A DNA stretch of 64,000 nt, counting the filler, from Stramenopiles sp. TOSAG23-3 (Eukaryota), in NCBI GenBank assembly GCA_900128585.1. It is 10 parts of 10 records of this genome, joined end to end, with 100 filler letters (N's around TTAATTAATTAA, not from the genome) between each part and the next. Parts side by side here need not be neighbours in the genome. Positions count along the whole stretch, not along the records: positions 33,129 to 44,026 come from LT642773.1; 9 more parts are not named here. One strand, 5' to 3'. Below, one piece after another: positions 1 to 64,000 of the stretch (position 1 is the stretch's first letter; each line of letters opens with the position of its first letter). The notes beneath the pieces were generated by a model, which did no database searches, was not told the DNA's origin, and saw only the letters and a list, made by a program, of their open reading frames with translations. Made by a program: the position numbers and the translations under genes.

Positions 1-186
1 ATATTTTTTTTATTAATATTATTCTATTCTTCTTGGGAAAGAAAAATAATTGATGAAGTACTAAAAAAATATTTGTACATATACAAATTGAGCGAAGATT
101 TTCGACACATACTGAAGGAACTCTAAAATCATTCTGTTTATTGTTGCATATGATCTTCACCTAAAGCACAATCCACGACCGTGAAA

Positions 187-1377
187 ATGTTTTTGCTGTT
201 CGTAGTATTAGCGTGTGCTTACTGCTCGCCCGCAAATGGTTTCTGGGACGTGCCGCACATGCTGGTCCCGCAGATAGCCGTGGACAGTGGTCTAATATCT
301 GACCAGACCATGAAGTGTGTCGATACCGTCTTCTTGCAATCCTATTACAAAGATTTTGACCATTTTATAAATGCGGGCGTCTGGGCGGATCACATTAAAA
401 CGTCTGCGGCACCTTTCGGGCTTGGCTACTTGAAGGGCACGAAAGCGTTCAACGAGTGGCACTTTATTGACTTTCCACTTGTAGCCGAGGGCGGCGGGAA
501 GTGCGACACAGAAAAGGAGGAAAACATCGTTTATGCGTTGAGTCGACTCGTGTCTAAAGAAGGGCGGGATGAGCTTGCGGAGAAGGGCCCGATGCCGATC
601 TCTCCCGGCGTCGCCCTCCGACTGATAACGCACTTTATAGGGGATTTGCACCAACCGTTACATTGCGTCTCTCGCTGTGATAGCGTTAACCCGGAGGGCG
701 ATATGGGAGGGAACCTCTTCTATGTTGATAATGGAAAGTACACAACCCAAGTGAAAAACCTGCACTCCTTCTGGGACAGTGGGGCTGGTCAATACGACGA
801 CGTGCAGGCAATGTCGCAGAATGACAAACTTGCAGCTTTGCCAGCAATTTCGAAGAAGATCATTTCAGAATTTCCTGTCGCCGCCAAGAAAGGAGAAATC
901 TCGTACAATACCGCAGACGACTTTAGCACTTGGGCCAAAGCGAGCTTCGACCTTGCCAAAAACGACGGGTACACGGATGCCTTGGTGCGTAATTCCGAAT
1001 GCAACATTACGAGGCATGGTAAAGTCACGACCCACGACTGTGCAAAAGTTCCGGATGAGTATCGGAAAAATGCACAGCGAATAATTCGACTGCAGCTGGC
1101 CCTTGCCGGTTACCGCCTGGCAAATATAATTGACACCCACTTTTATGATTGCAAAGCATTTTTTCCACAGTATGGTGTTGCGACTGGATGGGCCATCTTC
1201 CTGTGCATATTGTTTGCTGTGATCGGCTGCGGCCTTGGTGGAGCATATGGAAGGAAGGTGTACTTCCACTGCTTGGCCTTACGCTCTGGAATGGGTGTAA
1301 AATATATAGAGAAAACGCACAATTTGAGGAGCGGGAATGCGGCGGACGGGGGGGCATCGTATCAAAATGTCGTTTAG
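187..1377 (+). CDS. S1/P1-family nuclease (3'-nucleotidase/nuclease-like), signal peptide and C-terminal TM anchor
   Basis: Signal peptide then W-x3-H (FWDVPH), WADHIK, WHFID, HFIGDLHQPLH and LHSFWD zinc motifs; hydrophobic segment WAIFLCILFAVIGCGLGG; ATG at 187. Confidence 0.9.
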   Translation: MFLLFVVLACAYCSPANGFWDVPHMLVPQIAVDSGLISDQTMKCVDTVFLQSYYKDFDHFINAGVWADHIKTSAAPFGLGYLKGTKAFNEWHFIDFPLVAEGGGKCDTEKEENIVYALSRLVSKEGRDELAEKGPMPISPGVALRLITHFIGDLHQPLHCVSRCDSVNPEGDMGGNLFYVDNGKYTTQVKNLHSFWDSGAGQYDDVQAMSQNDKLAALPAISKKIISEFPVAAKKGEISYNTADDFSTWAKASFDLAKNDGYTDALVRNSECNITRHGKVTTHDCAKVPDEYRKNAQRIIRLQLALAGYRLANIIDTHFYDCKAFFPQYGVATGWAIFLCILFAVIGCGLGGAYGRKVYFHCLALRSGMGVKYIEKTHNLRSGNAADGGASYQNVV

Positions 1378-1873
1378 GAGCAGCACAGGTGAAGCGCATG
1401 TTTTTTACAAATTAGGAGCCGGGGTATCAAGAAAAAGTTTGATTAACGCTGTGCTCGCAGAGAGTGGACACCGTTTATAGTTTGGCTCTTATTTATAAAA
1501 AACAAATTATATAGTATAGGCTCTTATTTAATATTTTGGCATCTGCACACACTGCCCCATCGGTTAAATTGTCGGACCTGAGCCTGAGCGTCCCAAGCAC
1601 CAGCGTTTACACAACGATCAAGGCTTTGGGCATGTCGTTTCGGTGCTCGGGAAAATTCAGCCTATGATGACTCCATCCGTGGCGAAGGGGATTGGTGAAG
1701 GCTTCCGATAGAATTTTCAGAAAAATAGACAATGGGAATGGCGAGAAAAATCTAGCGTATCAAGAAGGGGCAATTCGGCGTATAGGTGATCTGTACGCAA
1801 CAAATCGATCCAATTCCCAGTCAAAGTCCCTGATAATTTCATCCGCCTCTGGAGACTCATGTGAGTAGATCAG

Positions 1874-1918
1874 GTACATTAATTTTAATTACTTAAATAA
1901 CAGCCAATTTTCTTGTTT
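1874..1918 (-). repeat. Dispersed conserved gene-3'-end element, full copy
   Basis: Reverse complement AAACAAGAAAATTGGCTGTTATTTAAGTAATTAAAATTAATGTAC, 3 nt after the PDE stop codon. Confidence 0.85.
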
Positions 1919-1921
1919 AAA

Positions 1922-4900
1922 TCAATTTTGCAGGCCCTTGAAAAAGTAAGAATTTCCTCGCCTACCCTGGACACGTCTGCGCTGAGAAATTGCACCAGTC
2001 TCTTTTTTTCTATCAAAGGATTGTAAAATTATTTCTGGGTCTGCACCTTTTGCTAGCTTTACCCAATGCCGACGATTTTGTTCTATGTTAGCGTAGATAA
2101 GCCTTACTTTAGGGAGCACGCCAGCGATTGCTTCAAACCACGGTTGGACGATAAAATCGTAAAAAGAAATTTGCAACTTCGCTTTCTTCACATTTTCCGT
2201 AACTCCCTGCAGGTACCCCGTCACGGGCAAGCCAGCCTCTTGCTCCGCAATAGTTTGTGCATGAAATTCCTCGCAAACCATTCCAGCCCATTTGTAGACT
2301 ACTTTAAAGTCAAATATCACTGGGTTGGAAAGGTCTGCGGAATGCATGATAATGCCATACAGCAGATTTCTGCTCCTTTCGTCGTCTACGTCAAACGCAG
2401 GCTCCATTGCACCCTCGAGTGCTCTTCCCGGCTCTCTCTGTTGTGCAAGCTTCCGTGCCAATATACGCACTTTTTGCGTCTTCCCCGCGTGGTCCGCCAT
2501 GTCAGTAGCAAGAATACTTTTTATCAACACTTTTCTAAAATGGCGCATAAGGTTCTTGTCGCTGGAAACCAAAAACTTGCAATCTTCCCCGGCAAAGATC
2601 CTTGAGGTTGTTGCGGCGTGGTGGTTTTCCAGGATCGATACATCGTTGTATGTCAGCGCTAGAGGGCTCATGGTTGCCGAGTGAAACGCGTTGGTTGTTC
2701 CGGTATGGTCAATGTCATGGCCGAGTCCTGCGGCAACCAGCGCCAAGCGCTCTATTGGCAGCAGAAACTCTTTTGCAGAGGTGTCCGTAACGTACATGTG
2801 CGAGATGTGTGCCACAGACACTGCATGCTTTGCATTGTGATATGGAATGTCCCTGTACCCATTGAGCACTGTCTTTACAAAACACCCCAGCTTTTCCCTA
2901 TCAACTTCAAAGTTTTCCGTGTCAAGTGGTATCACATTGTCAAACATGGCTTTGCAGTACGGAGACAATTCATCGGAAGCATACCTTAATGGGTCGAACG
3001 CCCAGCTCTGCACCTTTTTTCTAACAAAAGAAAAACCTTTTTTTGCATTAAAGGCTGGTAGAAGCCTTTGGAGCTTTTGTTTTGGGGTATAATTCTTTCC
3101 CGCGTTTACGCTTGAACCGGTGGGGTTGTACTCTGCCAAAAAGTCGCGAAGGCTTGCCCCCTTCAGGATGTTGGAGTAACGCCGGTTGTTGGAGGTCCGC
3201 TTGCGCCGCTTAGGCTTCGCGTCGTTCGCAGATACGGACTGCCCCAGCAGCTGCGTATCATCTGCCCCCGTTTCTTCGTCTCCTGGATTGGAATCTCCTT
3301 GGATTGCCAAGTGGATCAAAATCTCGTGATTTCGTTCTTGAAAAATGTTGCAAATTTCAGCTACAAAAAACTCTAATGCTTCCACATCATTTGGAGAAAA
3401 ATCTTCCGGGCTGCAATCGTCTCCTGAGCTCCTCTTGTTTCCAAAAGACATCAATGCAACAGTCCTGCCGTCAAGATCTTCGATAGGAATGACGATTAAG
3501 TTGTACGTCTCTATTTCGACAAGTCCTTGCAAGGCGTTAGCGCTGTACGGGAGTGATTTCCCTAAGCTCCATTCCACTCGATCATTGCTGCTGTAAGCGT
3601 AAGATATGGCGTCCGTATTGCTGCCTCCTGAACTTTTCATAAATTGCATATCAAAAGAGACGTGTGCTTTCTGTCCCCTTTTGCGACACACAGAGAAGAA
3701 CGAAGACGTCTCCTTCTGATGAATATGTATGCATGTATAGTCGTGCTCGCAAATATACCTCGCGGATTCTAGCATTTTGTCTAGCAAGTACTCCATATTT
3801 GACGTCGTTGAATTGGCGCGAACAACTTCGATTAGCGCTCTGTTGCGAACGTTGACCATCTTGTTCAACGCACGCCGCCGCTCGCGATTGTTTAGTATTT
3901 GCACAGAAGGTGCAGAAAGAATCTTAAAGTTCGTCTTGTGCTGACTCATCTTCAAGTCAAATTCATCTTGGTCCATTTTCTGCTCCCCAATCTTCATGAG
4001 CAACGAGCTCACTTTATCGTCCTGGCTTTTTTTCAAAAGTTTTCTTCTAAACGATTTAAGACTCTTCCGCTCTAGACTACCAGCCTTCGTTTTGGCTGTT
4101 TCCGACGTCTTCGCGTCTGAGATCTTTACCTTCTCCTGAAAGGAGCTTGCCCAGCTTTTGCTTGGCTGGCCCTGCTCGGGATCAACAGCGCTTAGATTTG
4201 AGTAAAATGTACTTACAACTTTGCCGTCTTCGTACTCAATTTCACACTCTTCGCTATTGTCATTGCAGTCGAAAACTCTCCCGACGCAACCAGCATAATT
4301 TCGGTCCTGGCCGCTTAAATGAATTATAGAAACGTATATGTCTTCAATAATTATTTTTGGTCGCAGATTACTGTGCTTGAGCGCAGCTGGTTTTTGTTTC
4401 GCAGACATCGTGACCAAATATCGCTGCAATTTTTTATCGTACGAAAGGACTTCTCCAGCGACTCCATTGTATTTGGTATTGCTCAGAGAGTGTGTGATAA
4501 CTTCTGTTCCAGCTGGCATCAGCAAGACGGCTTGGCTAAATGAATCCTCGGGCGTCGTTTCAGTTGCATCAGCTACCTGCAATTGCTCTTCTTGAGCTTT
4601 CCCTTCTATTGAATTTCCTCGTTCGTCTCTCTCATCTGGTCCAGTCCTGATCGCGCAGCCAGTTTCGAACATGACTTGATTGATCTCATTTTCCGCTTCC
4701 AAAAGTTCGCGGTCGATCTGATCTATCAGTCTTTCGTTTCTTCTCTTCGCTTTGGCCTTAATTTGCTTTACATGATACCGACTCATACTAAATCGATCTA
4801 TGCGTATAAATAGACTACGTCCTGCCTCAAAGGTTTTCCCTCTTTGGGGTGGCTGTGAAATGCACTTGGGAGTTCTTTTACTTTCTCTCCAATTCTGAAA

Positions 4901-4948
4901 AGATACCAAAATCGAATTCCACGTCCGTATAAAAAGAAAGCGGGCCAT
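1922..4948 (-). CDS. Class I cyclic nucleotide phosphodiesterase with GAF-like domain (start may be Met at 4786)
   Basis: YHNAKHA, HDIDHTG, LENHH, ILATDM, HSADLSN and EEFHAQ PDE motifs; upstream GAF-like region ending GNK...FSPNDVEAL. Confidence 0.92.
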   Translation of the reverse strand: MARFLFIRTWNSILVSFQNWRESKRTPKCISQPPQRGKTFEAGRSLFIRIDRFSMSRYHVKQIKAKAKRRNERLIDQIDRELLEAENEINQVMFETGCAIRTGPDERDERGNSIEGKAQEEQLQVADATETTPEDSFSQAVLLMPAGTEVITHSLSNTKYNGVAGEVLSYDKKLQRYLVTMSAKQKPAALKHSNLRPKIIIEDIYVSIIHLSGQDRNYAGCVGRVFDCNDNSEECEIEYEDGKVVSTFYSNLSAVDPEQGQPSKSWASSFQEKVKISDAKTSETAKTKAGSLERKSLKSFRRKLLKKSQDDKVSSLLMKIGEQKMDQDEFDLKMSQHKTNFKILSAPSVQILNNRERRRALNKMVNVRNRALIEVVRANSTTSNMEYLLDKMLESARYICEHDYTCIHIHQKETSSFFSVCRKRGQKAHVSFDMQFMKSSGGSNTDAISYAYSSNDRVEWSLGKSLPYSANALQGLVEIETYNLIVIPIEDLDGRTVALMSFGNKRSSGDDCSPEDFSPNDVEALEFFVAEICNIFQERNHEILIHLAIQGDSNPGDEETGADDTQLLGQSVSANDAKPKRRKRTSNNRRYSNILKGASLRDFLAEYNPTGSSVNAGKNYTPKQKLQRLLPAFNAKKGFSFVRKKVQSWAFDPLRYASDELSPYCKAMFDNVIPLDTENFEVDREKLGCFVKTVLNGYRDIPYHNAKHAVSVAHISHMYVTDTSAKEFLLPIERLALVAAGLGHDIDHTGTTNAFHSATMSPLALTYNDVSILENHHAATTSRIFAGEDCKFLVSSDKNLMRHFRKVLIKSILATDMADHAGKTQKVRILARKLAQQREPGRALEGAMEPAFDVDDERSRNLLYGIIMHSADLSNPVIFDFKVVYKWAGMVCEEFHAQTIAEQEAGLPVTGYLQGVTENVKKAKLQISFYDFIVQPWFEAIAGVLPKVRLIYANIEQNRRHWVKLAKGADPEIILQSFDRKKETGAISQRRRVQGRRGNSYFFKGLQN

Positions 4949-5130
4949 GAATAAATACCTTTTTGTGTGATAATATATAATNNNNNNNNNNNNNNNNNNN
5001 NNNNNNNNNNNNNNNNNNNNNNNNNNNNNNNNNNNNNNNNNNNNNNNNNNNNTATTATACTCTTACAGGACAGCACGTACAAATATAATAACGTAACCGA
5101 TAAATATGAGAGAGGAGAAAGAGTGAGTAA

Positions 5131-5619
5131 TCAATAGCAGCAACCATTTTCGTCAAATTCATTATAGTTTCCGACTTTTGCACATGAACTACAATGGTAT
5201 TCCTCATATTTATAATTCCATTCTGAACACCCATCGCACATATTGTTACTACAGGCGCCACATTTTTCTAGTTCAACACTTGTGGCATCACAGCAGAGCT
5301 CGCATGAAAACGTGTCTTTACAAACGTCGCATAAAATTATATTACTCGCATATGCACTACATCTTTCACAAATACTTAAATCTTTTCTTTTGCAAATTCC
5401 CCCCAACTCTTCCTGGTTCAACTTGGACTGTTCCTCTAACGCAATTTTCCTCCGGGTCTCCAATTCCTTTAGTTCTTGATCAAATTTTTTATTAATTGCT
5501 TCAATAGCTTTAGCATGTTTCTCGCCAATAGCTTTGAAAAGTAGCCCTTCACTTTCCCCTTTCTTCTTCTGCTTCTTTTTCGGACGGGGGTTACTAGACT
5601 TAGTGGTGGATGAGGACAT
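5131..5619 (-). CDS. Small protein: basic N-terminus, coiled coil, Cys-rich (CxxC) C-terminus
   Basis: 162-aa ATG ORF with PRPKKKQKKK and multiple CxxC pairs. Confidence 0.55.
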   Translation of the reverse strand: MSSSTTKSSNPRPKKKQKKKGESEGLLFKAIGEKHAKAIEAINKKFDQELKELETRRKIALEEQSKLNQEELGGICKRKDLSICERCSAYASNIILCDVCKDTFSCELCCDATSVELEKCGACSNNMCDGCSEWNYKYEEYHCSSCAKVGNYNEFDENGCCY

Positions 5620-6471
5620 GGGAAAAATGTTATTACACTATTCCACTTGGTTCCCCCTTCGTAGAAAAACAAGCAATCTCTAAACTGTGGGGAGGGGGGA
5701 TCGTAGCGCAAACTCTAGTTCTAAACTTTTCCTCTTCTTTTAATATAAATTTATTCTTTGTATTTTAGATATTTTGCCTTTTTGGAATCTTCTCGGTTAA
5801 TATATAATAATTTATTATTTTGATGAAGAATGATTAAAAAAATGATGATGATTTTTTTTTGTATTACTACACCAAGTACCGGTACCTGGTACCTCAAAGG
5901 AGGGAATTAATATTGTACGAGTTCAGTGTAGGGTTTAAATACTATCGCTTATTAAGCTATTATAAACTTTTATCGTGCGACCCCGGTATGTACGGGTACC
6001 AGGAATGAAACCAATACCTGGTGTACCAACGTGTAATAAAATGGGGGGGTAGTTTATTAGGGTTGGTTGCAGTTTGTTCATATAATTTAAATAGTCGGTC
6101 TAATAATAATATATAATAACTCCCGCACCAATCTCTTCCAATCCCATCATGCGCGCGATCTGAGATCATCATAGACTAGTGGTGTTGGATACAGCAAACA
6201 GCATACAGCATCCGCAGCAGCGGCGCGGCATTTCGTGCTTTTTCTAACATTTTGAACCAAACCCACTATCGCATGCAAGTAGATGTTTCATTAGAGGAAA
6301 ACAATTGAAGAGTAAGTTTAGCGACCTTAACTTTGTTTGTTTGCTTTTATCAGGCAGAGATTTTACTGAATATTCGGGAAAAAGCAGGCAAAGGAATAAT
6401 GCTACCAGTTTGAGAAACGGCGAGAGCCATGCTATAAATACACTGGGCGACTGAACACGGTTGGAGATTCC

Positions 6472-9291
6472 ATGGGCGGTGCGATCTCTCTTCCATTACC
6501 TTCGAGGGGACAGAAGAAGAAGATGCACACTTACACTACAATGGGGGGAAAGGTCATGGTTGCGGACGCTGCCGCAATGGCCAGGGAGGAGGAGGATTTG
6601 CGTAGAATAAACGCGGGGGCAAACGTAAGGGACATTGCGAGGGAAAGAGCAGAGAGACGGGCGAAGGAGGAGGCAGAGAAACGGTACAGTTTCACAGACT
6701 CTGGCCCTGAGTCTCCCTTGCTCTCGTCCCGATCCTCTTTTGGGTTTGGCATGAGCCCAAAAGAAAAGTCTCTCTCCCGCATAGGGCTTAGCCGTCCGAA
6801 GCTGCAGTATGCCACGACGTCGTCGATTATGCTGGGGTGGTCGCCTGAGATAGAGGGCGCTGCTTCCACCATAAAAAGCTACGAAGTGCAGTGGAAGCGG
6901 TTTCTGGACTCTTCAACCAGGCCCGGCGGCGTTGTGGAAGGCTGGTCTGCGACTGCCGACATGCCTAACCAGAGGGTCTACTTTCGGTGTGGGGACGATT
7001 TTGCGTCTATTCCAGAGCAGCTTCCGAACTTGCTGAAGATTTCACTGCACATCAGCGGGTTGCCGCAAGACTGCTGCCCCCTTCGCTTTCGCGTGCGCGC
7101 TCGGTGCCACGCCGGCTGGGGCACGTGGAGCCCCACGAGCACGGGAATAGGGGTGTTGCCAGCGACGATGGCGGCACCGTCAGTGTCAAAGTGTAACGCG
7201 TACAATTTGGAGCTGCGATGGAAACGGTTGACTGACAAACGCTACGGCACACTGAAGCACTACATCGTGTACGGGAAGCTAGACCTGCAATCGTCAAAAG
7301 GGGAAGAGAATGAGTTTCAAGAGTGCGTCACGACCATTGCCAGCAAGTTGAACGTGGATAGGATTGGGGACATGGGGATGACACCGGCTACCCCGTACGC
7401 GTTTCGTGTCACAGCAGTTTTTGTGCACAACGACTCCGACTCTGAGCGTGACATTAGTATGGTCACAAGCGAGACCTTGAAAGTTCGCACGACCGTTGCG
7501 CCGCCAGACCCGCCTTCGATGCCTACCATCGTAGAAGTGAGTGCCAGACAATGCAAACTGACCTGGAATCAACCGTGCTGCAACGGCACAAAAGTTACCT
7601 CGTACAAGCTGCTGATGAAGCCAGGAGTGTCTCGGATATACAGAGAGGTCTACGTGGGACCGTTGACGGTGTACACCGTCGAGCGGCTTCAGCCAAATAC
7701 AGAGTACAACTTTAAGGTGGCCGCCGCTAATTCACGGGGTACGAGCGAGGCCAGCGCACCTGTGATGGTGGTTACAGACGACGGTCCCCGGGTAGTCATC
7801 TCGCCAGACCGACTTGATCCCAACAGCGACACCAGCAACCCTGGAAGTCCGACCATCCCTTCCAGTCCAAGTGGCTTGGAGACCGACGCGGAGCTGGCGC
7901 AAGCGTTGGAAAACAGCCTGGCGTCTGTACCAGGGGGACAGACTTACGACGGAAGGGAAAGCCAGTTCAGCAGTCCCGTCCCCATCCAAAGCCGACGGCG
8001 CAGCATACGATCCTCCCCCACGGCCCCCGACAGGGAGCGCATGGGCGCGCTAAAGAATGGCTGGGTAGAGTGCTGGGATGCAATAGCAAAAGCGACGTAT
8101 TACTACCACCCGGCGACTGGGTCGACCCAGTGGGAGCATCCCCGTGGTACAAAGTTAGACCCGGAACTTGTTTTCCGAAGGAAACGCTTCAAATTCTTGT
8201 ACACGCTCCACAAGCGAGACTTTTCCGACCAAACGCGTGAGGTGCTGCCCCTAAAGGTCAACCGCAACGAACTGGTGTATTCCTCGTACCAACAGTTTCG
8301 TGGCTGCACGCAATTGCAGCTTAAGATGGTCACTAAAGTTACGTTCGAAAACGAGGAAGGGATAGACTCTGGGGGCTTGACAAAGAATTGGTTTCTTGAA
8401 CTGTCGCGTGAGTTTGCAAACCCTGCCTTGGTACTGTTTAGAAAGTTTGGCGAGAACAGTGAGTTTTTTGAGGTAGACCCCAGGTCGGGCATTAACGAAG
8501 AGCACTTGAACTACTTTCGTTTCATAGGGCAGATTCTTGGGAAAGCAGCGTACGACCGCCAACTGGTGGACGTTAATTTCTCGACTGAAATTTACAAGCA
8601 TATACTCGGGAGAAAGCTGGGGCTTGAGGACCTGAAGGAGAAAGACGAGGTGTATTACAAGAGTTTAAAATGGATGCTGGATAATAATATTTCCGGCGTG
8701 GTCTTTGAGACCTTTTCCACAACTACCGAGTACTTTGGTGTATCCGAAACCATTCCACTCGTGCCGGGCGGAGAAAATATTGAAGTGACCGACGAAAACA
8801 AAGCCGAGTACGTCGATGCGATCTGTGCGTGGAGACTGCACGGCTCCATTGAGCAACAAGTGCACAACCTTTGCCTCGGCTTCAATGATGTCATACCGTT
8901 GGAGGCTATTCGAACCTTCACGCCAACGGAGTTGGAACTATTGCTGAACGGGAAAGCGGAGATCGACACTGATGAGGTTAAGAGCTCCACGAAGTACACT
9001 GGAGGGTACACCTCGGACTCGCCGGGCGTGCTGGCATTTTGGCGCGTTTTTGATAATCTCTCCATGGAAGACCGGGCAAAACTACTCATGTTTACGACCG
9101 GCACTACAAAGGTTCCCTTGGACGGATTTGACCCGCTGTTTACTATTACAAAAGGTACCGAAAAAGATGCGTTGCCTCGCAGTCACACTTGTTTCAACCA
9201 GTTGGTGTTTCCTCCATACGAATCCGACGAAGTGTGTCTATCAAAGCTACTCCTTGCCGTGAACAACACGGACGGCTTCCTGCTTAGCTAG
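6472..9291 (+). CDS. HECT E3 ubiquitin ligase with three FN3-like domains and one WW domain
   Basis: FENEEGIDSGGL and SHTCFNQL catalytic motif; WW (GWVECWD...YYYHPATGSTQWEHP); FN3 (LQPNTEYNFKVAAANSRG). Confidence 0.93.
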   Translation: MGGAISLPLPSRGQKKKMHTYTTMGGKVMVADAAAMAREEEDLRRINAGANVRDIARERAERRAKEEAEKRYSFTDSGPESPLLSSRSSFGFGMSPKEKSLSRIGLSRPKLQYATTSSIMLGWSPEIEGAASTIKSYEVQWKRFLDSSTRPGGVVEGWSATADMPNQRVYFRCGDDFASIPEQLPNLLKISLHISGLPQDCCPLRFRVRARCHAGWGTWSPTSTGIGVLPATMAAPSVSKCNAYNLELRWKRLTDKRYGTLKHYIVYGKLDLQSSKGEENEFQECVTTIASKLNVDRIGDMGMTPATPYAFRVTAVFVHNDSDSERDISMVTSETLKVRTTVAPPDPPSMPTIVEVSARQCKLTWNQPCCNGTKVTSYKLLMKPGVSRIYREVYVGPLTVYTVERLQPNTEYNFKVAAANSRGTSEASAPVMVVTDDGPRVVISPDRLDPNSDTSNPGSPTIPSSPSGLETDAELAQALENSLASVPGGQTYDGRESQFSSPVPIQSRRRSIRSSPTAPDRERMGALKNGWVECWDAIAKATYYYHPATGSTQWEHPRGTKLDPELVFRRKRFKFLYTLHKRDFSDQTREVLPLKVNRNELVYSSYQQFRGCTQLQLKMVTKVTFENEEGIDSGGLTKNWFLELSREFANPALVLFRKFGENSEFFEVDPRSGINEEHLNYFRFIGQILGKAAYDRQLVDVNFSTEIYKHILGRKLGLEDLKEKDEVYYKSLKWMLDNNISGVVFETFSTTTEYFGVSETIPLVPGGENIEVTDENKAEYVDAICAWRLHGSIEQQVHNLCLGFNDVIPLEAIRTFTPTELELLLNGKAEIDTDEVKSSTKYTGGYTSDSPGVLAFWRVFDNLSMEDRAKLLMFTTGTTKVPLDGFDPLFTITKGTEKDALPRSHTCFNQLVFPPYESDEVCLSKLLLAVNNTDGFLLS

Positions 9292-9619
9292 TGGAGAGTC
9301 GAGGCTCGTTCCTTTCGAAAATTTTTAAGTTTTTCTAAAATGCTTTATTGGGTACACGAAATATTTACTTTAACTTATGCTATTGCTTTTTGATGAATTA
9401 AGATTGTGCATTTTATAAATTTTAATCCAGGAATTAAATGACATCCTTTATTTTTTTGTTTTTATAAAGAATCCTAGGAAGAGCCAATTTTTTGTTTTTA
9501 AAAATCCTAAGAGTTCTTTTTTTTTTCATTACTTGGTTTACGTTACATATACGGAACAGTGTTAGAGTCAGCGTATTTCAGGAAATGGAAAAGAGATCAA
9601 ATCTAAAACGCACGCGGTA

Positions 9620-9865
9620 ATGAGTCTGAGAGGTGCAGAGGAGCGCGCTACTACTTTCGCGAAAATGAACATGTTTGAGATATGTACATATAGAGTTTGT
9701 CCAGACCGAAACCCCTGCTTGCCCGCGAATTACAAGCTGCACGTGGTGCAGCATTCTGACGGGCAAGACCATGAGGTTAAGGTACGAGTTGTTGTCGCAC
9801 AAGTGAAAGCCGAAGATGGGACGGGATTCAAATTTTTCCTATACAGTACTGAATTCAAATATTAA
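9620..9865 (+). CDS. Hypothetical small protein (81 aa)
   Basis: ATG ORF in a coding-like GC island; no recognised motif. Confidence 0.4.
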   Translation: MSLRGAEERATTFAKMNMFEICTYRVCPDRNPCLPANYKLHVVQHSDGQDHEVKVRVVVAQVKAEDGTGFKFFLYSTEFKY

Positions 9866-9936
9866 CCCATCGTCGGTATGAAACTCTGCTTAAAGAAGGA
9901 AGAAAATAAAAGAGTGCTCGAAGATAGCAAGAAGGT

Positions 9937-10617
9937 TCACAAGGAACTTACCTCAAACAATTCTGGCATGATACTTTTCAATCCATGAATACTATCGAGT
10001 TGAAGGTCCGCTCCGGCGCATTCCCTCTTTTGACCCTCGACGTAACCATCCCGCAAAGGGCCCACGACAATCGTTTTCCACCCTACTTTCTTCGCAGCTC
10101 CTATGTTGGACGAGGAATCGTCCGCAAATATACATTTCTCTGGGTCTGTGACTCCGGCAATTTCCATCGCACGCGCGAACGCTTCAGGGGAATGCTTTGT
10201 AACAAGGCCCACCGCCTTGCAGTCAATAATCCCCAAAAAAAGGTCGCCTACGCCCAGGGCTTCTAGGCATCTCTTCGCGTGCGACTCTACGCTGGCAGTA
10301 AATACCCATTTCTTGACTTTCATGCTCTGGATCATTGCGCGAAGCGGTTCGTCCGTGTTTATATCTTGCAAAGGAACGTTGTGCACGTACTCCAGAAACT
10401 CGTCGATAGCCTCCGGAGTATCCTCAATTATTTTTTCCTCCGTCAACCCTCGAAGGCACGTGCCATACTTCTTGTACAGCTTGTACGCATATCCCGTCTC
10501 CAACCCTAACGTTTCAGTACAATACTGGTCTATTTTTGCCGTTATTAAATTTGCTGTCTTCCAGTTGTTCTGGTACAGACAGTCGTCGCAATCGAAAAAG
10601 AACACTACGCCTTCCAT
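9937..10617 (-). CDS. HAD-family pyrimidine 5'-nucleotidase (SDT1/PHM8-like)
   Basis: FFDCDDCLY motif I, YKKYGTCLRGL, FTAS, K...AF and FADDS motif IV. Confidence 0.88.
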   Translation of the reverse strand: MEGVVFFFDCDDCLYQNNWKTANLITAKIDQYCTETLGLETGYAYKLYKKYGTCLRGLTEEKIIEDTPEAIDEFLEYVHNVPLQDINTDEPLRAMIQSMKVKKWVFTASVESHAKRCLEALGVGDLFLGIIDCKAVGLVTKHSPEAFARAMEIAGVTDPEKCIFADDSSSNIGAAKKVGWKTIVVGPLRDGYVEGQKRECAGADLQLDSIHGLKSIMPELFEVSSL

Positions 10618-10959
10618 TTCGTCGTCGCTTAATCGTTAACAAAGGTACAAACAAAAACACACCCTGTCTCGACCACTGCTGTATGGACGTTAAAAATTTC
10701 GTGTGTATTTAGTAATTGCGCGGTTGGGGTTCATAACGATTCGTAACCGTCCACCGCTTCTATTAAATCCACGATTGTAATATTGGACAATCGTACTACC
10801 ACAGATGAAGAAATGCAGAAATACAGCCCCGGCAGCCTCTATATATAGACTATTTATTTTTCAATTCTTCTTCCTTTCCTTCTTCTTCTTTTATTAATAT
10901 TACCAGGTACCGGTGTACCGGTAGTATAATATCATTTTTTTTTTCTTATTATTAAATTA

Positions 10960-11059
10960 NNNNNNNNNNNNNNNNNNNNNNNNNNNNNNNNNNNNNNNNN
11001 NNNTTAATTAATTAANNNNNNNNNNNNNNNNNNNNNNNNNNNNNNNNNNNNNNNNNNNN
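10960..11059. other. Artificial contig linker (N-run + TTAATTAATTAA + N-run); the same linker is at ~22051, 33073, 44071, 55053, 56866, 58679, 60491, 62302
   Basis: Identical six-frame-stop 12-mer inside N runs; the intervening contigs decrease in length. Confidence 0.97.
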
Positions 11060-11135
11060 CTTCTTCTTCTTCTTCTTCTTCTTCTTCTTCTTCTTCTTCT
11101 TCTTCTTCTTCTTCTTCTTCTTCTTCTTCTTCTTC
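11060..11135. repeat. (CTT)n microsatellite; (CCTT)n follows at ~11426-11470
   Basis: Direct reading. Confidence 0.95.
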
Positions 11136-11274
11136 TCTGAGCCATTAAATAAACCGCACAGACACACACCTACCTCCTACGAAATATCATAATTTAAATT
11201 ATACTTATTTTCATACTGATCATATATAGGTGGGGGAAGGAAATTACATTATAGACTATGGTATAGGTACCAAC

Positions 11275-11400
11275 GAATCTAAACCGATACGAATGTTTGT
11301 CTAATTTACATAATATTTATACTTATATATATCTGAATACCTAAGAATCTAAACCGATACGAATGTTCGTCTAGTTTACATAATATTTATACTTATATAT
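11275..11400. repeat. Two-copy tandem repeat, 70-bp period
   Basis: GAATCTAAACCGATACGAATGTTyGTCTArTTTACATAATATTTATACTTATATAT at 11275 and 11345. Confidence 0.9.
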
Positions 11401-12009
11401 TTCCTATTTTATAAATAAAATCTCCTCCTTCCTTCCTTCCTTCCTTCCTTCCTTCCTTCCTTCCTTCCTCCTTCTTCTTCGTCGTCTTTTTTTCTTTTTT
11501 TTTTTAATAATTATTTTTTACAGTACAGTATTTAATAATTTTTTTTTCATTTTTTTTTTTTATATTTTTTTTCTTCCTTCCTCTTCTTTTTTTGGAAAAC
11601 GTTATTTTTTATAATAGGACACAACAGCGCGGAAAAGGAAATAATAAGAATATTTATTAATAATAATAATAACGACCAACTCAACATTGATTCTCTTCTT
11701 CTTCTTCTTTCTCTATAATAAATAACAACCGTATAGAGGTGTGTAGTAGGTAAGTTTAAAATAAAAAAATTATTTTTATTATTATTATTAATTATTTATT
11801 TTATTATTATTTATACAAAAACAGAGAGGAGAGAGAGAGTTTGAAAATGTCTATGTATGTATGTGTGTGAGCCCCTTTCTTTAATTTAAAGTATACAAAT
11901 GTATAAAATAGAGGAATAAGAATCCCATGTTTTAGGTTCGATCAATTATATTTTTATCACATTTCAACGCAGAGTTCAATTTTTATTATCATCGTTTACG
12001 AATACTATT

Positions 12010-14199
12010 ATGACCGAGTTTGTTTCCACAAGGGTAGGGGTGAAGTTCTCGCCACCGACCCTCGGCGTTGAATACAAGAACAAGTCTAGCGGGGAGAAGG
12101 ACGCACTCAAAGTGGTGCTCACGGAGGAATTGAAAAACCTCGGAACGGACGGAGCAGAGGCGAATGCAAGGCGAATTTTGAAAGGGCTAGGGGCGAAGCA
12201 CGCTAACATTATCAACGAAGGGGTGGTCAATATGGACCAGGTCCTGAGGCTCATCACGGTGCTCGTGGAGAAAGTCCCCGCCGCACCGAAGGCGTCCCTG
12301 CCGGCCCCCCCGCCAGCTGCTGCCTCCCCACTCGTCATTAAAGTCGGTGGGACTTTAAAGGCGAAAATGGGAAACTGGAGAACAGCGTACAGTGGTACTG
12401 TCCAGGCCATCAACGACGACGGGACCTTCAAAGTCAAGTTTGAAGACGGTGAAGTCGTGAAGAACCTTGAAAAGAAATGGATTGTTGGCGGTGAGAACGC
12501 GACGGTGGAACAGCCGGCCAAAGCCGCGGCGCCAGAGGAGCAGCCGCACCTGGTCATCAAAGTCGGCGGGACGTTGAAAGCAAAGCTGAGCAACTGGAGG
12601 ACCGCGTACAGTGGCACCGTTCAGGCATTTAACGACGACGGGACCTTCAAAGTCAAGTTCGAAGACGGGGAAGTCGTGAAGAACCTTGAAAAGAAATGGA
12701 TTGTTGGCGGAGAGAACGCGACGGTGGAACAGCCGACCAAAGCCTCGGCGCCAGCGCCTGCCGCGGGCACAGACGATGGCGTTGTGGTCCTCAAGGCGGG
12801 GGCGACGATAAAGGCAAAGCTTGGGAACTGGAAGAAGGCATACAGCGGAGAGATCATAAAGGTCAATGGGGACGGAACGTTTCACGTGCGATTCGAGGAC
12901 GGGGAAGAAATGAAGTACTTGCAGAAGAAGTGGATCCTTGGCGGGGACACCGCCAAGGTTGTCACTGGGGACGCCGCCGCATCCAACGGGGGATCGGCAT
13001 CGGCCGGGGACGAGTCGAACGTGCTGAAAGTCGGCAAGCAGATTAAAGCGAAGCTTCCAAATTGGAGCAAGCCGTATGGGGGGGAGATATTGGGGGTCAA
13101 CAAGGATGGGACAGTCCACGTAAAGTTTGAAGACGGCGACGAAATGAAGTACCTGCAGAAGAAGTGGATCGTAGGGGGCGACAAGATGGTCGTCCAGCAA
13201 GCCCAAGGGGCGGGCGCCGGGTACACCGCCCCAGACGGGAAGAAGTTTACCGACCGGGCCAAGTACCGTCAGTACCTCATGAAAACCCAGTTCACCTTCG
13301 AAAAGAAGACTGGGAAGCGCGGGGCTGACGCCCTGGTGAAGGCGCCCGGTTCCGTTAACGGGGAGCCCTTTGACATGATTGATCTAGACGATTGCGAGGC
13401 CGCCATGCTCGGGTGGGCGTCGCAAGTTCAGGTGGACCGTTGCAAGAACTCCAAGATCCTGGTTGGCCCCGTAGAGAGCAGCATATTTGTACGGGACTGC
13501 TCCGACTGCGAGTTCACGATCGCTTGTCGCCAGCTTCGCACACGCGACTGCACGAACTGTACGTTTCATCTGCTGAGCTGCACGGACCCGATCATAGAGC
13601 GTTCCACGGGGCTGACAATCACGCCGTACAACGGGTCGTGGCATGGCCAACGCTCCCACTTCGAGGCGGCAAAATTAGACCCCAACGACAACCATTGGCG
13701 GCTCGTGTTCGACTTTAACAAGAATGGCAAGGACAATTATGGCGTGCCCGACCCGCATTACGAGCTGAAAGAGGGCGACCCCGGGGAATGGCGCTTTGAC
13801 ATGCCTGGAACGTGCGGGGATATGCCGAACGAGAACCCTGTCCCCACGGACGCCGTCGCGACTTCCGTGTCGGAAGGGGGGCAGGGCCACGGGGGCGGTG
13901 CGGAGAGCATGATGAAGGAGATGATGAAGGAGAAGAGCGACGGCAACCAGCCCCCCGCCAAGAAACTCGCGCCCTGGACATGGGTCAAAGAGACTGACCG
14001 GAAAAGGGTCCAGAAAGACGCCATCTGCCGCGTTACCTTTAGTCGAACTGAGGGCCAGGCCGCGCGGAACTCTAGTTTTTATGAAGGTACAGTGCTGGCC
14101 GTCAATGACGACAAGACCTTCCACGTGAAGTACGAGGACGGGGACGAGGAGAAGGATGTGGCGTTGAAGTTCCTCCAGATCCGGCAGTGGGATGACTAG
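12010..14199 (+). CDS. CEP19-like N-terminus + 4 Tudor-like repeats + TBCC/RP2 (XRP2-like) domain + C-terminal Tudor-like domain
   Basis: RVGVKFSPPTLGVEY N-terminus; repeats YSGTV...DDGTFKVKFEDGE; QVQVDRCKNSKILVGPVESSIFVRDC..IACRQLRTRDC..PIIE TBCC signature. Confidence 0.85.
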   Translation: MTEFVSTRVGVKFSPPTLGVEYKNKSSGEKDALKVVLTEELKNLGTDGAEANARRILKGLGAKHANIINEGVVNMDQVLRLITVLVEKVPAAPKASLPAPPPAAASPLVIKVGGTLKAKMGNWRTAYSGTVQAINDDGTFKVKFEDGEVVKNLEKKWIVGGENATVEQPAKAAAPEEQPHLVIKVGGTLKAKLSNWRTAYSGTVQAFNDDGTFKVKFEDGEVVKNLEKKWIVGGENATVEQPTKASAPAPAAGTDDGVVVLKAGATIKAKLGNWKKAYSGEIIKVNGDGTFHVRFEDGEEMKYLQKKWILGGDTAKVVTGDAAASNGGSASAGDESNVLKVGKQIKAKLPNWSKPYGGEILGVNKDGTVHVKFEDGDEMKYLQKKWIVGGDKMVVQQAQGAGAGYTAPDGKKFTDRAKYRQYLMKTQFTFEKKTGKRGADALVKAPGSVNGEPFDMIDLDDCEAAMLGWASQVQVDRCKNSKILVGPVESSIFVRDCSDCEFTIACRQLRTRDCTNCTFHLLSCTDPIIERSTGLTITPYNGSWHGQRSHFEAAKLDPNDNHWRLVFDFNKNGKDNYGVPDPHYELKEGDPGEWRFDMPGTCGDMPNENPVPTDAVATSVSEGGQGHGGGAESMMKEMMKEKSDGNQPPAKKLAPWTWVKETDRKRVQKDAICRVTFSRTEGQAARNSSFYEGTVLAVNDDKTFHVKYEDGDEEKDVALKFLQIRQWDD

Positions 14200-14508
14200 A
14201 ACGCGAGTTTTTAGAGCACAGGGCGGAGAGGCAACGCCAACGGTTTGGAATACCGTGCCGTCCTGGCCTGCGGCTTCTGCTGGAATGGCATCGACCCCAG
14301 GAATGGCGCGCGGGTGTTCGGCTGCGGGCGCGCATTTGTACCGTCCTCGAACACGTTAACATTCTAACGGAGTAAAATGTGACGAACTCTAAGCATATAT
14401 TTGAAGAGGTTAACTCTTTTGTTTAAAAAAAGAACACTTTTTAACTCTGTAAAGACGACAACGGACACCTCACTCTCTCTCTCTGGCTATGCAAACGGAT
14501 CCTTCACT

Positions 14509-15168
14509 CTACCGATTCTTGCCCTTGGACCGGCTCCTCATCCTATTCATGGCCGCCGCATTTTGCAAGGCCGCGTCAACGTCTACACTATATGCTTGAA
14601 GAAACCTCTCAAAGCTCCTTACATTGTTCGTTATGAGCCGTTTGTATTCGTCGTACGTGATATAGTCCGCGTGCTCCGTGGCCGCCTGATCGAAGGTGGC
14701 GTTCACAATGCACTCAATGTGTTCATCTTCTACCGCAATTTCCCGGGACTCCATGACGTCGCGGAGTGCCCCGCTGAGCTCTTCCCGGGATATTCTGTTG
14801 TCTTGGTCTTCGTCGTACACCTGGAACGAAAACTTTAGTTTTTCCTCGATCAGGTCGTCCCGCTGTTCCTCTGGCACTTCCTTTATTGACACCAGGGTCG
14901 ACACGCTCTTGACGAACTCTCTAAAGTTGATTCGCATATCGCCATCGCCGTCGACTAATTGAAAGATTCGCCGACAAAATGTCAAACTGTTAAATCCTAT
15001 GGCCAGTTGAAACTCTTCTGGGTCAATAATACCGTCGTCTTTGACCGAGGCGCTGATGTACTTGAACGCCCCGTGCATGCGTTGGACGGTCCCTGCGTCG
15101 AAGTAGGTTTCTTCGCACAATGCAAGCACTTCCTTTTTCGGCAACGGCTTTGTATTTTTTCCACCCAT
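14509..15168 (-). CDS. Calcineurin B-like (CBL-type) EF-hand calcium sensor, probably N-myristoylated
   Basis: MGGKNTK start; extended EF1 SASVKDDGIIDPEEF; DGDGDMRINFREF; KLKFSFQVYDEDQDNRISREE. Confidence 0.88.
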   Translation of the reverse strand: MGGKNTKPLPKKEVLALCEETYFDAGTVQRMHGAFKYISASVKDDGIIDPEEFQLAIGFNSLTFCRRIFQLVDGDGDMRINFREFVKSVSTLVSIKEVPEEQRDDLIEEKLKFSFQVYDEDQDNRISREELSGALRDVMESREIAVEDEHIECIVNATFDQAATEHADYITYDEYKRLITNNVRSFERFLQAYSVDVDAALQNAAAMNRMRSRSKGKNR

Positions 15169-17018
15169 CGCTCTAGGTTTGTCGGGAAAGAAGGGATCAA
15201 CAACCAACCAACCAAAACGTCGACAAGAACCTTCACACACACACACGCACGACGGTCACAATATCTCAAAGCCCGTTCACTTAAACACACACACAAGGCA
15301 GACTAGACGTATACGTGTATACAAACCCAATCCAAAACAGAAAATTTAAAATATCGTTCAATCCAATAAGTTCCGTCCGTTCGCTCAGTTTATACTTCTT
15401 TTCATCGTTTGGTTTAACTTTCACATTAAAATATATTTCCCATTCATTAATTCATTTGTTAGTTAGTTATTTTATTATCATGAATAATAATTAATAATAA
15501 TAATCCAACAACAACAAACAAAAAAAAAGGAAGAAGAATATAAAAAGGAACAAAACCTTCTTTGTTGTCGTCTTCCTTTGTGTGTGGTATTGATAATTAA
15601 AACGAATGCAATTTTTACATTTTAAAAGTACGTAGTTGTGTGTGTGATCATCAAAGAGATAAGAGATTGCAATGTTCATTTACTTCGTTTTGCTGTCCAT
15701 TGCTATATTGCTGACATTGCCTTTGCTCCCCCTTCTTCTTCTTCTTCTTCTTCTTCTTCTTCTTCTTTGTGGGATTTTTAAATATTTTCATTGTATTATA
15801 TAAATACTAAATAGCATCAGTTGAATCTAGAAGAGGTTTAGCAAAAATTACACTATCTTTTTCATTATGTATTTATATAATAGATTCCCTATACTCTATT
15901 TCCTATATAACAATTCGGTATTTATTACCCAGTTGTATTATATCCACAGCATACAGCATCATGAAAGAAAGTTAACCCTAACTTTAGAACAGATTGAAGA
16001 AGAATTAAGGTATTATTATATAAATTTAATTAAAAAATATTATTTGACTATACTATAATAGTAGAAAACAAAATATGCATTTTTCTGAATATAAAATCCT
16101 AAAAATACGAAACATCCATTTTTAGAACTTCTACAATAAAATTTAAATAGAAACACACCATTGAACCAGTCAAATTAAATGAAAAAATACCAAAAATAGA
16201 AATTGCAAATTTGTGGAAGAAATTTTAATACAAGAAGTTAGTATACTAATAACTAACGCCAATAGCTATTTAATTGGATCGATGGAAAGCCGGCCTTATA
16301 TTACATAGCTTTAGAGCTTAGAGCTTAGGGCACGAGGAGATGATGTCCTTTTTATTTAAACTATATAGAAACCGACTTTGGTTGTATTTATATTTGTACT
16401 TCGTAATCATTAATTATTATATTCCTATCACAACAAGTACGGTAAAAATAGAATAAACTATAAGTAAAATGAAACAACACAGTTTAAATGTAAACTGAAT
16501 GCACCATCCACAATTACAACTAAAAACTATAACTATAAACTCCTCGTAGACTATTTTATAAACCCGCATCCCCACTTGTAATGTCATTGTAATACGAAGT
16601 ATAATTAAGTATAATTAATACATACCAGATGTAATAGGAGTATAATACTGGTATAAAAATTTAATTACACTGTACAACACAAGACGTTGTTCGCCGGGCT
16701 ATAACCAGATTGATCTTCTGGTGGGACAGGTGTAGAATTAGAAGATGGTGGTGGTTGGTGTGTTCAATGAGAGGATCGGAAGAAGGATAATAATTGATGT
16801 AGTGAATGAGGTCTCTCGTTCGTCTGTCTGGGGGTATTAATATTTAAATAGTTTTTGTCCACTAGAATAGAGAGAAAAAAGAAGCCATTATTTAATTTTG
16901 GAACGGTCGAGAGAAAGAGAAATTTGTACATATTCTTGTGCACAATTTTTGGAAGGAACAGTGCGTATAGCCAGTCGTCCCGTGTTGTATTTTACTGCTG
17001 TTGCGTTTTTGCGAACAA

Positions 17019-18668
17019 ATGGAGACAGGAACTGCCGAATGTGGTAGTCTAGAATCGGGGGCTGTGCGTACTCCGGGGGAACCCTCGGTTACTCCGGTGC
17101 GAGCCTCTTCCGATGCTGGTGTAATAGAGGACAAACTGTTCACGGTCATAGATAAACTGGTACATACGTTAGAACCATACCCGGAGACTCCCCCAACAGA
17201 AAATGTGACCGGCACGAGGGCGAGTGATATTGAATTCACCCCGCCCCCCGTCCCGCCAGTGCAGTCCCCGTTTCAAAAGCTGCATTCGGCCAGCCTGGGG
17301 TTTCTGGAAAAAAGGGACAACGACGGGGCAGAAACGGTGCTTGATGTCCTCCTAATGAACGCCGGTGCTTCAGACCTTCCTAAGGAGACACCAGAATCCC
17401 AGAAATTGCCAGAAACGGAAAAGGTGTCTTTACAACCTTCAATTCAAATTGACGGGGCCAACACCGTCGTCCCCGAGGCGAAGAGGCCTCCACTCTTTCC
17501 CCTCAAGACCCTTCCTCAGGTTTCACAATGGACGACGAAAAGGGGGGGCGGGTTGCACCTTTTAGATGCCAGCTTGAGGGGGATCGGACAGGTATTTTTC
17601 TGTAATTCTCCAGTGTCTGGGATCGGACAGGTATTTTTCTGTAATTCTCCAGTGTCTGGGGGCATGTTTCTCTTAGCTGTCTTAGTGAGTGACCCTAAGA
17701 TGGCGGCGCTTCTCGTTCTTGCCGTTGCTTCCGCTACTGCTTTCGCCAAAGCAATGGGCTTTGACTCCGGCCTACTTGCCGCCGGGATTTGGGGCTACAA
17801 CAGTGCTCTTTTGGGTTGCGCGTTAAGTGTTTTCAGTTGGGGCAACAATTATCCTCCAGAGGCGGAACTGCTGTCAACCGTTTTCTTGTTGGGACTTGGT
17901 GTAATTGGGGGGGCGTGCATGACGGTGATTGTCACCGGTGCCGTGGCGCGACTTCTAGTGCCACAGGGCATCACCCCACTAACGTTCCCGTTCCAGCTAG
18001 TGGCTTGGATGTGGCTTCTTGGAGCGCAGCAGTGGGGTCACGTGACGGCCCGATTCTCGCCGCGTCCGTCGCTTCAAATAAATATGAACACAACCGCTGC
18101 TGTAAATGGGACGGCTGCTGTAGAATATAGCGTGCCGACGCCATTCCAAGTCCAAGTTTACGACCCTGCACGCATCTTGTTGGCAGCTTTCAGTGGGATT
18201 GCGCAAACTTTCCTTGTTCCACAATGGTATTGCGGCCTCATTATGCTACTTGGCATCGGCTTGTGCTCTATGATTTCTGCCGTTTGGGCACTTGTCGGAT
18301 CGTTGGTAGGTTGCATCGTTGCGATGGGACTGGGAGTGAGCCCCGATGACATATACTTGGGGCTCCACGGGTACAACTCCTGCCTTGTCGGCATGGCGCT
18401 TGGTGGATTTTTTCTGGTGCAGCGCGGCTGCAAGATAAACGTAGTTGCGGTTATGGGTATAATTGCAGCGGAAGTGATGACAACAGCCACAAGCTCTGCG
18501 TTCTCCCCCGTGGGTTTGCCAGCTTTGACATGGCCCTTTACGGTTATTACATGGTTAATTATTCTTGCAACGGCAGGCCTCCCCGATATTGTCCCAGTGG
18601 CCATAAGCTCTCTCACCACGGCAGAGGACCATCGAAAAATTAAAAACAAAAAACTGGCTACTATTTAA
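17019..18668 (+). CDS. Urea transporter (UT/SLC14 family)
   Basis: LRGIGQVFFCNSPVSG, GIWGYNSAL, LTFPF, GIAQTF, GLHGYNSCL and LTWPF repeated UT motifs. Confidence 0.92.
   Translation: METGTAECGSLESGAVRTPGEPSVTPVRASSDAGVIEDKLFTVIDKLVHTLEPYPETPPTENVTGTRASDIEFTPPPVPPVQSPFQKLHSASLGFLEKRDNDGAETVLDVLLMNAGASDLPKETPESQKLPETEKVSLQPSIQIDGANTVVPEAKRPPLFPLKTLPQVSQWTTKRGGGLHLLDASLRGIGQVFFCNSPVSGIGQVFFCNSPVSGGMFLLAVLVSDPKMAALLVLAVASATAFAKAMGFDSGLLAAGIWGYNSALLGCALSVFSWGNNYPPEAELLSTVFLLGLGVIGGACMTVIVTGAVARLLVPQGITPLTFPFQLVAWMWLLGAQQWGHVTARFSPRPSLQINMNTTAAVNGTAAVEYSVPTPFQVQVYDPARILLAAFSGIAQTFLVPQWYCGLIMLLGIGLCSMISAVWALVGSLVGCIVAMGLGVSPDDIYLGLHGYNSCLVGMALGGFFLVQRGCKINVVAVMGIIAAEVMTTATSSAFSPVGLPALTWPFTVITWLIILATAGLPDIVPVAISSLTTAEDHRKIKNKKLATI
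17580..17657 (+). repeat. Exact 39-nt tandem duplication within the urea transporter CDS
   Basis: GGGATCGGACAGGTATTTTTCTGTAATTCTCCAGTGTCT x2. Confidence 0.95.
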
Positions 18669-18703
18669 AGTAACGTAATTAAAATTCAAATGTATTGCGA
18701 ACT
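18644..18703 (+). repeat. Dispersed 3'-end element, diverged copy overlapping the urea transporter stop
   Basis: AAACAAAAAACTGGCTACTATTTAAAGTAACGTAATTAAAATTCAAATGTATTGCGAACT aligns with the copy at 63884. Confidence 0.7.
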
Positions 18704-19139
18704 CATATAGGAAATGCGAATTAGTATACATATAGTACAAAACTGTTGAGGCATTTGGCGTGCCTCTTCGTCGCTCGTCGTCGTAGAAGAAAGAAAGAAG
18801 GTATATATAATAATGATGATGATGATTTTTTTATTTTTTTTTTTAAATAATAATAATAAAAAAATGCGAGAGATGTGATATGATGTGTGATGATACCTGG
18901 TATAATAATAAAAAAAATAATAAATATAAATAATAATAAATAATAAAAAATAATATATTTTTCCAATGTTAAAATTTCCAAATCACCACATGTTAGTATT
19001 AAGAATTAAAAGGTTTTCCAATTTATTGATTCATTACAAACGATAAGAAAAGTAAAATAAAACATACACTTGAGTTTTTCCTCTCTTTTGTTTGTTATTT
19101 TAATTGTTTTTGTTCCGATTTCTGTTCTTTCGAGGCACG

Positions 19140-20057
19140 ATGCCCAACATGGCAATAATGACGTTCACGGAGCAACTGACTGAAGTATCGAAATGGTGCT
19201 TGCTCATGCTGGTTGCTCTTGCGATATTTGACGTTTTGTTTGCCCGCAAGTTTCAGGGAAGATACTTTATCCTCCATGTGATTGCGAACTCGGCGATTAC
19301 GTACCATTGCATACCGGAGTTTTTGGACTTTTTAACGGACCCTGTGGCCGCCGTGGTGTCTCGAGAGGGCAGCCTGGTGCCGCTCGGGTTTGTGTTTGCC
19401 ATTCACTTCTACCACATGATGCCGTTCCTAGGCTTCAAGCTGTACTACGTGGACTGGCTGCACCACATTTTGATGGTCGTTATCGCGTGCCCACTTTTAA
19501 TGTTTACAGGATCAGGCAAGACGATGAACTTTACGTTCCTCTTTATCTGCGGCATCCCAGGCGGACTGGACTACTTGATGCTGGTGCTGGTGAAAGAAAA
19601 AGTCATGAAGCCGTTGACGGAGAAACGGTACAACAACATTCTTCAGATCTGGATGCGGGCCCCATTCATTAACATCTCAGTATGGCTGCTGATCATGCAA
19701 ACGTTTGAGCACCGTAAAGATGAATATGGACTCAACACGTTCCAAATCCTCTGCAGGGTTTTTTGCGGCGGTATAACGTACTGGAATTGCAACTATTTCA
19801 TGGAACGGGTTTGTGGGAATTACTACGTCACGGCCCGCAAGCTGCGGGATACCATGAAAGAGAACAAAGGCAAAGAGAAAAAAGACAGGGTGGAGATCGA
19901 ATCCTACGCAAACCCGGAAGATCTGCGAAAAAAAGTCCTCGACGACGACGTGGACCAGCACCCCATCCCGGACTCGATGCAAGTGCCCGGTCACGCGCGC
20001 AACGTCCGCTTCGGGGCGCTCAGCAAGGTCTGGGAGTTCATACGTGTTGGAAGCTAG
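19140..20057 (+). CDS. TLC-domain-like multi-pass membrane protein
   Basis: Hydrophobic helices; HFYH, DWLHH, FICGIPGGLDYLMLVLVK and IWMRAP; paralogue at 46142. Confidence 0.75.
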   Translation: MPNMAIMTFTEQLTEVSKWCLLMLVALAIFDVLFARKFQGRYFILHVIANSAITYHCIPEFLDFLTDPVAAVVSREGSLVPLGFVFAIHFYHMMPFLGFKLYYVDWLHHILMVVIACPLLMFTGSGKTMNFTFLFICGIPGGLDYLMLVLVKEKVMKPLTEKRYNNILQIWMRAPFINISVWLLIMQTFEHRKDEYGLNTFQILCRVFCGGITYWNCNYFMERVCGNYYVTARKLRDTMKENKGKEKKDRVEIESYANPEDLRKKVLDDDVDQHPIPDSMQVPGHARNVRFGALSKVWEFIRVGS

Positions 20058-20323
20058 CTGGGGTGGACGGAGAAAAGCACCGTTTTCAATCGCTTTGTGC
20101 AAGGGTGCTTCCTAACTCGATGGTGTGAACCTTTGTCATCATATCGGCCACGTACCCGCAGCTAAATCAGACCTTTTTAGTTGAGTGAGGGTAAAACCTA
20201 AAACCAACAACAAAAATATGACATACATGTTCATAAAAATTCTTTTTGAACTACTCTTACGCTCACACTGTCACTCCCTCACCGGTATTCTTCTTACCTT
20301 CGAAATGTATTAAATTGTACAAT

Positions 20324-20354
<31 letters not shown>

Positions 20355-20388
20355 CTTGGCTCCGACCATCTCGGCCTCCTTTTCTGCA

Positions 20389-21213
20389 TCACCTGAATTG
20401 AAATTTTAAATGTTTTTTCCATTTGCGAAATAATTTCTCTTCGTCCCCGAGGCCACTCCTATTTTTTTCAAAACAGAAGAAGGCCAGTTTTATTGTAGTT
20501 TTGTGTTCCCTCAGGACAAACCCGGTCTCGCTCATGAAAGCCTCCCCGAATTTTTCGCAGGTTTGAAACAGACTTTTTCGCAAACACAGCAGGGGCAAGA
20601 TCAAGAAAAATGCTCCGTTTGGCGTCAAGTGCTGGTGCGTGTGCAAAATCATTTTTAAGCGTTGGGCGGGCGTCGGCACGCAGTTGATCACCATCGCAGA
20701 TACCACTACGTCAAATTCCATCCGTGGCAGAACGTCAAAAAAGTCTTTCTGCTCGATGCGCGGAGAACGACTGTTCAAGTCTATCGCATACGTGTCCAGA
20801 AACATGCAGTCCAACAAGTGTGTATTTATAGCCCCGACCTCGAACAACTTCAGCTTCTCTTCGCCACTCTTAGGCCTGCGGCCCATGCGAGTTAAAACGG
20901 AACAGACCCACTTACTCGTGCGGAAAAAAGTGGTGGAAACCTTTGAGGCGTCTTGGTAACGTTTCCGTCCCCCCATATCGGTCAGTTCCCTCTCGAGTTC
21001 GGCAATGCGTTTGTTAACTTTTGCCTTGTTGTACTCCTTACCCTCTTTCCCGCTTTCTTTCACCTTGCTCAACGATTCCAATTCGTGAGTAATTTCATGA
21101 AATTTTGAGGTAACTAGACGTGCCACACGTCTTGATTTTATGGGAGGAGGAGCAAGCAACGGTGCCGCTCTCCGTCTCTTCTTCTTCTTTTTATCCTTTG
21201 AGCTCACCGCCAT
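20389..21213 (-). CDS. BMT2: 25S rRNA adenine-N1 methyltransferase, BMT2-like
   Basis: MGGRKRYQDAS, TSKWV, LFEVGA, IDLNS...IEQKDF, VINCVPTPAQR and LILPLLC. Confidence 0.82.
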   Translation of the reverse strand: MAVSSKDKKKKKRRRAAPLLAPPPIKSRRVARLVTSKFHEITHELESLSKVKESGKEGKEYNKAKVNKRIAELERELTDMGGRKRYQDASKVSTTFFRTSKWVCSVLTRMGRRPKSGEEKLKLFEVGAINTHLLDCMFLDTYAIDLNSRSPRIEQKDFFDVLPRMEFDVVVSAMVINCVPTPAQRLKMILHTHQHLTPNGAFFLILPLLCLRKSLFQTCEKFGEAFMSETGFVLREHKTTIKLAFFCFEKNRSGLGDEEKLFRKWKKHLKFQFR

Positions 21214-22183
21214 ATTCACAAGTCCTTGAGTTGGACACACACACACAGAGCTTGCCACCCACCGCCCGAACGACCGAACAAACGAACAGACTTGCAGAAA
21301 CTAAACCCAAGCTGCTTTTGCAATGGGCAATAAATTCCTGAAACAAAATGAACTCTTTTCATTTCGACGCTTACCAATGGGTGGGGGATTTATTTAATAA
21401 AAGAGCTGCATTCGATGAAAAACATTCCATTAATAATAATATAATACCGATGATGATAATCCAATTTGTTGTTTTTTTTTTGTGTTTTTTTGTTGTTAGT
21501 TGTTGTTGTTTTCGTTTGTGTTGTTGTTCGTTGTTGTTATTATATGTTTTATACCAAATATATAGTTATGTGTTTTTTTTTCTTCTTCTTTCTTCTTGTT
21601 CTTCTTCTTGCAAGAAGGAGGCTCGCTCCTCTCTCCTCTCTTTTTTATTCTTCTATTGTATTCTATTGTTAATTCTATTATTATTATTATTCTATATTTT
21701 GATTGTTGATGTCATTATCAGTGTAAGGTATTTGATTTCAATTTGATTCCATTTGATCGCTTCACAAATATTATTATTAATTATTATATATATGATGATT
21801 AAGTACGAACTGATAAATATTAATACCCGATAGAAATACATCTACCTTAATGATTGAAGTATATATAATTATATTCTAATTATATTTCAACCTATCCAAT
21901 CTTATTTTTAAAGTTGTTTGCTATTGTGCTGTTATATTAATTACATCTGAAGGTGTGGTTTAGTGTCGAGACAATGGAAAAGGGGGGGGGGGGGGGGGGG
22001 GGGGGGNNNNNNNNNNNNNNNNNNNNNNNNNNNNNNNNNNNNNNNNNNNNTTAATTAATTAANNNNNNNNNNNNNNNNNNNNNNNNNNNNNNNNNNNNNN
22101 NNNNNNATTCGAAGCAACCCACAAGATGTAATTCAAAAACGAGGTGTAAGAATCAAAACATTAGTTTTTCCTGCTTGAATCCT

Positions 22184-23638
22184 TCAGCCCCTCCTTTCAC
22201 CAAACTTCTGGTCCTCGGCTTTGGCACCAACTAGAAAGACGAAGGCGCCAATACATTCAATTATTCCTGCAGTGCAAAATACCCAAAACCAATTTCCATC
22301 CGTGGCCGCAAGAAGCCAGCCTGTAAAGCCTTGCCCAATTATTCCAGGCAGAGATGCAATACTATTACTGATGCCAATTAGTATGGGCGCGTACTTGTCA
22401 GACAAGTCTCGAAAATTGCTCCAAATTCCACCGACCATCAAACCTCCGACGGAGACGGTGACAGCCAGGACAATCGCTGCTGGGTATAAATTGTTTTTCT
22501 CGTCTTCAGGTGTGACGGTGGACTGGGCAATAATCCCTGACGCAACAAACCCGATAGAAGCCCCAAACATCGCAATGCTGTTTACAATTCTCCGAGAGTT
22601 CAAGGTGCTGAACCCCTTCTTTTCCAGCCAATCACCAAAGAAGCCAGCCCCAGGATTCGTTAGTAAAAGCAAGACATATGGAAGTATTGAGACCATCCCC
22701 AAACTTCCGTAATTAGCTTTGTACTTTGTCTTGAAGTAATCCGTAATCCAGGACAAAACAACGTAATAGCCATAATTGTAGCAGATATGCCCAAACACTG
22801 TGCATTGGAACGCTCGGTTGCTCAAAATCTCTTTCCATGGAACTATTTCAGGGTCCAACTCTGTCCTGCTTGTGCCGTTCAACGGTTGTGGGTGCACAGC
22901 CGATTCTTCCCCCGGTAAACTCGAATACTTCTCATTTCCGGCAATTTCATCGTCCGAACGGATGTAATCTAGCTCTGCCTGGCTTATCCACCGATGATCC
23001 TCTGGCGTTGAGGATGCAAGAACAAAGAACAAAGCCAACCAAGCAAAACCAACAGCGCCGCTTATAATGAAAACGGACCTCCACGTTGAGGTCGCCTCGA
23101 TCAGGAAGGGGCCACCCAACAGAGCTAGAATGGTCCCCGCAGGCTCACCCCCTACGCCAAAGGTCCAAGTCCGGGCTCTCTCGCGTCTCGGAATCCACGC
23201 GGTGTTCAACGCCATCTGGCAAGGGTAATTTACACCTTCTGCCAATCCTACAATGAGTCGCAGAGTGAACAGGATTCCAGATGTTACTGGGTCGGCATGG
23301 GCAGCAGCTTCCGAGCCATCTTTGGGTCCAAAGTAAACCGTAAGTATCGTGACAACAGACCAAACAAAAACTGCTAACGATAGCACCGGTTTCGCACCAT
23401 AACGTTTTGCCGCCCACCCCCCTGGCATTTGTGAGAGAGTATACCCAACATAGAAACCCGTAAGGAGAAACCCCTGCACACGGTAATCTTTGTACATGTA
23501 TACTATAGCTACAGTAATACTCGTCCTGCATAGGTACAAACACGTGTTGCAAAGAAAGCAAAGGTAGACAATAACGCCCCTCCAACTTTTCCACAAGTAT
23601 GGAGGGGGGGGGGATTCTTCTGCTACGGGAGAGTCCAT
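22184..23638 (-). CDS. MFS anion/phosphate transporter (SLC17/PHT4-like)
   Basis: FYVGYTLSQMPGG, RLIVGLAEGVNYP, WIPRRER, HRWISQAELDYI and GISNSIASLPG. Confidence 0.9.
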   Translation of the reverse strand: MDSPVAEESPPPPYLWKSWRGVIVYLCFLCNTCLYLCRTSITVAIVYMYKDYRVQGFLLTGFYVGYTLSQMPGGWAAKRYGAKPVLSLAVFVWSVVTILTVYFGPKDGSEAAAHADPVTSGILFTLRLIVGLAEGVNYPCQMALNTAWIPRRERARTWTFGVGGEPAGTILALLGGPFLIEATSTWRSVFIISGAVGFAWLALFFVLASSTPEDHRWISQAELDYIRSDDEIAGNEKYSSLPGEESAVHPQPLNGTSRTELDPEIVPWKEILSNRAFQCTVFGHICYNYGYYVVLSWITDYFKTKYKANYGSLGMVSILPYVLLLLTNPGAGFFGDWLEKKGFSTLNSRRIVNSIAMFGASIGFVASGIIAQSTVTPEDEKNNLYPAAIVLAVTVSVGGLMVGGIWSNFRDLSDKYAPILIGISNSIASLPGIIGQGFTGWLLAATDGNWFWVFCTAGIIECIGAFVFLVGAKAEDQKFGERRG

Positions 23639-24244
23639 CGTTAATATAACGTTTCGTCCTCCCTTACAAATCCTTTTTACTGCCTTTCTCTCTCTGTTTC
23701 TCTCTCTTTACTCGTTACAGACTCTTTACGTCAACTACTCCCATTTTTTTAAAGAGTTGCATAAAAATGATCGCATATATTTGTCAATGAATTTTTCTCG
23801 CCTTTTTTGCTTTGTCTCCTCGTCGCCGCCGCGTTTGTTTGTTATTTATATTTTTTTTTACTACAAAAAAAAAATTATTACAACATATTGTACTTGTAAT
23901 ATTTACTACCTATATATGTTGGTATAGTAAAAATAAAATATTAACCCTACCTGTGCTGACGCTCGCTATAAAGCTAGTTTAATAATAATACCGGTAGTAC
24001 GAATGCATTTTCCTCGACTGAAGAAGTTCTTTCTTATAGTTGTTGTGAGAGTTCTTCTTCTTATTATAATAATAAAAAATAATATTTTTAGACGGCGCTC
24101 GCTGCTCGCTCACTCAGTCACAGTCAAAATATTAATAATGATAGAAAAGTTAAATTCATCGCCCCCCTAGGAAGGCATGATCATCGAAATCATAGGAGGT
24201 TTGCATAATCATCGTCTCAATTGGCCGCTTACTTTGTCTTTGAT

Positions 24245-25294
24245 ATGCCTAAACGAAAAAGAAAACCCTTAGTTGCGTTTGTGTTTTGCTGCAATGATGA
24301 GACTGAGCAAGAGTGTATAGACCGGTCTCTCTTTGGTGGCCGCGACGGTTTGTGGAACAATTGTGTTGGAGAAATTGTTCCCGGAACACCTTTACTGCTG
24401 TACAACGTTGACTCGAAAATTTGTCGAGGACCATATCATGCTGCCAGCGAGGCTGACGAGTGGGAACCAGATGCGTGGAATGGCGAGTTCAACGTCCAGG
24501 TGAAGGTGCAAAACGCAAGCACAGCGCAATGCAGGTCCTTTGTTGTCAACCCACGTCAACTGAGGCTAAACGGGAAGTTGACAGCAGTTAAATACGAGAA
24601 AATTCTCAACGATCACCTCTCTCCACCACCAAAGAAAAGGCTAGCTGCTTTTGTGTTTTGCTGCAACGACGAGACTGAGCAAGAGTGTTTTGACCGAGCA
24701 CTCTTTGGAGGTTACGAAACTGGGTTAGTACGGCAAGGGGTTGGCTTCGTGGAACCTGGATGCCCCTTACTCTTGTACAATACAGACTCCAAAAAATTGC
24801 GGGGACCTTACTTTGCTGCATCGACCGCGGGAAATCACGTACCAAATGCATGGGGCGGCCGCTTCTCTGCACAAATCAAAATCGATGCGTCACAGGGTTG
24901 GAAGGATGTGCGCGAGGTCACTGTGGATACATCCGAATTTAGAATAAACAACGGAAAGCTAAATAAAAAACGATATCTTAAAATATCCAGACATTGCCTT
25001 CAGTTCAACCCAATTGACAAGCTATCGACGATTCGCAAACTGGCGGGCAAGATGGGCTTAGTTGAAGTGTCCTGCAACCTTAGAAGCTGTGTCGCCGCCT
25101 TCAAAAACGGAGATGACGCACCAGTACCATGCAAATTTGAGATTTATTTTACAACTGGGACCGTGAAAACATGTATCAATCACCCCAGGCTGGGAAAGAC
25201 GCAGCTGTTTCGCAGAAATGTGGGTTTGGATGAGCTTAAAGCCATATTCGAAAACCCGCGTCGCCATACCAAAAAAGGGTATCGTAGAAGGTAA
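24245..25294 (+). CDS. Protein with two tandem DCD domains and a C-terminal NPRxHT domain
   Basis: Two copies of FVFCCNDETEQECxDRxLFG...PGxPLLLYN...GPYxAAS...PxAWxGxFxxQ; C-terminal YFTTGTV...HPRLGKTQLFRR...FENPRRHTKKGY. Confidence 0.8.
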   Translation: MPKRKRKPLVAFVFCCNDETEQECIDRSLFGGRDGLWNNCVGEIVPGTPLLLYNVDSKICRGPYHAASEADEWEPDAWNGEFNVQVKVQNASTAQCRSFVVNPRQLRLNGKLTAVKYEKILNDHLSPPPKKRLAAFVFCCNDETEQECFDRALFGGYETGLVRQGVGFVEPGCPLLLYNTDSKKLRGPYFAASTAGNHVPNAWGGRFSAQIKIDASQGWKDVREVTVDTSEFRINNGKLNKKRYLKISRHCLQFNPIDKLSTIRKLAGKMGLVEVSCNLRSCVAAFKNGDDAPVPCKFEIYFTTGTVKTCINHPRLGKTQLFRRNVGLDELKAIFENPRRHTKKGYRRR

Positions 25295-25465
25295 TTAAAT
25301 ACGGCTAATTAGACTAAGGCAGCAAGCGAAAAGTTCTTAGAATGGATAACAAATTCTTAAACCCTTTTTTCGAAGTTCGTTCCACCACCGTTCGTTCAAT
25401 TTCAGTTGTACCTACCGTACTAAATAATAAGCAAGAAGAAGATGGTTTATAGAAAGAAGAAGATA

Positions 25466-25503
25466 TTAATTACCTATAAATAACAGCCAATTTTCTTGTT
25501 TTT
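25466..25503 (-). repeat. Dispersed 3'-end element copy
   Basis: + strand TTAATTACCTATAAATAACAGCCAATTTTCTTGTTTTT; ACTGCGAACTTAT box (reverse) at ~25634-25646. Confidence 0.85.
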
Positions 25504-26704
25504 AGTAGAAGATATTATAATTAAATTAGATTATTATTAAAAAGACCATCATCAATCTCTTCGTCGTTCAACACTATTTATTATCTATTATAGATATTAA
25601 TATATTAATAATAAAAAATGTTATTTAAGATAATAAGTTCGCAGTTTACAAAGGCCCGAGACGTGAAAAAACACGAAATAAGAACCTGCTACAGTGGTCC
25701 CGAGACTTTTTTCGGCCTAGAGGCATCTCGATTTTCCTCGAAATAATACAGGCACATAGCACGGGCTAATATAGGGGCTACGAGGGACCTTAAATATATA
25801 ACACTATGATGAAATCGTACTTATTCCATACTCTATCAATTCCTACAGCTAGCTCCGGAAGGGACAATGCTAAGCGCCTGTAAAAAGAACCAATACGCAA
25901 ACTAGTCTATACAACAACCTCCTCTCTTTCCTTTCTCGACAAGAAAAAACGATGTGCACTTCCACCTGAAACACCAACCCACAGCATCTGATGCTCTGCC
26001 TTCGGTATATAACTAGCAAGTATTAATTAATATAGAGAGAGGAGGAGAATAGAAAATAACTATATCTAGTATCATATGTTGTGTTTATATTTCCTGTATT
26101 AGTAAAGTTTCGTGCTATTTTTTTACTAACGCTTACTATTATAAAAACTTAAAACCTATTAATCCCAACAGCTATTGTGCCAGCAGCCCACAGCAGTAAT
26201 GCTCTGGCTATTATGAAGAGGCAAAAAAAAGATGAAAGTAGTAGCACGCTAGCACGTAGTGGTTAACGACCTGAACATTACATCACAATAGCAGCTTGAA
26301 GAAGAGAGAGAAGGAGAAAAAAAAATTATAAAAATAATAAATAAATACAATAATAATAAAAAAACGAAATAATTAATAATATAGTACCAAGGTAGTACAT
26401 ACAAGACGATAAATTAAGAATTGAAATAGAAGCCAGATGGACTTCTTCGCAGTCTTAACATGCAAGCAGTCAAAAATGAAAATTGTGTACCAATTTAGTA
26501 AAGAGATAGGATGAAATATGGAGGAATGGATGAAGCAAATTATTTGTTTTGATCTCTTAGTGTTGAAACGACGGTAAGAGAACAAAGAGCATAGAAGAAG
26601 GACTGTGCGTCCTTCTGGAACGGCGGACTTGAGGGCGCACGACTCCGACCGCTCTGCTTGCTCGCTGGACTTTCGCCTTTCCGACCAGCGGTTTTGTTAG
26701 TGGA

Positions 26705-29700
26705 ATGAAGGGTGAGAAACGTGCAAATCTAGGAGGAAGAAAGGCGCACGATGCCTGCGCAAGTGCGCTGGCGAAGAGGCCGCAGTCGTTAGGACGAGTG
26801 CGCGGCGGGGACGGCTCGGTGTTTGGGCGGCAAGGCAGGGCTGCTGCGAGAACGAGCTTTTGCACGAAGCGGGCCTCGTTGCAGTGGCTTTTCGCTTTGA
26901 TGTTTGCGCTGGCGGCTGGGATGCCTTCTGCATTCGCGGAGGAATGGAACTGCTCGGCTACAGAGGGAACGTATGTGCGTTCAACGGACTGTACGATGAC
27001 CGACGAAGTTAAAGTTTCTGGAGACCTGACGGTGACGGGAAAAGAGAACATATACACGACTCTTTTTGCTGCCGCTGGGAAGAGGCATTTTAAGATCACC
27101 ACTGGGATACCTGCACTAAGATTGAAATGGTTGAACCTGACCGGTGGGGACGTCAGTGGTAATAGTTGTTGCATTGACAATAATGGTGGCTCCATTTACG
27201 TTTCTCACGTAGCCGCCCATTTGAACATATCCCATTGTGTCTTTTTCAATAATCGTGCTGGTTACGGTGGTGGTGCTGTTTATGCTTATGGTGGACAACC
27301 TCATCTTTTTTTCTCTTCCGTTTTGTTTGAGACCAATATTGCGAGTAGTATTGGAGGTGCGGTGTATTTATGGAATGGAAGATTCCAAGGAAAGGCGAAC
27401 ACGTTTAATAACAACACAGCAGTGTGGAATGGTGGTGCTATGTTCATGAACTCTCCTTCTGTCGTTTCCTCCACTGACTCCACTTTTCTAAAGAATACAG
27501 CAGGGAGAAGAGGTGGTGGTATTTATATCCAAGGTAATTTATTGGAAGGAAAGCCTTCTCAATTAAATCTAACGAGGGGTTTGGTAGAAGAGAACAAACA
27601 AAAACAAACAAAAGGGGGGACAGATGGTACTTATGGTGGGGGTGGAATTTATTTTAAACATGGAGTAACTGCGAATATTAGAGAGAGCACCTTCATAGGA
27701 AACGAAGCAACGACAGGATCAACAGGAGATAAGCATGGGCACCAGATTATGACGCATAAAGGTAGTTCCGAGATTCCCTCCATCGCAATTGTCAACACGA
27801 ACTTTACCGACCTCGCGGGATCTCATCCCTTCTACGGGCACGATGACAGCAGTTCCACCCACGGTGCAGCCAAATACGTAAGCCCGACGAACTGCACCTC
27901 CAACCCCTGCACAGCCCCACCTTTCACTGGCAGCTGCTTCCCCCGCGCCTCAGAACAGCAGGGTGTTTTCTGCGACTACGACAACTCCATTGCCTGCGCT
28001 GTGGGATCGTACAAGCAAAGTGTGAGTACCGCCAATGCCTTGCCCCCGGCAGAAACCGCCTGCGCGGCATCGAAGCCGAAGTGGGACTGCACCCGAAGCG
28101 CCGGAGAATTCCAGCGAAGCACGGACTGTACGATGGGAGACGAAGTTGATGTGTCGGGGGACTTGGTGGTGACGGGGAACGAGAACACGTATACGACACT
28201 TTTTGCTGCCACAGGAAAGCGCCATTTTAAGATCACCAGTGGCGCGCATACGCTGAGATTGAAATGGTTAAACATGACCGGTGGGGACATTACTGGTAAC
28301 AGCGGAGACAACGCAAAGGGTGGTTCCATTCATGTTTACAACAAAACTGCCCATTTGAACATATATCATTGTGTCTTTTTCAATAATCGAGCTACGTGGG
28401 GTGGTGCTGTTTTTGCTGATGGCGGATATCCTACTCTTACTTTTACAAATGTCCTGTTTGACTCCAATGATGCAATTTATGGCGGGGGCGCGTTACGAAT
28501 ACATGGCAAGACCGGCTCCACCGTCCGTTTCGTTGGCAGCGTCCTTCGAAATAATTCATGCGGAGTAGTGGGGGGTGGAATGGACGTCTCTGAGAGCAAT
28601 ATTATCATCATTCGGACGATGTTCGAACAGAATGTCGTTCGATCAACAGCAAGTGCGCCGTATTTTAGTGGTGCTAGCGGTGGTGGCGGTGGTGCCATAG
28701 CAATCCAAGGCAACGGAACTGGCATTGAGAATTGCTCGTGGATTTCATCCGTTGCAGCTAACGCGGGGAACAGAGAAGCGTTCTTTTACCCCGTAGAAAA
28801 TGCATTAAGCAGTAGCGGTCACCCTGCCATGTGGAGACATGGTACACCTGATAGTAACCTTTTGTTTCAATGCCAAGTTCTCCCAGCTAGCGTACGGACG
28901 GTCACTGTATCGTTGCCCTCAGCAGCGAAATGTTCAAATGTGCCCAATTTGCACACTGCACCGAGTTGCACAAATATTATTTTGAAGGGTGCAGACGAAT
29001 CCACGGTGTGGACTTCCGGCGGGAGTTGCGCAAACGCGGGCGATACTACGACGTTTGATGTTGACAGCATCGCGCAAGCTCACTTCATTGGAGTGTCGTT
29101 TTCGGCGACTGAAAGTACATGCGGCGACTATGTTGCGGGTATTTCATACTTGACGTTGACAAAGGAACAAACAGTCCCAACACTGCTAATTGAAAACTCC
29201 ATCTTTCTGCAAAATAGAGCTCGCAATTTCATTGGCCATCAGATCATGGCTTACGCCGGCATCATCAGCAAACATTTTTGTCATGTCACATTTGACAATA
29301 TTACTGAATCAAGCCCTAATATGTTGCCATTGGAGGTAGGGTTGAGCTCAGACAGCAACTGGGAGTACAATAAACCTTTGAAGAAAGTTACTACTACTGG
29401 TGCATATTCTACGACACTGTTTGGGCTGAACCAATATTTCAAAACCAACATAACATTCTCTCAATGCTGTGATCCAAGTGCTGCCTTCGTTGGAGTGCAG
29501 ACGGCACCAGCCACAACTGACAATAAACACGGTGGCACAAGCATAAATGGAAATGGGGTTCCTTACCAGTACCCTTGGCCTCAAGACAACGGAGTGCATG
29601 CTATTGAAATTGATATTCGTGACACAAAGATAGTATTTGATGGCAACTCTGAAGCATTGGGCTGGGGAAGCGAAAATAGTGCTGAACTTGCTCCGTACGG

Positions 29701-32700
29701 CGCGCCTTTGTTCTTCGGCGTATGGGACAGCGCCAGTGCAAATGGCAGGACAGCGGAGTTGCAATTTTTATCGGTCAAAATTATATACGATTACGACAAC
29801 AATATCTGGGGGGGCATGGTTGATACCGCAAACCATTTGCTTCCAGCAGAAACTGCCTGCTCATCGAAGTGGGACTGCAATCGAAATTCTGGCATCTTTA
29901 ATCGCACAGAAGACTGTCAGCTTGGCGACGAAGTGGCAGTAAGTGGCGATTTGAGCATTGAGGGGAAAGAGAACACATACACGACTCTTTTTGCTGCCGC
30001 TGGGAAGAGGCATTTTAAGATCACCAGTGGGCCGCACACGCTGCGGTTGAAATGGTTGAATATGACAGGTGGGAATGTCAGTGGTAATAGTGGTGGATTA
30101 ACTGACTATGAAAATAGTGGTGGTTCCATTTATGTATATGGCGTAGCTGCCAATTTGAATATATCCCATTGTATCTTTTTCAACAATCATGCCGAAGGTA
30201 GCGGGGGTGCTGTCTATGCTCATGATGGACAACCTAATATATTCTACTCGTTTGTTTTATTTAAAGCTAATTCGGCTGTCAAAGATGGAGGAGGGATTAT
30301 TTTATTAAAAGCATCCTACATTGGAATATCCAATGTATTCAACGGCAATACAGCAAGGTATGGCGGTGGGATAGCCATTCATTACAGTAAGGTGTCTTGT
30401 ACAAAATCTTCTTTTATATACAATAGAGCAATGAAAATGGGTGGCGGAATTTACATTAGAGGTGATTCCTCTAATGGTGCGTCGAAAGTAAATTTAACCC
30501 AATTAGAAATACGAGAAAACAAACAAACAAGTGAGGGGACAACCAATTGGTATGGGGGTGGTGGACTTTACTTATACTGGAAAGTGGCTGTTGATATTAG
30601 AGAGTGTAACTTTGTACGAAACGAAGCGAAGGCAAACACAGATGGGGAGAAACATGGGCATCAAATTATGACGCTTTATGGTAGTTCCTTGATACCCTTT
30701 ATCGCAATTGTCAACACGAACTTTTCTGGCCTTGCGAGAGACCATCCCTTTTACGGGCGGCATTATACCAGCTCATCCTATCCGAGCAGCAGTGGCGCCG
30801 ACAAATACGTAAGCCCGACGAACTGCGCCTCCAACCCCTGCACCGCCTCACCCTTTACTGGGGCGTGCACAGCCCACCCAATGGGCCCAAAGCGTGGCGT
30901 TCTCTGCGACTACGACAACGCCACCACTTGCCCGATTGGCTTTGACAAACGGTTGCCGCCTTCCGACCCCCCGACATGTCTTGAGTGCCTTATCCCCACC
31001 GTAGGAACTGTAGAGAGAAGTGCTGACTGCCAGCTGGGCAGCGAAGTGGCAGTGAGTGGCGATTTGAGCATTACGGGGAAAGAGAACACGTATACGACTC
31101 TTTTTGCTGCTACTGAGAGTCGGCATTTTAAGATTACCAGTGGCGCGCACACGCTGAGGCTGAAATGGCTCAATATGACGGGTGGGAATGTTGGGAGCAG
31201 TGATAATGGTGGTTCCATTTATGTCTACAACGTCGCTGCTCATTTGAACATATCCCATTGTGTCTTTTTCAATAATCGTGCCAGAGATGGTGGTGCTGTT
31301 TATGCTTCAGATGGACATTCTACTCTGCTATTCTCTTCTGTATTATTTGAATCCAATACTGCAATGTTAAATGGAGGTGCGGTGTATTTATACAGAGGAA
31401 CCTTTCATGGTGAATGGAATACATTTAAAAACAATACAGCAGGGCAGTTTGGTGGTGCGATGCGAATTTCTGTCGGTACTACAGCAGCAAGTACTGGTTC
31501 TATTTTTAGAAAGAATACAGCAGGATTATGTGGAGGTGGTATTTGGATCATTGGTGCTTCCCCCCTCTCTTCTCGATTGAATCTAACAAGGGTTCATTTG
31601 ATTGAAAACAATCAAACAAATGGGGGGGGAGATGTTTATTATGGTGGGGGTGGACTTTGTTTATGGCAGGGTATAAAAGTGAATATTAGAGAGTGTACAT
31701 TCGTACACAACGAAGCAACGATGGGAGCAAGTGGGGGGAAACATGGGCATCATATTACGACGACTAAATCTAGTTCCGACATTCCCTCCATCGCAATCGT
31801 CAACACGAACTTTACGGGCCTTGCGGGGGACCATCCCTTCTACGGCTACAATGGGAGCAGCGGCGGCGCCGAAAACTACGTAAGCCCAACGACCTGCACC
31901 TCCAACCCCTGCACCGCCTCACCCTTTACTGGAGAATGTTCCGATATGAACACCGGCGTCCTATGCAGTATTGCTAGCGATTACAGCCCGCAGTGCTCAT
32001 ATGGGCAAGTGAAAGCAACCGTCTCTAGAGCCCTGTTGCCCCCACGGCTTTGCGTGTGTCCAGAAAACACATACTTGAACGACTCGGTCTGCACGCCTTG
32101 TAAAAATGGTACCTTTACACGTTTTCCCTCCAGCATATTTGGAAACGAAAACCACGATCACATTTCAGACTGCCTCCCGCCGCCAATGATCCATAACATG
32201 ACACCGGAAAGCCCTGTGCCCAACAGCAGCACCGCCGTATCCTTTGCGGGAAATTTTGACGGGACTGTCATCGACTTGACCATGGGACTCGGCCAGTGGA
32301 CCAGCATCACAAGAATATCCCCCACAACAATCACGGCCGTACCGCCTCAAGGGATTACTGGGGAATTCTACTCACTCTACCTGACCGTAGACGGCATCCG
32401 AGCCACGGAGGCCTTTAATTTCTCCTACAGGGCTCCAAACATAACAGAAGTAAACTCCCCACCCTTCGCCGGAGGAACGGTCAAGATTCTTGGTGAGCAT
32501 TTCGGGTCCGCCCTAGACGAGATAAAGATATCCGTCTCTGGAGAGGGTGCCTGCCCCGTCCCCTGCGGAGAAACGCAATGGACCGAAGGCGGGGTTGCCT
32601 GCCTCTACGATGCTCCGGGTTCACAGGGCGTAACTATGAATGTCCGCCTCACGGTCGGCCCAGAGGGGCACGAGCAGCCGAGCAACTTGGCCACCTACCA

Positions 32701-33028
32701 ATACAAATTCGACAAGGGCACACTCACAGGCATACCGGAGGGACGGCAGCGCATCACCGAAGGCGCCAACCTGACCTACCGGTTGAGCTTGACCAGCAAC
32801 ATTGTTCCGAAGGATGACAATGTAACAGTGCAGCTCACAGCCTCTGGCTGCACCATAGCTCCGACGGATCTCACATTCTTAGTAAACCAAGAAGAGACGT
32901 ACTCGGTCATTATCAGTACCACCGACAACAAAGTGGACGAAGGAACGGTCATCGCCTACTCTTGCACCATCACCCACACAATCGAGACGACGGACCGGCA
33001 GTACAAAGACAATTTGCCGAGAGCCTTA
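26705..33028 (+). CDS. Giant secreted/surface protein with Pmp-like GGA/FxxN beta-helix repeats in four modules and IPT/TIG-like domains; 3' truncated by contig end
   Basis: >2100-aa ORF; signal-like LFALMFALAAGMPSAFA; many FxxNxA..GGAV/I repeats; four SGDL..GKENxYTTLFAA..RHFKIT..LRLKWLN modules; FSYRAPNITEV..GGTVKILGEHFG. Confidence 0.85.
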
Positions 33029-33129
33029 NNNNNNNNNNNNNNNNNNNNNNNNNNNNNNNNNNNNNNNNNNNNTTAATTAATTAANNNNNNNNNNNNNNNN
33101 NNNNNNNNNNNNNNNNNNNNNNNNNNNNC

Positions 33130-34191
33130 GAAAGATTTCCAAGTGGACCTGTTGGCGAAAGAATTGATTGGGACGCCGTGGAAAGGGTCGTGGGGAAGAA
33201 AGCGGCGTACCAGATGAAGCAAGGCGAGGGGTTCACGGGAGGGTTGAGTCTTAATGCCAAATCGATCACCGCTGAAGGCTTGAGAACAATCGCTCCGGCC
33301 TTAAGAGCAATGTCAAACTTGATGGGGCTTTATTTGTCTAGAAACAATATTGGAGAGGAAGGCTGCCGAACAATCGCTCCGGCCTTAAGAACAATGACAA
33401 ACTTGGAGAACCTTTATTTGGGTGACAACAATATTGGAGATGAAGGCTGCCGAACAATCGCTCCGGCCTTAAGAACAATGCCAAACTTGAGGTGGCTTAA
33501 GTTGGATAACAACAATATTGGAGAGGAAGGCTGCCGAACAATCGCTCCGGCCTTAAGAACAATGACAAACTTGAAAAGGCTTTATTTGCATGACAACAAT
33601 ATAGGAGAGGAAGGCTGCCGAACAATCGCTCCGGCCTTAAGAGCAATGCCAAACTTGACGCACCTTTCTTTGTCTAGAAACAATATTGGAGAGGAAGGCT
33701 GCCGAACAATCGCTCCGGCCTTAAGAGCAATGCCAAACTTGACGCACCTTTCTTTGTATAACAACAATATTGGAGATGAAGGCTGCCGAACAATCGCTCC
33801 GGCCTTAAGAACAATGCCAAATTTGGAGGGGCTTTATTTGGGTAGAAGCAATATTGGAGAGGAAGGCTGCCGAACAATCGCTCCGGCCTTAAGAACAATG
33901 CCAAACTTGAAGGAGCTTAATTTGTCTCACAACAATATAGGAGATGATTCCATTGCTGTCCTGTGTAGTAGGGTTCTACCAGAGACATCGTTGGGATTTC
34001 TTAATTTGTCTTATAATAAGATTGGTAATGTTGGTTGTCAATCTCTTCTTGAGTTATTTAATAATGGTTCGTTGCGATCATTGAATAGACTTAGGTTGTC
34101 TTTTAACCCCAATATCTCATCTGAATTAAAAGAAGTGTTCGAAAGAGATTGGAAGGCAAAAGGAATGAATCCGGATTACTTAAAAATTTAA
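33130..34191 (+). CDS. RI-type leucine-rich-repeat protein (28-aa repeats), 5' truncated
   Basis: Frame open from the contig start; eight 84-bp repeats MxNLxxLxLxxNNIGxEGCRTIAPALRx beginning at 33310. Confidence 0.92.
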   Translation, partial: ERFPSGPVGERIDWDAVERVVGKKAAYQMKQGEGFTGGLSLNAKSITAEGLRTIAPALRAMSNLMGLYLSRNNIGEEGCRTIAPALRTMTNLENLYLGDNNIGDEGCRTIAPALRTMPNLRWLKLDNNNIGEEGCRTIAPALRTMTNLKRLYLHDNNIGEEGCRTIAPALRAMPNLTHLSLSRNNIGEEGCRTIAPALRAMPNLTHLSLYNNNIGDEGCRTIAPALRTMPNLEGLYLGRSNIGEEGCRTIAPALRTMPNLKELNLSHNNIGDDSIAVLCSRVLPETSLGFLNLSYNKIGNVGCQSLLELFNNGSLRSLNRLRLSFNPNISSELKEVFERDWKAKGMNPDYLKI

Positions 34192-34609
34192 TTAACTTTT
34201 TTCATATTTTTAATTTAAATTCCTTTCTTCTTCTTCATTCTTATTCTTTCTTCTTTTTTTAATTTATTAAAATACTATATCAAATAAGTATTCTAAATAG
34301 TATATTAAGTATAATATTCGTTCTATAATATTACATTTTATTAAAAATAACAAAAAGAAACCATCNNNNNNNNNNNNNNNNNNNNNNNNNNNNNNNNNNN
34401 NNNNNNNNNNNNNNNNNNNNNNNNNNNNNNNNNNNNNNNNNNNNNNNNNNNNNNNNNNNNNNNNNNNNNNNNNNNNNNNNNNNNNNNNNNNNNNNNNNNN
34501 NNNNNNNNNNNNNNNNNNNNNNNNNNNNNNNNNNNNNNNNNNNNCCAGTGTCTCTTTACACCAACCACTTTGTCTCTCTCCGTGCATGTGTAATATTAAG
34601 TAAGAACGG

Positions 34610-36121
34610 ATGGCAGAGCAGACGGGCAAAGCGACCGGTAAGCGGCGGGGTTGGTCCAGTGGTTCGTCTCCCGAGCACGGGGAGGAGGGCAGGGAGATGG
34701 GCACAGACAATAGTGAAAGCCGCCACCGCTCAAAGTCTGCAAAATTAACGCCCCGAATGACGGCAGTGTCGAGCACGGCAACCCCGGTGTACCGGTGCGT
34801 CGGGGCACCGCCCCCGTGTGTGAAACGGTTGCAGACGATGGACTTTGGGGCACCGTTTCGAGACCTGTTTGTGCTGAAGCACAGTCTGGGAACGGCGTAC
34901 TTGAACCACGGCAGTTTCGGCGCAACGCCAAAGGTTGTCTTGGGAAAATTACGCATGCTAAACACGCAGTTAGAGGAACACCCGGACCAATGGTTTCGTA
35001 GAACAGTAGTCCCGATGGTCCGCCAGTCCGCTGCGGAGTTGGCAAAGTTTGTCCTGGCCGACAAGAGTGAGTTAGTATTTGTGGAGAACGCCACCACGGG
35101 CATAAACGCGGTGATTCGGTCCTTGGAGCTGCACGACAACGACGGGGTGCTTTGTTTTTCGCTCCACTATCGTCCTATCCTGACAACGTTGCGTCGGACG
35201 TGCGAGTACAAGCAGGAAGTCATCGATTTGATAGAGATGGACATCCCTTACCCGTTTCCTGCCCCGCAAGAGCTCGTCGATATGGTGGAGCTGGAACTGA
35301 AGCGCTCTCCGCACATTCAGCTCGCTGTATTCGACCACATCACGTCCCCGACTAGCTTAGTTCTTCCTGTCAAAGCGCTTTGCGAAGTTTGCCACAACCA
35401 TGGGGTCGAAGTTTTGGTTGATGGCGCGCACGCCCCGGGGCAAATCCCGTTGAGCCTGAGCGAGTTGAACGCCGACTATTACGTCGGGACGTGCCACAAG
35501 TGGCTGTTTTCACCGAAAGGCTCGGCCTTTCTTTGGGCCAGGCGTGAGGTGCAGAATCTCCTTTGTCCCTTGGTGACTACTACTGGGTGGGACAGCGATT
35601 TCGTCGATTCATTCTCTCACCAAGGCACGAGGAACGCGACCGCGTTCGCGTGTGTTGCAACGGCCCTGCGCATGTATAATTTCATGGGCGTTGAGCGTGT
35701 CATGAAACGTAATCGGGAGATGGTCATTGAGATGGCCCAGCACTTGGCCACGCTGTGGGGCACGCAGACTATGCTGCCGTACAACGCGCCGGAGCAAGCA
35801 GGCGGGAAGGGGAACAACGATGAAAGCGAGGATGATTTTTCCGGTGCGCCGACATCGTACGAAGGAGCCTTTATGGCGTGCATTGAGCTGCCGCCGCAGT
35901 TGGCGTTGAATTTTCTGAACTGCGGTGGCCAGCATGACATGCAGTGCGATCGGTTGCGGGACTTGCTGCTCTCCCGCTTTAATTTGGAAGCTTCCGTCAT
36001 TTTCTATTTTCAAACGAAAATGTGGGTACGAATAAGCTGTCAGGTGTACAATGTAAAAGCAGATTACGAGCGACTTGGCGAAGCGATTGCTACGCTGACA
36101 GGTGAAGTGGACACGGTGTGA
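34610..36121 (+). CDS. Class V PLP-dependent enzyme (isopenicillin N epimerase / Egt2 / L-cysteine desulfhydrase-like)
   Basis: YLNHGSFGATP, ENATTG, DHITSPTS, VDGAHAPGQ, TCHKWLFSPKG and WVRISCQVYN. Confidence 0.88.
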   Translation: MAEQTGKATGKRRGWSSGSSPEHGEEGREMGTDNSESRHRSKSAKLTPRMTAVSSTATPVYRCVGAPPPCVKRLQTMDFGAPFRDLFVLKHSLGTAYLNHGSFGATPKVVLGKLRMLNTQLEEHPDQWFRRTVVPMVRQSAAELAKFVLADKSELVFVENATTGINAVIRSLELHDNDGVLCFSLHYRPILTTLRRTCEYKQEVIDLIEMDIPYPFPAPQELVDMVELELKRSPHIQLAVFDHITSPTSLVLPVKALCEVCHNHGVEVLVDGAHAPGQIPLSLSELNADYYVGTCHKWLFSPKGSAFLWARREVQNLLCPLVTTTGWDSDFVDSFSHQGTRNATAFACVATALRMYNFMGVERVMKRNREMVIEMAQHLATLWGTQTMLPYNAPEQAGGKGNNDESEDDFSGAPTSYEGAFMACIELPPQLALNFLNCGGQHDMQCDRLRDLLLSRFNLEASVIFYFQTKMWVRISCQVYNVKADYERLGEAIATLTGEVDTV

Positions 36122-36398
36122 GAGTGGCAAAACGCACCATTTTGATAAATACAAGAGAAATAAAAGGGGGGCAAACGTTTATTGAGAAGCTTTCAGTCCC
36201 CGCTTAAAATTTAAAAACCTAAATTAGATATATCATTAATAAAATTAATGGCATTATAAAATAAAAATCACCTATTTATTATGTTACACGTTAAATATTC
36301 ACATTTTTCACATAAATTTCAACAATTTGTTACCTCTTCTTTGTGTACGATACTTGAGTGCCACAAAGGCCCGCTTGCTCGCACGCTTTCTTAGACCT

Positions 36399-39300
36399 TC
36401 ACCTTCGATAATAGGACTGCGCGTAGTACTGGGGAAAGGCGCGCGACGCTTCTTGTCCGGCAAATACTGCAACAGGGGACCCTTCGTTGTAGTATACAGC
36501 GCCTTGGAAGGCACCATTGCTCATTGCAAGGTTTTGTTGCGGGGGCGACTGGGAAGTAAAATACCCATTGTCGCCGATGTTGTAGGGTTGTTGGGACTGT
36601 GCAGGAAGTCTTCCGGCAGGCGGGACCGGGTTCCCTTTGTGCCTTGGAGAATAGGAATAGCCCGGTTGAACGGTGCTGTGATGGGACCCCATCGAATCAA
36701 ACCCGGCGTCGCCTTTCCGGTTGCCCATTTTTCTAGTTTTCGCCCCACCCTTTCCCATTGACGCGTAGCTTTTGGCCCCATTACGCCTTGCCCCAGACGG
36801 CGACATGGTGTTTTTCTTCCCGGCCATCCGCTGCTTTCGCGCGACTCGTTTGCTCGGCAAAGCCTTGCGCAAGACGACTTCGGCCCTCTCGTCTTGGTAT
36901 TCCCCAAGAAGCAGGGCCTTTGTTCGCTTCAGAACGTACATTTGCCTGCTCTTCTGGAGTACGGCCAAGCGATCTAAATCGTCCAGGCTCAAGTTTTTGA
37001 CGGTTGCGATTTGATGGATGGAGCGCAGCTCGCGGCGTACGTCCTTGTCCAAACTTCGTATTTTGTTGTTGCGCTCTTCCTTCTCGGCCTCTATTGCACT
37101 CAACCCACCTGCTTGCTTGGGAGATTCAGTGTTGATCGTCTCAGCGCTCTGGGCCAACGCGTTGCCGCCAGGCAGGCTGTTCTGGGCCATCCGCTGACTC
37201 TCTTCTATGGCCTTCTGGTGCGTCGTCGGCTGCAACTCGAACGAAGGGCCGGCCAGGGGGGTCCTGCGGTTCATGGATATCAAGTCGTCGTACGTTTGTT
37301 CTTCTGCCCAATCGATCGCTTCGTTCAAAAGGTCTTTCAATGGGGCGCTGACCCATTGGTTGATCATGTTCTGCACCCGCTTGCACGCCGCTACCTGGGC
37401 CATGGGGTCGAGCGAGTGAAGGTTGGTGGATCGCATGCAGTTCCCTCTGCGTGGCCGGCGGCAAGCTTCGAAGAACCCGTCGGGAACGGGCGGCCATGCG
37501 CTCCTTCTGGGTCAGCCCTGTGCGACTGGCAGAGAGGGAATTGGTCTGGGGAGCAGACCCTTGGGGCATCGTCGCTGACCCCGGGCCGTCCTCGAACTGT
37601 TGAAACTTTTCGAAGGATTCCTCCATCGGGGACATTTGCGAAGCCTCTATCGGTTCCATTTTCAACGGTTCTAAATTTATTACCTGCTCCACGTCTTCCA
37701 TCTCGGCCGATTCGACGTCGAGCGAGGTGAGGACTTCTTGTTTTCGGGGTGGCTCCAGCTGCCCTCGAGCAAGGCGGGGGCTCGGGTTGGGCGGGGCCGG
37801 GCTTCGCCGGGGCGGTTTGGGGGACCGTCGCACCGAGGGCGACCCCCGTGGTTTTCTCGGGGAGTTGTTGCCCCCCAACGAACTCCGGCAGTAGTCTTCA
37901 AATTCCGCCTGGACGACCCGCCCGTCCCCGTTCTTGCTGATGAACCGAGACAATTCCCTGGCCTCTTGCGGGGTCATCGTGGTAGCCCCTAGGAGTTTGA
38001 AGCCTTTCAAAATGTCTTCCGGGCCCACCCACCCCCGGTTTCCACGGTCCATCTTTTTCCAGACTCCCCGTATTTTCTGAGTTTGCTTGTACACCCTCTG
38101 CCTGGACTCTTTCTCTCGGGTGCTCGCCCGCTCCTGCCTTCCGCGTTGAATGGCCTGGATCCTCACCGCCGCATCCTCTCGTTCCTTCAAATCCTTTCGT
38201 TCCTGTCTACCGCGTTGGGCCGCTTGTATTTTTCGCGCCGCGTCCTCCTTGTCCCTCAACTCCTCTCGGGTCTCCCGCACTCGATTTCGTTCTTGTTTTC
38301 CCCTTTGGATGGCCTGAATCTTCGTGGCCGCTTCCTTCCGTTCTTTCAACTCTTGTCGAGCTTGCTTCCCACGGTGCGCAGCTTGGATCTTCGTGACAGC
38401 CTCGTCCTGCGGCATCCCTTGCGAATTGACCGTCTTGATCGACCTGCTCCTCGTCGGACTTTTCTGGACGGCTTGGTGCTCTTGCGCTATCAGCTGCCGC
38501 CGGGCATGGTCGATGTGGCGAAAGCAAAGCCGCATGGGCCGTTTGCTTTTTTGGATTTTCTTTACAATTTCGGCGATTTGAAGGCCCTTCACCGACTCGC
38601 CGGACACTGCCGTGATGATGTCCCCCACGAGCAACTCTTTGCACTCGCTTGCCGCCCCCCCCCCCCTTAATGTTCATGACGTGCACGACGTTCTCCATGT
38701 TTGGGCCCTCTTTATTTTCTCTAAATGTCAGCCCAAGGGGGCCAGCCTGAAATTCGTGGGTGATCTTGCTCGCCGTGCTCCAGTTGTCGACCAGCGCTTC
38801 GTATAGGTTGATCAGCTTGGGGTTGAAGGGCGACTTTTTTGCAAATTTTACCCTCGCTGGCCCGTCCAGGGCCCGCATCATTGCAATGCCCCCTTGGAGC
38901 CACTTTACAAACTCGTCGCTGTCTATGGTCCCACTGTGATCGTCGTCGATCATGTTCATGAGTTGCTTCAGCTCCGTCGGACTCTGGGGCAGTTCCAACC
39001 CTTCGTTTGCGAGCATGTGCGAGGCCGCGGTCACGAGGTCCTTCAACTGGTCTATGCCCAGCGGCTTACCATCATCTCGACTGCTCGTTTTCCTGCCGCT
39101 GAGGTGGTGGGCGGACGTAAATATTTCTTCGACCTTTTCGTTCGAAGGCTCGAGCCACCGTAGAACGGACTCCAATAAATTTATAAACCTGGAGTGCATA
39201 GGACTCTTTTCGGCAATCTTGCCCCTCTGTTGTTTCGACTTTGTCGCACCGTTCGACAGCCACGCAATGAACTCGTTCTCGTCGATTAAATTATTCCCGT

Positions 39301-39511
39301 CCCGGTCCAAGAACCGAAGCACCGTTTTGACTTCCTCCTTGGACGGCAACGACAGGCCAGGGTTCTGGGTCGACATTTCCCTTACCATAACCCGGAGCTG
39401 CGCCTCCCCGATCATATGCGTCTCATGGTCCGCATACTCATAGAACAGCTCATGCGTCAACGCTTTGGAAGTCGCCGCAGCAATCGAAATCCCCACGGAC
39501 GCGTCCACCAT
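36399..39511 (-). CDS. Large EF-hand/PDZ/IQ protein split over three frames (frameshifts at ~38655-38666 and ~37420)
   Basis: EF loops DRDGNNLIDENEF and DDDHSGTIDSDEF; PDZ GPLGLTF...VGDIITAVSG spans a G12 run; four IQxxxRGxxxR motifs; helical repeat continues into ORF 36399-37436. Confidence 0.75.
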
Positions 39512-40240
39512 GATGATGTCGAGAATGCTTCCACTCCAATCAAATGAAGGTTTAATTCAAATGGAATCAACAAACTAAGAAAATAAGAAACAAATAGACA
39601 AACGCACAACCGCACGACACAAAAAAGCGTTTTCAATCATTTATTTTATTGCAAGTAAACGTCTAATGACTCATCATAACTATCAATCATTTCCATCTCA
39701 ATTCTAAAAAATGCCAAAACTCGGCAGAAGAAAGGGAAAAATTAAAAAGAATAAATTTTTTTATTTCAACGAAAAAACTATATTTTAACAAGTACAACTA
39801 TATCATATACTAATAACTATAATACCTATCAAACAGATATCCTTCTCTTGAAACCACCATGTCTAAAAATAGATTGAGATTCGAAATATTCTTTTTATGA
39901 AAATAAAGTTCACCCTATCAAATAAAAATATAAATACGAATAAATCGTATAGTAATAATATACTACGACAAAACAACGAAGAAGAGAAGGAAGGATGAAA
40001 AAGTTTGACATAATCGAAGAAGACAAGAGTTTAAGTTTAAGTCAATTTTGGTGGATCGATCATCACAATAAAATAAATGGACTGTTTTATTATGAAGATG
40101 TGTTCTGTTTAGAGTTCATTGTTTCATTTGAATAACAAAACACGTTGAAAAGAGGTTTCATTGCGGTTTTTCTTTTTGTTTTAAGTTTGGTTGTGTGTGC
40201 ATAGATATTTAGTTTATACTTGTAGTTGTCGTATTGTTTT

Positions 40241-42888
40241 ATGCCGCCAAAGCGAAGCCCTCTTGGGGGAAAAGGTGGACCACCCCCGCCAAGAGGACGG
40301 GGACCCCCGCGTGGTCTTGGGCCGCCAAGAGGGCTGCCCCCACCGCCCCCAGGCATGCAAGCTCGGCCGCCACGATCGGGTGGACCACCACCCAGGCCTG
40401 GCGCAATGAAAAATGCCAACATTGCGTCGAACGACAACGCGCACAACGAAAAGGTTTTGAGGCGAATGCTGCAAGGCCAAGCATAATTCCAGCTGCCGGG
40501 GACATTCCTGTGTTTTCTGAGCAGAAGATGCTAAACATGACGACCCAGGAACGCACCCAGCCGTCCTGGTTGAGTAGCCTTTTGGAGCTCGACGAATCGT
40601 CCCAGCTGAGTGTTGTCAGCATGGTGATTCAAACGGCCAAATCTGCGACTCTGACAGAAACCCGTGCGCCCTACATTGATATGGTCTTGAAAATGAAGCA
40701 GAAACTGCTGGGAAAGAACGCAAAAAAGATCCGCAACATGATAATGGAGGCCAAGAAAGACCCGTCGAATAACAAATTTAGCCGGGTCATCACGGTGGCA
40801 GAGTTTAAAGTGTGGGTGCAGAAGTATCACCTGTGCCACCGCGGGGACAGCAAACACGTCGAAGCGTTGTACGGCGAGATCAGCGCTCGGTACAGCGAAA
40901 AGCGTGGCGGGATCACTTTGGAGAAGCTCTTAAACTACTTGTCCCGCTTCAAAGAGACGACAGCGTACCTTAAGGACGCGGACAAGTCGGTCTCGCAGCT
41001 GTTTGACGACGCCATGCACCGTGAGAAAAACGCGAACAAAGGTGGGCGGCACGAAAACATCGTTCCCTCGGCATGGGAAATCGAGCAGAGGAATCGAATT
41101 ATTGCCGGGCTGCCGATTGAGACGAGGAAATCATTGCGGGACATCCATGACGAGTTTGGGCTGTCAAACCTGCGCGGGGAGGACACCGAAAGAATGTCCG
41201 CGCTCCCGGTGGCTGTACAGAAGAGCGTCTGCGAGAGGTGCACCAAGCTGATGCGCAGCGCGAATTACGATCACTTGGACCACACCGCCAGGCAAGTCCT
41301 ACTGTTTGCTTTGACGAAGGCCGAAACGAGCATGAAGAGCCAAGAAGAACGGGAAAACAAACTTTTCATGCCCAGCGGAGTCACAGCGATAGAAAAACTA
41401 GAAACCCAGCCTTTGCCTGCTCGAAAAAAGACAATACGAACGGAAAATCGCACTGCGAGGGAGCGCCTCAACGACCTGTCGCAGCCGAAAAATAAGTACG
41501 TGCCGCGAAAAAAGAAGCAGGAGCCTTGGGAGAGACGCCGGGAGAGGCAGAAGAAACAGGCCTCGGGGAAGCGGGGGTTGCGCCAGCGCCGGCGGCAGCA
41601 CAAACAAGGATACGGCGACCCAAAGCGGCGGGAAAGGGGACGAAGAAGACGGCGCAGGAGACATGACCAGCAGGAGCCTGGCGGGAAGGGGTACGGATCG
41701 TTTGGGGAGGACTCCTACGAGTCGTTCGAATCGTTCGACGACGACACGGACGGAATGGACAGTTACGAGGAGGATGACGGCTACGCCCCCACCAACCAAC
41801 GGCGCCAGCGTGGTGTGAACCGACACAAGAAGCAGGACACGCGGCATTACCACGCCCGGATCCCGACCCCGCCCGAAGCGAGCATGGCGAACCAAAAGCA
41901 ATCGCAGCCGCGCAAAGCTCGCCGGGTGGTGCAGGGGCAAGGGGGGCAGGAGAACCCAAACCGGCGCCGGCAACGAAAGCATTTGAGGGACAGTATGGGC
42001 GCGCACCACAGCAGCGTGGTTCCGGGCTGGTACTACAGTCCACGGCACGACCAGCACGTCTCTACCATCTACATTGACCCGAGCCGCCCGGACAAAGAGC
42101 TGGACTTTTGGGAGGAGAACACAGAGGCAACGAACCTTCCAATGCCACCGTTGGCACGGCATGGCTACCAGCAGCAGATGTACTCCGTGGGTCTTCCGCA
42201 GACGACCGTGGTGCAGCCACCGTTCCAAGAATCGATCGTGCAGTTTCCCCTCCCTTCGCAGCCACAACAGGCTGGGTACTCTGCCCAGGTTCCAATGGCG
42301 GTCCACCAGGGCCATGCGATGGTCGCACCGGCGAAGAACAGCACCATGGCGAGAAGGGGGCGCCACGGCGGGCGCAAAGGGTCGCACGAAAAGATAGGGG
42401 CCGCACAGCGTCACATGGACTTCGAGCGTCGACGGATGGCCCGGGAGCGACGGCGCCAGGCGCGGGATGCGAAGAAAGGCATTGCGCCGAGACCAATCCC
42501 GCCCCCTCAACCTGGCTGGACGATGGGAAACAGCGGCGGCGGCGCCCTTCTTCCCCCGCCAAGCGATCCCCCCCCGGGAGACTTGCCGATGGTCCCTCCG
42601 GTAACACTAGGGACGGTCGTGCAAGGGTACCCTACGGTTCAGGCCCCAGTACCGACTGGTGCGGGCGGGGGCTACTCTACCATGGGAGTCCCGATGGGAT
42701 TTGCGCAGCAGGCCCAAACTTTCCCGCCCCCCGTGCCGGTGGCGCCCGTGTTTCAGACGTACGCCCCGATGGAAGCCCAGGTGCAGGCCCAGAACGGCCA
42801 CTTTAATCCTCCGGCCCAGCCTCCCGACTTTAGCGGAGTAATTTTGTTCACGAATGGGGAAGCGGTCGCCATGTACGATTCGAGCTGA
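40241..42888 (+). CDS. Pro-rich protein paralogous in part to the 36399-39511 gene; probable 1-nt frameshift near 40480
   Basis: MPPKRSPLGGKGGPPP frame ends at 40486 and coding continues in the overlapping frame; shares the DSMGxHHS..YSPRH and C-terminal motifs with its neighbour. Confidence 0.72.
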
Positions 42889-43275
42889 GAATAGCATGTA
42901 TAATCCCTTCAATAAGATAATCTTAAATTTACCGTGGAAACAAATTTCTGTTAGTAAGAAGTCTTATGTTAACGTAAGACATCATATGGTATCTTTACTG
43001 TACTCTAATTATCGCACTGACGCATTGTATTAAAAATAAATAATTTGTTGTGTTTAGTTGTAAAAATATTTTTATTTACGAGTATGTTAAAAATGTCTTA
43101 GTAATTCTCGTCGCAACCCTGACCCCCACCTAAAAGCCTCCACGGCGCCGCATCCTCATTCCCGGTGCTCCCTTCGCCTTGTGGACACAAGCGGACTTCC
43201 CCCCTACCTACCAGCGGGTACGAGGGGGGGTCAGCTGTCGAACAACAATATCCTTTGCAGGGATTCCCCACACGC

Positions 43276-43883
43276 TTACGCCTCCCCCAATGGGCGCGCG
43301 GCGGCTTCTGGGTCAAGTTTAAAGTGTTGTCCACAGTCTGGGCATACGGTCGCTTTATCTCCACCTTCAACCACGAACCAGCGCAACCAAGTCGGGGCGT
43401 CCGCCGTACAGCCTCCTACACAGCCAACAATCCTGGAGCTCAGGCTGTTGTTGTTAAAAAAAGAAATTATAAACGTGCAATTGGTTAGTAACGGCGCGAT
43501 TCAATCTAGAAAGGAAGAGAGGGAAAGGTAAGGGCAGGGGCTCGCCGCACATTCGTCGTCACGGACTGGTCGCCGAGAGGGAACGTGTACGTGTGTGTGT
43601 GGGCGGGGGGGGGGGGGGGCGGACTGTTCGGGATAGAGAGTTATACGTACGCTGATGGGATCATAGTCGGGTCGTCCTTTGTACCAATAGAAGGGACCCA
43701 AAGCATAGAACGATTAAACCTTTCGTGTCCTTGGACTTCTTCATCCAATTCATCCTTGCGCAAACCAGTCGCTTGCTCAGAATCGCCTGGCAAACGCCCA
43801 GTGACACCAGAAAAGCACCTGGCTTGTTTTGGAAGTTTCACTAAACTACGGGCTGCTCGAAGCGAAGAAGCAAAAAGTGCCAT
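43276..43883 (-). CDS. COX5B: Cytochrome c oxidase subunit 5B; two exons (43883-43651, 43444-43276)
   Basis: Mitochondrial presequence, QATGLRKDEL and GTKDDPTMIPS; a GTACGT..TACTAAC..CAG intron joins in frame to ALSSRIVGC...WF...CPDCGQHFKL zinc motif. Confidence 0.9.
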
Positions 43884-44445
43884 GATTGTTTGTTTGTTCG
43901 TCGGTCTTAAAAAAACGGAGATGAAAGCTTTAAATTAGTATTCCTACCTGTATATATTCAACGTCTTTCAAATGTTAAAAATCTTTTGTTGCCTTCAAAC
44001 CCATTCCATCCCATCGTAATTTCTTTNNNNNNNNNNNNNNNNNNNNNNNNNNNNNNNNNNNNNNNNNNNNTTAATTAATTAANNNNNNNNNNNNNNNNNN
44101 NNNNNNNNNNNNNNNNNNNNNNNNNNAGAAGGGAACGTGTTTCGCACCACCACATGATAACTTTAAAATACCAGAAGTAACTATGATATTATGATATGAT
44201 GATATGATATACAATACGTATGGCAGTACGAGAAGAGAATAATTAATTTGTTTGGTGGAGTTTAAGACTAACATAAGTAACTGATTCGGATCATGCATGG
44301 AGCGTACGTCTGAGAATGATACAAGTACTGATAGTCAAGACTAAGTGACTAGGGTAGATTGATCAGTAAAACCACAAGAGCAGAGACAAGTGCGCAGTAC
44401 ATGAAGGAACGTAAACCTTTAATTGACAAATGAGCAGATTCATTT

Positions 44446-44515
44446 TCGCAGTTTAGTATTATACTATATATTTTGTTTTTTTTTAATTACTTAAATAACA
44501 GCCAATTTTCTTGTT
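44446..44515 (-). repeat. Dispersed 3'-end element copy with downstream ACTGCGAA box
   Basis: + strand TTAATTACTTAAATAACAGCCAATTTTCTTGTT at 44483-44515 and TTCGCAGT at ~44445. Confidence 0.85.
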
Positions 44516-44669
44516 ATGATATGATATAAAAATTTATCATACCTATTAAATACGCGCACGCGTACAGATCGTAAACAGGAAAACAAATATTTAAGTTTTA
44601 AAATTCAAAAAAAAGGCCGATTTATTTCTCTTCTTCATAACATGATTAAAGATTAAGCTTTCTTCGAAT

Positions 44670-45224
44670 TTAGTCGACGACGAAATGGCCGCCCTTTCCA
44701 AGCGCAAAATGGGAAAGACGGGTAATGGCGTCGTCCTTCTCGCTTACAAGTTCCTTGATTAAGTCCTTGATGGATAGCAACCCAACCGCCTGGCCACCCT
44801 CGTCGACTAATGGCAAATGACGAATATCCTTGCTTAACATCTTTGCCATGCAATCCTGAATCGTATCCTCTTTCGTGGCAACTACAAGATTCGCCGCGCC
44901 CGACGTCGCTATTTCCTTGATTTTCGTTTCTTTCGAAGTGCGGCCGAGTAGCGCAACTTTATTAATATAGTCTCTTTCCGAGATGACGCCAGACAGTTTT
45001 CCAGACCCGTCAACGGTAACCAGCGCGCCAATGTTGAACGCCGAGAATCGTTGCACGGCATCGAAAACGGTCAAGTCATCACTGATCGTATAATCAATGT
45101 TATTGTAACACGATTTTTCCCAGGCAGTAGATGCAGACGCAAGGGACGACACTGACTCCGGAGTCGAGGAAAACGCACTTCTGGCAGCCTTAGCCACACC
45201 TTTGCGTAATATGGATGGGAACAT
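44670..45224 (-). CDS. CBS-pair protein, probably mitochondrial (CBSX3-like)
   Basis: Presequence-like N-terminus; TVFDAV..NIGALV..GVISERDY and IRHLPLVD..GLLSIKDL. Confidence 0.88.
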   Translation of the reverse strand: MFPSILRKGVAKAARSAFSSTPESVSSLASASTAWEKSCYNNIDYTISDDLTVFDAVQRFSAFNIGALVTVDGSGKLSGVISERDYINKVALLGRTSKETKIKEIATSGAANLVVATKEDTIQDCMAKMLSKDIRHLPLVDEGGQAVGLLSIKDLIKELVSEKDDAITRLSHFALGKGGHFVVD

Positions 45225-46141
45225 CGTTTCGGTTTTGATAGGTTTGGACGTAACACTCAAAATTTAAGCTATAAAAAATCTATGTATCGAAAACTAACCT
45301 TTATGTGTTTTGCATGAATCGAACAGCCCTACATACGAGACGCTTTTATTTTTGTCATATCGAATACGTACACGTTAAAATTCTAATAATCTCTATTGTA
45401 ATATTTTAATATAACATACTCCTCCTCCTTCATTTTTTTTTTAATTAATAATGAAATATTAATAATACAATGCTGTGTAATATAAAATAATATATAAAAA
45501 AAGAACATTAATTCGATATTATTATTATCGGTTTCACAGCTAGCAGAAGGAAATTTATTAAAAAAATTATTATTATATTTGTTGTTATTTTATTATATTA
45601 AAATACCAGTAATAGCTGCGTGATGTATGATGTATTTATAATATTTAATTTAATAATTGACACACATTGTTTTTTTCTTTTTTTTATTTATTGATTTACA
45701 GACGACGGACGGACGGGGACGGACTGGATACTGACATACTGACGAATGATGACGCACGAATCAGCTCAGCAGAAAATGATAAAAATAATATAAAGATAAT
45801 AATAATAATAATAGAAGAAGCGCCAGAAGGAAGGGGTGGGGTCTGGTGGTGGTGTGGTGGTGTGATGAAGAATGAATAATGATGAGAAGAAATAATAATA
45901 TAAAAAATGCTGCTGCCTTTTTTTATTTTTGTGTAAAATAATAAAAATTCAATCAACTTCAATTCCACCATTCTAATATATATATTACGCACTAGATTAC
46001 ATTCTCCCTCCACGGACGTCATTACGGTAGAAAACAGGTTCAGTAAGAAAGCGAGAGACGGCTGAAGTAGAAATATAGAAGAAAAGAAACACGGACAAAC
46101 CGGGTCGACCTTCCTATTTTTGAAGCGCTTCTCTCGCCGCT

Positions 46142-46873
46142 ATGGTTGCTAACGTCGCAGCATTGCCAAGTGCGCAATATCACTTTGTCCGAATTGTGGG
46201 CTACTTGCTGTGCTTGTATGTGCTGGACTGCATTGTGTGTTGTACTAAACTTGGATCGATAGCACGGTGGCAGTCCCTTCACACCTTCGCAAACTTCTTC
46301 ATCTCGTGCTTTTCGGTTGGCGACTTCATAAGGACAATGATGGACCCAATAAGTTCGTGCCTGGGGGTTCCTGTTACTGGTTACTCGCTGCAACCTGTGT
46401 ATATAATAATTGCGCTGCACACGTACCACATGCTCCCTTTTCTAGGCTTTAGACTGAAAGCCGACGATTATTTCCATCATTTGCTGTTCGGTGGGGTCAT
46501 CGGAAGCGCTGGGGTTAGTGGTTTGGTTATACAAAGAACAGGGGCAATCCAGAACTTTGTTGCGTTTTTCATCTGCGGATTACCAGGATTCTTGGATTAC
46601 GCCATGCTAGTTATGGTGAAGCTTGGGTATTTTACGAAAGAGGAAGAAAAGACTTGGAACGCACGAATAAATGTATGGGTGCGGTCTCCCGGATTGATGG
46701 GATCTGCGTGCATTATGTACATAAGCGTCTTGTATGGTCCTTTGGAAAGTCCGTGTCGCGCGAAGCCAGTACTCACATTACTGTGCGCTTTTCTGATCCT
46801 TTTCAATGGCCAGTATTATCTTCAAGTGGTCGTTGGGAACACCTTCCGAAAAGTGAAGACTTACAATTCTTAG
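46142..46873 (+). CDS. TLC-domain-like membrane protein, paralogue of the 19140 gene
   Basis: HTYHMLPFLGFRL, DYFHH, FICGLPGFLDYAMLVMVK and VWVRSP. Confidence 0.75.
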   Translation: MVANVAALPSAQYHFVRIVGYLLCLYVLDCIVCCTKLGSIARWQSLHTFANFFISCFSVGDFIRTMMDPISSCLGVPVTGYSLQPVYIIIALHTYHMLPFLGFRLKADDYFHHLLFGGVIGSAGVSGLVIQRTGAIQNFVAFFICGLPGFLDYAMLVMVKLGYFTKEEEKTWNARINVWVRSPGLMGSACIMYISVLYGPLESPCRAKPVLTLLCAFLILFNGQYYLQVVVGNTFRKVKTYNS

Positions 46874-47233
46874 ACCGCGCAGTAGGTACGCGCTCGCCTG
46901 GGTCGGCAATGGCAACGAAGGCCCATCAATGGTGTGGCAGCTCGCAGCAGAATGTAATTTTCCAGTGTGCTAATTAAGATTACACCAACTTTTAAAGAAG
47001 TACAAGCACAACTTTTAAAATTGTTTTATCCCATAAAAAATATACCGATCATTATTTGATTGAGCAGTATGATATCATACCACAGACAACGAGCCCCTTT
47101 AAAACATTTATGCCGCTGTGTACTTTTCAGACCAATCAATTGGAATCTTGACCAGAACTTGGGGAGGATCTGCAATATAGGAGGAGACATTGTTCTTGAA
47201 CTGACACCTTCTTTTTTCTTTGTATATATATAT

Positions 47234-47273
47234 TTTAATTACACTATAAATAACAGCCAATTTTCTTGTTTTT
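47234..47273 (-). repeat. Dispersed 3'-end element copy
   Basis: TTTAATTACACTATAAATAACAGCCAATTTTCTTGTTTTT, ~50 nt after the renalase stop. Confidence 0.85.
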
Positions 47274-47323
47274 AAAAAATATGTTTTTTTTTTCTATGAT
47301 ATCATATGGGATAAAAACTTGTC

Positions 47324-48484
47324 TCACAATGACGACGATGCAACATCAGAATGGTGTCGACTGGACAACCAGCGGTTGACCATCTCTGCCGCTTCCTTTC
47401 CGCTTCGCACACAGTTTTCAAAATTGCTTCCCGCAATAGAATCTCCTGCAACAATAAGTAAAGGACCATTTTCTTCGGTATCGACATTTAGTGCGGAAAA
47501 CGATTCTGCCTCGAACCCTGCGCCTACTTCAGTCCCCGGCCGGACCTGAGAGTACTTCCAATGAATAAGTTTCGTGCCTACGGGCATCACCCCGTCTTCT
47601 GTAAGCTTTGGCAAAAATTTCCCTATTTTTGGAAGAAGCTGGTTTAAAATTTCTTCTCTGGTATCTCCCGAGTGCTTCAGTGACCATGGGACCCCGCAGT
47701 GCGCCACGACGACCGGGCCAGGACCACCCTCGCTCCCTTCCAAAAAACCGCGTTTCTTGGATTCCAGAGAAAGCCATACAAGGGCGTCGTCTTCATCCTT
47801 CCTTACATACCTAGCTACCCACGGCGCCTGTTCGATCGCAGGCCACGCATTAAAGGGGTAATATATGCCAAGTGCCCACCTACTTGAAAACTGAACCCCA
47901 TTTAGTTTTTTTCCATGGAAATCATTGTTCAAAAAGTGCCGAACATTCCCACCAATACCCAAAGCTTGCGCAGCGGGTATTGACAGAACAACGGCGTCAA
48001 ATTGTTCAATATTTTTCTCCGTGTCCGTTACTTTCCACGCCGAGTGTGTTTTGTCGATAGAAGAGACGCGCCGGTTGTACTCTACGTGCGTGTCACCAAT
48101 GAAGTGTTTGACAAGTGAAGATATTCCCCTAGGGGCAGCATAGTGAAGTTTTGAATCGTGACCGTCGCGCGTATTTTCAATATTCCCAGTCAGTTCAATC
48201 AAAAGGTTCTGCCGAAGCAAATTGTCGTAGTGGAAAGGACTTTGAGCGTCCAAGGCGTTCCCACCACCAGCGTCTACTGTAATGTATTGCGCACCAAGAT
48301 CAACGTGCATTCTCGCATCAGTGCTAGACCGAGATGTTGACATACGACCTCCAGCACCCCTCGATTTGTCCCATACAGTTATCGACAGTTCAGAGGAAGA
48401 AAGTGTCGTTCGAAGTAAAGCGGCAGTCGTCGCGCCAGAGATCCCCGCCCCCACAATCAGCAGGCGGGGGGTTGCTGCAGCCAT
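47324..48484 (-). CDS. Renalase-like FAD-dependent oxidoreductase
   Basis: IVGAGISG, WDKSRGAGGRMSTSR, DLGAQYIT, HWKYSQ and AGDS...NFENCVRSG. Confidence 0.9.
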   Translation of the reverse strand: MAAATPRLLIVGAGISGATTAALLRTTLSSSELSITVWDKSRGAGGRMSTSRSSTDARMHVDLGAQYITVDAGGGNALDAQSPFHYDNLLRQNLLIELTGNIENTRDGHDSKLHYAAPRGISSLVKHFIGDTHVEYNRRVSSIDKTHSAWKVTDTEKNIEQFDAVVLSIPAAQALGIGGNVRHFLNNDFHGKKLNGVQFSSRWALGIYYPFNAWPAIEQAPWVARYVRKDEDDALVWLSLESKKRGFLEGSEGGPGPVVVAHCGVPWSLKHSGDTREEILNQLLPKIGKFLPKLTEDGVMPVGTKLIHWKYSQVRPGTEVGAGFEAESFSALNVDTEENGPLLIVAGDSIAGSNFENCVRSGKEAAEMVNRWLSSRHHSDVASSSL

Positions 48485-48952
48485 GAGAAAAAACGCAAAC
48501 AAGAACGATATTATTACAATCAGGTTCAAAGGCAACGAATTGGTGTGCATAACTTTTTGTGGTGAGGTGTAGCTGCTCGCTGAAATTTTGCCTCTTTGCT
48601 CGGAGCGCGAAGGACCGTGCGTACGATTCGATTTGGGGTATCGACCGATAAAATAGAAGAAGAACGGAATATTATTAATAAATATAGTAGTATTATAATA
48701 TATTTTTTTTAGATATTGATGATCGTCGATTTTGTGTGTTCCTGTTGTGTTGGTGTTGTTGTTGTTCTTTTTTTCTTCTTCTCATCATCCTCTTCTTCTT
48801 TCTTCTTTTCCATCATCCATTTCTTCTTTTTTTTTGCTTCTTCGAATTCGATTCTGGATAATATCATTTAAGTCTTTCTTATCACTATATAATAAATTCC
48901 AACAATATAGACTACTATATTATACAATATTTATAAAAACTATAATCCTTAA

Positions 48953-51900
48953 TCACCGTCTTCCTCCTGCAGTTTTAGAAAGGCGGCTTAGCTTGCTCTT
49001 CTTTCCACCTGCAGGGGTATTGTTTCGAGACAAAGCCGGCATGGACATGGGCGTATTCAAGCGGTTCTGGTTAGCATTGTTTGCTGGTGTCGAGGGAAAC
49101 GAACTAGCATCGAAGGTGTTTGGCGTTCCACTTCTAGAAAACGAATCCGAACCGTACGCGGTGGACGATGCGGCCGTCGAGCCCCGAGACTTGAGGCCGG
49201 GGAACCGAGACTTTGCTAAACCTGTGCTTCCGCGTGTATTCGACCTTTTCCCCTTTCCCCTGCTTTTGCCACCATGCCTTCGCATGCACACTTCTGTTTC
49301 GTGCAACTCCCTGTCCTTTTCTCGCATTTCAACCCCGCAGCCTAGAGAACAATTTACGATTCGCATGGGGCACGAATGCTTTTCGTGCGTTTTAGCCTTC
49401 CCTCTTATGACCAACGTGCCACATCCGAAGCTGCAGTACATTTGCGCCTTTTTACATTCCGTGTGGACATGCTTTGCAACCTCGTCTGCAAACATCTTTC
49501 TGGGGCACCGAGGACACTGCACTTCTCGTTTTGCGCAGTCGTTTGCTTTGTGGTTGGGAAGCTCGTTCAGTGGAAGCTGTAGTCCGCAGCCGTTCCCACA
49601 GTTGACGGGCCGGAAAGCACAATCATGCTCTTCGTGCTGAACTTTGTCGGATACAGTCATTTCCAAGCCACATCCTAGGGAACATGTATAAGACTTCTTC
49701 GTGCACTCTTGTTCTACGTGCTTTATGACGTTGCAGAATGACACTTCGTATCCACAAGCAAGCGGGCATGCAACGGGGCGGTAATCACAGTCGTGCTTTA
49801 TGTGATGGCTCATTTTTGACAACCTTAACCTCTCTCCACATTTATTTTTGCAGTCTACAACCCGTTGTATACAATTGACCCCTTCGTGTGTCGGGCGCTC
49901 TTGAAACTGCATCTTTTTCCCGCAATGCAGCCGGCACATTACCTCTCTAAACAAACAATGGTCTTCCGTGTGCTCTTTTAAATCCCTCCACATCATTTCT
50001 TTGCCACAACCAAGGTTGCAGCGAACTATGCGAAGATGGCATTCCATGAGGCAGTGTTTGTTTTGGTCCTTGTATTTGAGGGACAACCCGCACCCCAACT
50101 TGCACAACACCTGACGGTGCTTACAGTCGACATGCATGTGTCGCTCTAATTCTTGGAACTCCATTTTTTTTCCACAATGAAGCTTGCACTTAATTACTCG
50201 CCGACGGCAGTGCTTTTTCACATGCTTCACCATTTCATCCTCTGAAATCATCAATTTACATCGCAGAATGCAAGGGAGTAACCGCTTTTTACATTCGTGG
50301 CGCTGGTGCTGCTCTAAATCTTGCGCCCAAATATGCTCGGTTCCACACTTCTGCGGGCATTCTACTTCACGTTTCGGACACTCCTCAATTTCATGGGCAG
50401 GAATTTCTTCTTTGGGCAACTTTTTGCCACAGCCAAGTCCGCATGTGTACAAAATAATAGCCTTGCCTTTGTTCGCTCGGGCCAGGCCATAATTCCCAGA
50501 TCTTGCATTATAAATGTTTCTGGCAACCCCCGTAAAATTATTTGCAAGCGCCCAGTCAATAGCATTCTTACCAGACTTGTCCTCTTGGAATGGGTCTGCC
50601 CCCCGCTCAATAAGTAGCCGCACAGCGTCATTTTGGCCGTTCATGGCAGCATGCAACAGAGCCGTTTTACCATCTCTGGCAACCCGGTTGATTTCGGAGG
50701 CCCTGTCCAACAGCACCTCGATTGTTCGGACGCGACCATTTTTTGCTGCCCAGGAAAGCGCCGTATACCCTTGCTTGGTTTCATGGTCTATGTTTGGCCT
50801 TCGCTCTTCCCTGTCCAGCAAGAGCTCGACTGCCGGAGTCACAGTGCCGTCTTGGTTTACCGATGTTATTTCGCATGCTGCTGCCATTGTTAAGGGAGTG
50901 TGACCAAAACTATTTTCAAAGTCGCACGACGCACCTTCTCGAATAAGGCGGTCGACTTCGTTGAAGTTGCAGTCGTTTACAGCTCTGCCGCATTGCTCGT
51001 CCAGCTTCTTTAGGGTCTCGATTTCGTTTTTTGCGAGGAGCCAAGATTCCCGATGTTCAATCCATTCCTTTATTGCTTCGTCATTTCGGCGCTGGATTTT
51101 CTCCACGTATTCAAGCGTATATGTCCACCGGTTCCGAATGATCCATCCCCTTCCATCTTGCCAATGGTCGTGCCCGTGGTTCTTTTTACCAAGCTTTGCA
51201 CATTCATAAGCATTTAATGGCGTCTCCAGATGGTAAACGATTGGTCCATATTTTGGAATCTGGGCTTCCGTGGCCGTGCCACTATCCAAAACAAACGCTG
51301 GAAACAGGTGAGGCGGGGGGGCTGTGGGGTAAAGCCCAGTTTTTCTTGACAGGTTTGACCCTCTTCGAACCAGGCTTTGCACCGTTTCTAGGTGGCCGTT
51401 GTAAGCGGCCTCGGTCAGCGCCGACCGCACTTGAAGCCGCACCTTTCTTATCTGGGAGACGAAATTTCGCATCTGGAACATGTGTGCAATTTCCGCCATT
51501 TTAAACTTCAATGCAACCAATTTATGCCATTTGCCTCGATTACGCTTGTACTGGACAAAACGCCACTGTGCTTGTATAAGTTTTGCTGCCAACTGAATAT
51601 GGTCGTCTTCATAGGTTACACTTGCGCCGTGGTCTATCAAAATTTCAACCATATCCGTCTTGCCGTTCATAGCAGCCCATGTCAATGCGTTGTGGCCACC
51701 CTCGCTACGGTAAGCAAGCAGCTCTGCAACGCGAAGGTGCTTGTGGGTGCTGTTCAGGGTGGTTTCTGCCTCGCTAAGTTCTAGCCTATAGTCATCTAAA
51801 ACGTTGATAATAACGTTGCATTCAGAAAACACGCGGCGATAGGCTTCGCGGGCCTGCCACAAGTTCACGTCGAGGGTCTCATATTCTACGCGCAGCTTCG

Positions 51901-54900
51901 ATTCCTTTTCCTCCTTCGGTGCAAACTCGTGCTTCAAGCTATTGTAGGTTTCTACTGTACGAATCCACTTTGACATAAAACGCATAAAGTTATACCGTGG
52001 TTCATCGTACTCATCGTCCCCTGATTCCTTCGCCTCCTCGTCGTCTTCGTCGCTACTGTTTCCTTCGTACGTATACAAGAGCAAAGGGTTACTCGTGAAA
52101 TGCTCTTTCAAATGGTTTAGCTGTTCTTCCTCCAAATCTATCTTGATTTTTCCTTTATTCCAGTAAGAACGAAAGAAATTTGCCTGCTTCATAGTTTTTG
52201 TCCCGGTTCCCCACCAATCATCTTCCATAAGATTTGTCCGGGGATTTCTCTTTCTTTTGGGTTTTATCTCTAACATAAAACACGCAGCTTTCATAATGAG
52301 AGCAAATTGTTCTGTGGGATACTTGATATCACAGGATGCCCGAATCTCGTGGTTTTTCAGTCGTTGGACTTGAAACAGCACATCGTCTATTTCTCCTTCT
52401 ATGTAATCTTTCGTCTTCTGCACTTCTTCGTGTATGATATCTGCCTCTGCCTTCATTTTAGCTATTTTCTCCTCTGTATCTGTGATTACCTTTTTCCGTT
52501 TGTTAAGTTCTGGCTGTTTGGTTTCGAGGTCTTCTTCTAGGTCTCTGATTTCTTTCATCGCGTTTGCCCGCTTTATCCGTGCTTTTTCCACCCGTATCCT
52601 CATCTTTGGAATTGCATTAAACTCGTGCTCAATGCCCTCCTTCACCATTTTGTACATTTCATCAAATCGGTCCATCAAAATATGATTTAAAAGTTGTCGG
52701 TGCCGATTTTGCATATTGGAAATGTCGGCAAGCTGTTGGTACTCGTCACTTTCGACCCCAAATTTAATGCGTGCCCAGTCCATGGCGTTTCTCCTGAACT
52801 TGTTTCTGTAGTCAATAATCGCGCCTTGTTGCGCCAAAAACAGGGCTATCTTCGTCCGGCCTTCTTTAATTGCTTCTATTAGCGGGGTATATCCTCTGGA
52901 TGTTTCTCCGTCCATGTTTGCACCTCTGACAACAAGAAGCTTGGCGGCCTTCAGCTGACCTTGGTTGCAGGCATGTACGAGGGCAGTTTGGCCTACATCT
53001 GATTCGTGGTCAATATCAACACAGTTTGTTCTAACCAGCAAATAGTCCATCAAATCCAGTTCTCCGCGGCCAGCCGCCCATATTAAAGCTGTGCTTCTAT
53101 GAGCTTCGCAAAGCTGTAACCGGCCAAGCCCGTTTTCAGTATCTCCAACCAACCACATCTTTATTTGCCTGTCGCATTCTTTCATTCTCTGCCCGCATGA
53201 TATTCTGCGGTTTGGACACAAATTTAAATGGAATTTGACTTCTTCAGACACCAACGTATCTCCACATTCAAGTGGGCACGGCACACCTCTTCTAATGCAT
53301 TCTTCTTCTTCATGATTTCTTTTGTTTTTATGGAGAACACTTAAGCCGCACCCCAGGGCGCACATAGCGTACCGATTTTCACAATGATTGTGTTCATGGT
53401 CCTCCATTAAACTCCATTTAAACTTAGCAGGACAGCCTTGAGGGCATTTAACAACGCGCTCAGGGCAATGGTAGGTAATGTGGTCGTGCATTAGCGACTC
53501 TTTCATTTGGTCGCCGCATCCGATGGAGCAAGAAATTAATCTTTCGATGCATGTGTCCTCCACGTGTTCGTCTAACTCGCACGCTTTGCACATTGTACCG
53601 CACTGCAATGGGCATGGTAACAGCCTATATGGGCAATCGTTTTCGATATGGTTTGAGCATTCTTGGGACCACATTTTTTGAATATCACAACCCAACGGAC
53701 ACTTTACTATTCGTTTGTCGCACTCGTCGTTATAATGTTTTTCCATATGGGTTATCGGGACAGACACCCCACAACCCCGACGGCACGAAATCAATCGTGC
53801 GTCGCATTCGGACTTTATGTGCTCTTCCATTTCACAATACGGTATGTATTGCAAGCATTCGCAGAATACTTTTCGATAAACGCACTCGGTTTCCTCGTGT
53901 TGCTGTAAATCTTTGCTGGCCATTGTACGCCCGCACCCTTGGGTGCATGCTACTTTCAGCATGCGGCAGTTCTCGTTCTCATGTTTCACCAGAAATCGGC
54001 CTTCCATCAATTGGCCGCATCCATTCCGGCACTTCAGCAGTCTGTGGGGACAACACGTCTCGTTGTGTTCCCGCCTTTCGTTCTCCAGCATCATTTTGCA
54101 GTGCCAGGGCCCGTTGTCGATGATGTCAAAGCGTAAGTCACACAGTTTTGCCCAAAACCTTTCTGAGTGAGTGTTGATAAACCGATGGTGGCCGTCCTCG
54201 TTTCTAAAGTGTGTGGCACGAGCAACAAACGAATAAGAATCTTTTTCTGTAAAAAAGCCTCCGGGTTCATCTACAGTTGCCAGATCGAAGTGTGGACTCG
54301 TTTTGTAAATTCGAATTCTCTTGTTTATGTATTCGTACTGGCAGTGCAGGGGGCGCTTTGGGCACTCTGCATGCTCTGCTTTGTCGCCCCCTACGCCATG
54401 CAAATGAATGTGCAGCAGTTTTGCTTTCAGCATCTTTCCGCACCCATACGTACATGGAACCAGGCGTTCTTGGCACAAATTTGTCTCGTGGTCTTCCAGA
54501 TCTTGGGCCCTAATTCCCATAGTGTTGCAACCTAAATGACATTGGACAATGCGCAACCCACATACCCACATCTCATGAATTTTGCGCCGATCCTGGGGGG
54601 CGAGATTCACTCCACAGCCCCATCTACACGGTTGAAGACAGGTCAAATTCATATGATCTTCGAGCTCTTCAAATCGGCAAACCACACCACAATTGTAACC
54701 GCAAGGTACTAAACGTTTGGGGCATTCGGTTTGTAGATGATGCACCATTTGATTAACTCGTAAATCGTGACGCCCACAATTTAAATCACACGAAACTATC
54801 CTGAACGGGCATTCGTTTTCTTCGTGGAACGGCCGGGCGTCCCACGGAAACGTTTCTCCGCAGTCATCGTGCACCCTACATGTCACAATTCGCTTTTTGC

Positions 54901-55008
54901 AGAACTTTGTTGAGTGAAAAACTAATTTTTTATGCTCCATTTTTACCGTGCAACCAAAGTAGGAGTTTGTGCACATGACAATTCTGTTTTCGCAGTGTTT
55001 CTCTTCGT
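48953..55008 (-). CDS. Giant TRAF-type zinc-finger / ankyrin / IQ protein with dynein stalk-like insert; 5' truncated
   Basis: Numerous CxxxCG..H...CxxRxVxC units at both ends; ankyrin TAL/TPL repeats; IQAQWR; frame open to the contig end. Confidence 0.88.
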
Positions 55009-55157
55009 NNNNNNNNNNNNNNNNNNNNNNNNNNNNNNNNNNNNNNNNNNNNTTAATTAATTAANNNNNNNNNNNNNNNNNNNNNNNNNNNNNNNNNNNN
55101 NNNNNNNNGGTAATAATAATAAAAAAAGAGAAGATGACGACAATACTACTATTATAA

Positions 55158-56585
55158 TTGGGGGGGGTGTTTGGTGTTGGGAAGGAGGGTCCTGCGCCCG
55201 CGGTGAGGAAACGAAAGTTAGGGGTGGGATTTTTGGACGCCGGTGGTAAAACGGGCGTGTGTGCCTCCTTGGACTGGCTCGGGGATTTTCACGTGAGCGG
55301 CGGCGACAGTCCGCTGGACGGGGGGTCGTTCGGGGGTGACGAGGAATTGGTATGGGGCCAGCTGGCGGGCGGTGACCTGGTGGGAAAGGTAGACGGCCTG
55401 GACGGGTCAATTTTCGACGACATGCTGGGGCCCCTTTCGCCTGTGGCTACGGGGAAGAGCCCAAAGCGGCAGCGAAGGGAGCGGGCGGGGAGTCTGGCCT
55501 CGATCGAGGGGACGTCGTCCGCGCTTTCGTCCGTCGACGCCCCCGCGAACAACAGCGTCCCAGACTTTCTGGACCCCCTGCTCCCCGGTGCGGCGAGCCT
55601 GGTGACGTTCACGGTCCCCTGGACGGAGGAGGAGGACGGTGTCATTCGGCACGGGGTCGCGGACAAACTGTCGTGGCCCATGATCTCCCAACAGCTGATC
55701 ACTCGGAGTAGCACACAGTGCTCGCAGCGTTGGCGAAAAGTCCTGGACCCGAGCATCAAGCGATTCGTCAAGTGGACGAAGGAGGAGGACGCGACGCTGG
55801 TCCGGCTCCACAAGGAGCACCGCACCATGTCGAACAAGAAGATGGCGGGGTTTTTGCCCGGGCGGACGCCGACGCAGTGCCACAACCGGTGGGTGGAGGT
55901 CCTGAACCCGGACATTCGCCGGGGGCCGTTCACCCAGGCGGAGGACGAACGGCTGCTCGAGCTTCGGGGGACGGGGATGGGCTGGAGCGCCATCTCGAAG
56001 GAGCCCGAGTTCTTCGGGCGGGCGAACGTGTCCCTGAAGAACCGGTGGCGGACCCTGGAGCGGCGGCGGACGTACGTGAAGAAGAAACCGCCCAAGCCCG
56101 CCGCGAGCCGAAAGGTCGTGGACCCCCGGCGGCGGCGGTGGATGCCCGAGGAGGACGCCCTCCTGCTGAAGCTGCACCAGGAGCACCCGGAATGGTCGAG
56201 CAAAGAGATCTCCTTGCACTTCCCGACCCGAACCCTGAAGCAGTGCCACAGCCGTTGGATGGAGTGCCTGAACCCGGAGATACGGCGGGGGCCGTTCTCG
56301 AAGGAGGAGGACGCCCTTCTCATGCGCCTGAGGGGCAGCGGAAAGGGGTGGGCAGACATGGTGCAGGACCCCGTTTTGAAGAATCGGAGCTACACGGCCT
56401 GCAAGAACAGGTACCGGAGCATCATGCGGGAACGAAAGCGCGAGAAAGACCGTGCGGAGAAGGGCCGCACGAGCCAACCACCCAAAGGGTCCTCCGCCTC
56501 GCTGCCCCTGTTGTTGGCGTTGCCGTCAGAACCAACGGTGGTGCCAAGTGTGAAACAAGGGCACGACGATGGCCTGCCGCATTGA
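55158..56585 (+). CDS. Myb-family protein with five repeats; 5' end uncertain
   Basis: WTEEED, WTKEED, FTQAED, WMPEED and FSKEED with QCxxRW / KNRW helices. Confidence 0.85.
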   Translation: MGGVFGVGKEGPAPAVRKRKLGVGFLDAGGKTGVCASLDWLGDFHVSGGDSPLDGGSFGGDEELVWGQLAGGDLVGKVDGLDGSIFDDMLGPLSPVATGKSPKRQRRERAGSLASIEGTSSALSSVDAPANNSVPDFLDPLLPGAASLVTFTVPWTEEEDGVIRHGVADKLSWPMISQQLITRSSTQCSQRWRKVLDPSIKRFVKWTKEEDATLVRLHKEHRTMSNKKMAGFLPGRTPTQCHNRWVEVLNPDIRRGPFTQAEDERLLELRGTGMGWSAISKEPEFFGRANVSLKNRWRTLERRRTYVKKKPPKPAASRKVVDPRRRRWMPEEDALLLKLHQEHPEWSSKEISLHFPTRTLKQCHSRWMECLNPEIRRGPFSKEEDALLMRLRGSGKGWADMVQDPVLKNRSYTACKNRYRSIMRERKREKDRAEKGRTSQPPKGSSASLPLLLALPSEPTVVPSVKQGHDDGLPH

Positions 56586-57443
56586 TCCGGGGAAGAAGAG
56601 AGAGGGAAACAGTTGAAAATTTGAAAAGGATTCAGTCGGTGTGGTGGTATTAGCAAGAGAGAGTAAATAATAAATGTGAGAAAAAATGAGTTTTTTAATT
56701 TTGTAAATTGAAGAAACTAAACTCAGCAGGGTTGTGAAACTATACGGAAATCGTTTAAGGGCAAAAAACTTTTTAATTTATATTCTCAATTTTCCAAGTC
56801 TTCCTGCCTTTTTCCATTCTTNNNNNNNNNNNNNNNNNNNNNNNNNNNNNNNNNNNNNNNNNNNNTTAATTAATTAANNNNNNNNNNNNNNNNNNNNNNN
56901 NNNNNNNNNNNNNNNNNNNNNTGCTGATTTTATGAATGAATCCTTGGCAGCTGTTATTTTTATACTTGTTAAGAACAGCAGCTGGCCAATAATGCTTTCC
57001 TCCAATCAATCCGCCCTAAAGCGTTATATATGTACTAAAATACAATTACATTTTATACATAGGCCACCAGAAGGACAATATATATGGAAAGTTAGAAAAT
57101 TACACACAACGGATGATTTCCATTCGCATTCAGTTGTCATGCACCTGGTAGCGTCGTTGACCTGGGTGTCACGTCGACATATATCACTCACTGTGAGAAG
57201 AAACTTAAACACAACTACTGCCAATGTTTTGTTTATTTATAAGTATAGTTACCAGGTATATTATATATATACGTATACTTCATTCATAATCCACCTACCA
57301 AGGTACCTACCTCACCACATATTTATATAATAAAAATACACCTTTTATTTCTTCTTCTTCTTGTTTTGTTATACTCCTCGTATATATATAGCTAATACTA
57401 GTATACTGCCCAAATAAAGGTCCAAAACAATCATCCTATTCCT

Positions 57444-58331
57444 ATGATGTGCCTATACAATATACTACGTGTCTTTTATTGCTTTATTCTTCTGTACGAC
57501 GTAGACTACTACAACTTCAGTGCATACAAACCCTTTCTGAGCGCAGGAAAAGAGGTGCGAATGACACTGTCTGGATCGGAGGGCATGGCACCCTGCTGTG
57601 CTTCCAAGCAATCGTGCCCTATGTACGATCAAAAGGAGGCGCTGGCACAGCAGCTGCTTACAATCGCAATGAAGTGGAACTTTACAGGGTATACAGGTGA
57701 CTGGGAGTGGCCTGGATCAAAGAAACCGTTCTACTGGATCGGCTGGAACGCGACTATGAATCACATTGCCGGAGTGCTCCGCCCGCACGGGATAGGTCTT
57801 GGAAATGGGGTTGTTAGTCAGTGCGAAAGCTACGACTTGTGCACGACAGGAAAGGAACATGTGCGTGATGGCGGTTCTGCAGATCCGTGTTGCTGCCCCG
57901 CATACAGAGACCAGCCATGGGCCGATGTGCTTTCAGACATGGGAATGTATTCGATTTTCACAATGAAGCCAGCTTATCACAAATGCAAACTGCCTAACCC
58001 AAACACCGACCCCGAAATTGTACAATATTGTGGTTGGGAAGGGGGCATGATGAACGTCCTCCACAGTCCACTGGCTACAGTCTATGCAAATCGTGCGCCA
58101 CAACTAGCACCAGCAGTGTGGATAGGCGATTGCTTTAAAAATGGGACTACATCCCAGGGATGGACGCACCCAAAATTGATGTCCTTTCTGAGCTTTTTGG
58201 ACCAAATAAATGTAAACCGGATCGGTTTGTGGTGCATGACCAACGATAGTGATCCCATAGGTTTTCCATGCCCCTTGGACAACTGCCCATGGATGTTGGA
58301 AGATTTGAGAACATGGAAGGGGCGGGATTAA
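57444..58331 (+). CDS. Cys-rich putative glycoside-hydrolase (GH18-like) protein
   Basis: WNFTGYTGDWE resembles the GH18 FDGxDxDWE motif; C-terminal IGLW. Confidence 0.5.
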   Translation: MMCLYNILRVFYCFILLYDVDYYNFSAYKPFLSAGKEVRMTLSGSEGMAPCCASKQSCPMYDQKEALAQQLLTIAMKWNFTGYTGDWEWPGSKKPFYWIGWNATMNHIAGVLRPHGIGLGNGVVSQCESYDLCTTGKEHVRDGGSADPCCCPAYRDQPWADVLSDMGMYSIFTMKPAYHKCKLPNPNTDPEIVQYCGWEGGMMNVLHSPLATVYANRAPQLAPAVWIGDCFKNGTTSQGWTHPKLMSFLSFLDQINVNRIGLWCMTNDSDPIGFPCPLDNCPWMLEDLRTWKGRD

Positions 58332-58734
58332 AGTAACTGTGTTGGTAAATTTTTCTTCAATTCATCAAAACCTTGATCCCAATCGAAATCCTTACTGCCT
58401 TCTTGATGATATAATTCTTCTACAGAAGAAGAACCATAGTTCACTTCTTCCTCATCTTGTGACGATTGACTCTCGCGACTTTCCAGTCATTTCTTGAGAT
58501 ATTCGCATAGAGGTTTGAGATTGTAAAGAACAGCGACTTAAAATGTAGTGAGTCCAGTCCAGTTCACAAGGCGTAAATTACGTCAATTCAGACGAAGAAA
58601 ACCTGTACTTCGAACCGAGGAGTAAAGCATTTAGNNNNNNNNNNNNNNNNNNNNNNNNNNNNNNNNNNNNNNNNNNNNTTAATTAATTAANNNNNNNNNN
58701 NNNNNNNNNNNNNNNNNNNNNNNNNNNNNNNNNN

Positions 58735-60003
58735 TGGCTCGAATCCATTTCGACAAACCCGTTGCCAGACAAATCGCCAGAACACCTAGATCTCGACACT
58801 GTCTTTTTAATTACACGGCATGGAGATAGGGCGCCGGGGAAGAATGCTTTTGTTGGATCAATGCCAGAAGAGGAGCGCGAAGTTGAAGCGTGGAACCAAG
58901 TGATTGCAAAAACGCAGAGAGAAGAGGAAATAGGCAAGCTGCAAGATTTGTTTCCCGTAAGAAATACAAATACGGAAACATTGGACAGCAAAAGCGCCCC
59001 ATTTGGTGCCCTAACATCAAAAGGCGTCGACCAATTAAAGAGTGTCGGTGCCATGTACAAAAATATATACGACCACGAAGGTTTTGAGTACGACTGTACC
59101 TCCATCACCGCTCGAGCCTCAAACTTTGACCGCACACAACTGTCCGGCCAAGCGATGTTGTATGGTATGCTGGGGGAATCAGGCATTTCGCGATTACCAA
59201 TAAGCGTTCACTATGAGAAACAGTGCGCACTTCAGCCATACGAAGGACTCCCCCGTTTGGTTGAAAAGGCTAAGGAAATGGAGAAGTTACCATTTTTTGT
59301 CGAGCGAGAAAGAAAAGTCTCAACTTTAAGGGAAAGGTTCATTGAAAACGTTCCAATGTTTCAACCGCCGCTTCACTTCCAGTGGATATATGCCGGAGAC
59401 TCGTTATTTTGCCGCCATGCCCACGAAGGAGTGGATGGGGTTTCTCGCCCCAGTGGCGCGTTTGAAAGTTTGATGAATGACAAGGACCGGATCCAAGCGC
59501 TTCAGCAGGTAAGCTGGCGATTTGGCACATGGTACAGCGATTGCGAGATTTTGAAATTGGCCGTCGGGCATTTAATAGTTGAAATTGGGATTCTGGTTGC
59601 AGATCGGCTTTGCGACAGTAGGCTAAAAGCGAGGCTGGAAAATACGCTAGAATTGTTTCCAGGGCAAGAACAAGATCTCAGTGCTGCGACTGAGAATAAA
59701 AATGGACGCATGTACGTTTACATGGGCCACGATGTAACCGTGTGTCCTTTGCTCAAAGCCATTGGGGCATGGGACGGGTTGTGGCCCGATTATGCCTCGA
59801 CAGTGGCCATTGAGCTATATCGTGACCAGACGAATAGAGATCGAAGCTTCATTTCGGTACTGTACAATGGAATGCCGCTTAAAATGGGGGTTGGCGCAGA
59901 CTGTGTCCATTCAACTGGGAACCCTAGACACTTCTGCTCGACTTCCGACTTTGTCGATAGGGTGGAAGCGATTGCTATGGAACAGGAGATTTTCAATATG
60001 TAA
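58735..60003 (+). CDS. Histidine acid phosphatase (ACP6-like), 5' truncated
   Basis: RHGDRAP, GALTSKG..Q, R.SNFDRT and GHDVT...WPDYAS. Confidence 0.92.
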   Translation, partial: WLESISTNPLPDKSPEHLDLDTVFLITRHGDRAPGKNAFVGSMPEEEREVEAWNQVIAKTQREEEIGKLQDLFPVRNTNTETLDSKSAPFGALTSKGVDQLKSVGAMYKNIYDHEGFEYDCTSITARASNFDRTQLSGQAMLYGMLGESGISRLPISVHYEKQCALQPYEGLPRLVEKAKEMEKLPFFVERERKVSTLRERFIENVPMFQPPLHFQWIYAGDSLFCRHAHEGVDGVSRPSGAFESLMNDKDRIQALQQVSWRFGTWYSDCEILKLAVGHLIVEIGILVADRLCDSRLKARLENTLELFPGQEQDLSAATENKNGRMYVYMGHDVTVCPLLKAIGAWDGLWPDYASTVAIELYRDQTNRDRSFISVLYNGMPLKMGVGADCVHSTGNPRHFCSTSDFVDRVEAIAMEQEIFNM

Positions 60004-60107
60004 ATTAGCAGACGATTTTTCTTGGGAAGACTTTTTTACCGACATTTATTTCTCGTGGCTGACATGCTGTTGGCACAAAATAATGTTAAGTGATATCATA
60101 CTATTAT

Positions 60108-60182
60108 AAAAACAAGAAAATTGGCTGTTATTATTTAAGTAATTAAATTAGAAAATTGGCTGTTATTTAAGTAATTAAATTT
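60108..60182 (+). repeat. Dispersed 3'-end element, tandem double copy flanked by 13-bp direct repeats
   Basis: AACAAGAAAATTGGCTGTTATTATTTAAGTAATTAAATT then AGAAAATTGGCTGTTATTTAAGTAATTAAATT; ATATCATACTATT at 60093 and 60189. Confidence 0.85.
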
Positions 60183-60267
60183 AGCTTAATATCATACTAT
60201 TTCGTAAGTATTTGTTGTGTGATTGTGTGTAGTGTAGATCAGTATTTGTTTTAATCAAACTGGGCTT

Positions 60268-60446
60268 TTACCCTTTTTCTACTGCCACCAAACCCACCCC
60301 AGAGATGTCAAATGATTGCTCGTGATCAATTCGCCCCGCTGCGATTTCGGAACCAATGTGCAACTCCCTCCATTGTTTGCCATCGCTTGAAATTGCCAAA
60401 CGGGTTCTAACTCCATTCTGAGCACCGCTTGGTACATGCGCGTCGT
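60268..60446 (-). CDS. C-terminal fragment of an unknown gene (contig edge)
   Basis: Open frame DAHVPSGAQNGVRTRLAISSDGKQWRELHIG...VEKG* from the contig end. Confidence 0.45.
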
Positions 60447-60547
60447 NNNNNNNNNNNNNNNNNNNNNNNNNNNNNNNNNNNNNNNNNNNNTTAATTAATT
60501 AANNNNNNNNNNNNNNNNNNNNNNNNNNNNNNNNNNNNNNNNNNNNC

Positions 60548-60793
60548 TTTACGAGCAACAAACGAGGGGGGGCATCAACTTCGGCGAACGCACGCCTCGC
60601 CAAAATGCAAACGCAGAGGGCAACAAACCCTTGAAAGCGTCGCGAGAACATTCTGTACTGTAATCGTTGGTATAGTGTGTTTAGTCCCCAGTTCCGTTGT
60701 CAGCATGAAAAGTCGAGCGTGGGTCATGGAAGAAGGAGAATGGGAAGAATACAATTTCTCCAAGTACTTCAATACATTACCTGACACCGCATG
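60548..60793 (+). CDS. C-terminal fragment of an unknown gene (contig edge)
   Basis: Open frame FTSNKRGG...WEEYNFSKYFNTLPDTA* followed by an AT-rich spacer. Confidence 0.35.
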
Positions 60794-61515
60794 AAACATA
60801 GAAAATTGGGAAAAACACCTATATAATAATAGTGTCAAAGAAGAAGAAGAACATTTTTATTATTATGAGAAAAAAAAATAAAAAATAATAAATAGAACAA
60901 TAATAGAACAACAAAAACAACACAAAAAAAAACAGGCAAGTAGCATAGTATTAATACAATAAATATTATGAGATATTTATAATAATTTAAGAAGAAGAAG
61001 AAGAACGTGGGTATAATTGGTCCAATAATATATAATAATATAGGAAGGAGGTGGGTATATTTAGTAATTAAATATTTAATTCTTCTTCTTCTTTTTTTCT
61101 TCTCTCTCTTCTTCTTCTTCTTCTTTTCTAAAAAATAATTTAAATTATTATTATTATAAAAGTTATGTTATGTCTTCGAAGAACAAAATCGATCATCCTT
61201 CTTTTATATATTTTGTTATAATACCTTGGTATAATACCTCCTATTGATAAAAACAAGAAAATTGGTTTTTATTTATTTTATCTCTTGGTTGAATAGGTTC
61301 AAAATGAATACGAAAACATATAAAAAAAAAAAAAAATTATTATTATTACATAAAAAAAAAACAAATTATATATTTTAGTATGCTTTAACACTCCCATTTA
61401 ATTATAATGTGTGCCAATAAAAATCAGATTTATATGTACAGCCAATATATATTCTTAGTATCATAGACTAACTTACTGTTTTTACTAATTCTTTAAAGAT
61501 TACACTCTCTTATTT

Positions 61516-62257
61516 TTACATCTTATCAAGGCAGGTGGCCTTTGTGTTCAAAAACTTGTCGTTTGTCTTCAGGTTCGACGTGTCGACCTCGTCGTCGTTG
61601 AATGCAGTTTTGGGAATTCTTTTCGGGGCGTTCTTTTTGTCTGTATCTTCATCTGTCGAAGACTCATCCCCGCTGGTCGAAGATGCCGTGGAGGACGATG
61701 GGCTTTTCGCGCCTTTTTTAGGGGTGGACTTGCCGGTTTTCTGCTTTTTCGTGGGAGACGGGTTGTTCGCTTCCATCTCCTCCTTTCTCTTCTGCGCCTC
61801 CTCCTGGTACGGTCGCTTTTCTTCTTCCGTGAGGGAGGTCCACTTGGCCCCCGTGAGCTTCATGATCTCGGTGCTGGTGGTCCCGTCGGGGGCGCTGCTG
61901 ACGATATGTGGGCGAATGGCCTTGGTGAACAGGTTGTACGCGGAGGGGGCGCGGGGAACCTTGTTTTTTTTTTGCTTTGGGGACGGTTGGGCCCCAATGG
62001 ACATCTGCCGCTGGATCAACCTCTTTTTCGCCTTAATCTCCATCTCCCTCTTCCGTTCCTTGTCCCGGGCGCGCGCGCTTAACAGCCGCTCCCCTTGCCG
62101 GTTGGTCTCGCTCAAATCCTTCAGGCTGGAAGCATCGGCGGGAAGCAACTGCAGGATTTTGGTGAGTGCTACCCTTTTCTCCTTGACCCAACTCAGCCAC
62201 TCGTCGCCGGCCTCTTCGGCGAACTCTTTCGCGCTCAGGTTACTAAAGTACTCGTTC
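61516..62257 (-). CDS. HMG-box protein, 5' truncated
   Basis: PRAPSAYNLFTKAIR...EIMKLTGAKWTSLTEEEKRPYQEEA. Confidence 0.88.
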
Positions 62258-62516
62258 NNNNNNNNNNNNNNNNNNNNNNNNNNNNNNNNNNNNNNNNNNN
62301 NTTAATTAATTAANNNNNNNNNNNNNNNNNNNNNNNNNNNNNNNNNNNNNNNNNNNNTACATTCTAATGTAATACTACCACGCAGTATTCTACGATGCAC
62401 GTTCAATACTTACAAAATCACCAAAAAAAATTTGGGAAGTGAAAAGGTCTCTTTCGACAATTTCTCATCATATCATCGATGATCATCATTGCTTTGAAAC
62501 ATTTGTTACTAAACAC

Positions 62517-62518
<2 letters not shown>

Positions 62519-62561
<43 letters not shown>
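62519..62561. repeat. (AG)n microsatellite
   Basis: Direct reading. Confidence 0.95.
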
Positions 62562-62565
<4 letters not shown>

Positions 62566-63055
62566 AAACCCATTGTGTGTGCTTGAATGAACTGGGGCAA
62601 AGGAAAATATTTTATAGGAGTCCCGACCGTTGTTTTCGAAATTGTTTTCTTTTTTGAAGCAGGCGACGAAATGCACTGACCGAGCGAAACGTTTCTCGTT
62701 TGGCAAGACAAAGATACTAATGTAAGTAACACGTACTCGCATCTGCCTTGCCTTGTAATTTTATTTTGCCGTTCCCCCCACCCGTTTCTCCCTCTCCCTC
62801 TCCCTTGCCTTTGTCGCCGAACGTCTAATTTTGTTTGAAACTTTATGTTTCTAATGGGACTGAAAGCGTAGATTAAATGCTTCGTTAAAAGCCGAACATT
62901 TCTATTTCTAAGATATATTCGGAAGAACCGTCGCAACAATACTTTCACAACGCCTTTACTTCCTGTCTGCCCCTTTCGTATGTTTACTGACAACGTTTTG
63001 TTTGACCTTCAGCTCACTAGCTGCCGTGTCTTTATTCTCTGTCGCAATTTTGAAA

Positions 63056-63607
63056 ATGTTAGTCGATAGTGAAACCACGTCCAAGTTGTGGATATCATTT
63101 TATTATTCATGTTTGTACTGTTTTTTCCGTGTCTTCATCACCGCGAGCGTCGACGCCCTCGTATTATTTCAATCACTTACTGATCCGTGGTCAGAGATCC
63201 TTTACTATGAGCTAAATATAGATTGGAAGTTTTGCTTAGCGGAATTTTACTACGTTGCTGTGACAGAACCTTGGGCATTGTGTATATTTGTGGCGATCTT
63301 TACCCTGGCCATATGGAGTTCTGCCCTTGTGACTTGTCTGGACGAGTGCGGGTGTGGGGCACTTGGGGATTTTTTTGAGAGTTTTTTCAGTCTTTTGTCA
63401 AGTTCTTCAGGCGACAACGAAGATGATTTTGCGGACCTTCCGGACATTTTTGGAGAAGATGATGAGGAAGCCCAGGCCACGAAAAAAGTCAATTGTTCTT
63501 TTACCAAGCGAGGGAGGGAAGAAACGGTCGACGACTACGACCGTCTTGTATACCATCCTACGTATGGGGTTATCCCCATAGGTGTGTTTAAGCGTTGGGA
63601 TTTGTAA
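63056..63607 (+). CDS. Hypothetical membrane protein with acidic C-terminal tail
   Basis: Two hydrophobic segments, acidic region, C-terminal YDRLVYHPTYGVIP. Confidence 0.5.
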   Translation: MLVDSETTSKLWISFYYSCLYCFFRVFITASVDALVLFQSLTDPWSEILYYELNIDWKFCLAEFYYVAVTEPWALCIFVAIFTLAIWSSALVTCLDECGCGALGDFFESFFSLLSSSSGDNEDDFADLPDIFGEDDEEAQATKKVNCSFTKRGREETVDDYDRLVYHPTYGVIPIGVFKRWDL

Positions 63608-63883
63608 AGAATGATTCCCCAATGTGCTGCTCCAATTCTTGTACAAAAAAATTAAGATCTTAAAAGAACGTTTGTTCACTCCAACGAAGAGAGTGTTGCG
63701 TTGTTGGGCCGGGTTGGAGCTTTAGCTCGAGTGTAAATTAAAAAGGCAGCAGTAACGCCGATATTTTGAATAAAAAATATTTTTTATAAGAAAATGAAAA
63801 TAAAACTAATTATTTGGTATATGAAGAAGATAAAAATTAAAAAAAAACAAAAAACTGGGTGTTGTTGTTGTTTAAAAGTAAAA

Positions 63884-63938
63884 AAACAAGAAATTTGGCA
63901 GTTATTTAAGTAATTAAAATTTTAATGTACTGCGAACT
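63884..63938 (+). repeat. Dispersed 3'-end element, longest copy
   Basis: AAACAAGAAATTTGGCAGTTATTTAAGTAATTAAAATTTTAATGTACTGCGAACT; second ACTGCGAACTTAT at ~63981. Confidence 0.85.
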
Positions 63939-64000
63939 GAAATCTAGATTTAGACATTCTAGGTTTACATTCCTTCATGAACTGCGAACTTATCTTTGCT

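Follow-up and report, generated by a model that had tools for sequence, protein, structure and literature searches.

A conserved motif of approximately 35 bases, repeated close to gene ends in a 64,000-nucleotide stretch of protist DNA (hereafter the window), is very likely the constant 3' terminus of a retroposon family that spreads by target-primed reverse transcription; on the opposite strand this terminus reads ...TTTAATTACTTAAATAACAGCCAATTTTCTTG followed by a T-run. The signature of this process is a constant end combined with truncation at variable points and with target-site duplications that differ in length. The original prediction had offered three readings of the motif, namely a 3'-processing or termination signal, a protein-binding roadblock and a very small non-autonomous mobile element located at gene ends. 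The last of these is borne out by the variable duplications, the truncation from a constant end and the presence of nested copies, and the other two are not.

The motif is a dispersed repeat of a marine protist

N44-TTAATTAATTAA-N44 linkers connect the 10 contig pieces that make up the window, and seven of the 10 carry copies of the motif, matching the predicted spread over seven contigs. Six near-identical and three diverged copies are present (Table 1), and small internal insertions occur in the copies at 25466-25503(-), 47234-47273(-) and 60108-60142(+). When up to three mismatches are allowed, near or exact matches to a 34-mer are found at four locations (1884-1917(-), 44482-44515(-), 60146-60179(+) and 63885-63918(+)) versus none in 100 shuffled sequences. 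These matches, along with those in 120 further contigs, establish that the predicted repeat is real. A profile search of the window returned eight copies, including the diverged copy at 61247 (E = 0.009). The diverged copies at 18644(+) and ~9480(-) were called by eye and are absent from the nhmmer output at E ≤ 10; the latter is backed by a 10-nt flanking repeat with one mismatch.

An exact 19-mer from the motif retrieved the 120 further marine contigs (loci), which comprise ~0.86 Mb. Because these loci were ascertained through an exact match, copy density among them is inflated. Two of the 120 (L016 and L017, with GC contents of 0.62 and 0.50) have no tail past the core and resemble bacterial chance matches, and these were kept in the counts. 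Profile hits at E ≤ 0.01 number 217 motif copies (heads). The host of this family is an uncultured marine protist.

One constant end and a continuum of truncated bodies

Among 147 oriented instances, conservation begins abruptly at (T)TAAAAACAAG, with none upstream, and downstream it fades and divides into subfamilies. The constant boundary is A3-5 CAAG... On the opposite strand the motif reads as a 3' tail, ...CAGCCAATTTTCTTGTTTTT, belonging to 5'-truncated retroposons that end in ...CTTG plus about 3-5 T residues (0-6 as judged by counts of the A-run gap). Element lengths measured from this end form a continuum from 18 to ~332 nt, and the 5' ends of long copies are all different. Subfamily A follows 58 of the 217 heads and subfamily B follows 47, with the remaining 112 running into other sequence, a class that includes subfamily C and solo stubs. 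The tail and an A or B body occur together in duplication-flanked copies of 149, 171, 296, 304, 324 and 335 nt.

Subfamilies A, B and C and a sister family, D, differ upstream of the tail, where 3'UTR-like sequence is followed by coding-like sequence; only the terminal ...TTGTTTTT is common to D and the other three. The A and B bodies finish in an ORF C-terminus, as read from alignments and from ORF 1400-1825(-). Given the 3'UTR-like and then coding-like order of these sequences, the source elements are therefore longer protein-coding units and not classical SINEs. The RNA-derived 5' part, Pol III promoter and defined 5' end of a SINE are not seen, as 5' ends vary and bodies are coding-like. 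Rfam yielded no SINE-type (tRNA, 5S or 7SL) match in the window at the gathering threshold or in seven long-copy loci at E ≤ 1, and a tRNA search found none. Alignments of copies reveal poly(A) on neither side of the element, and the poly(A) or short tandem repeat that usually forms the 3' tail of target-primed retroposons is absent.

The second box reported to accompany several copies, ACTGCGAAC, has three exact matches in the window compared with 0.45 expected. Because one of 100 shuffled sequences also gives three, the box is not significant alone. It is contained in a 31-mer common to 44388-44418(-) and 63961-63991(+), and it is an internal, next part of subfamily A that is real only within this longer repeat. 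The GGCTCTTATTTA sequences at 1484-1495 and 1519-1530, originally taken for motif cores, proved instead to be the two copies of a 12-nt target-site duplication, between which lies a sister-family insertion of 22 nt.

Table 1. Motif copies and related fragments in the window, with neighbouring genes.
Feature	Position	Strand	Description	Context
Sister-family (D) mini-insertion	1484..1530	+	Insert 1496-1518; exact 12-nt direct repeat GGCTCTTATTTA on both sides	
Internal-body fragment, 92 nt	1781..1872	+	90-94% identity to coding-like interior of longer copies; matches L022 1979-2070, L112 and L062	Inverted relative to c1 tail; possibly the 5'-inverted portion of the c1 insertion, or else a separate fragment
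c1	1874..1921	-	Tail motif and first ~11 nt of subfamily-A continuation; no clear target-site duplication	Begins 1-4 nt past TGA (1922-1924) of phosphodiesterase gene; convergent spacer
c9	9467..9509	-	23-nt tail stub 9477-9499; 10-nt repeats TAGGATTTTT / TAGGATTCTT, 1 mismatch	~430 nt downstream of HAD-hydrolase stop; convergent spacer
c7	18644..18720	+	Diverged tail and diverged subfamily-A start; by eye only	Last ~8 codons and TAA stop (18666-18668) of urea-transporter ORF fall within copy
c2	25455..25517	-	35-nt stub 25469-25503; 14-nt repeats TAATATCTTCTACT / TAATATCTTCTTCT, 11 exact	Antisense to DCD-domain gene ending at 25294
Lone ACTGCGAAC box	25637..25645	-	...CTTAT after box; matches the second of the internal subfamily-A boxes	Probably an independent small fragment
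c3	44199..44531	-	301-nt subfamily-A copy 44215-44515; 16-nt repeats, 13 exact: TATATCATATCAT; short D-type piece nested directly behind tail	~155 nt past CBS-gene stop
c4	47034..47282	-	229-nt subfamily-C copy 47044-47272; exact 10-nt repeats ATATTTTTTA	~50 nt beyond amine-oxidase stop (47324); convergent spacer shared with + gene ending 46873
c5	60093..60201	+	83-nt insertion 60106-60188 (two tail motifs and 9 nt of subfamily B); exact 13-nt repeats ATATCATACTATT	~105 nt beyond histidine-phosphatase stop
c8	61247..61280	+	Diverged stub, match over first ~20 nt	Antisense to HMG-box gene ending at 61516; D-type copy ~100 nt beyond (about 61355-61420)
c6	63882..64000	+	Tail and subfamily-A body that includes both ACTGCGAAC boxes (at 63929 and 63981); exits window end	~278 nt after an ORF stop

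Target-site duplications and a proposed insertion mechanism

An exact repeat of at least 10 nt directly next to the A-run, with a second occurrence 18-800 nt downstream, is present at 58 of 194 copies, compared with 6 of 194 in a control with the flank shifted by 60 nt. At a threshold of at least 11 nt, the corresponding numbers are 46 and 5. Duplication lengths vary from 10 to 17 nt, and exact duplications of at least 10 nt are absent in 136 of the 194 copies. In the window, duplications flank c2, c3, c4, c5, c9 and the D insertion at 1496-1518. The duplication ends in A at 41 of the 58 copies and in T at the other 17, never in G or C, and it is followed by T at 33 of the 58. Comparison of six overlapping locus pairs yielded no clean empty site, the sole indel being a 2.6-kb rearrangement. 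Copies also cluster and nest, with 50 neighbour pairs of the 217 heads no more than 150 nt apart and, at locus L026, an older inverted stub into which a 296-nt copy, flanked by a 15-nt duplication, has inserted.

We propose that insertion would begin with a nick in AT-rich DNA, and that the nicked strand, whose 3' end terminates in A, would pair there with the U-rich end of a putative element RNA. A reverse transcriptase would then copy this RNA, starting at the 3' end, and in most cases drop off early, an event that would leave the majority of copies with no more than the final 18-60 nt and a few with ~300-335 nt. A staggered second nick would produce the target-site duplication of ~10-17 nt.

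A candidate for the enzyme was sought with Pfam among 25 of the 375 locus ORFs of at least 250 aa, 30 window ORFs and seven element-linked ORFs, and no reverse transcriptase or endonuclease was found in this subset. A crude regular-expression search based on reverse transcriptase motifs gave two hits, neither of which is a reverse transcriptase. These negative results, the missing clean empty site, the 3' end in oligo-T with no predicted stem-loop and the 136 copies with no exact duplication of at least 10 nt count against the retroposon reading. The D-type body at L022 encodes the C-terminus of a multi-copy protein family, composed of P0121 and 26 relatives (E ≤ 0.001, 58-81% local identity), for which there is a weak Ulp1 hint (PDB 1euv, E = 0.94) that is below significance.

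Copies are concentrated at the 3' ends of genes

Distances to stop and start codons were compared by using bare ORFs (at least 120 aa, GC at least 0.42) as gene models. In 131 of 141 spacers, the gene end closest to the copy is a 3' end, with a median distance of 117 nt from the stop codon, and copy-bearing spacers are convergent in 72 cases, tandem in 22 and divergent in 2. These results uphold the initial observation that copies lie near stop codons, often between convergent genes. Spacer GC is equal for the convergent (0.342) and divergent (0.343) classes. Copies gather ~70-210 nt from stop codons; promoter-side spacers have very few, and none was found within an ORF. It is unusual for copies to be so restricted to gene 3' ends. 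Targeting may account for this distribution, although selection could also give rise to it.

In compact genomes, position-specific retrotransposons, such as those that target tRNA genes, gather at 'safe' intergenic positions. The family described here likewise occupies a restricted set of 'safe' positions within a gene-dense genome, but these lie on the 3' side of protein-coding genes and any active targeting would be putative.

Contigs from four RNA-library runs, representing four studies and including one oligo-dT library, pile up on the motif to a summed depth of 26-260, compared with ~0-13 on most gene bins; being contigs, they attest to presence in RNA libraries and not to transcript ends, strand or an RNA intermediate. 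They leave the window sequence at 44481/44482 and at 44509-44519 (most at 44515). Because they diverge at both edges of the motif, the motif must be common to many loci.

The original prediction preferred a lineage-specific cis-acting 3'-end signal, acting in polyadenylation or termination or as a roadblock, that is kept at gene ends by selection. The strong 3'-end location agrees with this explanation, as does the presence of the motif in the oligo-dT RNA-library contigs. In addition, ATTAAA, a common poly(A) signal variant, can be read on the sense strand inside GTAATTAAA. In the window, seven of the nine copies share the orientation of the upstream gene, as had been noticed, the antisense exceptions being c2 and c8. 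However, this tendency does not extend to the larger sample, wherein 75 copies are sense and 56 antisense to the nearest gene (n = 131, p = 0.12, not significant) and tandem spacers hold 11 sense and 21 antisense copies. Many copies are just 18-30 nt long and lack the ATTAAA part, and at the other extreme ~330 nt, part of it coding-like, is copied together with the motif. Since the motif is flanked by duplications and copied along with a body, it arrives by insertion. Contigs for the CBS-domain gene, from two runs, end at 44568-44586, short of the motif at 44515, which is a weak hint in the same direction. We therefore regard a 3'-end signal as an unlikely origin for the motif, which may nevertheless have a secondary, exapted role at 3' ends.

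Other classes of mobile element and artefacts

A MITE-like DNA transposon, whose terminal inverted repeat of ~35-50 nt would be the motif and whose decayed ends would be the solo copies, is somewhat less probable still. There are eight pairs of facing copies, 272-568 nt apart, and L026 and L044 resemble inverted-repeat elements. However, only these eight pairs exist among 217 copies, and the L026 arrangement resolves as the nested insertion described above. Furthermore, the duplications have no fixed length, one end is constant while the other is truncated along a continuum, and no transposase was seen in the 25 locus ORFs and 30 window ORFs scanned.

We give even less weight to a rolling-circle (Helitron- or Helentron-like) element with one fixed terminus, a variable opposite end and a captured OTU-like protease gene. 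The fixed terminus and variable extent of the copies, along with frequent insertion between A and T, are compatible with such an element. OTU domains occur in Helentrons, and P0125, a relative within the D-linked protein family, has a weak OTU-like match (E = 0.013, 16.5 bits) that is under the Pfam cut-off. Against this, Helitrons are not known to make target-site duplications, yet 58 of 194 copies carry them. Structure prediction for the 77-85 nt at the terminus gives no 3' stem-loop or stable hairpin (z-scores of -0.47 to +0.75), and no Rep/helicase was seen in the 25 locus, 30 window and seven element-linked ORFs scanned.

Although several copies are close to contig ends, as would be expected of assemblers at repeats, and poly-G runs terminate some contigs, an adaptor, primer or amplification chimera joined to contig ends is refuted by duplication-bearing copies that lie inside contigs of several independent assemblies with unique flanks, under several accession series and in the four RNA-library runs.

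Comparison with known retroposons

The preferred reading, a retroposon terminus, has a close parallel in LINE and SINE families that share a specific 3' tail, a condition termed 'stringent' 3'-end recognition (PMC3747384). As in the families outlined there (PMC3747384), the A, B and C bodies share an identical terminus of ~35-40 nt, copies are 5' truncated with variable duplications, and the tail would be the part recognised for copying. The present family differs in ending with ...CTTG and T3-5 instead of poly(A) or a short tandem repeat, in having no predicted conserved 3' stem-loop and no partner LINE with reverse transcriptase and endonuclease among the ORFs scanned, and in its bodies, which are coding-like and not derived from tRNA, 5S or 7SL RNA. 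Most of its copies are also extremely short, at 18-60 nt.

The non-LTR retrotransposons NeSL and Utopia-1_TSP are described as carrying a Ulp1-like cysteine protease domain (PMC4640811), and the Ulp1 and OTU hints in the D-linked family, both below significance, would be a similar feature. However, the protease of those elements is N-terminal to a reverse transcriptase, which is not seen here among the ORFs scanned, and they target specific genes (SL, U2) and not gene 3' ends (PMC4640811).

By description, EhLINE and EhSINE of Entamoeba are comparable in including non-autonomous protist retroposons within a compact, AT-rich intergenic landscape (PMC2996970, PMC3118788). Leishmania SIDER1 and SIDER2 elements are likewise similar by description, as many short retroposon remnants behind the coding regions of a protist. 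According to PMC2323293, LmSIDERs are located almost exclusively in 3'UTRs and LmSIDER2 affects mRNA stability. SIDERs are described there as extinct (PMC2323293), whereas copies of the present family are near-identical, which we read as suggestive of recent insertion. The likeness is one of location, and any regulatory effect of the present family would be putative. Both orientations occur here, and the genes are not polycistronic but alternate between strands.

Copies of the conserved motif within the window

The window was assembled from ten contig pieces (five of ~11 kb and five of ~1.7 kb) whose joints have the form N44-TTAATTAATTAA-N44. Its genes are long ORFs without introns that alternate between strands and encode ordinary eukaryotic proteins, among them an S1/P1 nuclease, a cyclic-nucleotide phosphodiesterase, a HECT ligase, a urea transporter, an MFS protein, a TRAF-ankyrin protein, EF-hand proteins, Myb and HMG-box proteins, and others. 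The spacers are AT-rich. The window sequence occurs in sequencing runs of marine metagenomes and metatranscriptomes, which come from nine studies.

A 34-mer representing the motif yields four matches in the window with no more than 3 mismatches, versus none in 100 shuffles. A profile search recovers eight copies, among them a doubled one and variants with short insertions in their interior, and two further, diverged copies at 18644 and ~9480 were recognised by eye only. The original prediction of a conserved element near gene 3' ends describes these copies correctly. They are present on seven of the ten pieces, each resides 1-430 nt behind an ORF stop, seven of nine are in the sense orientation relative to the ORF ahead of them, and three are located in convergent spacers. 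Individual copies and neighbouring pieces are listed in the table.

Motif copies and neighbouring probable retroposon pieces in the window
Feature	Position	Element length	Flanking repeat	Remark
c1	1874-1921			begins 1-4 nt past the TGA (1922-1924) of a 1008-aa phosphodiesterase ORF
c2		35 nt (stub)	14 nt, 1 mismatch	
c3		301 nt	13 exact of 16	
c4		229 nt	10 exact	subfamily C
c5		83 nt	13 exact	
c7	18644-18668			diverged retroposon tail; contains the final ~8 codons and TAA of urea-transporter ORF 17019-18668
c9		23 nt	10 nt, 1 mismatch	
D stub	1496-1518			
Coding fragment	1781-1872	92 nt		piece of a D-type coding part, inverted beside c1

A constant end, truncation and subfamilies

When copies were oriented and stacked, a sharp onset of conservation was observed at (T)TAAAAACAAG, and nothing is conserved upstream of this point. 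Downstream of the constant end, copies vary both in their extent and in the sequence that follows GTAATTAAA, and BLAST cover declines steadily with distance. The continuation called subfamily A is carried by 58 of 217 copies and that called subfamily B by 47, and the other 112 include subfamily C and many solo stubs. A 'second box' reported to accompany several copies, ACTGCGAAC, is a real sequence but not a separate one: both ACTGCGAAC boxes are internal to subfamily A, and the second box is therefore simply the next part of A. Under target-primed reverse transcription (see below), the constant end must be the 3' terminus. The element is therefore read from the strand complementary to that on which the motif was originally described, with ...CAGCCAATTTTCTTG and a short T run at its end. 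Fold predictions for the terminal 77-85 nt reveal no stable structure (z-scores -0.47 to +0.75), and Rfam searches returned nothing relevant.

A sister family, D, has only the terminal ...TTGTTTTT in common with the main family and exhibits the same behaviour, with 60 matches to a 13-mer (at most 1 mismatch) and several clear duplications. This family explains the 'GGCTCTTATTTA cores' noted at 1484 and 1519, which are present but are not motif cores; they are the two exact 12-nt repeats that flank a D insertion of 22 nt. The convergent spacer in which they reside (1378-1921, 544 nt) consists almost wholly of retroposon pieces, namely the D stub, the coding fragment and c1. In addition, B and D bodies (the sequence beyond the tail) in several outside contigs (L007, L020, L022, L031 and others) carry a telomere-repeat-like stretch, CCCTAATCCTAAC, of about two units only, ~15-65 nt from the constant end.

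Target-site duplications

Direct repeats flank many of the solo stubs. Repeats were scored if they abut the A-run before CAAG and recur 18-800 nt downstream, and the same flank shifted by 60 nt served as the control. Exact repeats of at least 10 nt were found for 58 of 194 copies versus 6 of 194 in the control, and those of at least 11 nt for 46 copies versus 5. The flanking repeats are 10-17 nt long, and the lengths of the enclosed elements form a continuous range of 18-332 nt, with most below 60. Copies of 149-335 nt with flanking duplications carry the tail and an A or B body inside, and therefore tail and body were copied as one unit. Together, the constant end, the continuum of truncations and the variable-length duplications are characteristic of target-primed reverse transcription, and this combination is the established defining signature of non-LTR-type retroposition.

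The final duplicated base (n=58) is A in 41 cases and T in 17, and the base that follows is T in 33 of the 58. Copies also cluster, with 50 neighbour pairs no more than 150 nt apart among the 217, which is consistent with new copies landing in the A/T-rich stretches of older ones. Eight facing pairs, spaced 272-568 nt, resemble terminal inverted repeats. A candidate inverted-repeat element in L026 resolves to a 296-nt copy with its own 15-nt duplication that resides within an older inverted stub. The only 6 locus pairs that overlap yielded no clean empty site. One pair of contigs, otherwise 97-99% identical, differs by a 2.6-kb stretch (L075, 1519-4159) that is absent from L099. One breakpoint is within a B-type copy, so either a rearrangement or differing assembly at the repeat accounts for this.

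Copies beyond the window

An exact 19-mer from the motif core matched at least 120 contigs (864 kb) in a metagenome collection. A profile built from 143 instances identified at least 217 matches at E<=0.01 in these listed loci and the window. Two of the contigs, L016 and L017, have high GC content and a motif limited to the core; both resemble chance matches from bacteria and were kept in the counts. The 19-mer has one match in viral contigs, to the core only, and seven in 596 Gb of prokaryote genomes, of which six are core-only. The seventh lies at 3665-3683(-) of L123, a contig of 4.1 kb assigned to a Dehalococcoidia (bacterial) MAG. It has the full tail and a B body, and the contig is therefore probably eukaryotic and placed in the wrong bin. 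A text search of the literature with a 12-mer of the core returned unrelated matches only (mouse, zebrafish).

Bodies and linked proteins

Repeats extend to at least ~1 kb in L022. Based on alignments and an ORF at 1400-1825(-), we read the A and B bodies as closing with the C-terminus of an ORF, behind which comes a 3'UTR of ~100-185 nt with the tail at its end. In L022, shared alignment boundaries and sequence suggest that a second, D-type unit adjoins the B copy. This unit encodes the C-terminus of a protein family that includes P0121 (448 aa) and P0127 (459 aa). P0121 has 26 relatives at E<=0.001, with 58-81% local identity and very uneven lengths, and all of these proteins, P0121 and P0127 included, are unnamed or 'hypothetical' and carry no precomputed Pfam domains. 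A weak OTU match in a further member, P0125, is below the cut-off (E 0.013). The sole match in a PDB profile search for this protein family is Ulp1 (1euv), which is non-significant (E 0.94), and a PDB sequence search with P0127 gave 0 matches. Some non-LTR elements are described as containing Ulp1-like proteases (PMC4640811). The predicted structure of P0127, made with a 16-sequence alignment, has a mean pLDDT of 44.8 and a pTM of 0.25, values too poor for a fold search.

Searches for longer homologues of an ORF in L026 found none, and neither a reverse transcriptase (RT) nor an endonuclease was detected among the ORFs scanned. All-against-all BLASTP of 375 long ORFs yielded multi-copy families from the host only (kinase, kinesin, EF-hand, ankyrin, LRR, WD40, carrier and helicase).

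Targeting or selection at gene 3' ends

Positions relative to genes were evaluated for 212 non-redundant copies of the 217, using crude gene calls (ORFs of at least 120 aa with GC of at least 0.42). No copy resides within an ORF by these calls. Copies are present in 72 convergent, 22 tandem and 2 divergent spacers. Convergent and divergent spacers are about equally frequent along any contig, and therefore the contrast of 72 versus 2 (binomial p 3e-19) is a real one. With one copy counted per spacer, a 3' end is the nearest gene end in 131 of 141 spacers, and the median distance from copy to stop is 117 nt (IQR 68-209). Thus, the location originally proposed from the window holds in the wider sample. 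There, no significant preference for sense orientation to that gene is seen, with 75 copies sense and 56 antisense (p=0.12). Tandem spacers have 11 sense and 21 antisense copies, the majority in either orientation being closer to the stop of the upstream gene. Because GC content is equal in convergent (0.342) and divergent (0.343) spacers and the densities of A/T-runs are similar, composition does not account for the 3'-end bias.

This distribution raises the question of whether a retroposon chooses gene 3' ends or selection removes every promoter-side insertion. Of these two origins, the small size of most insertions (only 20-60 nt) leads us to regard targeting as possible but less likely than not. 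A fuller proposal, which we likewise offer tentatively and consider somewhat improbable as a whole, is that insertion of the family is actively directed to the 3' ends of protein-coding genes. Nicks that end in A, introduced in or close to terminator or poly(A)-site DNA, would serve as priming sites for the U-rich end of its RNA, and in a protist genome dense with genes this would amount to a 'safe haven' strategy. Proteins encoded by the source element would be of an unfamiliar kind, with weak OTU- and Ulp1-like hints, and a canonical LINE ORF2 would be missing from its 3' side.

If targeting occurs, stubs would be raw material for the evolution of 3'UTRs and terminators. Some stubs carry ATTAAA, and one supplies the stop codon of the urea-transporter ORF, where the insertion of c7 may have replaced the original C-terminus and stop. 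Gene 3' ends would then also be a target class new to the position-specific retroelements known from compact genomes. The top 15 results of a narrow full-text literature search, which is no proof of absence, included no case of a retroposon aimed at gene 3' ends.

RNA-library contigs and other readings of the motif

RNA-library contigs from four runs in four studies (one oligo-dT) were aligned to window positions 44127-55008; gene contigs ending before the motif and stretches without cover were left out of the evidence. Summed depth is 26-260 in the bins with c3 and c4 versus ~0-13 on most gene bins, and a second block of high depth at 47137-47177 corresponds to the C body. Agreement between the RNA contigs and the window breaks off at 44481/44482 in one direction and at 44509-44519 (mostly 44515) in the other. 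These data show that many motif-bearing loci are present in RNA libraries, and the contigs are silent on transcript ends, strand and level.

The high depth, together with GTAATT after the core, suggested a spliced-leader RNA gene or small-RNA promoter. This reading was ruled out, as the RNA contigs retain GTAATTAAA and part only beyond it, at 44481/44482, the listed loose ends at 44509-44519 have a median length of ~255 nt, and there is no Rfam match. A role as the promoter of downstream genes was likewise ruled out, given that only 2 of the 96 spacers with a copy are divergent. An ARS-like replication origin consensus, suggested by the convergent-spacer location, was dropped after the duplications and truncations were found.

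Relation to known retroposons

The retroposon family works like LINE and SINE families with a specific shared 3' tail, a concept already described for such elements (PMC3747384). In its final location it resembles the Leishmania SIDERs, which are described as residing almost exclusively in 3'UTRs (PMC2323293). It differs in its oligo-T terminus, its extreme truncation and its coding-like bodies without recognisable RT. Restriction to 3' ends is the one feature of the family worth following. Much of what looks 'conserved' in the 3' spacers of this uncultured marine protist is accounted for by stubs, as are contig breaks and very high RNA-contig depth at their sites, and the stubs should be masked before regulatory motifs or poly(A) signals are inferred from conservation.

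Other features of the window

A very large ORF of more than 2100 aa (26705-33028, open at the piece end) contains internal repeats of ~1.1 kb, and its domain matches are Chlamydia-PMP repeats, a beta-helix and an IPT/TIG domain. An 84-nt (28-aa) tandem repeat at 33190-34077 corresponds to the leucine-rich repeats of ORF 33214-34191. The regions 20319-20354, 21979-22006 and 11060-11135 contain long runs of poly-G, one of which closes a contig, plus (CTT)n at a contig start; these may be artefacts of sequencing or assembly, or else simple repeats.

What the first reader, a model, noticed from the sequence alone, without database searches (positions are those of the whole stretch)
33310..33950. 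LRR array with frozen DNA framework and shuffled hypervariable surface codons (immune-receptor-like)
Seen: eight 84-bp units. GAAGGCTGCCGAACAATCGCTCCGGCCTTAAGA is identical in seven units and synonymous change is almost absent. The five x positions of LxxLxLxxN vary radically: MG-Y-SR, EN-Y-GD, RW-K-DN, KR-Y-HD, TH-S-SR, TH-S-YN, EG-Y-GR, KE-N-SH. Variable codons recur in new combinations; unit 7 mixes GAG/GGT of unit 2 with GGG/AGA of unit 1. Established: these positions form the concave ligand-binding face, as in VLRs, plant NLRs and brown-algal ROCO LRRs. Inference: a recombination/gene-conversion-diversified recognition protein without introns, possibly antiviral or prey-sensing. The N-terminal effector domain is lost at the contig edge.
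Basis: partly seen in the sequence, partly recalled or inferred. Interest (0 to 1): 0.75.

Follow-up and report, generated by a model that had tools for sequence, protein, structure and literature searches.

The report
Hypervariable LRR module of a protist kinase
A marine protist gene ends in eight almost identical leucine-rich repeats that differ only at five exposed residues each, and it belongs to a small family that joins this fast-evolving binding module to kinases, metacaspases and other enzymes.

Summary
Eight in-frame 84-nt units (33280-33951) share a frozen DNA framework. Variation sits in codons 15, 16, 18, 20 and 21 of each unit: 14 of 15 x-codon bases vary against 5 of 54 other bases (P=1e-9).

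The repeats are ribonuclease-inhibitor-type LRRs (Pfam LRR_6; AF2 pLDDT 95). The x residues lie on and beside the inner beta-strand.

The gene is cut at a true scaffold end. Its first 26 residues equal the kinase-to-LRR junction of a relative, so the missing part is probably a protein kinase, not an NTPase or ROCO domain.

Relatives carry the same capped module with 1-8 units. It follows kinase, kinase+ART, metacaspase, U-box/ankyrin, PX or ubiquitin-like domains, and none has a NOD domain.

Between paralogues, synonymous divergence is 0.23-0.37 in the flanks but 0.07 in unit frameworks. At x codons, minimal changes are 25 nonsynonymous to 1 synonymous.

I read this as germline concerted evolution plus diversifying selection, as in fungal NLR repeats and brown-algal LRR-ROCOs. 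I found no sign of codon or cassette shuffling or of a somatic programme.

The order and number of the eight units is not verified, and an immune role is inferred only. I class it as a new variant of a known kind.

The parts
33130..34191 (+). 3' part of a protein-coding gene: 353 codons plus the stop at 34189-34191. It is cut at the 5' end by the scaffold end at 33129.
   Evidence: ORF and translation. Pfam LRR_6 9.4e-38. AF2 pLDDT 95.4, pTM 0.91.
33130..33162 (+). Tail of the missing N-terminal part (ERFPSGPVGER). Together with the next 15 residues it is identical to the kinase-to-LRR junction of relative P0013, and it is near-identical to that of P0001.
   Evidence: The loose end upstream of 33132 in the organism-A contigs reads, by my hand translation, as the P0001-type end of the kinase domain (table 7).
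33163..33279 (+). N-terminal cap of the LRR module (IDWDAVERVVGKKAA..SITAEG): two short helices and a first degenerate strand. The boundary at which relatives switch to unrelated N-terminal domains lies at its start.
   Evidence: Helices at residues 14-21 and 23-30, strand at 38-40. Junctions of relatives. Loose ends at 33164-33169.
33280..33951 (+). Eight 84-nt (28-codon) ribonuclease-inhibitor-type LRR units with a frozen framework. The hypervariable codons are 15, 16, 18, 20 and 21 of each unit, i.e. unit offsets 43-48, 52-54 and 58-63.
   Evidence: Model strands at residues 66-68, 94-96 and so on correspond to unit positions 16-18.
33943..34188 (+). C-terminal cap (DDSIAVLCSRVLPE..NKIGNVGCQSLLELFNNGSL..NPNISSELKEVFERDWKAKG..): two degenerate LRRs and a closing helix. 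This is cap type A of the family.
   Evidence: The same cap occurs in P0001, P0002, P0005, P0006, P0131 and P0132. Cap-only search.
34192..34365 (+). A+T-rich 3' flank with a T/C-rich low-complexity stretch (34207-34268). It ends at a 179-N assembly gap (34366-34544).
   Evidence: Covered without differences by contigs of RNA libraries (table 8).

Best explanation
What it is. This is the C-terminal recognition module of a soluble, intronless enzyme-LRR fusion protein of a marine protist. Here the enzyme is most likely a protein kinase.

The module. It is a self-contained, capped ribonuclease-inhibitor-type LRR horseshoe with three parts: a conserved N-cap, a variable number (1-8) of near-identical 28-residue units, and a conserved C-cap. 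The five variable residues of each unit line the inner beta-strand and the loop after it. They set what the module binds. The fused enzyme then acts on, or is switched by, the bound partner. In relatives that enzyme is a kinase, metacaspase, ADP-ribosyltransferase or U-box ligase.

How it evolves. The family evolves in the germline in three ways:
- Unequal recombination and gene conversion among the 84-nt units, within and between paralogues. This keeps the framework homogeneous down to synonymous sites, changes unit number and swaps whole modules between N-terminal domains.
- Strong diversifying selection, which fixes replacement changes at the five exposed codons.
- No programmed or somatic mechanism is needed.

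Shown here: the fold class, the position of the variable residues, the excess of replacement change, the homogenised framework, the domain partners, and presence in RNA libraries.

Inferred: that the missing domain is a kinase, that the x residues bind ligand, and that the family serves non-self or biotic-interaction sensing (my odds about 0.35-0.4).
For: Fold. Pfam LRR_6 9.4e-38. PDB sequence search gives ribonuclease inhibitor 3tsr_E at 3.5e-60, then NLRP and NOD2 LRRs. AF2 pLDDT 95.4 with one strand per unit at unit positions 16-18. Foldseek top hits are RNase inhibitor, NLRP3, NOD2 and NLRP14.

Variation:
- 14 of 15 x-codon bases vary against 5 of 54 others, P=1e-9.
- Across 49 units, entropy is 1.95-3.34 bits at x positions and at most 1.2 elsewhere.
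- All 19 'other letter' rows (18 places) that paralogous contigs of 4 runs show inside the array fall in x codons.

Selection, not mutation or age:
- In 13 DNA units from 3 genes, minimal changes at x codons are 25 nonsynonymous to 1 synonymous. The binomial P is 0.004 against my assumed 26% synonymous share.
- Codon 20 always ends in T.
- The interleaved Leu codons 14, 17 and 19 (TTG, CTT, TTG) never change.
- x-codon pN is 0.48-0.56 against framework pS 0.06-0.07.

Concerted evolution:
- Window versus L001 and L004: linker pS 0.34-0.37 and cap pS 0.23-0.37, but unit framework pS between genes is 0.070, about the same as within genes (0.064).
- Different synonymous codons are used at different framework positions, yet each is fixed in all units. 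Codon bias therefore does not explain it.

Module swapping. P0005 and P0019 are identical through 123 residues up to the start of the N-cap. They then carry different arrays (2 versus 1 unit) and different cap types.

Partners, by Pfam: Pkinase in P0001, P0006, P0131, P0132 and P0022; ART in P0022; Peptidase_C14 in P0133 and P0135; PX in P0002; U-box in P0019; ubiquitin-like in P0008.

Kinase inference. 26 residues are identical to the P0013 junction.

Solubility. No 19-residue hydrophobic window above 1.9 outside LRR cores in 20 of 21 relatives. The exception is the aberrant tail of P0013.

RNA. Contigs of two metatranscriptome runs from one study cover the 5' and 3' parts with 0 differences.
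Against: - DNA-level tests rest on only 13 units from 3 genes, which may come from different strains. No likelihood site model was run.
- No contig spans the array. In the two organism-A runs it breaks into pieces of about 90-120 nt, and 84 of 192 pieces in X1 fit two places, so unit order and number in the window are unverified.
- The RNA runs give no cover for 33381-33842 in X3. X4 shows only a paralogous unit-4-like piece there. RNA libraries can hold DNA.
- The family is small in public data. Roughly 30 proteins carry the module. Only 12 of the 150 listed hits of a cap-only search match most of the cap in one or two stretches. That is modest for an immune repertoire.
- No ligand, phenotype or induction data exist.
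- The immune reading is guilt by association with the partner domains.
- Selection on the DNA or RNA itself could also lower framework pS.
Confidence: 0.6

Rival explanations
1. Endogenous targeting adaptors, not immunity. Each paralogue's LRR face has specialised on a different cellular partner or substrate, as in F-box-LRR proteins. It steers a kinase, protease, ligase or ADP-ribosyltransferase in ordinary signalling. The x-site variation records past subfunctionalisation, not an arms race.
For: - RI-type LRRs are general intracellular protein-binding modules. PDB hits include RanGAP1, axonemal LRR proteins and FBXL2 as well as NLRs.
- The family is small.
- Partners such as PX and ubiquitin-like domains are not death or immune domains.
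Against: - A framework pS of only 0.07 with near-saturated replacement change at x codons implies recent and continuing turnover, not old settled specificities.
- Close gene pairs still differ in unit number and in most x residues: L001 and L004 have linker pS 0.04 and cap pS 0.07.
- Metacaspase, ART and U-box partners are typical of conflict systems. That point is recalled, not tested.
Confidence: 0.25
2. The eight-unit array in the window is an assembly chimera. Short reads from many paralogous units with identical 60-nt frameworks were strung together, so its order and length are artefacts. The family pattern itself would still be real.
For: - In both organism-A runs the region is a tangle of short pieces, many fitting two places, and no record spans it.
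- The gene sits on a 1237-nt piece between a scaffold end and a 179-N gap.
- No relative has more than 5 units.
- One RNA contig joins 33344 to 33849, skipping exactly 6 units (table 5).
Against: - Zero-difference pieces cover every one of the 30 bins in X1 and X2.
- Independent assemblies give 5-unit arrays (P0001, P0002) with the same design.
- Units 5 and 6 share codons 15-18 and differ only at codons 20, 21 and 26, which looks like a true tandem duplicate.
Confidence: 0.25
3. Programmed or somatic diversification. This could be VLR-like cassette assembly, or an enzyme that mutates the five codons, so that single cells or clones differ.
For: - The capped-LRR design with a variable number of inner units resembles lamprey VLRs (recalled).
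- Variation is extremely focused.
Against: - Third bases of the x codons stay frozen unless they change the residue, and the interleaved Leu codons never change. That is the mark of selection, not of a local mutator.
- No cassette recurs among 52 units.
- Complete, different genes with different N-terminal domains exist in separate assemblies, as a germline family would give.
- No incomplete germline gene and no flanking cassette bank was seen in the 64-kb window.
Confidence: 0.03
4. Relaxed constraint. The exposed residues simply drift because they do not matter.
For: Exposed beta-strand positions of LRRs tolerate most residues (established knowledge of LRR folds, recalled).
Against: - Drift cannot give 25 replacement changes to 1 silent change, nor an x-codon pN about 8 times the framework pS.
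- The residues used are enriched in Y, W, N, D, H, S and R. I recall this as typical of binding surfaces.
Confidence: 0.03

Closest known systems
Highly internally conserved repeats of fungal NOD-like receptors: Podospora het-d/het-e/nwd WD40 family, and ANK/TPR/WD in many fungi (Paoletti 2007, PMC1805685, abstract read; Dyrka 2014, PMC4986451, passages read)
   Same: - Near-identical repeat units within and between paralogues (concerted evolution).
- Variable unit number.
- Positive selection at a handful of surface positions per unit.
- Combinatorial swapping of N-terminal effector domains.
   Different: - The repeats here are LRRs, which Dyrka et al. did not find in fungal NLRs.
- No NACHT or NB-ARC domain occurs in any family member seen.
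- No RIP.
- Mean unit identity here is 75% at protein level, below their 85% cut-off.
Ectocarpus LRR-ROCO and LRR-kinase candidate receptors (Zambounis 2012, PMC3341825, passages read)
   Same: - LRR arrays of variable length.
- Positively selected residues on the concave face.
- Proposed as pathogen receptors of a non-plant, non-animal eukaryote.
   Different: - There the LRRs are 24 residues, one 72-nt exon each, shuffled as exons and joined to ROC-COR.
- Here they are 28-residue RI-type units in one intronless ORF, varied by in-frame recombination and joined to a kinase, metacaspase, ART or U-box.
Ribonuclease inhibitor and the LRR domains of animal NLRs (NLRP3, NOD2)
   Same: The same LRR class and horseshoe fold: 3tsr_E at 3.5e-60; Foldseek probability 1.00 and TM up to 0.80.
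   Different: - Those repeats are old and diverged, not DNA-identical.
- NLRs carry a NACHT domain.
- This module has its own conserved N-cap and C-cap.
Lamprey variable lymphocyte receptors (recalled; cited within PMC3341825 and PMC3417536)
   Same: A capped LRR with a variable number of inner units and hypervariable concave residues.
   Different: - VLRs are assembled somatically from cassettes, are secreted or membrane-bound, and have cysteine-rich LRRNT/LRRCT caps.
- Here it is a germline family, soluble, with helical or degenerate-LRR caps, and no cassette reuse.
Enzyme-LRR fusions in which the LRR selects the target: F-box-LRR ligase subunits and bacterial LRR-E3 effectors (recalled)
   Same: An LRR fused directly to an enzyme or ligase adaptor without a NOD domain. 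FBXL2 is among the fold hits.
   Different: - The LRR is C-terminal here.
- The partner set is much wider.
- The units are homogenised with hypervariable faces.

Membership tests
Ribonuclease-inhibitor-type (RI-like, Pfam LRR_6) leucine-rich repeats | 28-29-residue units LxxLxLxxNxIGxxGxxxLxxxLxxxxx that match the LRR_6 model | tested here: met
   LRR_6 at 9.4e-38, 125.7 bits against a cut-off of 23.4. 28-codon period.
Ribonuclease-inhibitor-type (RI-like, Pfam LRR_6) leucine-rich repeats | Horseshoe with one short inner strand and one outer helix per unit | tested here: met
   AF2 pLDDT 95.4 with alternating E3/H12-13 elements. Top Foldseek hits are RNase inhibitor, NLRP3 and NOD2.
NLR / STAND receptors (NACHT or NB-ARC plus repeats) | A central NOD (NACHT or NB-ARC) ATPase domain | tested here: not met
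   The window gene's N-terminus is missing. None of the 20 relatives scanned had NACHT or NB-ARC. None of the module-bearing proteins in the precomputed lists had one either. P0136 (NACHT, 42% identity to the cap) lacks the family cap over its full length.
ROCO proteins | A ROC GTPase plus COR tandem next to the LRRs | tested here: not met
   No Roc or COR family in any relative. The junction residues match kinase-LRR relatives.
Repeats with high internal conservation, in the sense of Dyrka et al. 2014 | Over 85% identity between repeats over at least 100 residues | tested here: not met
   Mean pairwise unit identity is 75% at protein level and 86% at DNA level over 224 residues. The framework alone is near 100%, and the five x positions cap the total.
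Repeats with high internal conservation, in the sense of Dyrka et al. 2014 | Concerted evolution between paralogues, and positive selection at a few surface positions | tested here: met
   Framework pS 0.07 against flank pS 0.23-0.37. 25 nonsynonymous to 1 synonymous changes at x codons. The sample is small.
Lamprey-type VLR | Somatic assembly from flanking cassettes, and cysteine-rich LRRNT/LRRCT caps | tested here: not met
   The caps are helices and degenerate LRRs. There is no further copy of the unit in the 64-kb window and no reused cassette in 52 units. Somatic variation itself is not testable with these tools.
Protein kinase-LRR subfamily of this module family | A Pkinase domain directly upstream of the ERFPSGPVGE-IDWDAV junction | tested here: inconclusive
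   The junction is identical over 26 residues to P0013 and near-identical to P0001, both of which have a kinase domain upstream. The window's own upstream DNA is absent. An RNA contig extends 438 nt upstream, but its letters are not available.

The most novel reading that the evidence does not exclude
A NOD-less innate recognition repertoire in an uncultured or poorly studied marine protist. Capped RI-type LRR sensors are fused directly to execution or signalling enzymes: kinase, metacaspase, ADP-ribosyltransferase and U-box ligase. New specificities arise by the mechanism known from fungal NLR repeats, that is, homogenised units plus selection at a few face residues, here applied to LRRs for the first time. 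Binding of a viral, parasite or prey protein would switch on the fused enzyme, in the metacaspase members perhaps leading to cell death.
Probability: 0.3. Interest if true: 0.8.

Novelty: new variant of a known kind. Interest (0 to 1): 0.55.

Why it matters
Little is known about how free-living marine protists recognise viruses, parasites or prey. This family gives a concrete and compact candidate.

- It is a soluble binding module whose specificity-determining residues can be read off the sequence.
- The module is attached to enzymes with assayable outputs: kinase, metacaspase, ART and E3 ligase.
- It is present in sea-water RNA libraries.
- It would extend the 'homogenised repeat plus hypervariable face' mode of receptor evolution from fungal WD/ANK/TPR repeats to LRRs, and to proteins without a NOD domain.
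- The near-ideal consensus framework is also a natural counterpart of designed repeat-protein binders.

If the rival reading holds (ordinary targeting adaptors), it is a tidy but unremarkable lineage-specific family.

Tried and rejected
- Organism name: no tool gave one. Cluster look-up gave no names, run organisms are coded, and a search with the urea transporter returned only unnamed metagenome proteins.
- Non-coding RNA: Rfam and tRNA scans of the window found nothing.
- Frozen 27-mer elsewhere: 0 matches in viral contigs and 0 in the prokaryote genome contigs. There is thus no sign of a viral or bacterial carrier in those collections.
- Metagenome scan: 28 loci were returned, but only L001 and L004 carry the same framework. 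The others (L002, L003, L005, L009, L011, L012 read) are other RI-type arrays with their own, less uniform frameworks.
- Cap-only search of 1.84 billion representatives: mostly generic multi-LRR proteins, so it is of little use as a family count.
- Protein Atlas: only generic RNI-type clusters.
- Earlier-notes look-ups: by place and by sequence they returned nothing.
- Kinase class: PDB hits are generic Tyr/TKL-like kinases, so no specific class could be assigned.
- RNA cover: X3 has no cover of 33381-33842, and X4 shows there only a paralogous unit-4-like piece (record 25, 33511-33624, 7 differences). A hole proves nothing.
- Recombination inside the variable core was considered and rejected.
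- Codon bias as the cause of the frozen framework was considered and rejected.
- Literature: five searches turned up no paper describing this family or metacaspase-LRR fusions in protists. Choi and Berges 2013 (PMC3734836) shows 0 occurrences of 'leucine-rich repeat' in its search listing. Subscription journals are not covered.
Full report
**Setting**

The window is not one locus. It is a string of whole scaffolds joined by artificial N44-TTAATTAATTAA-N44 linkers. The finding lies at the very start of scaffold 33129-44026, on a 1237-nt piece that ends in a 179-N gap.

Long intronless ORFs on both strands, with eukaryotic domains, show an intron-poor protist. These domains include HECT/WW, TRAF zinc finger plus ankyrin, a DCD domain and a cyclic-nucleotide phosphodiesterase.

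Public runs that hold the stretch are two small runs of a coded 'organism A' plus marine metagenomes and metatranscriptomes. No tool named the organism, and no whole genome is held.

**The observation**

TRF finds 7.9 copies of an 84-nt unit at 33284-33944. In the open frame from 33130 to the stop at 34189-34191, eight 28-codon units start at 33280+84k.

The per-codon table shows the following.
- Outside five codons, the only silent differences are AGA at codon 2 of unit 1, AAT at codon 13 of unit 7, and ATA at codon 24 of units 4 and 8.
- Codons 10, 12, 22 and 26-28 show a few replacements.
- Codons 15, 16, 18, 20 and 21 carry 4-6 different residues among eight units.

In columns 7-75 of the unit, 14 of 15 x-codon bases vary against 5 of 54 others (Fisher P=1e-9).

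**What the protein is**

Pfam gives LRR_6, the ribonuclease-inhibitor type, at 9.4e-38. The best solved relatives by sequence are ribonuclease inhibitors (3tsr_E, 3.5e-60), followed by NLRP and NOD2 LRR domains.

An AlphaFold2 model built on a 36-row alignment has pLDDT 95.4 and pTM 0.91. It shows two short N-terminal helices, then eleven strand-helix turns. Foldseek puts RNase inhibitor, NLRP3, NOD2 and NLRP14 on top.

The strand of each unit covers unit positions 16-18. Positions 16 and 18 therefore flank the buried Leu17 on the inner sheet, position 15 precedes the strand, and positions 20 and 21 follow it. That these side chains face the concave, ligand-binding side follows from established LRR structure. 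I could not measure it on coordinates.

**The family**

A search of 5.8 billion proteins found relatives with the same three-part module.
- An N-cap: DW[DN]AVE.VVGK.AA.QMKQGEGFTG.L.L..KSIT.EG.
- One to eight units: CRTIAPALR.M.NLxxLxLxxNNIG.EG.
- One of two C-cap types: ..LCSRVLPE..NKIGNVGCQSLLEL.NNGSL.., or ..LAVLSNVV.AIP..NKIGNVGCQCLLELIENDSLQSL...

What precedes the module differs, as confirmed by Pfam.
- Protein kinase: P0001, P0006, P0131, P0132.
- Kinase plus NAD:arginine ADP-ribosyltransferase: P0022.
- Peptidase_C14 metacaspase: P0133, and P0135 with EF-hands. The His and Cys motifs are visible in the sequences.
- PX: P0002.
- U-box: P0019.
- Ubiquitin-like: P0008.
- Ankyrin-like repeats: L001.
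- Coiled coils: P0012, P0017, P0021.

No member has a NACHT, NB-ARC or ROC-COR domain. Twenty of 21 relatives have no transmembrane-like window. The exception is the aberrant tail of P0013. I saw no signal-peptide-like start in the N-termini printed.

**The missing N-terminus**

The window's first 26 residues (ERFPSGPVGERIDWDAVERVVGKKAA) are identical to the junction of P0013 and near-identical to that of P0001. Both of these continue upstream into a kinase C-lobe. By my hand translation, the 30-nt loose end just upstream of 33132 in the organism-A contigs reads as the P0001-type sequence (table 7).

Other loose ends at 33164-33169 are unrelated sequences. By my hand translation one of them reads as the junction of P0012. 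Paralogues in the same data set thus switch partner exactly at the start of the N-cap. I therefore infer a kinase, with odds of about 0.8. One RNA contig extends 438 nt upstream, but its letters are not given (record 24).

**Evolutionary mechanism**

DNA for the same framework was available from two metagenome loci, L001 (3 units) and L004 (2 units). Their units carry the identical frozen 33 bases.

Nei-Gojobori p-distances are as follows.

| Comparison | Region | pS | pN |
|---|---|---|---|
| Window vs L001 | linker | 0.368 | - |
| Window vs L001 | cap | 0.225 | - |
| Window vs L004 | linker | 0.342 | - |
| Window vs L004 | cap | 0.372 | - |
| Units between genes | 20 framework codons | 0.070 | - |
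| Units within genes | 20 framework codons | 0.064 | - |
| Units, within and between genes | x codons | - | 0.48-0.56 |

The units are thus about five times younger at silent sites than the flanks of the same genes. This is the signature of exchange or homogenisation between paralogues. Codon bias does not explain it, because framework positions use different synonymous codons, each fixed: Leu TTA/TTG/CTT, Arg CGA/AGA, Ala GCT/GCC.

At the x codons of the 13 units, the minimal changes are 25 replacement to 1 silent. The binomial P is 0.004 against my assumed 26% silent share. The contrast with the framework (7 replacement to 4 silent) gives Fisher P=0.02. Codon 20 is always NNT, and the Leu codons between the x codons never change. 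A local mutator or old divergence would also have changed those bases, so selection on the residues is the simpler reading.

Independent support comes from read-derived contigs. All 19 difference rows (18 places) that paralogous pieces show inside the array fall in x codons.

**Recombination**

Among 52 units from 26 proteins, every five-residue combination is unique. Column shuffling predicts 0.16 identical pairs. The alphabets per position are small, for example Y/N/S at position 18 and S/Y/G at position 20. Unit 7's mix would need three switches within 21 nt.

Recombination is evident at larger scales.
- Unit number runs from 1 to 8.
- Units 5 and 6 look like a tandem duplicate that has since changed only at codons 20, 21 and 26.
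- P0005 and P0019 are identical for 123 residues up to the N-cap and then carry different arrays and cap types.
- One RNA contig joins 33344 to 33849, skipping exactly six units. This could be a paralogue, an allele or a collapsed assembly.

**Caveats**

- No contig spans the array.
- In the organism-A runs it is a tangle of pieces of about 90-120 nt, so the order and count of the eight units are unverified.
- RNA libraries cover the 5' and 3' parts without differences, but not units 2-7.
- The DNA sample for the selection tests is small.
- The family is modest in size in public data.

**Comparison with what is known**

- The mode of evolution matches the fungal NLR repeats. In those, WD, ANK or TPR units are homogenised within and between genes, unit number varies, a few surface positions are under positive selection, and N-terminal domains are combinatorial (PMC1805685, abstract; PMC4986451, passages). 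That work found no LRRs in fungal NLRs. The proteins here have no NOD domain, and the 85% identity cut-off is not met (75%).
- Ectocarpus LRR-ROCO genes share selected concave-face residues. They use 24-residue units, one 72-nt exon each, shuffled as exons (PMC3341825, passages).
- Aravind et al. note that most eukaryotes diversify LRR receptors passively, by divergence in lineage-specific expansions (PMC3417536, passages). This case fits that view.
- Earlier notes of this scan describe the same 'frozen framework, variable face' pattern in phage and bacterial LRR genes, attributed there to ordinary recombination. These notes are unchecked leads.

**Verdict**

This is a real, well-defined feature: a fast-evolving capped RI-type LRR module on a probable kinase. 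It is a member of a small family of enzyme-LRR fusions in a marine protist that evolves by concerted evolution plus diversifying selection. It is a new variant of a known kind. The immune-like role is plausible but untested.

Noticed in passing
window 10960-11059, 22007-22106, 33029-33128 and eight more such sites: The window is a concatenation of whole scaffolds in decreasing length (about 10.9 kb, then about 1.7 kb). They are joined by N44-TTAATTAATTAA-N44 linkers, so neighbours across a linker are not linked in the genome.
   Followed up: yes
window 26705-33028 (+): An intronless ORF of more than 2100 codons, cut at the scaffold end. It has large internal repeats of about 500 residues, Chlamydia-PMP repeats and a right-handed beta-helix region. 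It is a giant, probably surface or secreted, beta-helix protein.
   Followed up: partly
window 48953-54976 (-): A 2007-residue protein with TRAF-type zinc fingers (2.3e-65) followed by many ankyrin repeats. This is another signalling or conflict-type architecture in the same organism.
   Followed up: no
window 24221-25294 (+): A protein with a Development-and-Cell-Death (DCD) domain (3.1e-30). I recall this domain as being known mostly from plants.
   Followed up: no
L001 4822-6597 (+): The ankyrin-LRR relative also carries three near-identical copies of a ~70-residue unit in its N-terminal part, so repeat homogenisation in this family is not limited to the LRRs. Just upstream (4120-4545) lies a long KERKK-type low-complexity stretch.
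   Followed up: no
L004 1082-1861 (+): Here the module follows a stretch that looks like a bacterial BatA/VWA-type protein (my reading of the sequence, not tested), on a contig whose record name states a coverage of 1.69. This may be an assembly chimera and not a true fusion.
   Followed up: no
L003 1020-1781, L009 2-352, proteins P0010 and P0016: A sister family, apparently from other organisms, has a similar N-cap and RI-type units with its own framework (CRHLA..L.EMKGL). It is less uniform than the window's. Each lineage seems to homogenise its own unit.
   Followed up: partly
window 37141-39511 (-) and 40234-42888 (+): On the same scaffold as the LRR gene there are overlapping minus-strand ORFs with IQ and EF-hand motifs. 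There is also an 884-residue ORF with no Pfam match.
   Followed up: no
protein P0013, residues about 205-259: This kinase-LRR relative leaves the family cap midway and ends in a hydrophobic tail (KD19 2.32). This looks like a frameshift or a truncated gene model.
   Followed up: no

Follow-up and report, generated by a model that had tools for sequence, protein, structure and literature searches.

What is a dynein-type stalk doing in a protein built otherwise of zinc fingers and ankyrin repeats? In dynein, the AAA+ ring sets the affinity of the stalk by sliding its two coiled-coil strands, and to our knowledge the stalk and its microtubule-binding domain (MTBD) have been reported only within the dynein motor itself. 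The question was raised by a first-pass annotation of a stretch of 64,000 nucleotides (the window), which placed an axonemal dynein pattern of coiled coil (CC1), MTBD and second coiled coil (CC2) at positions 51740-52620 and proposed a microtubule tether lacking a motor, possibly ciliary and regulated by calmodulin. We find that the gene, from an uncultured marine eukaryote, codes for a scaffold protein of very large size that is no motor, and the proposal is supported, with the tether itself putative.

The window consists of contigs strung together by N..TTAATTAATTAA..N linkers. Its translation contains a minus-strand open reading frame (ORF) whose stop codon lies at 48953-48955; counted from the first ATG it covers 48953-54976 (2007 aa), and the frame stays open to 55006. 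Because the window is made of joined contigs and the ORF's own contig stops at 55008, the 5' end of the ORF is missing. Full-length forms that are nearly identical have 2634 aa, and the ORF is identical to one of them, P0040, at 2002 of 2007 residues. The 627 N-terminal residues absent from the ORF lie beyond the contig end, and tblastn with longer homologues as queries found no further upstream coding sequence within the window. From the N-terminus, the full-length protein has ankyrin repeats, an array of about 16 TRAF-type fingers, further ankyrin repeats and a helical linker ahead of the dynein-type stalk. Behind the stalk come a single ankyrin repeat, an IQ-like helix, another set of ankyrin repeats, an array of about 14 TRAF-type fingers and finally a basic tail. 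Outside the stalk, the features are as follows, with residues numbered from the first ATG.

48953 to 55006, minus strand: ORF encoding the TRAF-zinc-finger/ankyrin/dynein-stalk protein, equal to residues 628-2634 of P0040.
53141 to 54976, minus strand: N-terminal TRAF-type zinc-finger array, residues 1-612 (Pfam zf-TRAF and regular expression).
52772 to 53119, minus strand: ankyrin block before the stalk, residues 620-735 (best Pfam Ank_2 stretch 631-723; AlphaFold2 (AF2) helix pairs).
52613 to 52771, minus strand: helical linker joining the ankyrin block to CC1, residues 736-788; conserved among family members, with no dynein counterpart.
51602 to 51703, minus strand: ankyrin repeat immediately after CC2, residues 1092-1125 (ankyrin matches at positions 340-385 of the family profile).
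51527 to 51595, minus strand: IQ-like helix QLAAKLIQAQWRFVQYKRNRGKW, residues 1128-1150, helical in the AF2 model.
50501 to 50896, minus strand: third ankyrin block, residues about 1361-1492 (best Pfam Ank stretch 1435-1467; AF2).
49262 to 50443, minus strand: C-terminal TRAF-type zinc-finger array, residues 1512-1905, then a Ser/Thr/Pro-rich basic tail.

The TRAF-finger arrays reported at both ends of the protein are confirmed: zf-TRAF (PF02176) matches the ORF at E 2.3e-65 in 17 stretches (12-16 in the full-length forms), and the repeated C-x-C-x-H-x-C units that define this finger were found by regular expression at residues 2-567 and 1512-1876. Pfam ankyrin families flank the stalk module on either side, as had also been noted. 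TRAF-type zinc fingers and ankyrin repeats both serve generally as modules for protein binding; neither a RING nor a MATH domain was reported for the protein by Pfam. With TRAF-type zinc-finger and ankyrin-repeat scaffolds it shares the strong matches to PF02176 and the ankyrin families; in the part of the literature open to search we found no described member that carries a dynein stalk. An IQ motif, also announced in the first-pass annotation, is borne out only as an IQ-like helix: seven sequences of the family carry a pattern resembling the IQ consensus IQxxxRxxxxK, with invariant A, Q, R, R and W columns, while no Pfam family, the IQ model PF00612 included, matches residues 1110-1175 at E<=10.

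The region 51740-52620 corresponds to residues 786-1079 and comprises CC1, the globular domain and most of CC2. The peptides on which the dynein reading had been based all lie in this one ORF (IEGEIDDVLFQ from residue 859, at position 52402; DDWWGTGTK at 919; FMSKWIRTVETY at 1000; KEEKESK at 1021). They belong to a hairpin of about 300 aa set between ankyrin repeats, with the following parts.

52364 to 52612, minus strand: CC1, residues 789-871, a single 83-residue helix (AF2 H47-129, pLDDT 90-95).
51920 to 52354, minus strand: globular MTBD homologue with helices H1-H6, residues 875-1019.
52217 to 52273, minus strand: H2-H3 "flap", the basic beta-hairpin LEIKPKRKRNPRTNLMEDD, residues 902-920 (AF2 strands E165-168 and E175-178).
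51992 to 52081, minus strand: acidic, disordered loop inserted between H5 and H6, residues 966-995, with an SSDEDDEE run (pLDDT<50 at model residues 229-250).
51713 to 51919, minus strand: CC2, residues 1020-1088, running from the conserved APK to LRVAELL (AF2 H254-346).

The AF2 model of the stalk (mean pLDDT 79.6) shows CC1, H1, H2, the beta-hairpin, H3-H5, the disordered loop, and H6 with CC2, that is, an antiparallel coiled-coil hairpin capped by six helices; for the 911-aa AF2 model, pTM is only 0.40. CC1 measures about 83-100 aa and CC2 about 70 aa. CC1 aligns without gaps to CC1 of DNAH12 and to that of 15 dynein stalks (library representatives, all with a flap-length loop), and CC2 is collinear with dynein CC2 as far as the column preceding dynein LGGEKxRW. 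The flap has been defined as an insertion between H2 and H3 that forms a beta-hairpin, and cytoplasmic dynein lacks it (PMC6629372). The loop between H2 and H3 in our protein has the length of that in the 15 aligned stalks, and its AF2 strands form such a hairpin. The sole family-specific addition in the stalk alignment is the acidic H5/H6 loop (13 D/E per 40 residues in this region), which occurs in none of the 15 dynein stalks and varies in length within the family. With this loop set aside, the MTBD core is net basic (22 K+R vs 14 D+E).

The likeness to dynein is far above chance. With the single sequence as a phmmer query against the PDB, the best 19 of 24 matches were axonemal dynein heavy-chain chains, aligned in their stalks (best E 1.9e-7), and the top unrelated coiled coils had E 0.16-1.1; the single-sequence match to cytoplasmic dynein-1 stalks (3wuq, 5ayh, 6rzb) was non-significant, with E about 2. 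A profile of 10 family members reached DNAH12 at E 1.7e-30 (profile 47-350 to residues 2534-2809), followed by DNAH3, DNAH7, DNAH1, DNAH6, and Chlamydomonas, Leishmania and T. brucei heavy chains; the five human heavy chains among the matches listed are DNAH1, 3, 6, 7 and 12. The same profile matched the MTBD of Chlamydomonas dynein c (2rr7, 9e-20) and that of DNAH7 (6rza, 5.7e-20). The hhalign comparison with dynein stalk fragments gave a probability of 99.7% (E 6.5e-27, 264 columns). Significant homology to true dynein heavy-chain stalks thus extends across CC1, MTBD and CC2, at an identity of only 21-29%. Family and dynein sequences remain collinear over CC1, H1-H2, the flap between H2 and H3, and CC2; KYP, IMKAxC, DPR, DWWG, KW..V..Y and APK are common to the family and dyneins (KxP, MxAxC, DP, DxWG, KWxxxxxxY and APK in the inner-arm stalks), and 7 of 8 family sequences have K or R at the position in H3 that comes after the WG motif.

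One check proposed in the first-pass annotation failed: the Pfam stalk model PF12777 ("MT") matches neither the whole ORF at E<=1 nor residues 780-1085 at E<=10, although it does match 21 of the 35 library proteins retrieved with the same stalk segment. Pfam matches to the module were coiled-coil noise only (ADIP, E 0.019), and the best ESM Atlas scores (0.81) were uninformative because the ankyrin repeat drives them. On the alignments, the stalk is homologous end to end to the dynein heavy-chain stalk, its closest kin are the flap-bearing, single-headed inner-arm axonemal dyneins, and homology ends exactly at both stalk bases. Inner-arm stalks (DNAH12, DNAH3, DNAH7, DNAH1, DNAH6 and Chlamydomonas dynein c; 8i3j, 6rza, 2rr7) have the same CC1, H1-H6, CC2 topology, a gapless CC1 and a flap of equal length, and are the module's best matches in both sequence and structure; the proposal of an inner-arm donor rests on this ranking and on the flap.

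What the protein lacks, in comparison with inner-arm dyneins, is the AAA+ ring, linker, tail and C-terminal domain. A dynein heavy chain is recognized by AAA_6, AAA_7, AAA_8, AAA_9, Dynein_heavy and DHC_N2 (a ring of six AAA+ modules with linker and tail). No AAA or dynein Pfam family was found in the ORF, and none of three full-length proteins (2590-2646 aa) has an AAA or other dynein family at E<=0.01, which agrees with the absence of a motor noted earlier. Neither AAA4 nor AAA5 is present next to the stalk; the helical linker and an ankyrin repeat stand at these positions, and the 275 aa downstream of the stalk match ankyrin repeats only. Since AAA and dynein families are missing and only ankyrin repeats follow CC2, the protein is not a dynein heavy chain. 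Taken by itself, the combination of a stalk homologous to that of dynein and no motor is practically certain.

It seems that the dynein "foot" has found a second use, anchoring a protein passively to microtubules. In its complete form, the reading that we favour, and consider probable, is that the stalk derives by capture from a gene for an inner-arm dynein and is now the passive microtubule-binding foot of a motor-less scaffold. It would bind independently of ATP, about 10-12 nm from the protein body. In dynein, the registry between CC1 and CC2 sets the affinity for microtubules. Here, fixed helical and ankyrin elements would clamp the stalk base in place of a moving AAA ring and the registry would therefore be fixed, much as it is in the seryl-tRNA-synthetase-MTBD chimeras that have been engineered. 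The flap, which is strongly basic (KPKRKRNPR), and the core with its net basic charge would attach to the acidic surface of tubulin, spanning two protofilaments. Candidates for regulation, possibly by phosphorylation, self-masking or calmodulin, are the Ser-rich acidic loop adjoining H6 and, at the base of the stalk, the IQ-like helix; the 30-residue loop could obstruct or alter the binding surface. Partners would dock on the zinc-finger rods and ankyrin blocks, and the protein would thereby act as a tether or cross-linker anchored on microtubules. A more far-reaching version, which we hold only tentatively and think rather unlikely as a whole, is that the stalk-MTBD is an autonomous, transferable module that a protist lineage copied from an inner-arm gene onto a rigid zinc-finger/ankyrin strut, giving a passive link to doublet or cytoplasmic microtubules, possibly gated by Ca2+/calmodulin or phosphorylation. 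Such a link may be a nexin-like inter-doublet tether, or it may act as a brake, occupying protofilaments of the B-tubule for which inner-arm dyneins compete as well.

On the other hand, the stalk may be a rigid coiled-coil spacer, or its head may now take some different ligand in place of tubulin; the protein would then be a scaffold of signalling or of the ubiquitin pathway and have nothing to do with microtubules. In favour of this stand the generic binding modules on both sides, the low identity to dyneins, the failure of PF12777 to recognize the module, and the family-specific acidic insertion adjoining H6. However, the best-conserved columns of the family are those common to dyneins, the flap is full-length and more basic than in the aligned dyneins, the core is net basic, and a conserved head is unnecessary in a mere spacer. 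We rate this explanation as unlikely.

A second alternative is that a dynein piece was joined to an ankyrin/TRAF gene by assembly or gene prediction, as the fragmented nature of single-cell and metagenome assemblies and the short contigs of the window might suggest. An exhaustive phmmer search of 1.84 billion representatives gave 35 matches at E<=1e-3: 21 with PF12777 (and dynein AAA domains where long enough), 6 with Ank and/or zf-TRAF and no PF12777, and 8 short pieces with no Pfam family. One library match, P0034, has part of a stalk joined to a solute-binding domain of bacterial type and itself looks chimeric, which lends the artefact some plausibility. Yet the order of ankyrin, stalk, ankyrin and IQ-like helix recurs in at least six diverged clusters with 22-75% identity, drawn from four sources (ENA, JGI, NCBI and EukProt); a word-indexed protein search returned three close relatives only, and the diverged members came from the exhaustive search. 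The same 2634-aa protein is encoded on independent 21-22 kb contigs, the gene occurs in marine metagenome runs from many studies, and no AAA4 or AAA5 lies beside the stalk. RNA libraries yielded 15 contigs with 0-1 mismatches from 4 libraries in 4 studies (1 poly-A), and contigs from different studies span the ankyrin/CC1 (52536-53065) and CC2/ankyrin (51586-51782) junctions without mismatch; their coverage is patchy (4-12 of 30 bins per run), the uncovered parts being uninformative, and as DNA may be present in such libraries they are not strict proof of transcription. An artefact is thus already close to refuted, and we give it very little weight.

Chance or convergence, in which a small helical knob on a coiled-coil hairpin merely resembles dynein, is decided by the sequence evidence and is extremely improbable. 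Hardly more credible is a decayed dynein heavy chain whose AAA domains degenerated past recognition, which the very large size and complete stalk might recall, as the flanks are plainly recognizable as ankyrin repeats and TRAF zinc fingers, score strongly in Pfam and are conserved across the family.

The family that we favour as carrying a microtubule-binding foot would show that the stalk module folds, and probably works, on a foreign base, and that domain shuffling has reached a highly integrated part of dynein. It would be a natural counterpart of the hand-built fixed-base constructs, the seryl-tRNA-synthetase-MTBD fusions engineered to fix the registry of the dynein stalk (PDB 3err; PMC6629372). 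Those are laboratory proteins with a shortened stalk, whereas here a natural gene family carries a near full-length one. If the reading is correct, it amounts to a natural experiment on fixed stalk registry and microtubule affinity, and the family offers a simple system for the effects of registry, flap and acidic loop on microtubule binding. In the openly accessible full-text literature we found no description of a non-dynein protein with a dynein stalk. The family is named in public records only as "ankyrin repeat protein"; this label and the Pfam miss leave routine annotation blind to the module. The family points to an undescribed, putatively microtubule-associated scaffold in abundant uncultured marine protists.

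The very long minus-strand ORF of the window encodes a conserved non-motor scaffold with a complete, flap-bearing dynein-type stalk. The stalk module is well known, and the architecture of this protein is new. No non-dynein protein is known to us to carry a dynein stalk, a full-text search of open-access articles returned no description of one, and a motor-less stalk protein would surprise dynein specialists. The peptides quoted in the first-pass annotation are all present in this ORF, where the span 51740-52620 corresponds to residues 786-1079, counted from the first ATG.

48953 (stop) to 55006 (contig end, still open), minus strand: long ORF, first ATG at 54976, 2007 aa

A match to Pfam's curated dynein stalk model, PF12777, had been proposed as a check on the central module, and none was obtained, even when the segment was scanned by itself at E<=10; apart from this model, every dynein-stalk test of the segment was positive. 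In a single-sequence phmmer search of all PDB chains, 24 sequences were recovered at E<=10, of which the best 19 were chains from axonemal dynein entries, all aligned in their stalks (8glv_Me ranked first, E 1.9e-7), while unrelated coiled coils (UspA1 and two tRNA synthetases) gave E 0.16-1.1 and cytoplasmic dynein-1 E about 2. An exhaustive phmmer search of 1.84 billion cluster representatives identified 35 proteins at E<=1e-3: 21 contain PF12777 by Pfam scan, with dynein AAA modules too where length allows, six have ankyrin repeats and/or TRAF fingers and lack PF12777 (P0005, P0008, P0018, P0021, P0031, P0033), and eight are short pieces free of any Pfam family, six of them plainly fragments of the ankyrin/TRAF family. 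One library match from outside the window, P0034, is a 383-aa predicted protein in which part of a dynein stalk is fused to a bacterial solute-binding domain, probably a chimeric metagenome prediction. The dynein stalk pattern claimed for the module is borne out by a profile of the stalk region from ten family members (22-68% identity to the window sequence), which matches DNAH12 in the PDB at E 1.7e-30; the match spans residues 2534-2809 and covers CC1, head and CC2. The next matches are DNAH3, DNAH7, DNAH1 and DNAH6, together with heavy chains of Chlamydomonas, Leishmania and T. brucei, and isolated heads are matched as well (dynein c 2rr7, 9e-20; DNAH7 6rza, 5.7e-20). Profile-profile comparison of the family with six dynein stalk fragments gave 99.7% probability and E 6.5e-27 over 264 columns.

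When aligned together, the ten family sequences and the PF12777 regions of 15 dynein representatives run collinearly. CC1 aligns without a gap, the KxP and MxAxC motifs in H1 and H2 are common to both groups, and the H2-H3 loop is of equal length, save for an 8-residue insert in P0031, and keeps the DP and DxWG motifs. The family also retains KWxxxxxxY in H6 and shares APK at the start of CC2. CC2 stays in parallel up to the column preceding dynein's LGGEKxRW, and from there the family continues as an ankyrin repeat. This long loop corresponds to the flap, described by Lacey et al. 2019 (PMC6629372) as a 13-residue insert in five human axonemal dyneins that forms two beta-strands and extends to the neighbouring protofilament. 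The five human heavy chains among the profile matches listed are DNAH1, 3, 6, 7 and 12, names that come from the present search. The family flap is strongly basic (KPKRKRNPR, similar in relatives), and the head minus its acidic loop has 22 K+R against 14 D+E. In H3, the position following the WG motif, presumably a tubulin contact, is K/R in seven of eight family sequences. One feature alone is specific to the family: between H5 and H6 lies a disordered insertion, acidic and Ser-rich (residues 966-995, pLDDT <50), variable in length among members and found in none of the 15 aligned dyneins; we take its SSDEDDEE run to be casein-kinase-2-like.

AlphaFold2 on the ten-member alignment gave a mean pLDDT of 79.6 (90-95 in the coiled coils) and predicted CC1 as one helix of 83 residues, followed by the short helices H1 and H2, a beta-hairpin, the short helices H3-H5, disorder, and a 93-residue helix in which H6 runs into CC2.

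Structure table (entry, followed by its three tabulated values)
8i3j: 19.4; 4.5; 273/277
3wuq: 17.8; 4.1; 260/263
5ayh: 17.1; 3.5; 251/254
3err: 16.7; 3.5; 192/527
6rza_X, microtubule-bound DNAH7 head: 13.2; 3.0; 159/163
6rzb_C: 11.9; 2.5; 146/149

Homology to dynein reaches no further than the stalk bases: the profile match begins at CC1, and the 275 residues after the stalk matched ankyrin repeats and nothing else in the PDB. The reported lack of an AAA motor holds, with no AAA or dynein Pfam family in the ORF, nor at E<=0.01 in three full-length proteins (2590-2646 aa). TRAF-finger arrays were likewise recovered at both ends: Pfam finds ankyrin repeats and zf-TRAF (E 2.3e-65, 17 stretches), and a regular expression places zinc-binding units at residues 2-567 and 1512-1876, so that zinc fingers flank the protein centre on both sides. 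A model of residues 610-1520 (911 residues; pLDDT 75.2) has a pTM of 0.40, low enough that it gives element order and not spatial arrangement at the stalk base: ankyrin block, non-ankyrin helical linker, stalk, one ankyrin repeat, IQ-like helix, long helix, more ankyrin repeats. The annotated IQ motif is an IQ-like sequence, conserved in the family, with no Pfam family match there at E<=10. Beyond the last zinc finger lies a basic, Ser/Thr/Pro-rich C-terminal tail (48956-49261, minus strand; residues 1906-2007), whose terminal LSKTAGG motif is conserved between the window protein, P0003 and P0004.

Dynein stalks are found across eukaryotes. The family is a narrow one, similar to a derived subclass of dyneins, and copying from dynein to the family is the parsimonious direction; the module was probably taken from the gene of a single-headed inner-arm dynein. 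It would serve as a microtubule-binding foot, passive and carried on a stalk some 10-12 nm long, whose registry would be fixed by the static base, by analogy with engineered synthetase-MTBD fusions. Because flap and head are basic, tubulin binding was probably retained. We give roughly one chance in four to a head that has lost tubulin binding, the stalk being a spacer or a binder of another ligand. The acidic loop and IQ-like helix are candidate switches. By holding partners on its zinc-finger arrays and ankyrin blocks, the protein would form a microtubule-anchored tether or cross-linker.

Chance likeness and a decayed dynein are both next to negligible in our estimate, as is an assembly chimera, since RNA-library contigs cross the ankyrin/CC1 and CC2/ankyrin junctions and the same domain order recurs in clusters from independent sources (ENA, JGI, NCBI, EukProt and an ocean-survey set) at 22-75% identity. 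Those family members that bear a public name are called 'ankyrin repeat protein' or 'hypothetical protein'. Fifteen RNA-library contigs align to the gene with 0-1 mismatches, from four libraries (one poly-A) of four studies, including:

52536-53065: RNA contig, ankyrin block into CC1
52339-52625: RNA contig, CC1 into H1
51913-52185: RNA contig, H4, H5, acidic loop, H6, into the first CC2 codons
51586-51782: RNA contig, CC2 and ankyrin repeat, up to where the IQ-like helix begins

These may be transcripts or DNA carry-over, and even given the latter a chimera is very unlikely. At least half of the sampled words of the stalk DNA are present in 14 marine metagenome runs, two of which may be the source itself, and the stalk DNA is also present in six metatranscriptome runs. 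Full-length near-identical proteins from independent public assemblies have 2634 aa, and the window ORF covers positions 628-2634 of these, identical at 2002 of 2007; its missing N-terminus was not found elsewhere in the window and lies beyond the contig end.

At least ten contigs, ordered by decreasing length and linked through N-runs around TTAATTAATTAA, make up the window, and no feature is readable across the joints.

10960-11059, 22007-22106, 33029-33128, 44027-44126, 55009-55108, 56822-56921, 58635-58734, 60447-60546, 62258-62357: contig joints, N-runs

Additional N-runs at 4982-5052 and 34366-34544 resemble scaffold gaps. The stalk-protein gene lies on the piece 44127-55008, where compact, intronless eukaryotic genes occupy both strands. 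Besides the long ORF, these encode a CBS-domain protein, a membrane protein and an amine-oxidase-like flavoprotein. Elsewhere, an ORF of >2100 aa (26705-33028, plus strand) runs into a contig end and combines Chlamydia-PMP-type repeats with a right-handed beta-helix; the product is probably giant and either secreted or displayed on the surface. A 729-aa protein (12010-14199, plus strand) has a tubulin-binding cofactor C (TBCC) domain and many weak matches to Tudor/SH3-like repeats, unusual partners for TBCC. Also on the plus strand are a HECT ubiquitin ligase with a fibronectin type III and a WW domain (6472-9291), and a protein with a Development-and-Cell-Death (DCD) domain (24245-25294), a family known mainly from plants that may offer a clue to the organism's placement. 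Another contig, of 1.7 kb, carries a GC-rich gene for a Myb-repeat protein (55422-56585, plus strand), with long spurious ORFs on its opposite strand.
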